A stretch of 64,000 nucleotides of DNA from Tubulanus polymorphus (Eukaryota > Animalia > Nemertea), in the NCBI RefSeq assembly GCF_964204645.1, contig NC_134036.1:2170001-2234000 (forward strand), given 5' to 3'. The stretch's first letter is position 1. The number at the start of each line of letters is the position of its first letter. The notes under the pieces were generated by a model, which did no database searches, was not told the origin of the DNA, and saw nothing but the letters and a program-made list of their open reading frames with translations. The translations under genes were made by a program, and so were the position numbers. Positions 1 to 64,000 of this stretch are shown here, in pieces.

Positions 1-3000
1 TGATTTAAGATAAACTGAATTAATGAAGAAATTAAATCGATTTAACATTAAATCCTATTTGTGAAACTGGGCCCTGGAGTCAAAACTGGAAGGCCTATCT
101 TATGAGAGAAGCTCCTATATTTACTTAGGTGATCGAGGCGTTTGCTAAAAGTTACGGAAACAGCTTTGAGTCAAGTCAAAACTGGTAGCTCGATATAGCT
201 CAGGACAGAAATGACTCCAACGCGTGTAAAGCCAGTTAGAGCTTCTCTGATTGGCTAAATTTGTTTTGTTGGTATCACAATACCTCAGATGCAAAGAAAA
301 CTACCAGGCGAAATTATCTCAGGCGAAATGAGAGCCAACCATTTGCACTGTCAGATACAGCTCAAGGCCTGGAAACGAATGTTGTAAGACTAAAGTAGAT
401 GTTACAAAAGTAGTCAAAGGTTAAGAATCTCTTCGGGCGAATGAATCATATTTTCTTCATAAGCACGTTACGTTTCACTTTTCCGATTTAACTCTTAAAA
501 CAGGATTAATTCTCACTGTTGAACCGAGGCGGACAGTCGAGATTTAGAGAATGTTGCCATCGGCGACAGACTTTTCACTTTAATAAAAGGAAATGAGAGA
601 ATAACTCTTACTGTTGAATCGGACTAGGATTGTCACCACGAGCAACTGATAATAAACCATAATGTTGCTGCGTGTTGTTTCCGAAGACAGAAAAAAAAAC
701 CGGCAGCGGTCGGGTTGAATTCCACATCAGCAGACGATCCCCGGGGTCCGTACCCTGGATGCCAGACACAAATACCGGAAATGTCAGCGAAAACCGGAAA
801 GCAAGAAAACAAATTGAGAACAGTGGGAAAGATTAGAACCCTGGAAGTAAAACCGGATCGCTATGTTTCTGAAGTTAGTTAATCCCGGAGTAATATAACC
901 CGCTACTGCTGGATAATCGTCACCGTTACTTATTCACGAATGTTGCTAGAAATAAAATCCCCAGGGAGACGAGTTATCTGATATATCCGATACCGTTAAA
1001 ACGATATCTCATTGTTTATAACGATGTAAAGTTGATATTTCTGTATAGTGAATTATTCAATATGTGGTCGACTATCAATACTAGCCGTCTCTTAGCTGTC
1101 CATTATCGGCAACCATTATTAGGCTGGTTAGTAGTCCACTTGCTCTGTCCACACGAGTCCCGGGTTCGAATCTCAATCAAGCGGTCATTTTTTTTTCAAT
1201 TTAAGGATTTTATTTTGTTTAAATAAAGGATAAATTCAAAATATTATTGCGCTTATTGTTATTCTATTCACGTCGTTTTTGCTACGAGACGAAGTAATGC
1301 AACAATACGCTCGACACACGCCGCTGCTACAGCAACCAACGGTCTCCTTAAGCAACAGTCAATAAATAAATTCAAACCTAACGACTTCCCATATTTCCCG
1401 TCATCCATCATTGTGGCTTTGTTTAAAATGGCGGTTTCTAATCTACGGTTCGCTGGGAAGTTTTTGTCGGAACAGGATTCGATTTGAATAGAATTGTTTA
1501 CAATCGGAGAGACTGTACGGAGATTAAAACGGAATCGGGTTGAATGAGGTAGAACCCAAACAGCGGAAGGCAATCGGTTTATTTTACCTGAGCAGATTTT
1601 TTTGAAAAAAAAATGTTCAAGAGTTCAAGCGAGATCACTGGTGGGATTTATACAACCAATACCATCATCGATTTAAAGGAAGTAGGCTATTTTGAAAAAT
1701 GCAAACATTGTCTATCTGATGACGTGTGATATTTATATAACACCTGAACTGCCGAAGCAAGTCAGTTATTCAAACTGGCGAAACATCCAAAAGTTCCACC
1801 AAAATCGTTGATGGCATTTACAGAAATAGCTTCGTACTAATCGTGTGGCAATTTGTACTCGCACAGAATTTTTGGCCATCTCTCCCTCTCTCTCCTTCCC
1901 TCATCTCTCACTCTTCTCATCAATGTAAGCACATGACGGAGTGAATGCCAGTAAATAAACAGCCGAGATCACGTGATGAAGTTTGAAAAGTTCACGCGTT
2001 AAATAAAAAAAAAAGATTCCAGAAACTCCAATTAAAATTCTATTTCACGAACAGCTCTCTCGGTATCTTTTCAAGAGTTGACGTTCGAATATTATCTTTT
2101 TAAAAAGATTTAATTAGTCAAATCAAGTTGCAAATCCGAGTTGCAATTAGGTTTAAGACAATTAAAGGCAAGTCTAACGGTTTACGACAACTTTCGGAGT
2201 CTAAAACTGCGCCGAAAGACACCATCCCATGCACTGAACACGCGTGCTGTTGTTACTGCGATGACCTGTTGTACTGCCAACAGTTATTGGCATGCAACAC
2301 GACACATTTCACTTCCGGCAATGGGCGACGCTTCCTCCGACCGGAAACACGGTCATAATAGCCGGAAATAGGTCCGGTGTATCAATACGCGTAGAACAGC
2401 GGGCGTTATTAGGCTCGACCAGGAAGTGCAATAGTTTCCTAAGTGGCGTTAGAACAGAGTACTCGCGACTAGCGATCGCAGCGCCGCCCTAGCGACAGTT
2501 TCACTCGACTAGTGAATGCTGGAAAAGGCCGCAGTAGGAAATGGCGACTGCAGCGCCACCATATCGACATGCTAGCTCCACCTATTGAGCACACAATTTT
2601 GTTTTAACTTCAAATTTTTTCGCTAAACTTCTAGTGAATGGGACGAAAATCTCTTCTCGACAATGGGTCGAAAATCGAAAATTTTATTTTGGTCGTTCTT
2701 AAATTCTAGAACAAACTTATGTTAGGTATGATGTTAGGAATAATGTTAGGTTTTTCGGAGAAGGACAATCATCTTCTGGCAATCTCGCCGATTCGATGGA
2801 AAATGGCGTCATTTTTTTCAAAGAATAAAGAAATTTCTTTTCTCTCGAAAAACTGGAATATTATTAGAATAATTATAATTCTACGTCGAAAACGCAATTA
2901 ATTTCTTAATTTCTTTATCGGTTAATTACGAGAGATAATTTCAAAGTTTGCCGGTTTTTACGGGATTCGAACCGCCGGCGTTCTACGAACATTGTTAACC

Positions 3001-6000
3001 GAGGCGTGCTCGTCGTTCACTGTAGTTTAATCATCACTTAGATTAAACTAATGACGTCATCGAGTTGAAAGAACGTTTTTCCCTAGAAATTTCCGGGTTT
3101 TTCTCGGTGCGTATTTCTTCTAAGAAAATAACGTGAGTAAATTTTGAAACTGCGAGAAGTTCTTGAAACGTGCTCATAACCAAGACCAGGACCCCTCGTT
3201 TATAATTAAAAGAATCCCGCCTTGGAAAGGAGAAGACTTCCTACAAGAAAAAACAAGTGTTGCCAACCACACCAGCTGACCAGGAAACGCAATAACTTCT
3301 TGAAACGTGCTCAAAGGCTAAAGAGAAGCTCCTTAGTCGTAAAGCAATCGTTGGCAACCTGGAAATTACAGTACCACTTCACCAGAGCCCCCTAGTGGTC
3401 ACAGTAGGATAAATTCAGTTGAAATTAGTGAATTTCTAATTCATAACCTATCCCCATCAGAAATGGAGTATTTATCAGTAAGTTTTGCATTTTGAGGGCC
3501 TTGATAAGGGCATTATAAGGTAAGGAAAGATTTTCAAAGATTGCCACACTCGTCCAGTTGACCTTTATTTCGACCGTCAAGAAAATAGGTTATTCCTTTA
3601 TCAAAAAAGACAGCTTCCATTTACCGTACGGGTCACCGACATAAAAGTAATCGGACTATTTTTACGAACGTTTATCAACGTAATATCGACGGTGATTCGG
3701 TTTCGTTTTATGGCCGAATCTCGCGCATGAATACACACATCTTTACGACAGACGATGGTCACTCGTCCGGTAAAGTGTCGATATTCCGCTGGGGAAATGG
3801 ATTTTTACGCTCGCGCGAGTCTAGTTCGATGAACCGGTCGCAAGAGGCGAACATCAGAACAAAAAGAAAAAAAACAGAACCAGAAAAAAAACATAAACAG
3901 CAAAGGCTGTTTGTGATGAATTGTCGTGACCAGTTTCGTAAAAAAAAACAACGCAGTATCCGTCCAGGGGCGAATTTAAAGGGGGGTCTCGGGGGTAAGG
4001 ACTTCTTTTACGTACGTTATGACAAAGATCGTTAATTGCTGTTGTAAATTTGACACTCACAAAATTTGCATCTTTTGAGATTAGCATTTCACCAAAAATA
4101 TCCTGGCATTGACTTGTGGCATTTGACCCGGCTCCCTTTCGCCTTCTCCTGAGCCACCCAAGCATTTCAATATAATTCCAAAATCTGACCCTAGCCAAGG
4201 AAAAGTCCAGCATCATGAACATGTTTTAAGAATTAAACCAGTTATAAATTATTCGCAGCAACAGACACCTTGTCTGACTCTTCTCGCCTAAACGACGCAA
4301 CAATGGAGACATTGACATTTCAATCTTCCCATTGATTCTATCTTCAATCCGTAACGAAGCAACGACGTAAACACCAAACGACACTTCCTCCGACAAAACA
4401 TCGAAAACGCTGCCGCTTCTCGAAAACCGATTGCGTTCTACACGGCGTTCGTAGGCGTTAACGTCATTTGAAAACTGCAGGACAACGCTGTCTCCGCCAT
4501 TTGATGCTTAAGTTAGCGTTAACGTCAACGGCAGAGCGTTTTCATCAGCGTTTTTTTTTCTTTATCTTAACGTCGCAGCAACGCTAACGCGGCATAGCCT
4601 CGTCATTAACGCCGATCCTTTATTGCGGGCAGCGGCAACGTCGGAGTATAATTAATACTTTTTTTACGATTGGATAAAAAGATATATTAGCTCCACTCTC
4701 TTGACGACAACGTTGAGTGCGCGACGTCCCGGTAACGTCAACGTCAAACGTATATAACGTAAATCGAATTATTCGTTACAACGTTGGCGTTAGCCGTTTT
4801 AAGTATATTCTCAAGTGCGGGTTCATTTGAAGCGTTTTGACGTCGTCGACGCAGCGCAATAATGAAACGACGCCTGTCACCGTTGGCAAGGTTATAACGG
4901 TTCGTTATGAAGCGTTCAGAGATTGCGATAAAACGTTTGATGCAACAGCGGCGCGTGAATCATCATCGAAATATCAAATGGTAATGATGATGATATTTCA
5001 GATATCTCAAAATGTTTTATATTCGGTATCATTATCGATATTGATATTTCAAAACGGTCGCTTTGAAGTGACGCCGTACTCTGGGACGTGAGGGGAAGAT
5101 AACATGCATTAAAAATGATTTTTTTTTCACAAACATGAGCGATTTGTCGACATGGGATGTTACAGAGGCGGCCATCTTACTAAAGGGTTTCAACTACATC
5201 GATTTGATGATGTCATAGGTTGATTCACGGAGCCAGCCATCTTTTCCATTTTATAAAGGATATCAACTACATATATATCATTTGATGATGTCATATGTGG
5301 ATTCTATGGAGGGTGTGTTATCTGAATTTCATAATTTGTCACACGAATCAGGTAGCCATCTATTCGGTAAGGCGAAGGAACGTGTTGGAACTAAATACCT
5401 CCGATAATCATTTACCCGGTACCAGATAAACCAATACATTAACACGTCCAAATTAATGGCACATGCGCAGTAGGTGCGAAAACTAATCACCGAATCCGGT
5501 GCTGGTGATAATGAGGCAAACACGACCGTTAACGACTGACATTGTTGCCGCACGAATTTGAACCGGTTAACCTCTCGAATAGCCTGGGCCCTCAATCCCT
5601 TGTTCACACACGTTTCCGTGAAATTTGACAAATTTGCTGGGAAAATATTATCAAGAATTTCAGTGAAGATGAAGGATTTGCGAGTGGATTTCCGACCAAA
5701 ATTGCGTTGCGAGGCGTTACGTCCCCGTACCGCCAACAACAAACTTATATAATACCCCAATTTGTTCTCTACCATTCAAACAACCAACCTCGTTAATGGG
5801 TTTTATTGGGTCGGTAACCCGTCTAACGAGACGACACATAGCCGACAACCCGTCCGAGAAAGAACTACAACGATTTCCTTTAATTTGTATCCAATCCGCG
5901 AGTCGACCTCCTAGAGCAGTTCGGATCGATATTAGCGTTCTCCGTTATCATTCATAGAGCATAAAGACACGTCAGCTGCGAGATGCGTCGCATTTTCTCA

Positions 6001-7340
6001 GAGCAACGGCCGAAAAAAAAGCGAGCACATTTTTTTACGATTCCGAGATTCCGAGCACATAAACAGTTATACAACCGCACTACGAGCCGTTCGTGTCCCT
6101 AACGACCGTTTTTGAATAATAACGAATTCCTTTATTGATATAAATGTATCGGAATCCGGGCCGCTCCCTCGGCGGTGTCGGGGAGTCGTTAACGCGACGC
6201 GCGTCAAAATGGACGCTTTCAATCAAATCAAATTAACTCAAATATAAAACGTTCATTCTTATTATATCACAATCGACGTTAACGTTCAACATCGATCAAT
6301 CAACGCTTCGAAACGACGTTGATGATGATGATGGAAGAAGGACGAACGCTTACGTACGTTATACGTTTTTACGTTAGCGGCGACGTTTCGATCCGACGTA
6401 ATGAACGACGTGTTGGAACTAGCTAGCTGACGGCAACGTCGGAATATCGAGTGTATCGGAATCAACGTCTATAATAACGCTTTCGATTGTTGTATTTGAC
6501 GTAGACAGCGTAACTAAGAAACAGGATCAGAAACCGGGCAATGAGGACGCTAGAAATGTAGCGTTTTGAAAATTTTAAAAGTATCCCCTCCCGACTCCTA
6601 CGCGGATCGTGGACATTTCTCTGGAAAGAAAATTCCATATTCAATCCGATCATCGCATTGTCCGGGCATTGTTTCCGTTGACATGGTAACGACACGGCGT
6701 AAAAACATCCGGGACATTTCCGTTTTTCTCGACGCGGTCGTCGAAAGCGGAAGAGAATATCAGCTCCTAGAATCTATTCATAAAAACGCAGGCCGTGATG
6801 GATCGGCGACATTTCGCTTCGAAAACTGGCTGTATTTAGACAAGGTGTCAAAAAGGCCGATAGCGCTAGGTGTCGACAATCTTCGAAGACCGATTTTAGG
6901 TTTCAAGTATTACCATCTCGGATATATGCCATTTACAAAAAAAAATATACCATTCTTCCGATTTAAGATCATCCATTATTTTGCTAACACCCCACGGTAT
7001 CGAACAAGACTATCAAAATATCGCATTAAATATCAATGTTTCCTGGACTATCAAAATGTCGCTTTAAGTATCAAAATGTTGCCCGAACTATCATGGATTA
7101 TTCAAACCGCGCAGCAAATTATCTAAAACTTTACGACGCATTAAATTATTGAATTTCAAATGGGTTTTAATGGCAATTTGAACACAATGATCTATCGCTG
7201 TAACGGGGCATTGTATATCACAATATCAATGAAATATTTACACCCCAGACTTAGACGGGATGTCTGGCAGACTGTACTATTATGTCTGTGTCAATGATGG
7301 GTTTTTTTTCCCAAAACGTACATGCACCAAAAAATGATTC

Positions 7341-7445
7341 ATAAACACTAACTAGAAGCCGGCCTTGTTGGATTTATAAACACTAACTAGCAGCCGGCCT
7401 TGTTGGATTTATAAACACTAACTAGCAGCCGGCCTTGTTGGATTT
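7341..7445. repeat. 35-bp tandem repeat x3
   Basis: ATAAACACTAACTAGCAGCCGGCCTTGTTGGATTT. Confidence 0.9.
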
Positions 7446-7567
7446 TGTCGCTAGTATTAATCACTGAAGGTTGGATAAAAATAGGAGTGGACGAATAGAA
7501 GAAATTGGGCTTAATCTAAAAAAAAAGAAATTGGGCTTACTCAAAAAAAGAAATTGGGCTTACTCAT

Positions 7568-7571
<4 letters not shown>

Positions 7572-7643
<72 letters not shown>

Positions 7644-7686
7644 AGGGAGGGAGGGAGGGAGGGAGGGAGGGAGGGAGGGAGGGAGG

Positions 7687-7756
<70 letters not shown>

Positions 7757-7760
7757 GGGA
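7572..7760. repeat. Compound microsatellite (GA)n-(GGGA)n-(GA)n
   Basis: Directly visible. Confidence 0.97.
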
Positions 7761-8141
7761 GTTATTGTTCTTTGATTAAACAGGCAGCAATAATACGATT
7801 AGGATTAGGAGCGTATGGTGGAAAATGCGCCGTGATGTTGTTGCGGTCAGAATCGAGGAAAAAGCCAAGGCTTGCGACAGAGAGCGGAGAGAGAGAGAGC
7901 GGAGGGGTATTAGTCGTGGTAATTACGTTACATGCGCCGAGGTCCTGACACCCACGACGTATAGCAGCGGTGAGCTGATCCGTTAAACGTGAGGTCATTT
8001 CCATGTGTGTGAACGATCAAACCGTTACATCTACAACCTAAGAGTACCCAACCACATTGAGACAGAAGCACAGGAGGAAGGCATGGCAGATAGGCAGTTT
8101 AGGTAACCTAAGAGTACCCGAAGAGATGGAGACAGAAGCGC

Positions 8142-8431
8142 AGGTTTCATCTAAAACCAAAGAATGGCCAGCCACGAGGGCGGCATGGCAGATAGGTTTT
8201 ATCTAAAACCTATTGAGGCTACAGCAGCGATCCCAACGGCCTGGACAACTGATGCCGAGAGACTTTTAATTCGACTCCAAACGACCTAGATCACTGATTT
8301 CCATATAGGTTTTCGAAAGGTTTCATCTAAAACCAAAGAATGGTCAGCCACGAGGGCGGCATGGCAGAAAGGTTTTATCTAAAACCTATTGAGGCTAGAG
8401 CAGCGATCCAAACGGCCTGGATAACTGATTT
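8142..8431. repeat. Local direct duplication (about 110 bp)
   Basis: AGGTTTCATCTAAAACCAAAGAATGGxCAGCCACGAGGGCGGCATGGCAGA... at about 8142 and about 8318. Confidence 0.85.
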
Positions 8432-9728
8432 CCATATCGATACAAATTTCGACTTTCAAACACTTTAAGATTGACAGACGAACTCTTAGCTTTGACTTAA
8501 ATCATGGCTACGTCGAAACAGAAATCACGACCTACAAGCGCTCTTATTGTGCTTGTGACCTAACCGAAATCCCTAACCGAGTATCTCTTAGTTTCACTCT
8601 AAACTCGTATCTGGAACTCTGCGGCCACTTTTGGTGATTACATAACAGGCCGTCATCTTTATCGAACTACCAGAAGAACCACCAGAAGATGTGAAAAATT
8701 ACTACAAAATTTCGAAGTCGATTTTTCTTTTTCGTTGCGTGGAAAATGTTTAATAATCGTAGTCGTTGAAATTTCAGAAATTCCGTTGCGAACGTTGCCC
8801 GAAGCGACCGGTATCGGATTGTCGACAACCAGAACGAACGTGCCCTCCGACATCCGAAGAGTTGGGTGAGAAAATTGGAAAATGCTCGAACGCGTGAAAA
8901 ACATCAGCGGCGACGAGAATTCAGCCGATAACTCGATTGCGATGCAAATACGATGGGACTGATTGACTGAATGGGTTTAAAGGCCACGTTTTGAAGTTTC
9001 TGAAATCTGCACAAAAAAATCAGGGCGATCAAATGTTTTACATTCGTAACAACATCACCGATAGAGGGCACTGCTCCCAGTTATTAATGACACATTTCAT
9101 ATTCTCGCTGTGGAAACAAACGGTTGAAATGTAAATTAACTCCCAATTCATGAAAGAAAATTCTGTTAACCAAAACTTTCTAACTTGAGTTCCGATATTT
9201 TATGGGTCGCTATAGCTTTGACGGGCCGCGGCAAGAACCCGCTGTCCTCATCTGAAGAACCCCATGGTGCTCAATGGAAGAACCCAAAGATAAGACATAT
9301 GGTATGATAAGGTCAAATAGATACAATTTACAAGACCCAGACCTATACAGAGCTGAATATTTTTCATCAAATCGCTTTGAAAGAAGTTAATCAGATCTTT
9401 ATCGACACCAGCTGCAGATGGCTCTATATTTTCGAAGATACCCGTCATATTAATATCGTCAAATTTCTCAAATGAATCAATCATAAAATCGAACGATATC
9501 AGAATTATTTTATGATATTTTGCACGATATATCAGGTGCAAAATGAAGCCGATATTAAAGAAAGTAAACGGACGTAATAATCCGGGATTTATATTTATGA
9601 TTATGATATGCGTACTAACAATGCGCACAGACCGACAGGATCTCATATTCTCAAGAGTAACCCACACAGAACTGAACGTCTTTCGGCGAAAGAAGATAAA
9701 TTCATCAGTAAGTACACTTTTACGTACA

Positions 9729-9858
9729 GGGCTGCAGTTGCTGAAAGGTTGGTTAGAGTTAACCAGCGGACAGTTGACATAGTGACAATTAAAAGTTCAT
9801 TGTTACTATGGTATTTATCCGCTGGTTATCTTTAAACAACTTTCGAGCAACTGGGTCC
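9729..9858. mobile_element. About 130-bp MITE-like element
   Basis: Imperfect TIRs GG..CAGTTGCTGAAAGGTTG / CAACTTTCGAGCAACTGGGTCC; a diverged reverse-orientation copy lies at about 50174-50287. Confidence 0.6.
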
Positions 9859-9992
9859 TGCTTTTCAATTAACCAATCGTTAAATCGGCCTGGAGTAAGA
9901 TGAGGAAAATACGTTTGGTGTTTAAAAAAAACAAATAATTTTCGAGATATTTTCGACCTGAATTATTTCCGAGGTATTCATTTTCACAGACG

Positions 9993-10286
9993 ATGCATAA
10001 ATTAACTCTGATCGCTTTGCTGATTGGCTGCATGGTACAGGTGGCGGCATCTATCGACGCCGTTAAGAGGCAAAGACAAAGCGACGAATATCCTGTCGAC
10101 GACGACGATGACGTCATAGGGAGAACGAAGCGATTTATATTCATGTTTAATCCAATGATGCAGATAAAGTTTTTCGTCTCACGAATGGAGGCGTCTAAAA
10201 TAGCGAATTGGGTAAAGTCGTCTGCCGCGGTGCGAGTAGAATTAGAGGATCTTCGTGACAAAATCAATGGATGGTTAGACGACTAG
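9993..10286 (+). CDS. Secreted prepropeptide (97 aa): signal peptide, acidic propeptide, RTKR convertase site, 50-aa mature peptide; nested antisense in the receptor intron
   Basis: MHKLTLIALLIGCMVQVAAS (signal), IDAVKRQRQSDEYPVDDDDDVIG (dibasic KR plus acidic spacer), RTKR, then FIFMFNPMMQIKFFVSRMEASKIANWVKSSAAVRVELEDLRDKINGWLDD*. A splice acceptor-like TTCATTTTCACAG lies 3 nt before the ATG, and AATAAA is at 10499-10504. Confidence 0.72.
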   Translation: MHKLTLIALLIGCMVQVAASIDAVKRQRQSDEYPVDDDDDVIGRTKRFIFMFNPMMQIKFFVSRMEASKIANWVKSSAAVRVELEDLRDKINGWLDD

Positions 10287-10498
10287 CGGCCATCTTAGAT
10301 ACGGTACCGTTTAACATTCAATAGCCGTAACAATGAAGATTATATCGAGATACAAGATGGCCGCCTTGACGATTCCATCTATGACGTCACCATCCAGTAA
10401 TAGTTACTTCGTTGATGATAACGATAGCAAATGACGGTAACTATGGTACCCGATGACGTCATAATAAGAAACGTGAAGGCAGCCATTTCCCCCTTCAA

Positions 10499-10504
10499 AA
10501 TAAA
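10499..10504 (+). promoter_or_regulatory. Putative polyadenylation signal of the nested peptide gene
   Basis: AATAAA about 210 nt after the stop codon, followed by T/GT-rich sequence (GTGCTTTTCCTTTCTGTCATTTT). Confidence 0.45.
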
Positions 10505-10606
10505 TGTAGCAAACGAAAATGTGCTTTTCCTTTCTGTCATTTTGATTGGCTGAAAAATGGTTTTGTATTTTCATTTTTTTTGGGGTCTAAATATTTTACT
10601 ACTTAC

Positions 10607-11312
10607 TTCGACTGACACGTGATAATTTCAATAGCGATTGTCGCGCCTCCTCGTGAGTAATCGTAAAATCGTTGGTTAACTCCCGATAAACGCTTTCCGG
10701 TTTGTCGCCCAGCTCCCGGTGCTTGTTCTTCACCAGAACTTGATTTATCGCTTCCATTATAAAAAACGAAGCGTCGCTTTTCGTGTATTTATAAAACATT
10801 CCCAAACGTCGCCAGTCGAAATGCGCGAAGGCCGTTTCGACGAAATCCGCGCATTTCAAATAGGTGCCCATAACGCGCGTCAATAGTTGATAGATGTCTT
10901 TTTTCCTGTCGAATTCTTTAACGAGGGCACCTGCTGTTAGTACCGGTATATTCCACGCGGGGGAGTACCGAGCTACGGGAGCCACGCTGTACTCGCAGAC
11001 CGGACCGAAAAACACGTGAGCTTCGTTATTGTAGTACATCTGTATGGCCGATAGAGGTCCTGCCTTGTCGCTACATTTACTGTCCACCATTGTTGCTTTG
11101 AGTTGGTAACCTTGCAACAATCCGGTAGTGTTGGCAACTTTCTCCATGGCGATATGAATAGCAGGTGCGACTTTCTCCATGGCCCATTGGTAATTCATTT
11201 TCTCGGGCAATATGACGCCCATTTTTACCGTATTAGTGGCGCCGACGGCGGCCAAAAACGTCACTAAGACCGTCAATAAAATCCCGAGTTTATGAAATTG
11301 AATTCTGCACAT
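10607..11312 (-). CDS. First coding exon of a natriuretic peptide receptor-like / receptor-type guanylyl cyclase (signal peptide plus N-terminal part of the ANF-receptor ligand-binding domain)
   Basis: ORF 10599..11339 starts at GTG; the first in-frame ATG is at 11312 (MCRIQFHKLGILLTVLVTFLAAVGA, a signal peptide). Family motifs are VKMGVILP, APAIHIAMEKV, DSKCS..GP, VFFGPVCEYSVAPVARYSPAW (close to the NPR signature GPxCxYxAAxVxRxxxHW), WNIPVLTAGA and LLTRV. The exon ends ...SRVSR A|GTAAGT (donor at 10606-10601, phase 1). I found no downstream exon in 1-10600, so a cyclase-bearing receptor cannot be told from an NPR3-like clearance receptor. Confidence 0.92.
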
Positions 11313-14300
11313 TTTTACTAAATTCGATATAAATTCCACGATAAAAAAACTATTCAGGATTTTTCGACTGAAGAAACACGCAGACGATACCTACTCAGTC
11401 ATAACACCATCACGAGATAATCCGAGATATTCCGTTGTGTTACGAGATGACGCGGGTGCGGGAAGTCTCGCTAGATCTAAAGCTACCACGCGAGATTTTA
11501 CGAGAACACGCGAATTAAGTCAAATTTCTTCCGAGCTACAATCAATTTCTTTTCTTCAAGAATTCGTTCTTCGAAATCTCGTGAGATGATGCGATATCTT
11601 CGGAGATTTTACGAGAATTTAAAATCGATTTTTTAAATACGATATAACGTTCTAAAGTTTTGAAATCGAGATGAATTTTCTACAAGGTTATCAGATTTCT
11701 CATGAACAACGAAGCAAGCTTCCTACGCGTATATCACGATATATCAATTTGAGATTATCAATGCGATACCTATTTGAGAATCTCATCGGCGCCGTTTGAT
11801 GTCTACAGCAGTATCAGATTCTCGTATACGAATATCAATATACGCGTGTTTGATGTAACGTTTACGTTCGGCGTATAACGTAAGCGTTTACGTAACGTTC
11901 AAACGTTGGGAACGTCCACCGATACGTTTACGGCGACGTTTGATAAAGTGTTATCAAGGTACCCACCAGACCGTAGAATATTCGGATTCGGTCTCAAAAT
12001 TTTTCACCCTCTAAGATTCATTGCCCTTTCAATTTTCTTATAGAATTTCCAATTTTTCCTATTTTATTTTCGTTTCAGTGTTATTCGGAAGTAGCTGCAG
12101 CTGATTATCTCGTTTTCTTCGTAGCTGCACCTGCGATCGGTTTCTACAGCAACAAGTAACTATTCGTATTGTTGCACATTTGGAAGAACATTTAAAACGA
12201 AGAAAATTCTAACGTTACTTCTTTCTCATAAATCTCCGCAAATATCTACTCTCATACCGATATATCAGATATACATACTAATACGGTCTGTTAATCCATG
12301 CGCTGATACTATAATCCAATAATCCGTGAAATGAGAAATTCAAAGATAATCCACACATATATTCACATTGATCACACGAGCTAAAATCCACGAGTAAAAT
12401 TACAGTCCGTTTCTAGATATCAGCAACAGTCTTTACGGTAACATCTAGATATTTGGAAAAAAAATGTGAGATTTTATTTCATCGAATAACGGCATATTTT
12501 AATTGTTTCCTAGCAACAAACATGTCGTCTGTTAAACCACTCTCGTCTGTTCTCTCTCTCTCTCTCTGATGACGACGTAATATCCGCAGACCGCGTTTTC
12601 GAGAACGATATTAAGGATGGCAATTTAACGATTGTAATAAAATTAATTTTTAAATCTTTTTTTTGAGAAAATATTTTGAAGAAATTCTTATGAATCACGA
12701 TTTATTTTTGCCTTGGAAAAATGTTTTCATCCGTGCAAAAAGGAAAATTAAATCGCCATTAGAAGAAATAAACCGAAAAATATTCGTTTTTTCAAATATG
12801 TTGAAACCGAATTATATTTTTTCCAATCATGAAAAAAAAGAAATTTCTTATGCCTACGATATATGTCATGAATAAAAGCAGAATATCAAAAGTTTTCGAA
12901 CCCGAATTATTTTCGTATTTTTCAACTACGAAATTTGTGATGAATAAAAACAGAAAATTCGAACGTTAAAAAAGAAATCATCGATAAAAAAAATGTTCCC
13001 TTTTCTAAAGGATAATTCCCATTTTTTTCGCTACAGAATCCGCTGTTTTTACGGTTGCGCTGAACACCGATACGTATTATGAGATTTCGCGGCCGCCGCC
13101 AACGAAATTCTCAGAAATTGAACAAACATCCGGTAATTCCAAAACAAAAGATTCGTAATAGTGTCGTCTGGCAGAACGCAGACGAGAGGAGAGAGACAGG
13201 CAGAGAGAGCGTGTCGGGAACAATTAGTATATGCCGGTATCGTCTGCGAAAATGAAGCCGATTCTAGTCCACGCGGTTATAAACACAATCCGCGTCTGAT
13301 GATATCTGTTTATCAGCAGACGATGTGTTGGAATACGAAACGTGTGCGGGCGTGTGCGTGAGTCGTGTGCGCGCGCGTCAAACGACAAACACGGACAGTG
13401 ACGATATCGAGGTCGAGGTCGTTGACTGGCGGTATGACGTGTGCGTCTCGTCAGTCAAACGTGTGCCGTCGTGTGCGCGACACCGTTCGCCGTATATTCA
13501 ATGTTATTCCGCGCACCGATAACTACACGAATGGTCCTTTTACTGCCACAAGTGGGTATCAGAAGTTTCTCTTCGTTTACCTCGCCCCCCTTGTCTATCA
13601 GGTCGCCTGTTATCTCCTCAAAGTCGTCATGAAATACATTCACACTTAAGATACGTACTAAATATTCCACGCTGAAATCCGTCTTTCGAATATGATATCC
13701 ATTTTTACTTGTTACAAAAACTGGCCCGTATAAAACCGTTCAAGTCAGAGCAGTCTTTCTTCCAAATCGTTACCGAACAACTCCTTATGAAAACAATTTG
13801 AATTGCATATCACGCTGAAGTCCGTTTTAAAAATATATCCAATAAAATCCATAAAAAGACGAATCGCCAATGTTTCAGATGAATCCGATTAACGTTTAAA
13901 CAAAAAGCGACACTCGTAAAAACAGATATAAGTCTAGAAGATTCGCAAGATGAATATAAGAGATAAATTCCACAATAAATCAGCGAAAGATGTCAAAGTT
14001 CTTGAGTAAAAGAGTAGATATTTCGAGCAAGGTTTCGGCTAAAAACTATTCAAGAACTTCATGATCTTTAGCTGAATCTATTGTAGAATTTCTCACTTTC
14101 ATTAAAAAGATATTTCGAACCGGAATATAACACTTTCGTGATATATCAGAACGATGCTAACTGCCTCGGTGACGTCGATACGACTGATTGGTTTGAATAG
14201 CTCTGACACCAGCGCGCTGTGGGTGGCGATGTATCCGGCGTGTTGTTGCGAACCACCACGAACCGCAGACGAATTCGGGTCGTTTACCAGAGGTGATAAA

Positions 14301-15720
14301 ATTTTACGACATGTCACTAGAACACACTGGTAAATATTGCGCTCATGCAAACATCCGAAGGAAACATATTTCAGCTAATTTGGTTTGATATATAGATCTC
14401 TTGTTATGGGAATTGCTAGGTCGATTTTCAAGTGTTTAAAGTACTCGGAACTTTATTGCCTAAATTATCTCTCTCAATAACTGAGGTTTTGTGGCTAAGT
14501 AAAAATTCCTATGTCCCCCACGTCTGGGTCGAATTTAGAAATTAAGGTCTTGACAAACTCAAGTATGTTTAGAAATTCTATCGTAAACATGAATTTGTGA
14601 CTAAAGTTTTCTCGTTACCGTAGGTCTTAAAAATTCCTCTGTCCCACGCCAGGATCGAATTCAGAGGCTAAGCTCTAAAACGAACTCAAGTGTGTTTAGA
14701 AATACTAACTCGCAAATACGAATTAGTTTTCTGGTGACTAAGGTTTTCTATTATAGAAATTCCTAAACGCCTAACAATTTGGATCCTATTTCAAAGTGTT
14801 TGTTTTGAGTAAGAGGTTTAGATTTTTACAATCCTGACTGTTTGAAATAAAAACGCAATAAACTTTATATGGACTAGAATAGTATTGAGTACAAAGTCTT
14901 CTTGACGGAAGAACCATTTCTACCTTCCTCACCCATATATTTTAAAACAAGACGTTTTGTAAAATATATCAATTTTTCGACTTCTCCAGGTTTTCTATAT
15001 AACACGATATTGTGAAGAATCCTTGTAAATTTCTTTATCATAATAAAGTAACTTCGAAATACACAATTCATTTCCAAAAGCGCTTGGCAATTCCAGAGTA
15101 CTCATTGGGATTACAAAAAAACAAAAAATATTCTCAAAAACAGATACTCCTACAAGCTTTGACTAGATATGTTCCATTGCCAAATCAAAAAATATTTTCT
15201 CACTATCATTCGGCCATTATTGAGCGGTTTCTGACCCCAATAACTATCGCAAATTGCTAAAATTGCGCATTCGTAAAGCAAATTGTTATTTTGTGCAGAA
15301 ATGTATTTGTCAGTCGTGTTTGTGTACAGTAATTAGTCATACGTCATCACTGTTTTTGTTTACGGCGTGCTGTCGCTCAAACTGCCCGCTCACTATCTGT
15401 CACATGACCAGTGGTGATACCCTCGACCGACCGGCGAGAGATGTCGTCTGTCCTCGCCATGTCGTCTGTCCGCGTTAACGGAAAAGTTTAAACTCTTCCA
15501 TCATAACTATAAAACCATTGCTACAAATCCCAACAATAAATCACAATGCCAACAGAGATATAGGGAAAATCGCAAGAGTGTGGAAATGATTGTGACCAAT
15601 GAGTTAAAAATGTGTTTATCCTAAAAGATGGATGGATTATCAGCGCCACTGATCGCAGGGGGAGGGACTGCCTCTCGAAATCGTAGGGAATTTAACTGAA
15701 TCGTCGAATCATTAGCGATT

Positions 15721-16058
15721 AATCATAATCTTACTGAATAGTTGAAGTTATCGAGAATGAGAAGGTCGTCATTAGTAACTAATCATAATTTTACTGAATC
15801 GTTGAAGTTATTGAGAATGAGAAGTTCGTCATTAGTAACTAATCATAATTTTACTGAATCGTTGAAGTTATTGAGAATGAGAAGGTCGTCATAAGTAACT
15901 AATCATAATTTTACTGAATCGTTAAAGTTATCGAGAATGAGAAGGTCGTCATTAGTAACTAATCATAATTTTACTGAATCGTTGAAGTTATCGAGAATGA
16001 GAAGTTCGTCATTAGTAAATAATCATAATTTTACTGAATCGTTGAAGTTTTCGAGAAT
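15721..16058 (+). repeat. 60-bp minisatellite family, array 1 (about 5.6 copies)
   Basis: Unit AATCATAATTTTACTGAATCGTTGAAGTTATCGAGAATGAGAAGGTCGTCATTAGTAACT. Confidence 0.93.
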
Positions 16059-16377
16059 GTCATATCCTATTTCGCTGAAACTGGAACATAATACGAATCC
16101 ATGTCCAAATAACAAATAGCAACTCCATAATCGAGTACACATCACTGATGTATGATCATTGCCAGTTGGCGATAAGCGTGAAATATCAATTCTCACTAGA
16201 TAGATATATCATGTATCCAATTCGATAATATCATAATTATCAACAGGAGGATAAAATGAAATATCATAATCGCGAAATTGATAATTGCCATCAGACTGCT
16301 GTCAGGGTTACTCGTACTCAATTATATCAAATATCGAAAACTGCATTTCTGTAATCTCTGTATATATGGTGCATGGA

Positions 16378-16910
16378 CAATCTAACAACTTAATACCAGT
16401 CTAAGCTCATTTTGGATCTATAACCAATCTAACAATTCAAGACCAGTCTAAGCTCATACTGGTTCTATCGCCAATCTCACAACTTAAGACCAGTCTAAAC
16501 TCATTTTGGTTCTATAACCAATCTAACAATTCAAGACCAGTCTAAGCTCATACTGGTTCTATAACCAATCTCACAACTTAAGACCAGTCTAAACTCATTT
16601 TGGTTCTATAACCAATACAACAACTTAAGACCAGTCTAAGTTCTTTCTGGTTCTATAAATAATCTAACAACTTAAGACCAGTCTAAGCTCATTTTGGTTC
16701 TATAACCAATCTAACAATATAAGACAAGTCTAAATTCATTTTGGTTCTATAACCAATCTCACAACTTAGGACCAGTCTAAGCGCATTTTGGTTCTATAAC
16801 CAATCTAACAACTTGAGACCAGTCTAAGCTCATTTTGGTTCTATCGCCAATCTCACAACTTAAGACCAGTCTAAGCTCATTTTAGTTCTATAACCAATCT
16901 AACAACTTAA
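16378..16910 (+). repeat. 47-bp minisatellite (about 11 copies), MITE-derived unit
   Basis: Unit AATCTAACAACTTAAGACCAGTCTAAGCTCATTTTGGTTCTATAACC. Confidence 0.92.
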
Positions 16911-17424
16911 CATGTTATATAAATCGTAATTTATCATAACTTTGCGGAGGGGGGGGGGGTGTCCAATAACATATTGAAAATCGATAAGAAACATCGCCGA
17001 TTGGAAAATTGTTATTAGAAAATTGTCTCCAAGAAACTGTTGGGGGCCGAAATAATTTCTTGCGGGGCAGTTCAGTGTAATAGGTTCAAGCTAGTACTAG
17101 TGGGGAAATCAACGGGTGGTTGCTAATAGTTACTCGTCTGCCCCGCGCAACAATTATCAGGGAAATATTGTTCATTTATATAAAGTGTTCATTAAACTGC
17201 ATCGGATCAAATATCATATTTCTGATATATCGGTTTGATATATCGGTTTTGAGATAGCGGTTGTTGTTGTTGTTGAGATGTTATAGTCTTATCATATTGC
17301 AATTAATATCTGCTGATGGAGTCGAGTTTGACTAGGAGTATTGTGTTACCAGCGCGTCGAGTGTGTGTCAGTCTAATCTAAACTGAAATAACCTTTCCAT
17401 TCCATGTCACCAGTAATATACCGG

Positions 17425-17970
17425 GGAGGGTGAGAGGGGAGAATAAGATTGGAAGGAGAGGTGTATGTGGTCAGAAGAGAGAGGGAAGGGAGAGTGACAG
17501 GGGAAGGGAGAATGGAAGGAGAAGTGTATGTGAAGAGAAGAGAGGGAGGAGGGAGAGAGAGAGAGGGAGATAGGGGGAGAGAGAGAGAGGGAGATAGGGA
17601 GAGAGGGCGAGGGAGAGAGAGAGGGAGATAGGGGGAGAGAGAGAGAGGGAGATAGGGAGAGAGGGCGAGGGAGAGAGAGAGGGAGATAGGGGGAGAGAGA
17701 GAGAGGGAGATAGGGAGAGAGGGCGAGGGAGAGAGAGAGGGAGATAGGGGAGAGGGCGAGGGAGAGGGAGATAGGGAGAGGGCGAGAGGAATAGGAAGAG
17801 TGAAATGGTGAAGTTGGAGAGAAGGGATGGGGGGAGGTCGAGGGGAGTGGAGCGAGGGGGAGTGAGGGGCGTAGAATGAGATAAGGGCGATGAGTTGTTA
17901 CGATGAGAATAGGGAGGTTAGAGGAAGATTGAGGTTGACAGAGAGGTAAATAGAGACAGAGAGAGAGTGA
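17425..17970. repeat. Purine-rich (GA/GGGA) low-complexity tract with internal repeats
   Basis: Repeated GAGAGAGAGGGAGATAGGG(G)AGAG(AGGGCGAGG). Confidence 0.9.
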
Positions 17971-20836
17971 ATGATACACATAATATCTAAAACGAGCTGG
18001 TAAAATATCAATATTTCACAATAGAGTTGCTCGAACTATATTCAAATGCCTGATAATTCAAGTAGGTTACGAAGAGCCCTCGACATCTACTTCAACCCAA
18101 CAGCCGTATCCACTACCCGATACTCCACACACTCAATTGTGACGGTTCATATTGGTAGTTAGTAGAATTTCCGATAAAAACAATCAATATAAACTATCAT
18201 TATTGCATACGATGACTTTTTCAATTAGCGACAGTTGGAAACTCGTCTGCGGTACTTTTGCTCGAGTACCCTACAATCGTTACAATACAAATCGCAACAA
18301 CAATGCGCTTTCTCCGACAGATATCCGTTTTTTTTGCGAATCAAAAAATCCGACTACATTTTTTTTACGATATCGATGTTTTTAGCAGCAGAGTTCTGAC
18401 GGTAGATAATGTGGTGATTCCTGAAAACACGGTTGCCTTCAGATATCCCCCTATGACATCATCAAAATGATGTGGGGAAAAGTCACTTCTCGAAAAGATG
18501 CCTTCACAAATTCCCCTATGAAGTGAATTCTCTTTTGATTTTTGACGAAAAAAAAAAAACACTTACATTTGAATTTAATTGATGTGGTGACACTTCCAGA
18601 AAAGATGGCTGCCTCCATGAAAATCCCATGGCAAAATGGCTGCCTTCGAAATTTTCTTTAAGACATCAACAAAATTGCCAAAGAAAATGGACATGCGATA
18701 GAGGAGGGGTTTATCGAATCAGCCATATTTTACTAGTGGGTCTACATCGCCATATAAAATCACAATGACGTCATAGGGGATTTAGATAGGCAGCGAGGAT
18801 CCTTATTCACCAGAAACGATGTTATTGAAGAACTGGCATTAACAGCGAAATACCGACCGAAGAGGTAGGAACCGAGGAACGAATCTCCGAAATCGATTCG
18901 ATAAAAAGCCCCCGGTATTTAGACAAGCGACCGCGGCTGATTTCTAGGGGATATGAAATCGTCTGCCATTGCTATTTGTCAGCCGGTAAAAACCGTGGGA
19001 TCGATACAGAAAACACGACGCAAAGGATTGGACGGAATCGAACCGGAGGTCTTCCGCGATTCTGAATCAACACAGGCGATAACACCGGGCTTTAGATTGC
19101 GTAGATATATCGGCGAGTTGTCAAGGTAATTTAGTCGGTCGTCCGAAATAATATTTACGTAGATTCCAAAGGAAATAGTAGTGAACGTAAGAAATAAAGA
19201 CTCATGTCGTGAATCTTATCCGACATAAGTTTTTTTGACTTAACACTCACCACGAAAGCACCGACGTTTACGATTCGGCTCAAATAAGTTATTTTGAAAA
19301 TCTCACTAAACCTTGGACTGTTTCAATAAAGCCTGACTTACACCCTAATAAGTGCTGAATTAACTGTGGAACATGTAGTCGAAGTTGATAATAAGCGAAA
19401 CTGTTGTCCTTTGAATTTGAAATTTCCAAACACCGAGTACAACAATACGGACCAGTACTTGTTCCGTTGCCGAGTGACCACCACTCCTAGCTTTCACAAT
19501 TTTATCGACATTCAGAATCAGCCGAACTCGTTTCGTCTGTTTACTGAACCGACCAATCTGCCCAGGTAAAACTATCCGGAACAGACGGCTAGATCGATAG
19601 AACCCGACAGGACGAAAGTAACTTGAACTGGAAGTGTTCTGTCGTCTGCCAGGGTCGGAGAGAGAGGTGAGAGGCGGGAGAAGAATGGCTGAAATGACAA
19701 GTTACTGGTCGTGAATAATCCTCAAGAATGTCTCAACCAGGAACGAATCTCTTGACCGCAGTAGCTCAGTAAGTATTCATTGTCAATAACAGAGGTTCAG
19801 CCGTACCAATAACAGCCCTCCGACTTACTTAAACTAGGGTTCCCACTTCATGAAATCTATCAACAATCGAGTTTAGGCCGCTTGAGCTTAGTTCTTCATT
19901 AAAACTTAAAACTTACAAATTTAGCATTGAGTTCTCGCGCTTAGGAGTTCATCAGAAAAGCTGCATGCATATCGTCTGCTCCATCCACTTGATTTACGTT
20001 TAACTTACTAGGGTTCGGCCTTTTCGTAGCCACCGAATGCTAATAATTTCCGAGACAGTTTTATTTTCCCGATTCTGTGCTCATTTTTAACCCAACCATC
20101 GACGCTTTATTAGTACAGATAGTGAAGATGTTGCGCTCGTTGTCGACAGCGAAGAAGATGAGATTAATAGGACAGAATGAAGTGGAAATGCTAGAATTTA
20201 TGGAATCTTGTAACCGATATAAGAAGTGCGCCGAAAACAGTCACGATCTGTTTTTTGTCGGTTGTGAATTAAAGACTCGTGAGCGTGTTGTACAAGTTGT
20301 TGCGTCATGCGGCTATTCGACATTCGACAATCGATTCTCGTCTCCTTGAAAATGGTAAAATGAGCAGAAATGGGAGATGCGGATATAGAGGAGAGAGGAG
20401 CGATGTTAGAGGGAGAGAGGAGGTAGCAGAGGTAGGGATGGCAGGGAAATGCTGAGAGGTAATGCCACTGGTCAAGAGGAGGAAACCTTTACGAAGAGGT
20501 TCGAAGAAATAGAAGGCAGGGTTTGGCCATAAAGTGCGGTGGAGTGATAATAGAGAGTTGGAGGTTGGGCCAAGGGCAAATCCATCATTTTAAGACTCAA
20601 TTCTAACGTCACTACAACTAAAATCACTCATTATATCCCTCGTTCATTTGGGAATTGGATGGTGAAGCGTAAGATGGAAGTGTGAGGAGGTGACGCGAGA
20701 GAGACATAAGTGAAGGCAGGGTTGGGCCAAAAGAAGAACCCCATATGACTCATTACAAGGCTAAATGTGGGCGAGGTGAGTTAAATCTACGAGCAATTAT
20801 CTAAGTTTAGATAATTGCTCGTAGGTTAGATGGAAG

Positions 20837-21094
20837 AAGGGAGAGTCATGAAAGGGAAGGGGAGAGGGAGGCGAGATGTAATAGACTAGTTAGATAGAGG
20901 GTAGATGGGAGAGTCATGAAAGGGAAGGGGAGAGGAGGAAGGCGAGATGTAATAGACAAGTTAGATAGAGGGTGGATGGGAGAGTTATGCAAGGGAAGGG
21001 GAGAGGGAGGCGAGATATAATAGACTAGTTAGATAGAGGGTAGATGGGAGAGTCATGAAAGGGAAGGGGAGAGGGAGGCGAGATGTAATAGACA
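20837..21094. repeat. About 68-70-bp purine-rich tandem repeat x about 4
   Basis: GGGAGAGTCATGAAAGGGAAGGGGAGAGGGAGGCGAGATGTAATAGACTAGTTAGATAGAGGGTAGAT. Confidence 0.85.
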
Positions 21095-21572
21095 AAAGGA
21101 GAGGGGGTGATGTGTTAGAGGGTGAAAGGGGAGAGGGAGTGGGGGAGTGGACAGATAAAAGGGTAGTGATATTGGATTACAAGTACCCAACGGCTACTGA
21201 TATCGTTGACCCGTTTCATGAAGTTGTTGTGGAAACCACTTAATGTAATATCATCGCAGACGATTCCGGTTATTTTATCGGGTCAAGTATAAATCAGATT
21301 CGACAGAAGAAGTAGCTGTCAGTATCGTGTGCGCACGCGCAGCCAATTCAGGACCGTCGAGACTTCACCGCAAAATAATTCTGGTACGATCACCAAGCTG
21401 AAGTTCGCTTGAATTGAGGAAAAAAATTATTTTCTCAGCGAAACAAGGATGTTGTTGCAATATTTGTTGATGGAGAAGGAAGGGATATGCGAGATGTTTC
21501 TAAATGTGAGAGTTAGGTCGTAAGTGTCAGTGTTGGAGCTAAGGAGCCGCAAAGCGCAGAAACAGAATATGT

Positions 21573-22007
21573 CGGGCCAGTGTAATGGGGACTGCATGGA
21601 AAGGGGAAGGATATTTGAGATGTTTTTAAGTGTTGGACCAGTGTATGGGGACTGCATTGAAATGGGAGGATATTTGAGATGTTTTTAAGTGTTGGGCCAG
21701 TGTATGGGGACTGCATTGAAAGGGGATGGATATTTGAGATGTTTTTAAGTGTTGGACCAGTGTATGGGGACTGCATTGAAAGGGGAGGATATTTGAGATG
21801 TTTTTAAGTGTTGGACCAGTGTATGGGGACTGCATTGAAAGGGGAGGATATTTGAGATGTTTTTAAGTGTTGGACCAGTCTATGGGGACTGCATTGAAAG
21901 GGGAGGATATTTGAGATGTTTTTAAGTGTTGGACCAGTCTATGGGGACTGCATTGAAAGGGGAAGGATATTTGAGATGTTTCTAAAAGTTGGGCCAGTGT
22001 ATGGGGA
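21573..22007. repeat. 59-bp minisatellite (about 7 copies)
   Basis: Unit GTGTTGGACCAGTGTATGGGGACTGCATTGAAAGGGGAGGATATTTGAGATGTTTTTAA. Confidence 0.92.
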
Positions 22008-23350
22008 AACTAAGATTCTATACGACTACCGCGAAATAGATCGTCGGGTCGCAAACTCGAAGTGTGCTTCTGGTAGAAAGACCAAAGAGGTAATGAGCTC
22101 ATGTCGTAAGCAATGCTGGGCCACTGCATAGACCCATGATTTTCCCTTACATTGGCCATGGACCCACGGCCAAGAGTCGAAGGCCAATGTAAGGGAAAAC
22201 CAAGATACTATTTGGGAGCGAGGAAAGAAGTTCTGAGAATCTATGGAATATAAGCTCGGATTTGAGGTTAGAAATGTAGGCGAAGAATTAGGGAGCGAAG
22301 TTGCTGGGTCGAATGAGGGAGAGAAAGGTTAATTGAGGATTCTAAAAGCAGTCTTGCTTTTTGAGTTAGCAGGAAGCGAGTTGGACCAGTGGAGGAGAGT
22401 AAGATAAGGGATTGAAGATTCTGATTCAGTCTAGTTTTTTTTTTGGTTAGTAAGGTTTGACCAGGCGGGTAGAATATAAGGTAAGGGGTTGAAGATTCTG
22501 AAACACGAATGACGGAGAATGAGGTGAATTAAGGTATTGAGGATTCTGACGCAGTCTTGCTTTTCTCGTTAGTAAGTAGGAAGCGAATTGGACCAGTGGA
22601 GGATAAGGAATATTGAAGATTCTGACTCAGTCTAGTTTTTTTTTTAGTAAGGTTGGACCAGTGGGGAGAGTAGGGTAAGGAATATTGACGATTCTCCATC
22701 AGTCTCGGTTTCTCTTTCAAGACGATGGTCTGGACGCTATCAGACATGATATAACTCGAATATTTCTCCCGGCGCCTACAGGCATCAAAAGGTAATAATC
22801 CAAGTCAATTGGTCAAACTGGTCAACTTGTGCATATTTACTCTAACGGAAGAATTGATAAACCCACGGGGGAAGATAAGAGACCCACTTCGGCATACGTA
22901 CTTCAAAACGATATAGAGAACGTCCTCCTCACATCATTGTTCTTATCACTAACTTATCAGCATCGAGGTAAGAGTACTGGTAAACAAATAGCTGACGACA
23001 ACGTATTTACCTTCTGCGCGCCCGATATCGATATTGAATTGACATCTACATATATATGCATACATATATATTCGTAGCGGACACAGAAAATGCCGACCGA
23101 CACGTATCGTGGATAATGAAATCACAAACGCAGTAATAACAGGGCTGTCCAATAACGGATACAAGAGATTGTTGTGACTAGCAGACGAGATCGGAATAAC
23201 GAATTCATGAGCTGTTAAAGTAGCTCTTTCTCGGCGGATTGTGATATATCTTGATATATAATTCCCACTAGTGAGATTTGATATTTTATATCGAACCGTC
23301 AACCGCCCTTGATGACGTATTTGCTACTACAAAGATGATAAGTTACTTAA

Positions 23351-23579
23351 GATGACCTTCTCATTCTTGATAACTTCAACGATTCAGTAAAATTATGATT
23401 AGTTACTAATGTCGACCTTCTCATTCTCAAAAAGTTCAATAATTCAGTAAAATTATGATTAGTTACTAATGATGACCTGCTCATTCTCAATAACTTCAAC
23501 GATTCAGTACAATTATGATAAGTTACTAATGATGACCTGCTCATTCTCAATAACTTCAACTATTCAGTAAAATTATGAT
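23351..23579 (-). repeat. 60-bp minisatellite family, array 2 (about 4 copies, reverse)
   Basis: Reverse complement of the array 1 unit. Confidence 0.92.
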
Positions 23580-24477
23580 AATAAACTAGGATTGGCCAGA
23601 TATCTAAGATTTAACGAGATTGTTCAATAACAAAGCAAATATTTGCAGTAATTTTGCAATTTCCGGAAATAACGTCTGAATCAAAACATTTCGAGTATAA
23701 ATTATCTACTCAAAGCTGCCATGTATATTTGTTCTAAAAACCTTTTTTTTTTATTCAGGGAAATAATATTTACTCAACATCAATTTATGGTGGACACAGA
23801 TTTGTTTTGTTTTAGAGGATTCTAATTTAAAAAATATAAAATGTAAGGCTAAAAAAATTCATCTTCTTTCTCCTAATCGGCCGGGTCATTTTCGTAAAAT
23901 GCAGTAAAATTTGTAATCAGTCCATTACTAAATATATTCATTTGTTGGTAGATTGATCGTGATTTCTTTTTTTTATAAATAGAGAGTTATGTACATTGTA
24001 AATTGCGGAGAATCAAGGTATCAATTATTTAAGCCTAAACTCGATCGAAATGATGCGATTCATTCTGCATGAAAATTGATTCAGATTTCATACAAATATT
24101 CATTGAAAAATATTCTAAATTTCCATATATTCTATTCCAGGACTATTCACGCGGACTAGTTACCAGTGGTAACAATACCGGGTTAATCCACTCCGGTCGC
24201 CAGATTTATAAAATTGATCGTTATCGGCAGCTGTCCCCGGGGATCGTTCGTATACGCGCGACACGGGTTTTAATCCGAATATCAATATCCTTACGAGCAG
24301 ACGAACAATACTAGAAAAAAATAATCCGATCGATCAACGGCGTAGCAGACGATATGATTTAAACCGTCGATGGAACCGTTAGAGCGGTCGTGTTGTCCCT
24401 GTTTTAGACATCGATTCAACGGTGGACCAGGGAATCATTGTACATGTTACTGTTACGATAACAGCGAGAAGGGTCCA

Positions 24478-24586
24478 GGACCCAGTTCCACAATTGTGAG
24501 TTAAGATTTGAGTCAGAGTTAATTCATTGAAAATGAACTGATTTTAACTTTGAGTTAACTCTAACTCATGACACTGTGGAACTGAA
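24478..24586. mobile_element. About 110-bp MITE-like element (TIR GGACCCAGTTCCACA)
   Basis: CAGTTCCACA ... TGTGGAACTG inverted ends; reverse-complement homologue at 63510-63618. Confidence 0.65.
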
Positions 24587-24768
24587 CTGAATCTACGCGT
24601 TGACGACTACATACAAATGATGAATTTAATGAATTAAGCCAACGAAATATAAATTCAGACTCAAAGAAATGGTGAATTCAATGAATGAAGAAAAAAAAAT
24701 AAATTCAGACTCAAAAATCGAGGCTCACTTGGTGACTTAAACTGACTTATCCAATGACGACTTACACT

Positions 24769-25126
24769 GTGTCTCGAAAATAGAGACGACTTCAGTAACA
24801 TGACTTATACAAATTCGGAATCGAAATATGAGTTTGAGTGTTGATACTGTGTGTTTCTTTTTTCTTTCACCCTGGCCAAAATGAAGCTTAAGTTTCTATA
24901 TTTTTTGGGGGGATTTAAAGCCTTGCTATCATTGTGTCTCTAAAATAGAGACGACTACAGTTCTGATACAAATTCGGAATCGAAAATGGAATTTGAGTGT
25001 AGTTGCTGTGTGTTTCTTTTCTTTTTCGCCCTTTATGAAATAAAAGCTGGCCCGACAGAAATAGAAGATTGCGCCAAAATGAAGCTTAAGTTTCTATATG
25101 TTTTTGGGGGATTTAAAGCCTTGCTA
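24769..25126. repeat. Local tandem duplication (about 160-190 bp)
   Basis: TGTGTCTC..AAATAGAGACGACT...GCCAAAATGAAGCTTAAGTTTCTATAT..GGGGGATTTAAAGCCTTGCTA twice. Confidence 0.8.
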
Positions 25127-26394
25127 CTTCAACAGTCACGGTGTCATAGACATAAGAATGAATGCAGCCCCTTTAAGTAGTCGACAGAACTCGGAGAGTA
25201 GAAATTTTGGATGCCCAATTTACTAAGTTAATGAAAATGAATGCGTTGACATCGGCGAAATAGAAATCGACATCCATCCATTTTCAGTGAGACATTTTTC
25301 TCAACTAACTCCTTCGAATCTGGTTTTTTTTTCCGGCGACAAATTTCCATTAATTCCAGATTCTATTTTAGAATTATTGCTCGTCAGGTACATGTTTAGA
25401 ATATCGAAATCACTCGCTCACGTGCAGGTCGGCAATTATTTTACCGGTAATGTTCGATTTAGTTTCCATTTTTAACTCGTCGACACGGTGAGATGTATAG
25501 ACTGGCGAGGTTAGCGTTTTATAGCGAAAAATAATCAATATTCAAAAATCCCATACAGACCCCGTTTCGCATGTTAAGCTTTTAGCAGGAACAGTTTTAA
25601 ATATAGAAGACAGAGAGAGACTCGACGCCTAAAGCTTCAACAATCGCGACGAAAAAGAAGATTTCGTAGCAACGCCGAAGATATATTGTATCATAGCTAC
25701 GCAGTACCCCAAACCCAACGGATTGTATTATTGAAATTCGTTAATTTGTGAAGTTATTCGGAAAGTTATAGATAAAAATAGCAAAATTCAATGAAAAGAC
25801 CATTTAAATGAAATGCAAGAAAGCTATTACCAATTATTACAGCAAAAATCACTACTTTGAAATTGATATATATTTTTTTAAATTTAAATAAAAAGTCATG
25901 ACGGATAAATGCGGACAGCTTTATTGAAACTACGAACTGTCAAACGGAATTAAGACAGTACAGAGATAAGGGCTATTCCGTGACGGCACCGGAGCCATCC
26001 AGAAATCCGTTCCTAATCATCCGTGATTTCATTTCAAATTTCAATTTCCCCGAACGTAAACCAATATTAAATCGTAAATTGCCTACGGAATTTTCTCCGC
26101 GTCTGCGGCGGCTGCTGCCGCTAATAATCGTATGTCTAGTGTCTGAAGTTAACACGCAACTAACGATATTCGATATACGATACGCGATATTCGATTTTCG
26201 ACCGTCGTTTGAAGCCAAAATCGGGGCAACGGGAATAACGACTCCGATATCAACGTTCGATTTAAATTTTACGAAAGGAAAAAGAAACAAAAATATTGAA
26301 AAGATAAAATAGGGGGATTAAAATGTAATGAAGTCTGAAACCAATGAGAGCTATAGGCTAGTTTAGGGTTTAGGTTTATTAAAACGAAAAAAAG

Positions 26395-26670
26395 ACAATC
26401 AAAGGGTTAAAAATCAAACAAGCAAAACGGTGAAATTTACAGAAAAATCACTTAAGCAAACTTTTAGATTTCATATATATTGCAGGAAAAATTTAAAAAA
26501 AAATATTCGATGAAATCTATAAAATCGTGAAAAACAATCAAAGGGTTAAAAATCAAACGAGCAAACAGGGTGAAATTTACAGAAAAATCACTTAAGCAAA
26601 CTTTTAGATTTCAGTTATAGGAACATTTTTCAGGAAAAATAAAAAAATATTCGATGAAATCTATAAAATC
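26395..26670. repeat. Local tandem duplication (about 139 bp)
   Basis: ACAATCAAAGGGTTAAAAATCAAAC...CACTTAAGCAAACTTTTAGATTTCA...GATGAAATCTATAAAATC twice. Confidence 0.85.
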
Positions 26671-27923
26671 CCGAAAAAAGCATTCGTTCCACCGACACGA
26701 AAGCGAAAGAGCAAGAAGTCAAAACGTCTTTCGACAATCGATTTTCGAGGTACGATATAAACCGACTCGACAACAATACCCACAACTCAATCGCTCGTCG
26801 TCACGCAAGCGTAAAATTAAGAAATAAAATTCGCGGTGTAAATTAACTCGGCGTAACTATTAAACCGTGAACAAGCTATTCTTCGAATTCCGACGCGACG
26901 ACGTATCGACGTACAACAGACACGGATTGAACGAACGCGATCTAACGCCGTATCTCAGGTGACAACGTTGCGATCATTTGAAATCGATACAGAAGTTAAT
27001 TACGGCAATTTACGCCGCGAATAAGCGCATTTAAAACCGTAAATTAGAAGCAACCGCCAATTGGCTACGCGAGAACCAGAGCACTGGGGAATGGGGAGAG
27101 AGAACGGGATATTGGAAATTGCGACGATGACATGTTCAAAGATGGGATTAAAACAAATAATAAAGTTAAAATGATGATCGTCTGGCTCAGATTGAAAACT
27201 GTGCCCTCTAGCGATTGAAATCTAAAGCTGGGATTAAAACAAATAATATTTGATTTCTTTCATGCTGTATGCAATAATGGAAATAGGGCTTTAAGGCAAG
27301 TTAAATCCAAATGAAGAATAAAGTTTCACGATATTGTTTTGCTACAAAAAACAAAAAAAGTTATAATCAAAGCTAAATTGTCATAAAAATCCCTCATCGG
27401 TTCGCAATATGTTTTTTTTTTCATTGATTTTCTAAATCGTCCAAATCACGTGGACGTCACCTGACAAGAAACAGACCCCGTTTTATAAATTGGAGTTAAC
27501 CGTATCTTCTGCCGATAGACTCTGGATTATTTCAATCACTGTCGACGACAACGATCAAATCAAGTTCGACATTTCCCGTCCGAAGTGGTTAGCAACTGAC
27601 AACAATGAGTGACGGTTAAACGGGAGTGGTTCGGTCGCTGCGGGAAGGAGTCATGGTCTCATCCCTGTTTACTCTAACGAGTAACGCCGGTATTACCGTA
27701 TAATTATTATTATAATTATCGAGCAGACGATATTTTCCGAGATTAAATATTAATAACGGGACTAATTGGCGGAGTAATTTCATCCGTATTATTGCTAGTA
27801 ATGGTTGTATTGTTGGACGTAAACGCGTTGCGAGTAGCGACGACGTACGGGGTGATTGTTGTAAGTGGCGGAAAATCGTGCGGTATTTCTAGCAGTGCTC
27901 TTAATTATATCAGTTGGGTGAAC

Positions 27924-28232
27924 GAGAGGGATAGAGAGGGAGATAGGATGGGAAATAGGGGAGGGGAGAGAGGGAGTGGGAGAGAGGGGAGAGGGAGTGG
28001 GAGAGAGGGAGTGGGGGAGAGGGAGTGGGAGAGAGAGATAGAGGGAGATAGGAAGAGAGGATGGGAAATAGGGAGGGGAGAGAGGGAGTGGGAGAGAGGG
28101 GAGAGGGAGTGGGAGAGAGGGAGTGGGGGAGAGGGAGTGGGAGAGAGAGATAGAGGGAGATAGGAAGAGAGGATGGGAAATAGGGAGGGGAGAGAGGGAG
28201 GGAGAGAGGGGTTGATGGACGAGGGGAGAGGT
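27924..28232. repeat. Purine-rich low-complexity tract
   Basis: Repeats of GGGAGAGAGGG(G)AGAGGGAGTG. Confidence 0.9.
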
Positions 28233-30808
28233 TGGAAAGTGGTGATAAAGACTAAAGGGAGCGATGAAAAAAACAGCAGTGACAGAAGAAGAGATGGGGG
28301 TTAGAGGGATAGAGGGAGTTGCAGTGACGGTAGACAACAGCAGACGACAGAGGAAATAATAGCAGACGATGAAAGAGGCGAAGGACGAGAAACGTGAAAT
28401 CAAATAATTCTAGGGTCTGAACGAAGGATGATTGTGGGCAGACGAACAGAGAGTATTGTCTGCGCGATTGTGGCGGTTTACGCGCAGCCCCGCACCGCAG
28501 ACACAACAGGAAGTAATTTGTCGGTTTAGAGAGATGATATCAGACGACACCTCGTTATAACATACACCACACACACAGCAGACGATATCTAATGATCGAA
28601 TGTCACAAAAAATACCGATACATTCTGAGAAAAAGTTCTCGAGATTCTCCGAGCTGGAAATCAATTAGGCCGAATGTAATGAGCTCGCTGATGAATTGGA
28701 AGACACCATAAACTGATAATAGAACCAGGGACAAGAGTTTATAATAGGAAAAAGAAGAGATCTTGTTAACATAAGATGTTCGTTGGAGACAGTGGCAATG
28801 CTGCTGCTGATGTCTGCTGTACCTAGTCATTACGAATACCGATGTCATTGAAGAAAGCACGATGCTGCAATGACAAGTTGTACAAGGATCGATTTTAAGA
28901 ATAAATAAGTAACATAAGATGATACCTTGTTTTCTCCTAATCGGCCTAATCCTAATTTTTTTATAAACTGCAATTAAATTTGTAATCAGTTCATTTCTAT
29001 AACTGCCGGGTCAGATATTGTTAGATTGATCAAAAATTTAAAAAAAAGAAGTAATTAACATGGAAGATAAGTGATAGGTCGCGTCAACTTTTAAGCTAAG
29101 CAGAAATGAGAGATAAGGTATCAATTTTTCGACCCTAACAATTTCTAACTGATTCAGATAAATGGTTTATGAGGAAAAAAACAGTGGCGCATGAAGTGTG
29201 AACTGTATTGTAAAGGAAACTTGCACTTTGAAAAACATGTCAATTTATTTATATTACGTCTATTCGTCCTACCATATCTGCTTCAGTAATCAATCGAAAA
29301 CTATTATCTGGAATGCCTAAATCGATAATTGTCTTCATCAGAAAATCAGAAAAAATTTAAAAGGCACCACTTAATGGGTTTATAATAATAGATAAATTGA
29401 TTATGACATCCCGAATCGAAGGACTCTGGAGCTTATGAAAGAACGATACTTTTCAAAAATCGACATAGCAACAATAGAATACCGCAATAATAGAGGCGGT
29501 TATTAATATCGTCAATAGTCTCATCGTGTAAATGGTTCGTTATCGGATATTTCAGGGTTACAGAGTGCAGTTCGATAAAACAGCATGAAGCGGCCGATTA
29601 CGTCATTGGAAGGCTTCAAGCGAGGTTTTAGTAAGCCAGGTGTACTTTCAGGAGTCCAAGCTAAGTTTAACTTTACATTTCCAATCTATGTTCAAAACAT
29701 ATTTGCATGTGGTTTTTACGCGATGAAATATTATTCATGGAATTTTCCTTCGAGAAAAAAACCTCACTGAAAATGGAGATAGTTTTAGATGGGAGGGAAT
29801 ATTTTCATGAAATTGCTCGTCGGATATACCGGACGATTATTTTGTGGTTGTGTCCAATCATGAAGTCATCATTTAGAACTTATTTAGCCAAAAAAAACCA
29901 AAAAAAAAAATCTTTCTTATTAATGAACTTTCCGATGACCCAGAATATTTGGCAAACTATACGAGATTACATTGTTTTCAGAAGAGCAAACGGCGCCATG
30001 TGCTTGTTCGGCCCCACCATTCCGATGTTGCCGAGGCCACCAATGCAACCACAAGTACAGTAACAAAACTTGGAATTATTTTTATTGTTACGAAGTTTCC
30101 ATGGAAAATAAAAACGATGTTTAAGGCTGGTTACGAGCAATGCTAGACTTGATGCTTGACAAAGAAGACATCTTCGATCTCGGTTTAAGGTTTGGAAGCA
30201 AGGTTGACAGATCATCCCAATTCAAAACGGAACTCCCTGATGATCCAATGTAGGCCTACTTGGCAGACTATGATGCGTGCCTTTAAAGCAGACCACATCG
30301 CACCACGTGACGAACCAGACCTTGCAACTAACAGGACAATAAAAGAACTTGAAACTTTTATTGCACATGTTACGAAGTTTCCTAGAGAAATAAAAAAGAT
30401 GTAAATCGACACCTTTTATTGGCTTTAAAATCCGCCATTTTCCTGCTCTGAGATATAAACCAGAAATAAACCTGAAATATTGTTGATGTTTCAGAGACTT
30501 CAGCCTCCAGGGCGTCTTCAAAGCAAATAACCGACACACAGTCGGAGAAAATATTCCGAAACTAAATTACGATTTTATTTCTTCCTCGATTTGTTTCGGC
30601 TGCACCGCCGCGATAAACAAATACTCGCTTGCCGCAGGTGGAGTCGCGTGACGTTTCTTATACATATCCAATAAAGTACCAGTAAGTCAGTAGGGAAAAT
30701 GGCGCTGAATAAATATCATATCTTAGTTTGCTGTTGATACATTTATGAGTTTGAATGTTTGGGTTCGAATGCTAGAGGCTAAGTGCGACCTTGGACCGTT
30801 TCTACCGG

Positions 30809-30988
30809 GGAAATTATTTGAATATGACGTCACTAGGACGCTGCTACCATAGCCCTGAGGGGAGGGGAAGTTATTTGAAGGTGACACCACTAGGGTGCTG
30901 ATACCATAGCTGTGAGGGGAGGGGAAGCTATTTGAAGGTGACACTACTAGGGTACTGCTACCATAGCTATGAGGGGAGGGGAAGTTAT
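30809..30988. repeat. 57-bp minisatellite family, array 1 (about 3 copies)
   Basis: Unit GGGGAGGGGAAGTTATTTGAAGGTGACACCACTAGGGTGCTGATACCATAGCTGTGA. Confidence 0.88.
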
Positions 30989-31066
30989 CAGAAAGTCCCG
31001 CCGCTGCTGATGTGGGGAAAGGAGAACTTATCGGAAGGTTACGACTCTGCTGCAATGAGCAAAAAA

Positions 31067-31180
31067 GGCTTTCAATAATGACGACCCACTTTCCAAAACC
31101 ACATTGGTCTCAAGTCAGCAGGAAGGCTTTCAATAATGACGACCCACTTTCCAAAACCACATTGGTCTCAAGTCAGCAGG
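31067..31180. repeat. 58-bp perfect tandem duplication
   Basis: GGCTTTCAATAATGACGACCCACTTTCCAAAACCACATTGGTCTCAAGTCAGCAGG twice. Confidence 0.9.
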
Positions 31181-33400
31181 TGAAGATATCTCAACGTGAG
31201 ACACACGTTTTCAGCCAAATCGTGCTAAAATTCCAATAAACACTTTGCAAGAGCAAGGAGGTAAAAATAATCTAGGTCTAATGGAATGCACAAATATTCC
31301 GACATTGATTCTACAAATCTCAAGTGTGTACAATCGTTTCCAGGTCGTCTGTCGTCGATTTATTTGATTAATAATTGTAAACCAATAACGAGCGACGGAA
31401 ACGAATGACGAAGGTTGTATAAATATTTACAACTCTCGACGTACGACGACGAAGTGAAAGTAAATATGAAATTCACAAATCACCCGAGCCATTCGAATGT
31501 GTGCTTGTTGCAAGCAGGCAGACGACAGTCCATCCAAACCCGGTCAAATATCGATCAGCACACCACCTATAGACATGGAAAACCCCAAATAAATCACCTA
31601 ACAAATTACCTATGGATATCGATCGACACGCCACCTATAGAGATGGAAAACCCCAAATAAATCACTTACAAATAACCTTTGGATAGGTCAATTACATCGA
31701 AATCCTAAATTCTAAATGATATGTCAAAAAATGGATATCAAAATATGAAATGAATATCACATTATATCAAATTAGGAGACTCAGATATCAATACAAATTC
31801 GTTTCGCAGAAAATACTGTTTTTTTGGTGTCATACAAGCTGTTTACTTAGGCTGGTTTCTATTTCAAATAAAACAATATTTCTTTTGACGAAAGCAAAAA
31901 AATGCAATAATAACCGATGTGCCTTTCTAATGTCAACAACAATGGAGACTATTCCGCGTTTGTAATTGTTGCAATTTGAAGACGCAATTTTCCGCCAAAA
32001 CGTCTTTTCAACTAATAATAATTGCAGTAAATGATATTCTACAATTCTAGTGTCTCCTTCTCGACCCCCTCGAAGAAGATTGTTCCGTTTTGTGTCGGTA
32101 GTTTTAAGGCCAACAGTCTATCGAGGGCTATTGAGATGTTTTCTCAGCGGAACCGGAATTCAATTTGACGCCATGTTTGTCAGCACTGCTCACATCCGTT
32201 GTAGAGGTTTCCGCTACTATATCTTACTGCACTTGTAAAAAGTAATTGCGTTTCAAGTCGTCTGTGGCTGTTTCAGTGTGTGTGTGTGCGTCTTAAGAGG
32301 CAATACTGAAAATTGTGGCGGCCACGAAAATAACATCGGATCTCTGAGTCTGAGTGGTGAGTGAGAGAGAGGGGGATCGGCTGTCTGGAATGAGGGGGAG
32401 AGAGGGGAGGAGGGGCGTTATGCAGAGAAGAGGAGAGGGAGAGAGGGGGATGGAGAGAGGGAGAAGGATAGAGGGGAGAGAGAGTGAGATGATTATCATT
32501 ATCCATATGTTCATTTATAATCATCACTATATCATTACAATATCATTTTATCTTTTTATCTTTTTACTTCATCTTTTTTACTTCTGAATTTATCCTAAAA
32601 AGTTTCTCCAACTATCCTTAATATCTTCTATAATATAGTATAATTAATCTTTTTGGCTGGCAATGGAGAAAGTTAAAATATTGATAGAATTATTCAGAAT
32701 TTCTTTTAAGACAAAATCAATAAAAACGTTAACAATATCTAACGCGTTTAAAGTCATTGTATTCAAATTAAGACGCGGACACGTGACGCGTATAAAATCG
32801 GATCAATAAAACTGTCAGAACAACGTCGTCGTTATTAGAAACGAGACGTTTACGTATATAGCGAGTGAGAGAGAGAGAATCATTGTTGATCGACGCGTGT
32901 TTCTTACAACAATTACAACCGCGTTGACTAATCGAAGAATAACGACTATTTAATGTTTAACCTAAACGACGTCTGTTGTCGAGGGCGATCGAAAAGACTC
33001 GATCGCGATCGATTTTATTGAGAAAAGTGATTAAAATGCAATAGAATATTCCATATTACATTTTAAACCGCTTACAATGCGAGTTAAATGGCCCACTAAA
33101 CCTGCCCCGGTAAAGCTCTTCTGATGATCGCTGATTACGATTTCATGGCCACAAATTATACTATTCGTCATTTTCAGAAATCCCTTCAACCATTTTCAGA
33201 CGTAAGTTGTTTGTCTAATGTCTTTAGTCGTTAAAACACGATTCCCGTCACAACAATGACGACGGTTAGAGACATCGATTTTTCTATCATTTTAAAATTC
33301 TACATTTACACGTATCGCAAAGAAGCAATGGAAATGTGATTTGTTCAAACATATTGAAAATGTGTCTTGTCCAAACAGTAAAATAAAATATTTGGAAACA

Positions 33401-33454
33401 CGAAGCGAACCCGGGTCTCATCGACGCACGGCAAACGTACTAACCACTTGACTA
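33401..33454 (-). mobile_element. Degenerate tRNA-like (SINE head or tRNA pseudogene) fragment
   Basis: Minus strand reads TAGTCAAGTGGTTAGTACG...GACCCGGGTTCGCTTC, i.e. an A-box-like and a B-box-like motif at tRNA spacing. Similar remnants occur at about 1120-1190 (CCCGGGTTCGAATC) and about 35935-35996. Confidence 0.4.
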
Positions 33455-35654
33455 AAAAAACCAAGATTACTACGTTAGCCCTTAAACGCACAACAATGGT
33501 TTGTAACGGTGTAGACGTAAATAAAAATGTTTAGGCGCATTTTTTCAAAAGCAATTGATGTGTTGGAAAAGGCAAATAAAAATGAATAGATGATTCGTAG
33601 TTTGTGAGAGAGGGTGGAGAGGGGAGGCGAGAGCGAGGGAGGTAAAGACATCTCTTAAAGTAATTTGTTAGGCGAGGGAACCGAGATCGGGGAACGGCAG
33701 CCGATTGGAAAGTAAAAAATGTAAAAGCAATTTGCAAGAATCGCTTTTCTACAGGCTGGTAATCGGTCCCACGTGTGCTACTAGCTAAATCACCAGAGTG
33801 AGAGAGATTCTGGAAATAGATGCGCTCGAAAAATCGAATTATAGATTTAAAGAAATCTCATACCTAAACTGAGTTGACTGTTATAGCGTATCGAAATAAA
33901 TCTGCCATTTGATTGGGCAGATTTAGATTGCGGAATGATTTAAATTTTTATCCCCCTGAGCGTCGGTAAAAATGAGGACGATAACAGCAGCACTAGCAGC
34001 AGAAGCTGCTCGAAAAACTATTCCTAACTGATTGAACGATGATGACTAAAATTGATGAATAGGAGATTCTAATTTTAGTGTTAAAAACGAAAATACTAAT
34101 ATGAAAAATGTCTCTTTTAAATTTTCAAATCGTCATAACTGAAATAACGGATAACATTGTTCGCACGTAGGCATGGTTGCGTGTATTGTTGAAATTAACG
34201 AAATTTAGTTGAAAAATTGCCAATTTTTTGTATTACCGATTTTGCCAACTGATTCAACAAGGTTTTTTATATAACAATAAATATTTGAAATGCAATAAAC
34301 AATGTAAATGGAATGTTTTTAATTGATCAGTCATTCAAAGTGAAATGAGCGTTTTAATAAATGGAACGCACTATAGCATTTAAAATCTAATTTGTTTCGC
34401 AGACGATAAAATTGACATTTTACGAACGGTTTGAAATTGAAACGAATCGGGAATGAGAACGAGTAGTTTTACGATCGAAACATTCAATAAATCAAACAAG
34501 ACGTGAAATTAAAGATTTGTAAGATAGAGGAGGGGGACTAAAGTATTATTTTTGGCGGAGAGGGTGATGGCGAATATGGAGATGTGGTCTTAAGGTCTCA
34601 GGCGCTTGTCGTTGATAGATTTCCGATTCAAAAAGAAATCCAATAAACTTTAATAATTTTTTTTCAGAAAAAAAATATATAAACTTCCTAAGAATCAGTT
34701 TTGTTCTTTGCCCGAAGAAAAACGCGATATAAGGAAATAAAAGATTCCTAATTTTCTGAACCGTATTCAAAATCATTTTTTTTTCAATGAATTTGTATCT
34801 TTTCAATTGAACAAGCCAACAGTCGGAGACGTTAGAAGTCGTGCATTGTTGCGCACTGTGAAAATTCAAAAGCCGCAAAAGACAGACGACTTTAACCGTC
34901 GGTACTGTTGTCATTAAACACGCCGCAGCCGACAGTGAATTCCATTATTCTATGATTAATGATTTTATTGTCCAAACGCATTTCCACAATTCAATCGTTT
35001 TTTCCCTCTGTATATGTATATGTATATAAGAGGTTTGTTTTGATTGTTATTTGTTTAACAAGTCATTTTTTATTTTGCGGCGTTTCTTCTTTTGTTCGCC
35101 GCAATAGAACGTTCTATGTACACAGACACCTGGGTATCGATTAAGTGCTGTTCGTGTAAAGGCGCATAGGTTAGCATAGTCTTAACATCTAGAAGTCATA
35201 GAACAGACTATAAATGTCCCCTCTAGGTATGAAATCTGCACATATTATTTTTTCTTTTTTTTTCTAAAGAAATATTCGGATTAACACTTAATTCGATTTA
35301 AAATGAACTGTAATAATTAAAAGAATTAAATCTAAATTAAGAATTTAAATTTTGATAAAATGATATTTTGAGTGGGGTTCCATAGTCAAGACGAACAGTG
35401 GACTTAAATGTGGTATTAAATCTCAGACCGGTCTTAATTTGTTCGTTAGATCGGCCACAGAGCTTAGATGGTATTCGACCGGTCTTAAGTTTAAGCCGTA
35501 ACTATGCAACCAACCCAGGGGTCAGTTCCGATCTAACAATTTAAGACCAACCTTCAGATTTCGGACAACTTTTGGACCAAAATCGAGAACTGACCCAAGA
35601 CTATTGGCAATTTTGTAACCACCTAACTAGAAATACTAAAATAGATTCTATGGA

Positions 35655-35907
35655 TTCGACATATTTTCCCATATCATTCATGAGATTGCGGATATCATGT
35701 GTTTCTAATAAATACCCGATCACAAAGAAGAAATATCGATGATAAATGGGTTTCGTCGGGCGGGCGGTTCATATACTTAAAACCACTTGTATGGACTGGA
35801 ATCGTTCCCACACGACTTATAGCCTTAAAGCCTTCAGCCTTCCTGGATTGGAATTTCAACGCGAGTTTCTGTCTGTCTCTGTCTTAGAGGATTTTATTTT
35901 CATTCGC
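35655..35907. repeat. About 255-bp direct repeat, left of GPCR copy A
   Basis: TTCGACATATTTTCCC...GGATTTTATTTTCATTCGC recurs at 37561-37820. Confidence 0.9.
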
Positions 35908-36080
35908 AAAGACAGTGTTTCACCAAAAAGAAAACACTTGCCTGGAACTCGGGCCTTCCAGCGAGGTAGCCCAACGCATTGACCATTGTTGACCAGTAGT
36001 GACAAGCTTGACTGGTCAACAATGCTTACAATATTTTGCTGAGCTTTTTGGAGGGGCTTAATGAAACTATAGTTTATTCC

Positions 36081-37031
36081 TCAATTGACTGAATTTCTAC
36101 CACAGCGGATTTTCATACAGAAATATTCACGAATTTCTCGTCCCAGAAAAAGATATATGTAAAAATTTATAGCATAATTACACAATTGGAAATTGCTAAA
36201 TATGTTAAAAAGGAAATTTTTCAATTTCAAGGGTATCCACGGAATAAACGTAATAATTGAAGTGGGAAGCGTAAACGTCGCGAACGCTAGCGACACGGTA
36301 ACGAGCATTATTGTTGTACGTTTCACTTTCGTAGTTTTTTGATGATCAGACGAATTTATCACCGATTTTGTGAATAGCAACCGCGCAACAATGGTAGAAT
36401 TTGACGTTATAATCAAAATCATCGGAAACGTGTAAACGCAAATAAATAACGTAATATACAGATCCGTGTGTCGCTTAGTAAATAAATAGTAACAGCCTAT
36501 ATCGTCTGCGAATAGCATATCCAGTACTGGGGAGAAGTATAAGAAAATCGCGCTGAAAGCTAAAATGCAGACGATAACGCATCGCGCGAATCTGGGGGTA
36601 CATATCAAACGAGATGTGAACGGGAAGAGCACAACGGCCAGACGTTCTAAAGTTATCGTAACTATAAACCACGAACTATTACAACCTGCATATCCAATTA
36701 AATACTCGTAAAGTTGACAACTGACCAGTGAATTTATCAACAACCTGCCGTTGCCAAGACGCGAAAGCGCGAACTGCGCAACAGGCATGACCGTTAGGTT
36801 GATACAAAACAGGAAATCACTAAGCGACAAAACGATCAGATAGTTAGCGTACGATAAACCGCGGAATCTACGACTTATCATTATGAGAAACGTAGCCGAA
36901 TTCCCGAAAGTTCCCAACAAGAATAACAGCGTCAGAAACGCGATCGAAAACGTCCGGTAGCTTGCAGACTTATTCACCACCAAAGTCGTGTAATATGGTC
37001 GTCCAATTTGTCCTCGCGTGGTAGAATTCAT
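36081..37031 (-). CDS. Intronless class A (rhodopsin-like) orphan GPCR, peptide-receptor-like/chemoreceptor-like, copy A (316 aa)
   Basis: Seven hydrophobic segments; N-glycosylation sequons NST/NKS; TM1 FGN; TM2 LSLSDF; Cys at the top of TM3 and in ECL2 (DIGC); TLERLAVVLFP (DRY variant); TM6 FATFTLP; TM7 NYAINFYIY (NFxxY variant typical of FMRFamide-receptor-like invertebrate expansions); helix 8 REIREYF. Confidence 0.93.
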   Translation of the reverse strand: MNSTTRGQIGRPYYTTLVVNKSASYRTFSIAFLTLLFLLGTFGNSATFLIMISRRFRGLSYANYLIVLSLSDFLFCINLTVMPVAQFALSRLGNGRLLINSLVSCQLYEYLIGYAGCNSSWFIVTITLERLAVVLFPFTSRLICTPRFARCVIVCILAFSAIFLYFSPVLDMLFADDIGCYYLFTKRHTDLYITLFICVYTFPMILIITSNSTIVARLLFTKSVINSSDHQKTTKVKRTTIMLVTVSLAFATFTLPTSIITFIPWIPLKLKNFLFNIFSNFQLCNYAINFYIYLFLGREIREYFCMKIRCGRNSVN

Positions 37032-37560
37032 AATTCATAAGAAATAATATTGTATTCAGAGTTAGTAAACGGATGCCGTAAAGGTATCGACGTTCCAATC
37101 TGGTAGCCGCTCTCTCCAGGCTCGCCCAATAGTTTGTCCTATTAGCGAAACTTTATGTCACTGGTCGAGGGCGAAAAACCTTTGTCTGGATGATTGCAGA
37201 ATGCAGTAAACGAATAAATTGAAATAAATACGATATTGACGAAAGAATAATTTTAGAAATATTTGAGTTACTTTACGTAAATTAAATTAGAATCAATTGT
37301 TAGTGTAAACCTCCGATCGATTTAATATTTCGCCGATATTGCCACGATATTAAGTGTGTAAATTTCCTATCCCAATGAATTTTCAATTTCTTTATTGTTC
37401 AGATGAAGCTGTTTTTTTGGTTTTGGCTTTGTATTCATAATAACGTTTCGCCCAGTTTATCGTGATGTTATATTTTCTATTCCTAACAGCAGAATTTTCA
37501 ATTTCCATATTTTTTTGGAAAATTCGGAAAATGGCGAAACATCCAGAAGTTAACATTTCT
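37032..37560 (-). promoter_or_regulatory. Duplicated upstream (5'UTR/promoter) region of GPCR copy A, homologous to about 39825-40333
   Basis: About 170 nt just upstream of the ATG are nearly identical between copies (GTTAGTAAACGGATGCCGTAAAGGTATCGACGTTCCAATCTGGTAGCC...). Homology continues to AAATGGCGAAACATCC(A/G). Confidence 0.6.
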
Positions 37561-37820
37561 TTCGACATATTTTCCCACATCATTCATGAGATTGCGGATA
37601 TCACGTGTTTCTAATAAATACCCGATCACAAAGAAGAAATATCGATGATAAATGGGTTTCGTCGGGCGGGCGGTTCATATACTTAAAACCACTTGTATGG
37701 ACTGGAATCGTTCCCACACGACTTATAGCCTTCAGTCGAGACAAATACACTGCCCTGGATTGGAATTCCAACGCGAGTATTCTCTCTGTATCTGGCTTAG
37801 AGGATTTTATTTTCATTCGC
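37561..37820. repeat. About 260-bp direct repeat, right of GPCR copy A
   Basis: Near-identical to 35655-35907 (ORFs 35699 and 37605 share their N-termini). Confidence 0.9.
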
Positions 37821-37863
37821 TCATAAAAAAAGCAAAAAATATAGCGAATATTATTTTTTATAC

Positions 37864-38271
37864 AATTCAGTAAAATTATGATTAGATACTAATGACGTCC
37901 TTCTCATTCTCGATAACTTCAACGATTCAGTAAAATTGTGATTAGTTACTAATGACGACTTTCTCATTCTCGATAACTTCAACGATTCAGTAAAATTATG
38001 ATTAGTTACTAATGACGACCTTCTCATTCTCGATAACTTCAACGATTCAGTAAAATTATGATTAGTCACTAATGGCGACCTTCTCATTCTCGATGACTCC
38101 AACAATTCAGTAAAATTATGATTAGTTACTAATGACGACTTTCTCATTCTCGATAACTTCAACGATTCAGTGAAATTATGATTAGTTACTAATGACGACC
38201 TTCTCATTCTCGATAACTTCAACGATTCAGTAAAATTATGATTAGTCACTAATGATGACCTTCTCATTCTC
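37864..38271 (-). repeat. 60-bp minisatellite family, array 3 (about 7 copies, reverse), between the two GPCRs
   Basis: Reverse complement of the array 1 unit; produces repetitive ORF 37851..38267. Confidence 0.93.
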
Positions 38272-38891
38272 TATGAAGTTATTCTAAGTAAGGGCTTCTT
38301 AGTCTAAAGTACCCACTTTCTCCAGAAGATCTTAAAAAACAATAAAAGCCAAGACGCACTTCAATTATCTAGATAACAAAGAAAACCGAGGCCTTTGATT
38401 ATTCTGGAAAGTTCCTTCCGGCAAATCGATCCAATGAAATTACCCGGTACATCGGAAAAATGAAAAAAAAATACCAACAAAAAAAAAACGTTATATGATT
38501 TTGATACAGTCCATTATTTCATTTCAGGGCCTTTGAAGAAAATTGATACGAAAACCGTAAAGGATGCGCGTCCAAAAATAGAATAAGCATCAATTGTTCG
38601 CGCGATGGAGAAAATATCCTCCGCCGTTAACTGATACATACCAGGGATATACAATAGAATATCATTATCCTAAATATGGACTGCGATCAAATTGAGGGGA
38701 TGGGGATTTCAAACTTTAAACCGTTTAAAGCTTATAAACATTCTTACGGATGTTTATTTAATTTCACCACGTAAAGTATACAATGAAAATGATATACCTT
38801 TATTTTCATCATTATTTTGTGTTTATTCCGATTTGATAATTAATTTATCGTCCTGTTTATGATAAATATCATAAAATAGGTCATCAGTCTC

Positions 38892-39824
38892 TCAATCGAC
38901 TGATTTTCTACAGCGGATTTTCATGCAGAAATATTCACGAATTTCTCGACCCAGTAAAAGATAAATGTAAAAGTTCACGACATAGTTACACAATTGAAAA
39001 TTACTAAACGTGTTAAACAGGAAGTTTTTCACTGTCAAATGAATCGGAATAAAGGCAATAATCGAAGTGGGCAACGTAAACGTCGCGAACGCTAGCGACA
39101 CGATAACGAGCATTATTGTTGTACGTCTCGCTTTTGTTGCTTTTTGACGATCGGATGAACTAATCACGGATTTGGTGAATAGCAACCGCGCAACAATGAT
39201 AGAATTTGCCGTTATAATCACACCCAACGGTAACGTGTAAATGTAAATCAATATCGTAAAATATAAATTCATCACCGTAGTTTTGCTGTAGTAACAGCCG
39301 ATGTCGTCTGCGTACGACATGTCCAGTACTGGGGAGAAGTATATAAACAGAGCATGGAACGTTAAAATGCAGACGATAACGCATCGCGCGAATCTCGGTG
39401 TACATATCAAACGAGATGTGAACGGGAAGAGCACAACGGCCAGACGTTCTAAAGTAATCGTTACTATAAACCACGAACTGTTGCAACCGGCTAACACGTT
39501 AAAATACTCGTAAATTTGACAGCCGATCAACGAATTCATTAAGAAACCTTTACGCAGTCGCCAAAGCGCGTACTGCGCAACAGGCATGACCGTTAAATGG
39601 AAACAAAACAGGAAATCACTAAGCGACAAAACGATCAGATAGTTAGCGTACGATAAACCACGGAATCTACGACTTATCATTATGAAGAACGTAGCCGCGT
39701 TTCCAAACGCTCCCAACAAGAACAACGCCAAATACGCGATCGAAAATGTTCGGTAGCTTCCGGAATTATTGAGCAAAGTCGTGTAATATGGTCGTCCAAT
39801 TTGTCCTCGTGTGGTAGAATTCAT
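38892..39824 (-). CDS. Intronless class A orphan GPCR, tandem paralogue, copy B (310 aa)
   Basis: Same motifs as copy A, with long identical stretches (e.g. IMISRRFRGLSYANYLIVLSLSDFLFC and AGCNSSWFIVTITLERLAVVLFPFTSRLICTPRFARCVIVCIL); intact ATG-to-stop ORF. Confidence 0.93.
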   Translation of the reverse strand: MNSTTRGQIGRPYYTTLLNNSGSYRTFSIAYLALFLLGAFGNAATFFIMISRRFRGLSYANYLIVLSLSDFLFCFHLTVMPVAQYALWRLRKGFLMNSLIGCQIYEYFNVLAGCNSSWFIVTITLERLAVVLFPFTSRLICTPRFARCVIVCILTFHALFIYFSPVLDMSYADDIGCYYSKTTVMNLYFTILIYIYTLPLGVIITANSIIVARLLFTKSVISSSDRQKATKARRTTIMLVIVSLAFATFTLPTSIIAFIPIHLTVKNFLFNTFSNFQLCNYVVNFYIYLLLGREIREYFCMKIRCRKSVD

Positions 39825-41632
39825 ATTTCACATGATATGATATTGTATTCAAAGTTAGTAAACGGATGCCGTAAAGGTATCGACGTTCCAATCTGGTAGC
39901 CGCTCTCTCCAGGCTCGCCCAATAGTTTGTCCTATTAGCGAAACTTTATGTCACTGGTCGAGGGCGAAAAAACCATTGTCTGGATGATTGCAGAATGCAG
40001 TAAACGAATAAATTGAGGAAAGAATAATTTTAGATATTTTAGAGATACTTTACGTAAAATTAAATTAGAATCAATTTTTGGTGTAAGCCTACGTTTTTGA
40101 TTAAACTTTTCGCCGATATTGTGACGATATTAAGTTGTAAATATCCCAACCCTATGAATTTTCAATTTCAATTCATTTTTCAGATGAAGCCAATCTTCTG
40201 GTTTTGGCTTTGGATTTATAGTAACGTTTCGCCTCACTATGATGTTATATTTCCTAACAGTAGAATTTTCAATTATTATATTCTTTTTGGAAAATTCGGA
40301 AAATGGCGAAACATCCAAAAGTAAATATTTCTTCTTAGAGAATTTAGTGAAGAAATTAATTCAATCTAGAAACTTAAAGTTCATTGGATATATAAATATT
40401 TTTTTCTTCGAGATAAATCTTGTATTTTTCGAAGATCTCTGAAATCTAAATTTTCATTTTCGGAGATTTTCCACAAAAACTGCCACAAGGTCTCCGGAAA
40501 AAGGGAACCGCCGTAACCTAATAAAGGAAGTGAACTCGTTTGACATTTGAAAACGGATGAAAGTCAACGGAAAGTGGAGGCGTTCTAAAGATAATTAGTT
40601 CTGGAAAATCTATTAATTTTTTTTTTATTCTGAGCGGACGAGAGCTAGAATTCAAAACATGAAAAGGAGACCGAATTGTAAAAGGTGAAAATTCGCTTTT
40701 CCAGCGACCCGACTTTTGTTGAAACGTTCAAAAGTCTCCGTTATCCTATGCTACAGCAAGCCGAATGTGACGATCTTCACCGCTTTCTAAATACCATTGT
40801 TGTTACTCCTTAGCGACGATTTCAATAACGGCGCGGCTTAGCGACGCGAGCGTGTATTTAAGTCCGCAAAAATGAAAGGTATCAAAAAAATCCTTTTCGT
40901 TCTCCTCCCATCCCATTTTCAGATTAAAGTTTGCCGTGATTTCTTTGTGACGAGAAAGATGCAAAGAAAATAATGTAATAGCTCGGCGCTGTTGAATATC
41001 CAGGTGACCTTTTAACGACTAGTGAAGACGTAATTGTCAGGTGCGCCTCTTTTCAAAGATAGGGAACACGCTTTCTCGGAGAAAGAATTTCGTAAAGCGA
41101 TTTTCTGCTGCTCGGCGATGTAAAGGTCAGTGTTGGAAAAAAATGAACGTGACATTGAAATTGTGGATTATTTTTCATTAATTTTAGAATAGATCCCACT
41201 ATGCCATCAGTAAATTGAAATGTCGGAAAAGACGCTTCCAACAAGATGGCGTCTAAAATGAATTCCTCGGTAACTTCAGCAAGGTAAGTTTTTGATCTAG
41301 ATGCTTTGAACACATAGCTTCTTCCATAACTACTTCTATGACATCAATCAGAAGTATTGTTGACATCCTAACTCCCCCTATGACATCATCATAGCACTTT
41401 TAATGGGCTAGTCCATGTTAAAACGTAAACCATGAATTTGATGGCGTCAAAGACGGTTCAATGAAGGCAGATAACATTTTTAGAACCATCGACGTATAGG
41501 CAAACCAATTTGACGATGCCTTTCGGGGTATTTCCGAAGGCATTTTTAGAAGCATCTACATTAGCAAAATCAATATGACGAATGACGTGATAAGGGGATA
41601 TTTTTGGCAACTATTCAGGAGTTATCTACATG

Positions 41633-41880
41633 AACGATATCAATTTGATGATGCCATAGGGGGATTTATGGAGGTAGACATTGCTCATCAAGTAGTTGTA
41701 GACTCGGGAATGGAAAACGATATCAATTTGATGATGTCATAGGGGGATTTATGGCGGTAGACATTGCTCATCAAGTAGTTGTAGACTAGGGAATGGAAAA
41801 CGATATCAATTTGATGATGTCATAGGGGGATTTACGGAGGTAGACATTGCTCATCAAGTAGTTGTAGACTAGGGAATGGA
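41633..41880. repeat. About 83-bp tandem repeat x3 (member of the dispersed TGATGTCATAG / CCATCTT family)
   Basis: AACGATATCAATTTGATGATGTCATAGGGGGATTTATGGAGGTAGACATTGCTCATCAAGTAGTTGTAGACTAGGGAATGGA. Confidence 0.88.
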
Positions 41881-44207
41881 TGACGTTGAACCTGAAAATA
41901 CTCATTTGCCACTAGAATTTTAATCAACTACCGACTTTACATTTTAAAACTCATTATATTCAAAGCTAAAAGTAGACCTAACGAAGATCTGTAACACTGA
42001 GGCAAAGAGAACAAAATATATCTTATCGAGTATCCTTTGAACAGCTACTGGTGTGTTACTAAAAGCCTTTCTGTTACGGGCACATTAGCGCGCGCCTTTT
42101 CTAAAGAACGAACGAACTACAAAGCGAAAAACTGAATGCCGTTGACATTTTGAAAATCCGACTGACAACAATGGAGGTCGGTCGGTGTTGCGAAGCTTAG
42201 CAACGGTAATAAAGCAAACGATCCTAATTACTTGACTTTTATGCAGAAGAAAATATTGACATTTTTCATTTTTTTGGTGAATAGGTTTTTTGTTAGATGT
42301 AATGACTTCAGGCAAACTGAAGAAAGACCAAAGACCTCGATGAGGGGCAACATGAGAGAGTACCTACACTGGAGCTTTTAACTTGACTTCATTTTCATTA
42401 AATATGATTAGATATCTCGACTGATGAAATGTTGGCTAGAATTTAATGATACTTGTAAATCGTGGACTGCGGCGTTGGCGACCACTGGACAAAAATTGAC
42501 AAGCAAGCCTGGATATGGCAGCTAATCTAGGTGTAAATCTAGGTGTAACCTGAGAACAATATCTGCGCAGAATAGTCCAAGCGAATTCGCCGTCTTAAAA
42601 AGGAGTTTTTATTGACAGGTATATTTCTAAGAAACTCCATCACTGGAAGTAGAGAGATGAATTTACCGATGCTACGAAAACAGTCTTACAAAAATCGAAT
42701 CGGAGTCGGATTCGCGAACGACGGGCGCTAAGAGGTAAATCGAACTGGTTCCGTAGAGAATGGTATCCGATACCCAGCGTCGGTTCTGTCTATTGTCGAC
42801 ATGACGAAAGCCGCGGCTATTTTTTGTTCCTATTTTGACTTGTTCATCATCAACAACGTCGTCGTCGTTTCGTTTTACAATCGTGCACGGATTCCTGATT
42901 TTAGTCGCCACCGACAACATGGCGAACGGATATCCGGTTGGCTTTAATTCCAGGCGATAATAATAGCCTGGGTTGCATAACAGGGTTTTTTTCTAAATAA
43001 TGTTGGTCGATGATGAATTTTTGACGTCACGTCAAAATGTATATAGATTCGGGAAGTTTGAGGAGCACGGAGTTGAACTCCCCCCCCCAAAAAAAACCCC
43101 TACAAGATGGAGTTCTCACGTAGCTGAACTGCTTCAATTGCTTCAACTATATCGAATATTGTTAAGTGTTCAACATGTGAAGCTCTTTATCTTATACGTG
43201 ACAAACTATCCATCAATATTGAGCATCTTCAATAGAAGAAAAAAAAAATAACCAACAACATTCATTTTGGCAATCCCCTCAAAAAATATCCCACAATACT
43301 AAGGATCTTCTAAAAACTAACCGACAATATCCTAACAATACTATACAAAATACTCTGTATCTTCAGAAAGCTCTCCGATAACATTAGACTGATAGACACA
43401 TAGTGCGGCAGGTTCTCCGGAGAACAATGCCCTAACTACAATTGTAGTACAGAAACAGGTCCTTGGGAAAATATGGACAATATTATAATGGTGGTAACCC
43501 TTTCAAAAACAAAATGAAGAATGCGTGCAGAAAATAATCCAGGAAAGATCCATGAGCGAACTCCAAGTACATGGAGCAAACTCCAAGAATAAGGAGCAAG
43601 TTCCAAGCTCCAACAACAAGGAGCAAATGGGAAATTAGTAGCAAACTCCAGGAACTTGAAGATTATAAAGAGTAATCTCAAGAACTCCACGTTTCAAGTA
43701 GCGAGCCCTCGATGGTGCAATAACCCCCATGTTGCAAAGAACCTGAAAAGTTGCTGAATGATAATTTCAAATTTTCCATACTATTTCTATATTTCTCAGC
43801 AAATAAAAACAGCTCGTTCGCGCGCGAGTGGGGCTCATTAAAATCGAGTGACTGACATTTAATTCGGAACAGATGTTAATTTTTCAATATTCACACGGTT
43901 CCTACACATATATATATTTACTGATATTGGTTTACGCGGAGTGTTTTAACGGGAGGCATCTGGCCGTTACAGGGTGATAATAATAATTATATATATATAT
44001 ATACACGCACTAGATGAACAGACGATCTTTACGGTAGTCTATGACAGCTGTAATGACATCTGTCGCACGCATAACGACAAGAATATACTTCTTCCCGATA
44101 ACTTAAGTGATTCTTGTAACAGCGCTTAGAATGTCTCAAGTGTTTTGTAATCCGGTTCATCGTGCGAACTTTGTGATGCCAAATACAACATAACAGCGTG
44201 ACGAGGG

Positions 44208-44611
44208 TGTGAGGGGAGGGGAGGTTATTTGAAGGTGACACCACTAGGGTGCTGCTACCATAGCTGTGAGGGGAGGGGAAGTTATTTGAAGGTAATGTCA
44301 CTAGGGTGCTGCTACCATAGCTGTGAGGGGAGGGGAAGTTATTTGAAGGTAATGTCACTAGGATGCTGATAACATAGCTGTGTTCAAGGGAGAGGAAGTT
44401 ATGGGAAGGTGACACCACTAAGGTGCTGATACCATAGCTGTGAAGGGAGGGGAAGTTATTGGAAGGTAACCTCACTAGGGTGCTGCTACCATAGCCCTGA
44501 GGGGAGGGGAAGTTATTTGAAGGTAACGTCACTAGGGTGCTGATACCATAGCTGTGAGGGGAGGGGAAGCTATTTGAAGGTAACACCACTAGGGTGCTGA
44601 TACCATAGCTG
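44208..44611. repeat. 57-bp minisatellite family, array 2 (about 7 copies)
   Basis: Same unit as 30809; produces repetitive ORF 44029..44589. Confidence 0.92.
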
Positions 44612-44915
44612 CATTAAGGGGGCTAGAATGTCTATCGGAGCCACTATATCGTCTGCTATACACGTCCTTGTAGCCGGACAGTACGAAGCTCTACATATTA
44701 TCAACAAGTGGTAATGTTTACTTTAATGATCCGTGCAGGAAATAGTGTTTGATTAGTTTGAATATTTAAATGCGCCTCTCAGATATCACATTTATACACT
44801 GTAGTATATAGTACCGTTAACACAACACCTTTACACCATATCACGCTCATACTTCCTTAACAGCTGAAACCCAAGGACCGCGTCCCATCGCAGTATCAAC
44901 AAGTAGTGAATACTG

Positions 44916-45251
44916 GGCTCAATTGCATTATCGTGGCTTAAGTTTAAAAATGGTCTTAAATTTTAAGACTGGTCTTAAGTTGTTAGATTGGTTATAGAAC
45001 TAAAATGAGCTTAGACTGGTCTTAAGTTGTTGGATTGGCAATAGAACCAAAATAAGCTTAGACTGGTCTTAAGTTGTTAGATTGGCTATAGAACCAAAAT
45101 GAGCTTAGACTGGTCTTAAGTTGTTGGATTGGCAATAGAACTAAAACGAGCTTAGACTGGTCTTAAGTTGGTAGATTGAACTGAAATGAGCTTAGACTGG
45201 TCTTAAGTTGTTAAAACTAACAATAGAACTAAGATGGTTTTAGGCTGGTCT
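44916..45251 (-). mobile_element. MITE of the 48.4-kb family (reverse orientation) with an internally expanded 47-bp tandem array
   Basis: Begins with a diverged reverse complement of the MITE right end (GGGCTCAATTGCATTATCGTGGCTTAAGTTTAAAAATGGTCTTAAATTTTAAGACTGGTCTTAAG). It then has about 6 copies of GACTGGTCTTAAGTTGTTAGATTGGxTATAGAACxAAAATGAGCTTA. Confidence 0.75.
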
Positions 45252-46011
45252 TTAGATAATACTTTTGGATTAGAGTCTAAAGCAAACTTTTAACTTCAAA
45301 CTTTATCAAATTACACAAATTTCAAAACCACTTCCAGGGAACATTTTTGCCCCCGCGACGCGCACCCTGGTACTGTACGTTATCAGGTTACCACGGCAAT
45401 GACACCGATACCGCGTATCCGAATGTCGAGTAGGAGATCGCGGAAGGGACCCTGGAAATTCTCGTCAAATAGCGAACAAAAAAAATTTCGTCAAATTTCC
45501 GAGAATTTCGAAACCGATCCCTGAGAAAACGATATCGTCTTTCAAGGACAAAAAAATATACATAAGTAGGAATTCTAAAACCCCGAGCAGACGGCAGAGT
45601 ACCAGCATCTATAATGCATATTTACGATATACCGGTTCTAATCCCCGATGTAATCCCGTATCGTAAAATGTATAATCCGGCGTTAATCCGTACGCTGTAC
45701 ATGAATAGGTGAGTATCGGCGCGCTAATCTGCGGACAATTAATCATCGTCTGCTATAGATCTTAGCGGAAGCTTCGCGGGGAATAAAAAAGTTCCAACGG
45801 AATAATATCCTACATCTTTTTCAATCTAATTATCTTGAATTTCCAAACCGTATCTTCGAAGTTATTAATAATTTCCAGATTTAGATGAGTATAATTCAGA
45901 TGATTTAAGTTGCCCGAGGCGTTTCAATACAGTTTTCATCGTTTCTTAGAAAAATGCGGTTATTTTCGAGCACAATTCAAAAATTTCTGGAAAGGTTGAT
46001 GGTAATGAGTG

Positions 46012-46300
46012 AAATTAAACCCACACAACACTGTAGAACTGGGTTCAAAGTCAAATTAAACCCACACAACTGTGGAACTGGGTCCTCAGACAAATTAAAC
46101 CCACACAACTGTGGAACTGGGTTCAGATTCAAATTAAACCCACACAACTGTGGAACTGGGTTCAGATTCGAAATTAAACCCACACAACTGTGGAACTGGG
46201 TTCAGATTCGAAATTAAACCCACACAACTGTGGAACTGGGTCCTCAGACAAATTAAACCCACACAACTGTGGAACTGGATCCAGAGTCAAATTAAACCCA
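46012..46300 (+). repeat. 39-bp minisatellite (about 7 copies) containing a MITE-terminus-like motif
   Basis: Unit AAATTAAACCCACACAACTGTGGAACTGGGTTCAGATTC; ACAACTGTGGAACTGGG equals the right end of the 63.5-kb MITE. Confidence 0.9.
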
Positions 46301-47503
46301 CGCACACTAATGATGCGTGAATGGGCCAGGAGGCGCCACACAATTGTTGAACTGAATCAGATCTATTAGACAAACTTATTACTGAGAGTCAAAATACTAA
46401 TTAAAACCTGTGGAGTTTGGTCTCAGTTAATTCGGAAACTCATAAGAAATGTTATGAAGAAATCCAGCAATTTATCAGTTCCATAATTAGTCCTTATGGT
46501 CGACAATGAGAATCATATTAAAGGCCCTCACGGGAGGTCTTCATAACAATCGTGTCTAAGTCCAAGAGTAACGTAAATACCGGAGTTACTTATTGTATTC
46601 TAACGAACACTCGAATTGTAAACATTGCTGAAATTATGTGCGTTCCAAATTCAGATAAAAGATTAGTCATTTCGATTGTCCATAGACGGGGCGGATTAAA
46701 ATTTCGAATTTAACGGTTAGCTTCAAAAAGGACATCGCGGGCAGTATAATCTTAATTTAACAGTCGGTCATTTGAAAGTCGAAATATTTAAGAATGGATT
46801 AAACTTTATTTATGTTGATTAATGCGCCGTAAGGTTAAGATAAATATAGTCGAGGTGAACCTATCTATTCCGATATAGGTGACAATAATTTTGATAATTC
46901 GTACGTTTGCGCAAGGCTTCGACCGATAAGCCGAACGTACCGCCATGTGGCATGTAAAATAAACTTCACGTCTGATTCACGTTGGATTCTATATCATTCA
47001 GCATTCAATACCATACGATATTATTCCGCTAATCTGCAGGTCGGCACTGCCATACATTCTATAGAATATCACGGTATTTCAAAGTATAATCTGACAATAT
47101 GAAAATAAAATATAAAATCCCAGCCGACTAAGAATTACTGCAGTTCTCGATGTTTCCTTCAATTAACAACGTTTATTTAAAGTTTAAGCATATCTTTAAA
47201 GTCATATTCAGGTGTACTATTATTTTTACGAGATTTTATGACATCGAAATTCATTAATAAGAAAATCGTCAAAACGTTCAAACAAACTATAATGATGCAT
47301 ATTTTTTCTTTTTTTTTCGAAAACTGGTTGAATAAACTACAAAAGCCGAAAGATTCCTGACGATGTCTATTTTTGGGATAAACATTTCGGACTTTTTTTC
47401 TCATTGTTGGATTTTAAGCTATCGTTCTAAGCGTTTTATCGACGTAACAGACAGATGTAACAGATATTGTGACGTTGTTCTGCTGTATGGTTTAGCTAGC
47501 TAC

Positions 47504-47605
<102 letters not shown>

Positions 47606-48355
47606 GTGTTATTTTAAAACAACTCGCGGATCGAAAAGAATTATTGTCATTCGAAAACATGAAAACAGAATTTTAACGATTATTTTCGGTCTGCCGGTAT
47701 CAGATTTCCACACAAAATTGTATCATCACGTTCACGTCACTGTGTAACTAAATAATCATTATTTTCGGTGTCTGTACATAAAATATATCTGGTAACACAC
47801 ACATCATACACACAAACACGTGCGCGCGCGCGCAACTATCGAATCGGTAAAAGGAGTCTGGTACTGGTGACGATATCGTCAGACGATGAATTGAGAATTC
47901 TAAATCGATATTTTCGAATACGCAAAGATGCATGTTTTATATATAGGCTTTATGGTGCATATTGTCAACAGCTAGTTAAGTAGTTCAGGATTTAAGTCAA
48001 CTCTAACTCATTTTCCAACAGGTGATAGCCTAACTGATATCAAATTTAATCGCGCATAAATTCATTTGATAGTTAACTGAGTTATCTCCTGTATTAACGT
48101 TAATACCAGTCTATAGAGATGGTCCCAGGGCATCACTGAAGTTGTCACTATTTTTGAGTCCCAAATTTTATTCTTAGTGGCCCAGGCGCAAAGTCGAGAT
48201 TTAAGTGGAAAAATGGGCCCAAATCTTAAGACTGATCATAAGTTGTTAGGTTGGCTATAGAACTGAGATGTCTCGGGTTGATCTAAAATCTCTTAAGCCG
48301 TGATAGTGGACCTAACTACGGTAGCAACCAACAAATTCAAAACTTATGTTCCCAG

Positions 48356-48493
48356 GGGCCGGTTGCGAAGTCATGGCTTAGACTTAAGACCAGTCTAAGA
48401 CCAACTTAGTTCTATAGCCAATCTAACAACCTAAGACTAGTCTTAGAATTTAAGACCACTTTTGGACTTAAGTCACGACTGTGCAACTGGCCC
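48356..48493. mobile_element. 138-bp MITE, PIF/Harbinger-like
   Basis: Terminal inverted repeats GGGCCGGTTGC ... GCAACTGGCCC flanked by CAG and CTG (CWG-type target); no coding capacity. Confidence 0.8.
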
Positions 48494-48496
48494 CTG

Positions 48497-48634
48497 GGGC
48501 CGGTTCCATAGTCATGGCTTAGACTCAAGACCAATTTAAGACCATGTTAGTTCTATAACCAATCCAACAACTTAAGACCAGTCTTAAAATTTAAGACCAT
48601 TTTTGGACTTAAGTCTCAACTGAGGAACCGGCCC
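48497..48634. mobile_element. Second 138-bp MITE of the same family, head-to-tail with the first
   Basis: TIRs GGGCCGGTTCC ... GGAACCGGCCC flanked by CTG on both sides (apparent 3-bp TSD); internal sequence is homologous to the first copy. Confidence 0.8.
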
Positions 48635-51600
48635 CTGGTCTTTAAAAAAAATAAACGCTTACAAAATTGGGCCGTGAAGTTAAGTTTATATTCCAACGCA
48701 TTAAGGCCAGGTGAGTATAATAGAATTCGTTCAGTTTTTTCAAACACGAATTGAAAATCAATTGATGCACATAAACTCGTGATGATAGGGATGCTGCCAA
48801 TATGCCGAGTGTCTAAATATACGCGTGTATGAGTGTTACTACTATAACAGTTAAATCATTATATTGCATTGGAAAAAGATTTTTTATTTGTCAAACGGAA
48901 AGACGCCTGCGGTTTGCGTTGGTTCGATATAATATGCAGGCAAGTGCATTTGGTACGAACTACAAATTCTGATACCAGCTTCCAATATATACAACGGAAG
49001 AAAAAATATTCTTAAAAATCGTCTTTTTGCTTTCCGAAAGCAAAAAGTATGAAATTGCCTTTTGAGACCTATATATCAGCGCCTGCTGCCAATGCGCTTC
49101 CGATGGGCAGTAGAAGAAAATATTTTTGAATACAAAGACTAATATTTAGTAAGTTTCCTAATCATCGTTTTCCCGAAGGCGCACATTTCTAAAACAAGTC
49201 CCTAAATCTTAAAAAGATGAATTGTCTGGGAAAATTCCCCGTATAAAAATAAATACCTGTCGTACATGGACTCAATGAACATAGGCTTCTAAATTCCATA
49301 CTCTAAGTATTCATGATTATAACTTCCTTAGAAAACTGTCGAAATGCTGTCCAAACGTCGGTCAGTCTGTCGGTCAGTCGGTCAGTCAGTCAGGGTCAGT
49401 CGTAATTAGACACTCAAGACTTACTTGTTACCGATTTGAGAGTGCGGTGAATCCATCACCTATATCGTAACGATATATCGAAGAAAACAAAACGATATAT
49501 CATTACATTGTAAATCCGACGGGACGTTTCCAACCGGAGCAGACGATCAGCGCGCAGGACGGCGTGAATATAACCGCCACGAATTTCAAGAAAAACCTTT
49601 TCTCCTTTTGAAATCGCATCAGCATTTTTCGACGACCTCCAAATTTCTTCCGCACACGCAAAATCACGCACGCATTACACGCACTCTGTCACGCAAAATA
49701 TTCCTATATCCCCGGACAAACGGCTTCATTTTCCTTCGAGATTCGCTTAACTACGGCGTTTCAACAAAAACAATTCGATTTTTACGTCTAAAACAACAAC
49801 GCTTCAAACGTACGTTAAATAACGTAAACGAACGCTCAAAACGACGTTAGATGCGAATCAACGCGTAATCTTAACGTATTTAAACAACGCTTCAGACGTT
49901 ACGCTTACGTTTGATAGTTTTTCTCCGTAAGTGATTCGAACGCTCGCTACGTTCGACCGAGTCACACATAGAACACGAACGGAACGGAACGCTGTGTCTT
50001 CGAGTTGGATATCTTAGCGACTCTAAACACACCGTGTCACTGTGTGTGAGAGACAGACAGTGTAGATAAACACGAGCGCGCGCTTTGAGCGAGGTGTATT
50101 CAACACTAGCGCCACCATGCGATTTACAGCTGAACTATTAAAATATAAACATGCTTACAAACAAGATTTCTACGGAGCAAGTTGCTGAAAAGTTGGTTTA
50201 AGAAAACCGGCGGGATTAATACCATAGTAAAACAATGAACTTTTAATCGTGGTTAACACTCAAACAAGCTGTTGAATTATTGGTCCCAAGATGATAGATA
50301 TTAATGACGTTTATTTATGGTCTTATCAAAATGTTACAGAATGTTAGTTATATTTTTTCCGTTAGTCCACTTTGGAAAATAAGTTCATTCTGCGAAGTTT
50401 GTCAACAATGCGAGTTAGATCCAGTCCAATAGTTGCACAGGTGTAGATAAACTTTTAATATCTTTTTTCTATTTTCTAGATTTTTGCAATGGCTTTATTC
50501 AGCTCCCTACGGAGTAGAATTTTAATCAATCGCCGACTGAATTCGCTCGCGCGGAACCCAAGAAGGAAACGCATTCGAGAAAAAGTAATCAAACAAATAG
50601 AAAATATCTACAGGATTATTTAATATTTAATATTCAAAAGAGACAGTTCGGTAATTTCCTCATATTTGAAACTCTACTTGTAAATATAAACAATATGAAA
50701 ATTATGTGAACGTCTAAAATCTGTAGTTAATTTTCACCAAAAGAAAAAAAAATTAAAAAGAAATTCCATGAAAAAAAATATTAATTAAGTTCCAGTTTAA
50801 ATATATCTAGTTCATTTTCAGGAAAAGAGATAAATAGGAAAAAGTAAAGTCCATAAAAAAAAGATCGTACTTTTCGGAAATTCTCGCCAGGAAATTATAG
50901 AAAATTTAGAAATCCCTTAAATATCTTAATAATACGTAGTTCATTTTCAGGGAGAAATGATTAAAAAGAAGAAATTCCATTAAAAATATATATTTCAAGT
51001 TCGTATGTTTAGAAGTAAACACAAAATGTAGCGAGGCTCGTGTTTGTTTTTTTTTCACTAAATTTGTTTTCGCTAACTACATCGGTTGGCGCGTTTGGAT
51101 TTCCTTTTTTATTTTGATAAATTGATAACACACACCAGATCTACACGAGATCCAGGCACGCGGTAGGCGCCATGATGTATATTTTATACTCGCACGCACA
51201 AGCAGCAGACAGCCACAAGACGCTGATAGAACTCGCTAATGGCGATTGAGAATTTCCTCAAAGCGCAGGGAGAAAGAATTCACATTTTGAGCTTAGCTGG
51301 ATTTTTATTTTCATATCAATTTTTTATGTTTTTATACCGCGCCTCACAGAAGCCTAAACCGATGGAACGTGCTAATTGGCAATATTGAGATATCAATCTC
51401 AATGGATAGAAACTCCACATCTGAATATGATATATCCAGAGAAGAAAAGAGAGCTTGACTAGAATTTTTTTCGAAATATCAATTAGGTAGCTTCTTTTTT
51501 TTAAGATATGAATTTCTCAAAATGTGTCAGTCCCGCCTTGAACCAGCAGAATAGAGAACAAAATCTCGTCTAATTTTATTTCCAAATTCAGTCGCTTCTT

Positions 51601-53704
51601 CGAAAATTCAAACTAAGCCGTTGAATGGCTAAACTCTTTCACGAAAAAAGTGGAACTTACTTCATGTCATTTTGAGACGTTTATTTTTTTGAATATTCCT
51701 TTATTCTTCTCAAAATTGTAAATTTTGTCAGTCGAACGCCACTCTAAATTATAGGATCTACTCTTGCAAAAAGATCGACGCAGAATTTCTACTTGTTGGG
51801 GCAGAATTGTTATCGTAGCTTGCATAACATCTCATTTTCAAAAATAATAATCAACATTATAAGGAAATTAATTAAACTTCAAAATCCGTCAAGATCGGTA
51901 TCAGTGACGCGCCCACGCATCGTCTGCGTGCGTTTCTGCAATCAGCGGAGAACGTGTGGGTTACTGACGGAGTAGAATTAATCCCAGCGGTTTTTCATTT
52001 CGAAAACGGATGCGCAGCCGATAAGTTTCACCGATAAACAAGCAAACAGGTGTGGGGTCGAATAATCCAATTCTATACCTTAGATTTTACCAATATCAAT
52101 ATTTACAACAAGAAGGTATCCGAATATCCCTTCCAATGTCCTGCGCGGTTCAACCATATTCTACATAAGATCTCATCGAGTATCCTTTTTGCATGAGCTA
52201 CACCTAAAATCCCACCATAAACAGCAAAAAGGTGTCCCCTCCACCCCTTCCAATGTCTTATTTGGTAAAACAATATTCTACGCAAGATTTCACCAAAAAA
52301 AGAATTTACATTAAGAAGATATTCGAATATCCCTTCTTATGTCCTATTTGGTAAAACAATATTCTATCACTAAGATTTTATCAGGCACAGTATTTTACAG
52401 CGAAAATGTGTTGAAAATGTCCCCTTACTAAATGCTACAGCATGATTTTACCTACAATATTATGTCCTATTTTGGTAAAACAATATTCTAGATTCCATCA
52501 GTCACAATATTTACCAACGAAAAGGTTCTCAAATATCCCATCCAATTCCTTTTTGGTAAAACAATATACTATACTATACTATATATAGATTTTATCAGGC
52601 GCATTATTTATCACCGAAAAAGTGTTGAAATATCCCCTTTCTATCGTTCTATGTGCTACAACTAAAGATGTAACCGAAGCCGGAACAACTCCCAACAAAA
52701 TGTCAAGGGTTATTCGAGACGATGCTTAAACGAATATCTGACATTTAGATCGCGTAAACAAACATCCTTTACAGTAAAAAGTTTAAGGCGTTTTAAGAGG
52801 TATTTGATTCCTATCCAGGGTCCCAGGGGGAGGGTAAGTAGCCTGCATTGTTTAGGGATTTTGATTCCGTTCATAATCCTCGTCAAATATACTGAGACAG
52901 CCAAGCACCGCCAGGGACCAAACTCTAAAATTCTCGGGATTCTTCTGAATTTTTCCAAATCGGATTCGTGACAAATAATTTTTTGTTTTGGGTAGAAAGC
53001 ATTCCGAGGGCGGGAGAGCAGGAAATGTGAAAACAAGAACTTAGGCTTATTCGTGACGCTAGGTTCAGTTTCGACAAGGCCCCTTTAGTTTTAGGTCGAT
53101 GAGTTTAATTCAAGCAGGGCCCTATCTACCTGACAAAGTTCGTGAAGAAACCAGATGAGGTTCGTGAAGAATGTTTTTCAACAGAGCATATGAACGATTA
53201 AGTGGTAGGTAAATAAATTATTTTTAATTTGTTGATTTTTGCTCTTCATTTTTTGCGTTAGGTTTTATAGAGATTAAATCTATTTAAAGCTACAAACATT
53301 GCCACGAACTGAACGAACAGAGATGAAACTCGCAATCTCATGATATTAGGTTTAATATCGACGGAATAGAAAACTAAAAGGCCACGGGTCGCATTCGAAC
53401 CGCAATCGGCGCGAGCGCGGACATTTTATCGGCTTGCAAATAAATTGAATATTGTGACAAGCGAACAAGAGACCGGAGAAATAATTGCCGACGCGATAGT
53501 AAACTTAATCACGACGACGAACACGTCGACAGCAATCTGAAAGATTAACAGTGCGACGCTAGTGATGCGGTCATCAGACGAGCAAACAGAACTCGGCGAC
53601 AACTGAGAGACAGCAGCAGACGATTTGAGGGTGGCGGGATATAGATAGAGAGGGAGAGATGGTAAATATACTGGATTCATTTATAAGGTATGGTCTCTCG
53701 CTGT

Positions 53705-54583
53705 CAATCAGGGGACAGTTAACAAGAGGCTATTCCTGACAATAAGGAGACAGTCATCCATTTTCAGAGACTGTTCCTGACAATCAGGGGACAGTTAACA
53801 AGAGGCTATTCCTGACAATAAGGAGACAGTCATCCATTTTCAGAGACTGTTCCTGACAATCAGGGGACAGTTAACAAGAGGCTATTCCTGACAATAAGGA
53901 GACAGTCATCCATTTTCAGAGACTGTTCCTGACAATCAGGGGACAGTTAACAAGAGGCTATTCCTGACAATAAGGAGACAGTCAGCCATTTTCAGAGACT
54001 GTTCCTGACAATCAGGGGACAGTTAACAAGAGGCTATTCCTGACAATAAGGAGACAGTCATCCATTTTCAGAGACTGTTCCTGACAATCAGGGGACAGTA
54101 AACCAGCGGCTATTCCTGACAATAAGGAGACAGTCATCCATTTTCAGAGACTGTTCCTGACAATCAGGGGACAGTAAACCAGCGGCTATTCCTGACAATA
54201 AGGAGACAGTCATCCATTTTCAGAGACTGTTCCTGACAATCGGCGGACAATAAACCATATTCTGAGACTGTTCCTGCCAATCAGGGGACAGTTAACCATT
54301 TTCAGAGACTGTTCCTGACAATCAGGGGACAGTCATCCATTTTCAGAGACTGTTCCTGGCAGGGAGGGTACAGTTAACCCCTATCAACCATTTCAGAGAC
54401 TATTCCTGCCAATCAGGGGACAGTTAACCATTTTCAGAGACTGTTCCTGCCAACAAGGGGACAGTCATTCTTTGCAGAGGCTGTTCCTGGCAGGGAGGGT
54501 ACAGTAAACCCCTATCAACCATTTCAGAGACTGTTCCTGACAATCGGGGGACAGTAAACCATATTCTGAGACTGTTCCTGCCA
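53705..54583. repeat. 76-bp higher-order tandem repeat (35+41 bp subunits) grading into about 40-bp monomers
   Basis: About 7 copies of CAATCAGGGGACAGTTAACAAGAGGCTATTCCTGA + CAATAAGGAGACAGTCATCCATTTTCAGAGACTGTTCCTGA, followed by diverged monomers. Confidence 0.92.
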
Positions 54584-56048
54584 ACTGCAATCCATATTAA
54601 TAGTTGTCGGAAGTAAGAGCCCCTCGCACACATCTGAGCCCTACGGACACCAAATCGCACACATTAAGCTCATTAAACCAAGGCCACAGAACAGCTTAAG
54701 AAACTGTAGACTCAGAGATGGGGTTGGGTTTAAATTGCTTTCTAAGATGCTAGGCGACCTACTCAACTAACTAAGCTCATTAACAGATTACTCAACGCTT
54801 TTTCTGGGAATTATCTTCAACGCTTCGTGCTATTCAGATTTTCTTTTTCTCAAGTTTGTTTTTAAAATCCACCTGCAACTCAAGGACTTCAAAACCTGAC
54901 GAGAAAGTGTAACACAAACTGCGACGCGCTGTAAAGACGATCCTTCAGAGATTCATGACAAAATTTTAACTCAAATTTTTGTTTTAATTGCTATTATGTT
55001 TATTCCATGTTTTCAATGAGGACAACAATTCAAACTCAACCGTTTTAAGATAAAACCTTTTCTCTATCAGACTGATATCTGATATCTCAAATAATTGTGG
55101 TCGTTTTCAATCACAACCACAAAGTTATCGATAGTTAAAATTGATATGAAAAATATACTGATATTTGAAAATGAACAAGAAATAAATTCTGATTTTGAAA
55201 GGATTTTAACATTTTTCGGGGAAGAGGAATAACTACCATTGTTACAGTTAAATTAGTTACTTCATATTAAAAAGTATTTACGTTTCAAACGAACTCAAAG
55301 AAATCATTCTGATTTTGTAGAATATTTTGACAATTTGGAAGAAGTCGAGCTCCTACAAGGTGTGAACAATACTCATTGGCAGACACAAGTCTGGAATACG
55401 AAACGATTCGATGTTTGCCACTTTTTTTTACGACCGCCGAAAATAGTTCTACCGCGCATTGATTTATGCTCGGGCACAAATTACCGGCAAAAATCCGATT
55501 GAAAAATTAGACGTAGACGCGAAAATAGTGATTTCCCCCGCGAATCGACCGCAGTTAACGCCGAATATATATATGTATATATATTCCAGGACGTTTCGCC
55601 TTCGGATTAGGGTTATTGTCGAGAATGGGAAAAAAACGCGAAATCGATCGAATTCTTGCTGAAACGATGACGGTTGCGTATTGATAAACGTTATCAGCGA
55701 ATTATGTATATATTTGTCGACGTTTCGCCGATCTCGGATTAGGTTTTTTTTGTTGACGAACAATGAAAAACCGGAATCGATACGGCTCTGGCTGAAACAT
55801 CGACAGTATCATTATGGTTATATCTTCAAGAAATGACAACGCGGCTTAAACGGCGGACTTGGTTATCGATTTTTTTTCGTTTCCTCTTGTCGTCCAATAA
55901 AGAAATTGTTCTTTCGGTGAATGTCCTCTGTCGGGAAATAAGACGCTGAACATTTTTTCGCTGCGTCGAAAACCAGTTCGTTGACCGGAAAAATCCATCG
56001 TAAGACATCATGAAATAGATGTGTTGGTACATACACTACTAAAAGAGA

Positions 56049-56415
56049 TAGCTGCCTCCATTAATCCACCTATGACATCAACAATAATTGACACAGTGAG
56101 ATACGCTTCCAGGAAAGATGGTTTCCGCCATAAATCCACCTATGACATCATCAATAATGTATGTAGTAAGATATGCTTCCAGGAAAGATGGCTTCCGCCA
56201 TAAATCCACCTATGACATCATCAATAATTGATGTAGTAAGATATGCTTAACTGAAAATATGGCTGCCAACATAAATCCACCTATGACGTCATCAAAATAA
56301 AGCATGAATATGATTGACTTATGAAGCAACTGTTAAATGGTCTTTCTAAAGGATATGGTGTAAACGGCATCGATTCGATGACGTCATTGGGGGAGTAATG
56401 GAAGCAGCCATGTTT
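56049..56415. repeat. About 71-bp tandem repeat x3.5 plus an inverted unit (same dispersed family)
   Basis: ATAAATCCACCTATGACATCATCAATAAT..GTAAGATATGCTTCCAGGAAAGATGGCTTCCGCC; inverted unit GATGACGTCATTGGGGGAG..GGAAGCAGCCATGTTT at about 56377-56415. Confidence 0.8.
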
Positions 56416-59111
56416 CCTTCCTCGAAGGATCTGTAACGATGACAACTAAAAAAAAACAAGGCAGTCATTTACGGAACTGCCCGTAAATCAAGTTGTTAAA
56501 GAGATGACCAGGTGACCAGTGGTCAACAGTGTTATCTTATTACGGTTGATGGATGGGTGGAAGGTTACCGACGGCGCTGGTCAACGACTGGTCAACTAAC
56601 GGTCAACGTCAATCGGTCGATACGGATCGATTTAGTAATGAAATATTCAAACACGGTTTCTCAGCTGACAGACGAAACACTTACGGAATAATCAATCGAA
56701 AACTGATGATAACGAATTATTCAACGTCATTTTCGCGCGTAACAATCGCCACCGTTGCAGCTGCGTGGATACCGGTATATCTGGTAATATCTGGATTAGG
56801 CGGATCACGGGAGGCACGCGCGGACTGCAGGAAGCTGTTGACCTGTTTAAACGTGAGGTCGCTTCACAGTCGTCCGTTTGAGGTTGGCGAGAACCAGAAT
56901 GAAATAATCAAGTCACGTCGAGGAAACATCTAAAACTAATAACTAATAGAAACAACTTAAATCATATGAAAAAAAGATTCGATAATATTCCGGGAAGTCG
57001 GGATTCGAGGTAAAACCGAAATGGGAAATGTCAAACTCTTTTACAAAAACACTAAGAAGCTAAACACAAAATGGGAAATTCCAACATCTTCCATGAAAAC
57101 AAACCTCATAAGGATTTTGTAACAACAAGATGTTTTACCATCAATGATGAAATAAGCCTAATGGGCGAATTGTGGATGATTTTGGGAAATGCCGTACAAA
57201 ATCTAGCCACGTGAAAACGGTGGTAGCAAGCGGTGGTAACACATTAGACTGTTACATTGATGACTCCAAGAATATGCTTTGATCAATGGTAACATAAGAC
57301 CAATTGCTCGCTGGGCGAATTTTGGGTCAGTTGAGAAATGCCGTAAAAAAATCCAGGCACGTCAAAACAGTGGCAGAAACAGATGTTACTGACAAACTTG
57401 GTGAATTGGAAAGACAACCTCGGTTAAGTCTCCCAGTTCACTGAACAGTCCAGATACGAATTGTCACACGACACACCGACCTTAAAGACAATCTCGGAGT
57501 CGAGAACGATGATCCGTTATCGTTACCGAACGGGATCCATATTGATTATTTCTGCCATCACACGGCGCAAGTCAATTATTTATCAACACAACCGAAAACA
57601 ACACGTCGATTCGTCTGCTGGAATTATTTACGGGGGTGATCGTCTGCCAGTCCGTCCGTCCGTTTGTTGATTAGAGGTAGTTGATGAACTGCGCGCTACC
57701 AAACGAGATGACCGTTTTGGGACGCGGACAGACGATAGACTATATCGGCGAGTGTTATATGTATAATTTGATGGTCGATTGGACCAGCAGACGAGATGGG
57801 TCTGATCAGATCTGAACGACAGACGAGACTGCTTGGGTCTGATCCCAACAGCAGACGAGACTGGATTAACGATTGAGCCAACACCAGATGGCGTAACTGC
57901 CAGTAGCAAAACTACCTAACACCAGATGGCTTAGCTACCGATAGTGAACTAAGCCAACGCCAGATGGCATAACTGTCGGTATTAAAAACAGCCAACACTA
58001 GATGGTGTAACTGCTGTAAGTGGACGCTAGCGAAAAGTATCCTGCATCCTATATACTCTGCAACTGCAGCAGGAGTGCACCACATCACTGGGGCCCAGCA
58101 GAAGTGTCTCACAGCCCGGGGGCTCCCATCCTGCAGATACTAATCAACAGACGATTGCATGAAATGAGAGAGATGGTGGTGAAATGAGATCGAGATCTCA
58201 CATTCTCAGTTGCTAGCTATTTGTTTACAATCCATTAACGTTAATTCGATATAGCTAATCTACCGTATAGTTCGTAAACACACCTGCAGGCGGCGACACT
58301 CCCCCATTGTTGACACGCGAGAGTAATATCGAGCATAGACTAATTTCAATCCCCCAAAGGCAGGTCACCACCTGGGATGAGTCATGCACTTATAGACATT
58401 TCATAGGTTAAATCCATGCTAACCAACAAGTCTGAAGGGGCATCAAAATAACCACATGCAAGTCATGCCTGTATTATAAAGACGGTACTTTCTAAGCCTA
58501 ATGTATTTCAGGCCAGATGTTCATTAGCAAACAAGATATTGTCATTTCATTAAACGATCAAATATCATTCCTATTATCGTGTAACCATCTAACACAATTA
58601 GATTCATAAAGATTGCAAGAAGAGCAAAAGTCATATTTAGATTCTAGACGAGGGGGGCCGTTTATGGAAAAGCGTCCAGTCATGGGATACAGGAAGGAAC
58701 AAATATGGAATTACTAATAGAACTAGTTCAACCTTTTCCTGAAACTGGTCCAAGGTCGTATTCGAGCCTGTCGTTGTTTATTTCAAATTCTTAAAATCGC
58801 CAAGGCAACTCGTTTCTATAACGGAGTTGATTATTGTGGGAAGTGATGCGAAGTTGATAACGAGAGATAGATAGAAGTGACGTGTCTGCTGGCAGCAGCA
58901 GCCGACACCAGCTGATAACACTCCCACGCACCCGTTATTACACGCGTTTCCAGTTAAATTACGATCCAATAATCGTAGGTGTTACGATCCAATATATCGT
59001 ACGTGGTCACATAAAATATAGGTTATGAAATTATCTCAAATCGATTTTTCGTTGCCCGTGAGTCTTTTCGAACGATATATCTGATATATCTGATGGCAAG
59101 GGACCATTATG

Positions 59112-59236
59112 AATGAGACGGTCGTCATTAGTAACTAATCATAATTTTACTGAATCGTTGAAGTTATTGAGGATGAGAAGGTAGTCATTAGTAACTAATC
59201 ATAATTTTACTGAATCGTTGAAGTTAACGAGAATGA
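59112..59236 (+). repeat. 60-bp minisatellite family, array 4 (about 2 copies)
   Basis: GTCATTAGTAACTAATCATAATTTTACTGAATCGTTGAAGTTA occurs twice. Confidence 0.88.
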
Positions 59237-62200
59237 GGTGGAAATAGTGAAAGGAATGGTAGAAAAGAGACATATATCGAACTATCAAAAACTCATTATA
59301 TCAAACTGGCAATAAAAGTATTCCATCAGTAACTTTTCATGATATTGACCTCCTCGTCACCAATAGCCTATTGTTCATCAAACACTTACAACAGACAAAA
59401 CAATGTCCATTGTACAAACAGCAATCAAGCCCGACCCTCTCTATCTCCTAAACCCCCACTCCTGGCTCCCATTCTCCCCCTCTCTCCACTCCTCACATCG
59501 CTATCACAAATTCGTCACACGAAATTAATTTATCTCGAAAATATCAAAAATCTCATCCACGAATTATATATAATATCACATCGTCTATATCATTTTCCCT
59601 TGACCGCTTTTGATAGTTGTTTACGCACTGATATGGGTCGCAGACGACCAGACGCATATAGATATAAACAAACGACACTTATCACCGCCAGGTGTAGCTA
59701 GTAGTCATCATGAATTCGGATCACGTAAGCAATTTGTTTTTTGATGATTTTTTTTGGTGCTGATATCGTTATGATTACCGTTATCGGCGCGCGCAGTTCG
59801 GTAACGTCTGTCTAATAGCTAACAGTGTCGTCTGCACGACCAAAGTCTCGTAAAACACGTCTGGTATAATACAAAAAAAGCAATTTACTCCCGGTTTACA
59901 GATAAGTAATGACAGTTTTAACGGCGTAAGAATCTACTATGAATAGTGGCATTTGGTAGTGATTCGGTAAAAGTAGTTTTTTTTCACCCGTTGCGAAATG
60001 AAGGCAGGGTTCATAGCCTCAAGACCAACCAAAATTCAAGGCCATTTGAGAAGCACATTCAAGGCTTTTTACCCCAATGAAAAATATTTTTACGGCAATA
60101 TTTCCTTGTTTCATCCATTCAAAAACAATCAAAACAGCTTTAACAGTGCTGACCCAAATTCACCGATATATACCGATACAACCAACTACAGCAACTTTAA
60201 GAAATTTGATGATTTCTTTTTTGAGGATTTCGTTCGAAACAAGCACCACAGAAAACAAGTCACTTAGAGGTCATGCATCCATGCGCTTTTCGGACTCGAT
60301 TACGTCAGTTATTGGACGACAAACTGATTAACACGACAGATGATAGAATTGTGTAAATCTCTAGATGTGTCTTTAACATCGTTGGCTGAGACAAGAACAT
60401 AAGTATTACTCGATGTGCACAGATCGCATAAAGGTCAAAGCAAGCTTCACGCATGTCGTTTTTAAGATGCTATCAGGCGGTTGTGGTAAAAATTATTCCA
60501 ATAAAGCTAAGTATCTCTAATCCGCTGATATATCCAGATAAAAATGAATAACGATTCCGATAGTAGGGCGATTGGGATCAAAACGGCAGTTAACTCACAA
60601 CCAGAATCACCACGACTGAAGTGTTTACCAATGTAGGGGTAATCAACGATTCCAAAAACAATTCAGTCATATAGACACACTGGCATTCCATACCAGAAAG
60701 CTGGACATACAGAAACGTTTAGGCTATAGTTATTATATTTGGAAACGTTTAGGCTGTAGTTACTATAAGCTATAAGCCACAATCGCCACTACTAAAGTGT
60801 TTACCAATGCATGGGTAATCAACGATTCCACGAAAAACATTTCATACCAAAAGATGGACTTATCGGAACGTTTAGGCTATAGTGACTCACACCCACAATT
60901 GCAACTGCAAAAGTATTTACCGAGGGGAAAATGACAATTCCCGCAAAACAATCTAGATCTCGATTTGCTGGCCAGTTCATTTCATACGAAATAGGCTGGA
61001 CATTCCGGCTATCAGCAATCAGCAATAATCTCTATAAACGAATCCAGACGGGCATATTCGCTGGTCAATAGTTGGACATACCGCTGACGGCTAAAACCCA
61101 CTGGAGAATTAGCACATAATTGAAGTGTGTTTGTTTGTTACTCGGGGCTAAATTGGGTAACAAGGCACAGAACAGTTAACGGAAATTAACCAGTGATTCC
61201 CGAATCACGAACCGACTGTCAATCAATCTGTTATTATCGACATTTTCGTGCGCGCAAGTTTTTTCCTTTTTTTTCTCTGTTAGATATAATTTCCATTGGG
61301 AAAAGAACGGCAGCAGCGGACGCAGTGACATCAGCGGCTGCGGCGACAGTAGTGACCAGTTCGTACGGTTAGACTTAGCTTCACAACTTGCTTCACTGAC
61401 AAACAAGTGTTGTCTTTACCAGAACCAACCTCCATCATCAAAAATTATTTCATTTCATCTACTGTTTTGCAATCGCGGAGACTTTGTTCCATGAGATGAA
61501 CCCCGCACCCAGACAAGTAAAGATGTATCTGGATTTTATAAATTTAAGTTTATCTAAATATATTTCAATGATTGATATAATGTTATGTAATTTGTGCAAG
61601 TTAATAACAATTCTCATGGACCAAGTTCGACTTTGAATCGGGGTTTAACCCAATCTAGCGAAAGTCGAGTTAATTTAGACCCAGGCCAAAGTAAGAACTG
61701 GTCGATGAAAATCGCACCCTGGAGTTACACTTAAACTGGTATTTAGGTAACTGAACGTTAGAAAGATGAGGTTCCGTTTCATGTGCTGAAAGAAAGAACA
61801 ACACACACGCCATCTAACGGAACAACACGAAAACAATATGGATACGAAACGACATCAACCTCAGAATAGCTCGGACTCCGAGCTCCATTTGAGGTAAATC
61901 GCAACATCATCCTGGGACACTGTGACAGAATTAGGATACATCCAGCACGACGGCAAGGACAAGTTGTAATCTGATAACACGAAGTCAGTGGAACAGGGCG
62001 AATGGGGCCACTATTATTGGGCATTTGCTTTACAATCCATACATCACGGAAATCTATATTGTAAATCCGGAATTATGTTCTTGTGAATCGAAAACACGTA
62101 GCAAATAATTTGAGATAACCATGATTCATCGAAAATCATTCGATGCAAATAATATTCGCTGGGTGGGTGGGTTTAATGGTTTATCTGAAAAAGAGGCATT

Positions 62201-63509
62201 TTTTCACATTTTCTATCTTATGACGAGTTGAAAAAAAAAATTCAAACTTACCTGTTTGATGCAAAGTAGAAATATACCGGAAAATAGAAAGAAAAAAGAA
62301 AACAATTTAGTTACAATATCAGATTGAGCTCATTCACAAGTTAGTCTTAGTTTTTGCTTATGACGATAGATGGCGAACGGATCGACGCAACGATTCATTC
62401 GTAAATTGTCGATTGTTGAACGACCGTTACAAGACGCCATGGAAACGCGATAAGAATATGTCTTACTGGAAACCAGTCGTTTCTTCCAATGTAAGAGGTA
62501 TGTAGGATTTAAAGAGGTAATGATGGAAAGGTTTAACGGACAAAGTTAGCACACGGGCCATTCTCCATTGATTATCTATATTCTAAGATCTTAAGACACA
62601 ATCATCTGTCACACTTGATGTAAGGAACATCGCAATATCAATTTGATAGACTAGTTAATAAACAGACTTGAAAAATGACCATTTAAACTACCATCAATTT
62701 TGTTTTTAGATTTGTGGAGTGAGATATCATTCTCGGTGTATTCTTTAAGTACTACGGTATCACAAGGGCCCAGTTTCATGGACTGGGTTTATTTTAACAA
62801 AATGTGGGCCAGGACAAATGTCAAAATGTTCCCAGGGATTATTTCGGCCTTTTATCAAAGAAACACAGCCTTAAAGTTTTTGCCAATGATGTTATGGCTC
62901 TATTTCATCGTTTGATATACCAATCGGAATCTCATTTCGATATTTTACCGAATGCAAGATTGATATCGAAATATCAAATATCAATTCAGCTAGTTTAAAC
63001 TATCATAACGCAGCAACAGCAACAGCACTACGTTATATCACGATACAAATCAACGTGGATGGATCGTCATTTTTGAGATATCAAAACGAAGCCCGATATC
63101 GGCGTAATCCGCCAATCAACAGACTTGTCATCGGTTTCTAAAAGCCAATTGAGAATTTCATTTCACCAAATATGTCAATTTGTCAATGAAAATTCGCGGC
63201 GTCCTTTTAGTACCGAATTTCAAAAGGCTTCAGTCGCCCGCGCGTGGGTTTTTAAATTGATTTCCCCGGAGATTTGAGCAACAATGAATGCGGTTCAACC
63301 GACATCCTTCATAATTTTTTTTCATCGTTTTGAAAAATGTAATCGACCAATCCGTGCGCAGCAAACCGTCCATTCATTCAAATTCTTACTGACGACTTCT
63401 TTCTCGTGGGCGGCAGCAGCAGCAGCAGCAACATCAGCTGTAGCAGCAGCAGCAGTAGTAGTGCCAGTTGATGACAAAATCCTAGAATTATCAGCAAGTT
63501 TAAACTTCC

Positions 63510-63618
63510 GGACCCAGTTCCACAGATGTGAGATAGAGTTATCTCTCTGAGCTAAAACAAGTTCATTTTCAATGAGTTTACTCAGTCAAATCTTAACTGA
63601 CAACTGTGGAACTGGGCC
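63510..63618. mobile_element. About 110-bp MITE-like element, same family as 24478
   Basis: GGACCCAGTTCCACAG ... CTGTGGAACTGGGCC; internal TTCATTTTCAATGA and TCAAATCTTAACT are reverse complements of sequence in the 24.5-kb copy. Confidence 0.7.
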
Positions 63619-64000
63619 ACGAAGTTTCAAACGGCAATAGGATTTTGAAGACATGGCCATGCTTACAATATGGTATCCTCAGGAAAAGCCTATTTCGGTC
63701 AATAATATCGATTGATGACGAAAAGTCGTTGTTCTTGGATCTAACAACTTTTAAGGTCTTGAGATTAGGACATCGGATTTAAGATTTAAGTCATGATCGA
63801 TTTGAAACCGTTAATGCACATGGGACGCAATTTGACCTATGCGCACGTGCTGTGGTAAATATTTGTCGAGGCCAAACGGAGATTCTTTCCGGGAAATATC
63901 CAGCGATATATTCTCTCCTGACCTATATACGTCTACCCCACAGATATAAGCAGCTTATCAAATACCGGTAAATCTCGGTAATCGGATCTTAACTTCGTCT

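What the first reader, a model, noticed from the sequence alone, without database searches (positions are those of the whole stretch)
730..59835. Octamer GCAGACGA/TCGTCTGC is strongly over-represented across the window in unique flanks
Seen in sequence: at least 37 exact copies by hand count on both strands, starting at 730, 11380, 13178, 13240, 13316, 14265, 17134, 18243, 18959, 19642, 19972, 21256, 23181, 24297, 24345, 27723, 28340, 28362, 28438, 28578, 31518, 34399, 36502, 36567, 39304, 39369, 44649, 45746, 49539, 51920, 53616, 57611, 57640, 57787, 57851, 59640 and 59828. There are also many ACAGACGA/TCAGACGA variants, one overlapping the peptide's start context. A zero-order estimate at about 38% GC gives about 1 copy in 64 kb. 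Flanks are unrelated, so a single transposon does not explain it. It is often extended as AGCAGACGAT, clusters at 13.2, 28.4 and 57.7 kb, and occurs inside GPCR coding sequence (two positions shared by both paralogues). Established: the core resembles the Smad-binding CAGAC, and dispersed short motifs mark chromosome-scale functions elsewhere (Chi, DNA uptake sequences, nematode MEX and pairing-centre motifs). Inference: a genome-wide recognition word for a lineage-specific DNA-binding protein (chromatin architecture, recombination, protection from methylation) or the footprint of a biased mutational or gene-conversion process.
Basis: partly seen in the sequence, partly recalled or inferred. 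Interest (0 to 1): 0.8.

Follow-up and report, generated by a model that had tools for sequence, protein, structure and literature searches.

The report
Locus-restricted octamer over a receptor gene
The eight-letter word GCAGACGA really is about 16 times too frequent here, but only in a roughly 320-kb stretch of unique DNA that matches the region of alternative first exons of one ribbon-worm receptor guanylyl cyclase gene, so it looks like a dense local array of protein-binding sites and not a genome-wide signal.

Summary
The window has 38 exact copies against about 1 expected. Flanks are unique, and 126 of the 138 copies in the 264 kb I hold lie in repeat-masked unique DNA.

The genome-wide reading fails. 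The 268-Mb Tubulanus polymorphus genome has only 9,275 copies, about 2.2 per 64 kb, close to its reversed control.

The excess is regional. It starts sharply at C12:2,087,269 and runs to at least 2.405 Mb, at 0.56 copies per kb.

This stretch matches the upstream part of one minus-strand natriuretic-peptide-type receptor guanylyl cyclase gene. The gene has a single set of constant exons and five diverged first-exon units at 2.114 to 2.427 Mb. The four first-exon units I hold end in the same-phase donor, which fits the exon-2 acceptor.

One-mismatch variants are barely enriched. Close copies show preferred spacing and orientation.

Best reading (0.45): binding sites for an unknown, highly specific DNA-binding factor, kept by weak selection. 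Function is inferred, not shown.

Weaker enrichments lie on C10, C8 and at C12:1.27-1.32 Mb. The adjacent window was flagged for the same word by this scan (s1-487665).

The parts
1..64000 (.). The whole window lies inside the octamer-rich stretch, C12:2,087,269 to at least 2,405,442. The window is C12:2,170,001-2,234,000.
   Evidence: 138 copies in C12:2.070-2.334 Mb and none in the first 17.3 kb; pair sites reach 2.4054 Mb.
730..737 (+). GCAGACGA copy
10218..10225 (-).
11380..11387 (+). GCAGACGA copy about 70 nt upstream of the start codon of first-exon unit E1b, within the region covered by an RNA-like contig
13178..13323 (.). Cluster of three copies (13178 +, 13240 -, 13316 +), 1.8 kb upstream of E1b
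14265..14272 (+). GCAGACGA copy
17134..19979 (-). Run of five minus-strand copies (17134, 18243, 18959, 19642, 19972)
21256..34406 (+). Run of eleven plus-strand copies (21256, 23181, 24297, 24345, 27723, 28340, 28362, 28438, 28578, 31518, 34399), including the 28.3-28.6 kb cluster
36502..36574 (.). Divergent pair (36502 -, 36567 +) inside the coding sequence of GPCR 1
39304..39376 (.). The same divergent pair (39304 -, 39369 +) inside the coding sequence of GPCR 2, inherited with the gene duplication
44649..53623 (.). Five solitary copies (44649 -, 45746 -, 49539 +, 51920 -, 53616 +)
57611..57858 (.). Cluster of four copies (57611 -, 57640 -, 57787 +, 57851 +)
59640..59835 (.). Convergent pair (59640 +, 59828 -)
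10607..11312 (-). Variable first-exon unit E1b of the receptor guanylyl cyclase: signal peptide plus the N-terminal part of the ANF_receptor ligand-binding domain. The donor A|GTAAGT follows base 10607.
   Evidence: Pfam ANF_receptor, E = 2e-20; donor site; a contig of run X4 ends exactly at 10607, with 27 further letters that do not lie here.
9977..10510 (+). Small, highly expressed peptide gene nested antisense in the receptor's first intron
Evidence: X4 contig over 10038-10510 at depth 221.
36081..37031 (-). Intronless rhodopsin-type GPCR 1 (316 aa), nested in the octamer-rich stretch
38892..39824 (-). Intronless GPCR 2 (310 aa), 78% identical to GPCR 1

Best explanation
GCAGACGA, more fully V-GCAGACGA-B-A, is the recognition site of an unidentified, highly sequence-specific DNA-binding factor. 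A multi-zinc-finger protein is a plausible type.

In this genome the sites are kept at high density, about one per 1.5 kb of unique DNA and in both orientations, over a few chromosomal stretches. The densest stretch is about 320-340 kb on contig C12.

That stretch matches the 'variable' part of a natriuretic-peptide-type receptor guanylyl cyclase gene. This is the region between the single set of constant exons and five diverged alternative first exons. Each first exon encodes its own signal peptide and the N-terminal part of the ligand-binding domain. GPCR genes and a peptide gene are nested in the same region.

Inferred mechanism: the array recruits the factor across the whole variable region. 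This sets a region-wide chromatin or looping state that governs which first-exon promoter, and which nested gene, is used. The logic is comparable to CTCF sites in clustered protocadherins or the coating of olfactory-receptor clusters.

Shown here: the regional excess, the sharp left edge, the exactness of the word, the unique flanks, the short-range arrangement of copies, and the exon layout.

Inferred: that a protein binds the word, that selection maintains the sites, that all first exons splice to exon 2, and the regulatory role.
For: The excess is regional, not genome-wide. There are 9,275 copies in the genome against 138 in 264 kb. There are none in the 17.3 kb that hold the constant exons, P about 7e-5 at the local density.

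Of 167 genome-wide sites where two opposite-strand copies lie within 500 bp, 27 fall in C12:2.0916-2.4054 Mb, which is 0.12% of the genome.

The copies are not repeats. 126 of 138 lie in repeat-masked unique DNA, where the word is the top 8-mer at z = 45. Flanks share nothing. Repeats make up 25% of the stretch and hold almost no copies.

The specificity is very steep. There are 138 exact copies against 7.3 expected. The 24 one-mismatch neighbours sum to 195 against 159 expected, and only position 1 (A or C) and position 8 (G) tolerate change.

Close copies follow an arrangement. Twelve same-strand pairs lie 18-34 bp apart. Nine divergent pairs (TCGTCTGC...GCAGACGA) lie 49-84 bp apart, against one convergent pair. 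Gaps of 100 bp or less number 27 against 7.4 expected.

The sites sit in patches somewhat richer in GC and CpG, beside GCGCGC and GAGAGA runs.

Gene layout: the cyclase domain occurs only at C12:2,071,244-2,072,025, and ANF_receptor profile positions 179-328 occur only at 2.0814-2.0831 Mb. Profile positions 2-135 occur five times on the same strand, at 2.114, 2.181, 2.271, 2.318 and 2.427 Mb. All four units I hold end in a phase-1 donor A|GTAAGTA that fits the exon-2 acceptor, which starts with two bases and gives ...SRVSR-I-IVLCADSES.

E1b appears expressed and spliced at that donor.

Weak hint from another ribbon worm: six NCAGACGA copies on one strand within 6 kb upstream of a Lineus longissimus homologue.
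Against: There is no binding, chromatin or expression evidence for the word itself.

No known factor is matched, and the word turned up in no relevant paper.

Copy density in coding sequence is about the same as in non-coding DNA: about 5 copies in roughly 7.5 kb of coding and UTR sequence, including 4 in the two GPCR coding sequences. That fits a uniform DNA-level force as well as it fits regulation.

Copies do not sit at a fixed place relative to the first exons.

The same word is also enriched 3- to 5-fold over Mb-scale stretches of C10 and C8, and strongly at C12:1.27-1.32 Mb. I could not inspect those places, so the link to this one gene may be partial or coincidental.

The right edge is known only to about +/-20 kb.

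Splicing of the distal first exons to exon 2 is not shown. RefSeq models E1a as a separate 290-aa 'NPR3-like' product that ends in a small intronic exon.

A distant animal with two E1-like exons 73 kb apart shows no such word. The Lineus signal is not significant over the whole locus: 7 against 3.1 expected, and 3 of 100 shuffles reach it.
Confidence: 0.45

Rival explanations
1. It is a chromosome-scale landmark and not a gene-regulatory array. The word marks terminal regions of a few chromosomes (C12:1.3-2.4 Mb, C10:0.4-4.2 Mb, C8:13.6-16.3 Mb) for a process such as homologue pairing, recombination control or nuclear positioning. It would work like nematode pairing-centre motifs. The overlap with the receptor gene is then incidental.
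For: Pair-site clusters outside the main stretch: about 27 sites on C10:0.44-4.2 Mb, about 13 on C8:13.6-16.3 Mb, and 4 at C12:1.27-1.32 Mb. All lie within a few Mb of a contig start or of the highest coordinate seen on that contig. Density is the same in coding and non-coding DNA. Both orientations are used.
Against: The densest stretch is only about 0.33 Mb. Its left edge falls 4.2 kb upstream of exon 2 of one gene. Contig ends were not verified as chromosome ends. The C10 and C8 enrichments are only about 4-fold, a figure inferred from pair counts.
Confidence: 0.15
2. It is a neutral footprint of a regional mutational, repair or conversion bias that creates or preserves this word, with no function.
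For: Density is equal in coding and non-coding DNA. No secondary motif sits at a fixed distance. Other words are also locally enriched: CGTTAACG at 13.7 times genome density and TGACGTCA at 4.8 times.
Against: No known process writes an exact 8-11-bp word into unrelated flanks over 300 kb. One-mismatch neighbours, including the CpG-transition products GCAGATGA (3 against 9.2 expected) and GCAGACAA (5 against 8.0), are not enriched. Young repeats inside the stretch lack the word. Close pairs show a preferred orientation and spacing.
Confidence: 0.12
3. It acts in RNA. The word is read in the giant first-intron transcript by an RNA-binding protein, or by pairing between inverted copies, to help process a pre-mRNA of up to 340 kb.
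For: The stretch matches the shared first intron. There is a strand bias of 85 to 53, so the sense RNA more often carries UCGUCUGC (P = 0.008). Inverted pairs can form 8-14-bp stems.
Against: 38% of copies are in the other orientation. Copies also lie in GPCR coding sequence, in a 5' UTR, and presumably upstream of the most distal promoter. An 8-bp stem is weak, and the fold z-scores only reflect the built-in inverted repeat.
Confidence: 0.08
4. It is a promoter word of many small dispersed transcription units, in the manner of the Ruby motif of C. elegans 21U-RNA clusters.
For: An exact 8-mer on both strands, with unique flanks, concentrated in a few genomic stretches and scattered through introns of unrelated genes.
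Against: No conserved base or composition shift sits at a fixed distance on either side within 60 bp. Density is about 5 times lower than in 21U clusters (from my own knowledge). There are no Rfam hits. No small-RNA data were available.
Confidence: 0.07
5. It is a relic of an old repeat or satellite whose only surviving part is the octamer, or subterminal transposase-binding repeats of dead DNA transposons.
For: Local mini-arrays exist, with seven copies in 220 bp at C12:2,091,559-2,091,789. Several unrelated satellites elsewhere contain the word. The 18-34-bp spacing in clusters recalls subterminal repeats.
Against: Flanks are unrelated beyond +/-2 bases. Decayed variants are not enriched. 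Most copies are solitary.
Confidence: 0.04

Closest known systems
Clustered protocadherin (and UGT1A) loci: variable first exons with a conserved promoter element and CTCF sites
   Same: Several alternative first exons, each with its own start codon and signal peptide, lie upstream of one set of constant exons. A short DNA word recurs across the variable region. CTCF-like sites (CCACCAGATGGCG/A) lie just downstream of one variable exon.
   Different: Here the word is not one per promoter. It occurs about once per 1.8 kb throughout the region, in both orientations and inside nested genes. The variable exon encodes only part of the ligand-binding domain. Splicing to the constant exons and one-promoter-per-cell choice are not shown.
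C. elegans pairing-centre motifs (ZIM/HIM-8 sites) and X-chromosome MEX/rex motifs
   Same: Short exact words, in both orientations, strongly concentrated in particular chromosomal stretches and read by dedicated zinc-finger or condensin-loading proteins.
   Different: Those stretches are Mb-scale and chromosome-specific. The motifs are 12-mers, often in short local repeats. Here the main stretch is 0.33 Mb and fits one gene's architecture. No cytological or binding data exist.
Ruby motif (CTGTTTCA) of C. elegans 21U-RNA clusters
   Same: An exact 8-mer with unique flanks, on both strands, concentrated in a few regions and interspersed in introns of other genes.
   Different: Ruby motifs have a fixed downstream spacer and a small-RNA start. 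No such positional signal exists here.
Smad-binding element / CAGA box (AGCCAGACA)
   Same: Shares the AGAC/CAGAC core.
   Different: Smad MH1 domains read 4-5 bases. Here 8 bases are invariant and 3 more are biased. GCAGAAGA, GCAGATGA and GAAGACGA are not enriched. No GC-rich Mad-type half-site sits at a fixed spacing.
Bacterial domain- or genome-specific words (matS in the Ter macrodomain, Chi, KOPS, DNA uptake sequences)
   Same: Over-representation of an exact short word in unrelated flanks, maintained by weak selection on many sites. matS is restricted to one chromosomal domain.
   Different: Different kingdom and machinery. This is only an analogy of population-genetic logic.

Membership tests
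Dispersed repeat or transposon family | Copies share sequence beyond the core, so a consensus can be built | tested here: not met
   Flank information content is about 0 beyond -1 and +8 to +9. All-against-all comparison of +/-100 bp finds only the GPCR paralogues and one local array. 126 of 138 copies lie in repeat-masked unique DNA.
Dispersed repeat or transposon family | Decayed copies (one-mismatch variants, CpG transitions) accompany intact ones | tested here: not met
   One-mismatch neighbours sum to 195 against 159 expected. GCAGATGA is 3 against 9.2 and GCAGACAA is 5 against 8.0.
Genome-wide recognition word (Chi- or DUS-like) | Over-representation across the whole genome | tested here: not met
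   9,275 copies in 267.8 Mb against 7,882 for the reversed word. That is about 2.2 per 64 kb against 38 in the window.
Ruby-motif-type small-RNA promoter | Regional concentration of an exact 8-mer with unique flanks on both strands | tested here: met
Ruby-motif-type small-RNA promoter | Conserved spacer and initiator at a fixed distance downstream | tested here: not met
   No position with information above 0.1 bit outside -1 to +9 within +/-25 bp. No positional k-mer apart from GCGCGC, GAGAGA and further motif copies within +/-60 bp.
Ruby-motif-type small-RNA promoter | Small RNAs that start at a fixed offset | not testable with these tools
   Only contig-level runs were available.
Protocadherin/UGT1-type variable-exon locus | Several alternative first exons upstream of one set of constant exons, on one strand | tested here: met
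   Five ANF_receptor N-terminal units lie at C12:2.114-2.427 Mb. There is a single copy of profile positions 179-328 and a single cyclase domain at 2.071-2.083 Mb.
Protocadherin/UGT1-type variable-exon locus | Each variable exon splices to the first constant exon | tested here: inconclusive
   The donors share one phase and fit the acceptor. The E1b donor is used in an RNA-like contig. No junction read to exon 2 was seen. RefSeq joins E1a to a small terminal exon instead.
Protocadherin/UGT1-type variable-exon locus | One conserved promoter element per variable exon | tested here: not met
   The octamer is spread at 0.3-0.8 per kb through all intervals and has no fixed position relative to the exons.
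Pairing-centre or chromosome-domain motif | Mb-scale enrichment near one end of particular chromosomes | tested here: inconclusive
   Pair sites cluster on C10:0.44-4.2 Mb, C8:13.6-16.3 Mb and C12:1.27-2.41 Mb.
Smad-binding element | 4-5-bp GTCT/AGAC core suffices; degenerate flanks | tested here: not met
   All eight positions are needed for enrichment. Variants that keep AGAC are not enriched.

The most novel reading that the evidence does not exclude
A ribbon worm has built a protocadherin-like 'choose one ligand-binding head' receptor guanylyl cyclase locus. A dedicated DNA-binding protein coats its 340-kb variable region through about 180 exact GCAGACGA sites to enforce the choice of one first exon per cell. 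This would be an independent invention of locus-wide promoter choice that uses a new word and a new reader protein.
Probability: 0.15. Interest if true: 0.85.

Novelty: new variant of a known kind. Interest (0 to 1): 0.68.

Why it matters
Regionally confined, exact DNA words in unique flanks are rare in animals. Where they have been understood, as with pairing-centre motifs, dosage-compensation sites, piRNA promoter motifs and protocadherin CTCF sites, they revealed dedicated reader proteins and region-wide control.

This case gives a sharply bounded stretch, a very specific 8-11-bp word and a clear gene architecture: one receptor guanylyl cyclase with five alternative ligand-binding first exons and nested GPCR genes.

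That makes the question directly testable: which protein reads the word, and does it govern the choice of first exon. Even if the word proves neutral, its origin would point to an undescribed regional mutational process.

Tried and rejected
1. Genome-wide word: rejected by the whole-genome count.

2. Repeat origin: rejected by flank comparison, repeat masking and neighbour counts.

3. Giant-virus or foreign insert with a promoter word: rejected. Long ORFs are few and GC content matches the host.

4. GPCR-cluster promoter word: rejected. Only two GPCRs plus one weak match lie in 264 kb. Pfam later identified two more rhodopsin-type GPCRs in L020.

5. The stretch as a tandem array of whole receptor genes: rejected. 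There is only one cyclase domain and one copy of the later ligand-binding exons. tblastx self-comparison found only the E1a/E1b pair.

6. Fixed partner motif or Mad/Medea-type composite: none found.

7. Hairpin or miRNA-like precursors at inverted pairs: the stems are only the built-in 8-14 bp. No Rfam family matches.

8. Orientation runs: the runs test over 138 copies is not significant, z = -0.78.

9. 'Every sub-region has its own words': a 30-kb scan of 7,622 8-mers gave few outliers beyond chance. CGTTAACG is nevertheless regionally enriched.

10. Cross-species test: only weak and mixed results. There is a Lineus hint and an unnamed distant animal with no signal. The one protein I searched for relatives with source names (the GPCR) matched only Tubulanus proteins; among the named E1b relatives the only other ribbon worm was the distant Lineus.

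I did not try to get it another way. A look-up of the window's own GPCR gave nothing.

13. Two of the nine fold inputs (L017 and L018) had wrong coordinates and did not contain the word. They are disregarded.

14. Literature: the word appears in no relevant paper. I found no paper on variable-first-exon receptor guanylyl cyclases.

Full report
OBSERVATION

The window holds 38 exact copies of GCAGACGA/TCGTCTGC. Dinucleotide-preserving shuffles give 1.09 +/- 1.06. Markov expectations built from the window are 1.0, 1.2, 1.5, 1.9 and 3.9 for orders 0 to 4. The rise to 17 and 32 at orders 5 and 6 is circular, because nearly all GCAGACG and CAGACGA heptamers are themselves the motif.

Flanks are unrelated. 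Position -1 avoids T: A 65, C 36, G 30, T 7 of 138. Position +8 avoids A, and position +9 prefers A. Nothing else within 25-60 bp carries positional information.

WHERE THE EXCESS IS

The window is contig C12:2,170,001-2,234,000 of a 267.8-Mb ribbon-worm assembly. Source names identify the species as Tubulanus polymorphus.

The whole genome has 9,275 copies, or 0.035 per kb. That is only 1.18 times the reversed word and about twice a zero-order estimate. The word is therefore not a genome-wide signal.

I fetched 100 kb on each side of the window. There are 138 copies in the 264 kb, and none in the first 17.3 kb. The onset is sharp at C12:2,087,269, after which density is 3-14 copies per 10 kb all the way to 2.334 Mb.

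I mapped the rest indirectly by searching the genome for two opposite-strand copies within 500 bp. Of 167 such sites, 27 lie in C12:2.0916-2.4054 Mb. The only others on C12 are at 1.27-1.32 Mb (four sites), 1.98 Mb and 3.2 Mb.

Weaker clusters lie on C10:0.44-4.2 Mb (about 27 sites) and C8:13.6-16.3 Mb (about 13 sites). Pair density scales with the square of copy density, so these correspond to roughly 4-fold enrichment. The main stretch is at 16-fold.

NOT A REPEAT, AND VERY EXACT

Self-comparison plus low-complexity masking removed 25% of the 264 kb. 126 of 138 copies remain in the unmasked part, where the word is the top 8-mer at z = 45.

The masked copies are the four in the two GPCR paralogues, a GA-rich mini-array of seven copies at C12:2,091,559-2,091,789, and two others.

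The 24 one-mismatch neighbours sum to 195 against 159 expected. Only ACAGACGA, CCAGACGA and GCAGACGG are clearly raised. The CpG-transition products are not raised. CpG is not depleted in these sequences, with observed/expected about 1.2.

The picture is an exact word that is being kept or made, not a family that is decaying.

ARRANGEMENT OF COPIES

Copies cluster with each other. Gaps of 100 bp or less number 27 against 7.4 expected.

Close pairs are of two kinds. Twelve are same-strand pairs 18-34 bp apart. Nine are divergent pairs (TCGTCTGC...GCAGACGA) 49-84 bp apart, against one convergent pair.

Sites lie in patches slightly richer in GC and CpG than random unmasked positions. They lie near GCGCGC and GAGAGA runs.

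Overall strand use is 85 plus to 53 minus (P = 0.008). The runs test is not significant.

WHAT THE STRETCH CONTAINS

Few long ORFs exist, so this is ordinary host DNA and not a foreign insert.

Pfam scans and whole-genome family searches gave the following. A guanylate-cyclase domain occurs only at C12:2,071,244-2,072,025 on the minus strand. ANF_receptor profile positions 179-328 occur only at 2,081,427-2,083,050. Profile positions 2-135 occur five times on the same strand, at 2.1135, 2.1806 (window 10607-11312), 2.2708, 2.3178 and 2.4262-2.4271 Mb.

These five units are 28-45% identical to each other. Their nearest other relatives in the genome are only 27% identical, on C9. At least three of them (E1a, E1b, E1c) begin with a methionine and a signal-peptide-like segment.

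All four units that I hold end in a phase-1 donor A|GTAAGTA. The first constant exon starts after ...TTTTCAG with two bases. Any of the units would therefore read ...SRVSR-I-IVLCADSESVREIML, the expected continuation of a natriuretic-peptide receptor.

Contigs of run X4 have a different haplotype and include a 221-fold-deep contig over the nested peptide gene, so the run is probably RNA. They cover E1b and stop exactly at its donor, base 10607, with 27 further letters that do not lie on the stretch.

The most economical model is one receptor guanylyl cyclase gene with five alternative first-exon units spread over about 340 kb. I did not see a junction to exon 2. RefSeq models E1a as a separate 290-aa product that ends in a 20-codon exon 8 kb downstream, at C12:2,105,260-2,105,319.

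Nested in the region are two GPCR pairs, a small highly expressed peptide gene and a reverse-transcriptase ORF.

THE COINCIDENCE

The octamer-rich stretch starts 4.2 kb upstream of exon 2. It avoids the constant exons. It runs through every interval between first-exon units at 0.30-0.76 copies per kb (0.38-0.91 per kb of unmasked DNA). It reaches at least 2.405 Mb, and the fifth unit lies at 2.426-2.427 Mb.

Density in coding and UTR sequence is about the same as in non-coding DNA: about 5 copies in roughly 7.5 kb.

OTHER WORDS

CGTTAACG has 2,617 sites in the genome but 33 in the stretch, which is 13.7-fold. Of these, 27 lie in about 100 kb of it (window coordinates about -76 to +20 kb).

TGACGTCA is 4.8-fold enriched, partly through a small palindromic element.

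A scan of 7,622 8-mers for 30-kb bursts gave few outliers beyond chance. GCAGACGA is the only word that fills the whole stretch.

CROSS-SPECIES EVIDENCE

A profile-free search with E1b found many exon-1-like proteins. The only ribbon-worm relative with usable DNA is a compact Lineus longissimus gene. Six NCAGACGA copies lie on one strand within 6 kb upstream of it. Over the whole 32-kb locus the count is 7 against 3.1 expected, and 3 of 100 shuffles reach it. This is only a hint.

An unnamed distant animal carries two E1-like exons 73 kb apart on one strand. It has one copy of the word in about 42 kb.

INTERPRETATION

An exact word that works in both orientations, sits in unique flanks, shows a preferred short-range arrangement, lacks decayed relatives and is missing from young repeats is best explained as a protein-binding site kept by weak selection on many sites.

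A 16-fold excess of exact copies over near-unchanged neighbours corresponds to a scaled selection coefficient of only about 3. That figure is my own inference.

The fit to the variable region suggests region-wide control of first-exon and nested-gene use. This step is inferred.

The rivals are a chromosome-scale landmark, a regional mutational bias, an RNA element, a small-RNA promoter word and a relic repeat. They are weighed in their own sections.

No paper mentions the word in a relevant context or describes a variable-first-exon receptor guanylyl cyclase.

The same word was flagged by this scan's first stage in the adjacent, overlapping window (s1-487665). My counts in L005-L010 agree with that note.

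Noticed in passing
C12:2,071,244-2,427,090 (window 10607-11312 holds unit E1b; L005:3426-4272, L014:6300-7516, L019:3750-5526 hold E1a, E1c, E1d): A natriuretic-peptide-type receptor guanylyl cyclase appears to have five alternative first-exon units. Each has its own signal peptide and the N-terminal part of the ligand-binding domain. They lie upstream of a single set of constant exons, a protocadherin/UGT1-like layout that I found in no paper.
   Followed up: partly
L005:3111-3122 and L005:3388-3397; window 57876-58014: Near-consensus CTCF-type sites (GCCACCAGATGGCG/A). Two lie within 30-320 bp downstream of the E1a donor. A 38-bp tandem repeat carrying the same core lies beside the 57.7-kb octamer cluster.
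   Followed up: no
window about -76,000 to +20,000 (C12:2.094-2.190 Mb): The palindromic word CGTTAACG (usually ACGTTAACGT) occurs 33 times in the stretch against 2,617 in the genome, which is 13.7-fold. 27 of them lie in this roughly 100-kb part, all in unique DNA.
   Followed up: partly
window 10038-10510: The small peptide gene nested antisense in the receptor intron is covered by a contig of depth 221 in run X4. The neighbouring receptor exon is at about 11. The allele in that run differs by 15 substitutions and a 9-base insertion.
   Followed up: no
L004:5260-5319 (C12:2,105,260-2,105,319): The RefSeq protein XP_074661507.1 (290 aa, 'NPR3-like') joins E1a to a 20-codon terminal exon inside the shared intron. 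This may be a short secreted isoform or an annotation artefact.
   Followed up: partly
L038:10001-11008 and L039:10001-10831 (ENA ERZ26052287, contig ctg78032, 446 kb): An unnamed animal in a public metagenome-style assembly carries two E1-like first exons 73 kb apart on the same strand. Spaced alternative first exons of this receptor may therefore not be unique to Tubulanus.
   Followed up: partly
L036:1307-7153: Upstream of a compact Lineus longissimus NPR-like gene, six copies of NCAGACGA (five TCAGACGA, one GCAGACGA) lie on one strand within 6 kb.
   Followed up: partly
G000:C12:1,268,443-1,315,027; C10:442,668-4,197,742; C8:13,580,710-16,244,129: Further clusters of closely spaced octamer pairs. 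The C12:1.27-1.32 Mb patch has a pair density like the main stretch. I could not read the contents of any of them.
   Followed up: no
L020:3226-4383, L020:6169-7287, L020:8265-9998: A second pair of intronless rhodopsin-type GPCR genes and a reverse-transcriptase ORF lie inside the same stretch.
   Followed up: no
window 41633-41880, 56046-56295 and elsewhere in the stretch: A short palindromic element, CCCTATGACGTCATAGGG, recurs and accounts for part of the TGACGTCA excess.
   Followed up: no
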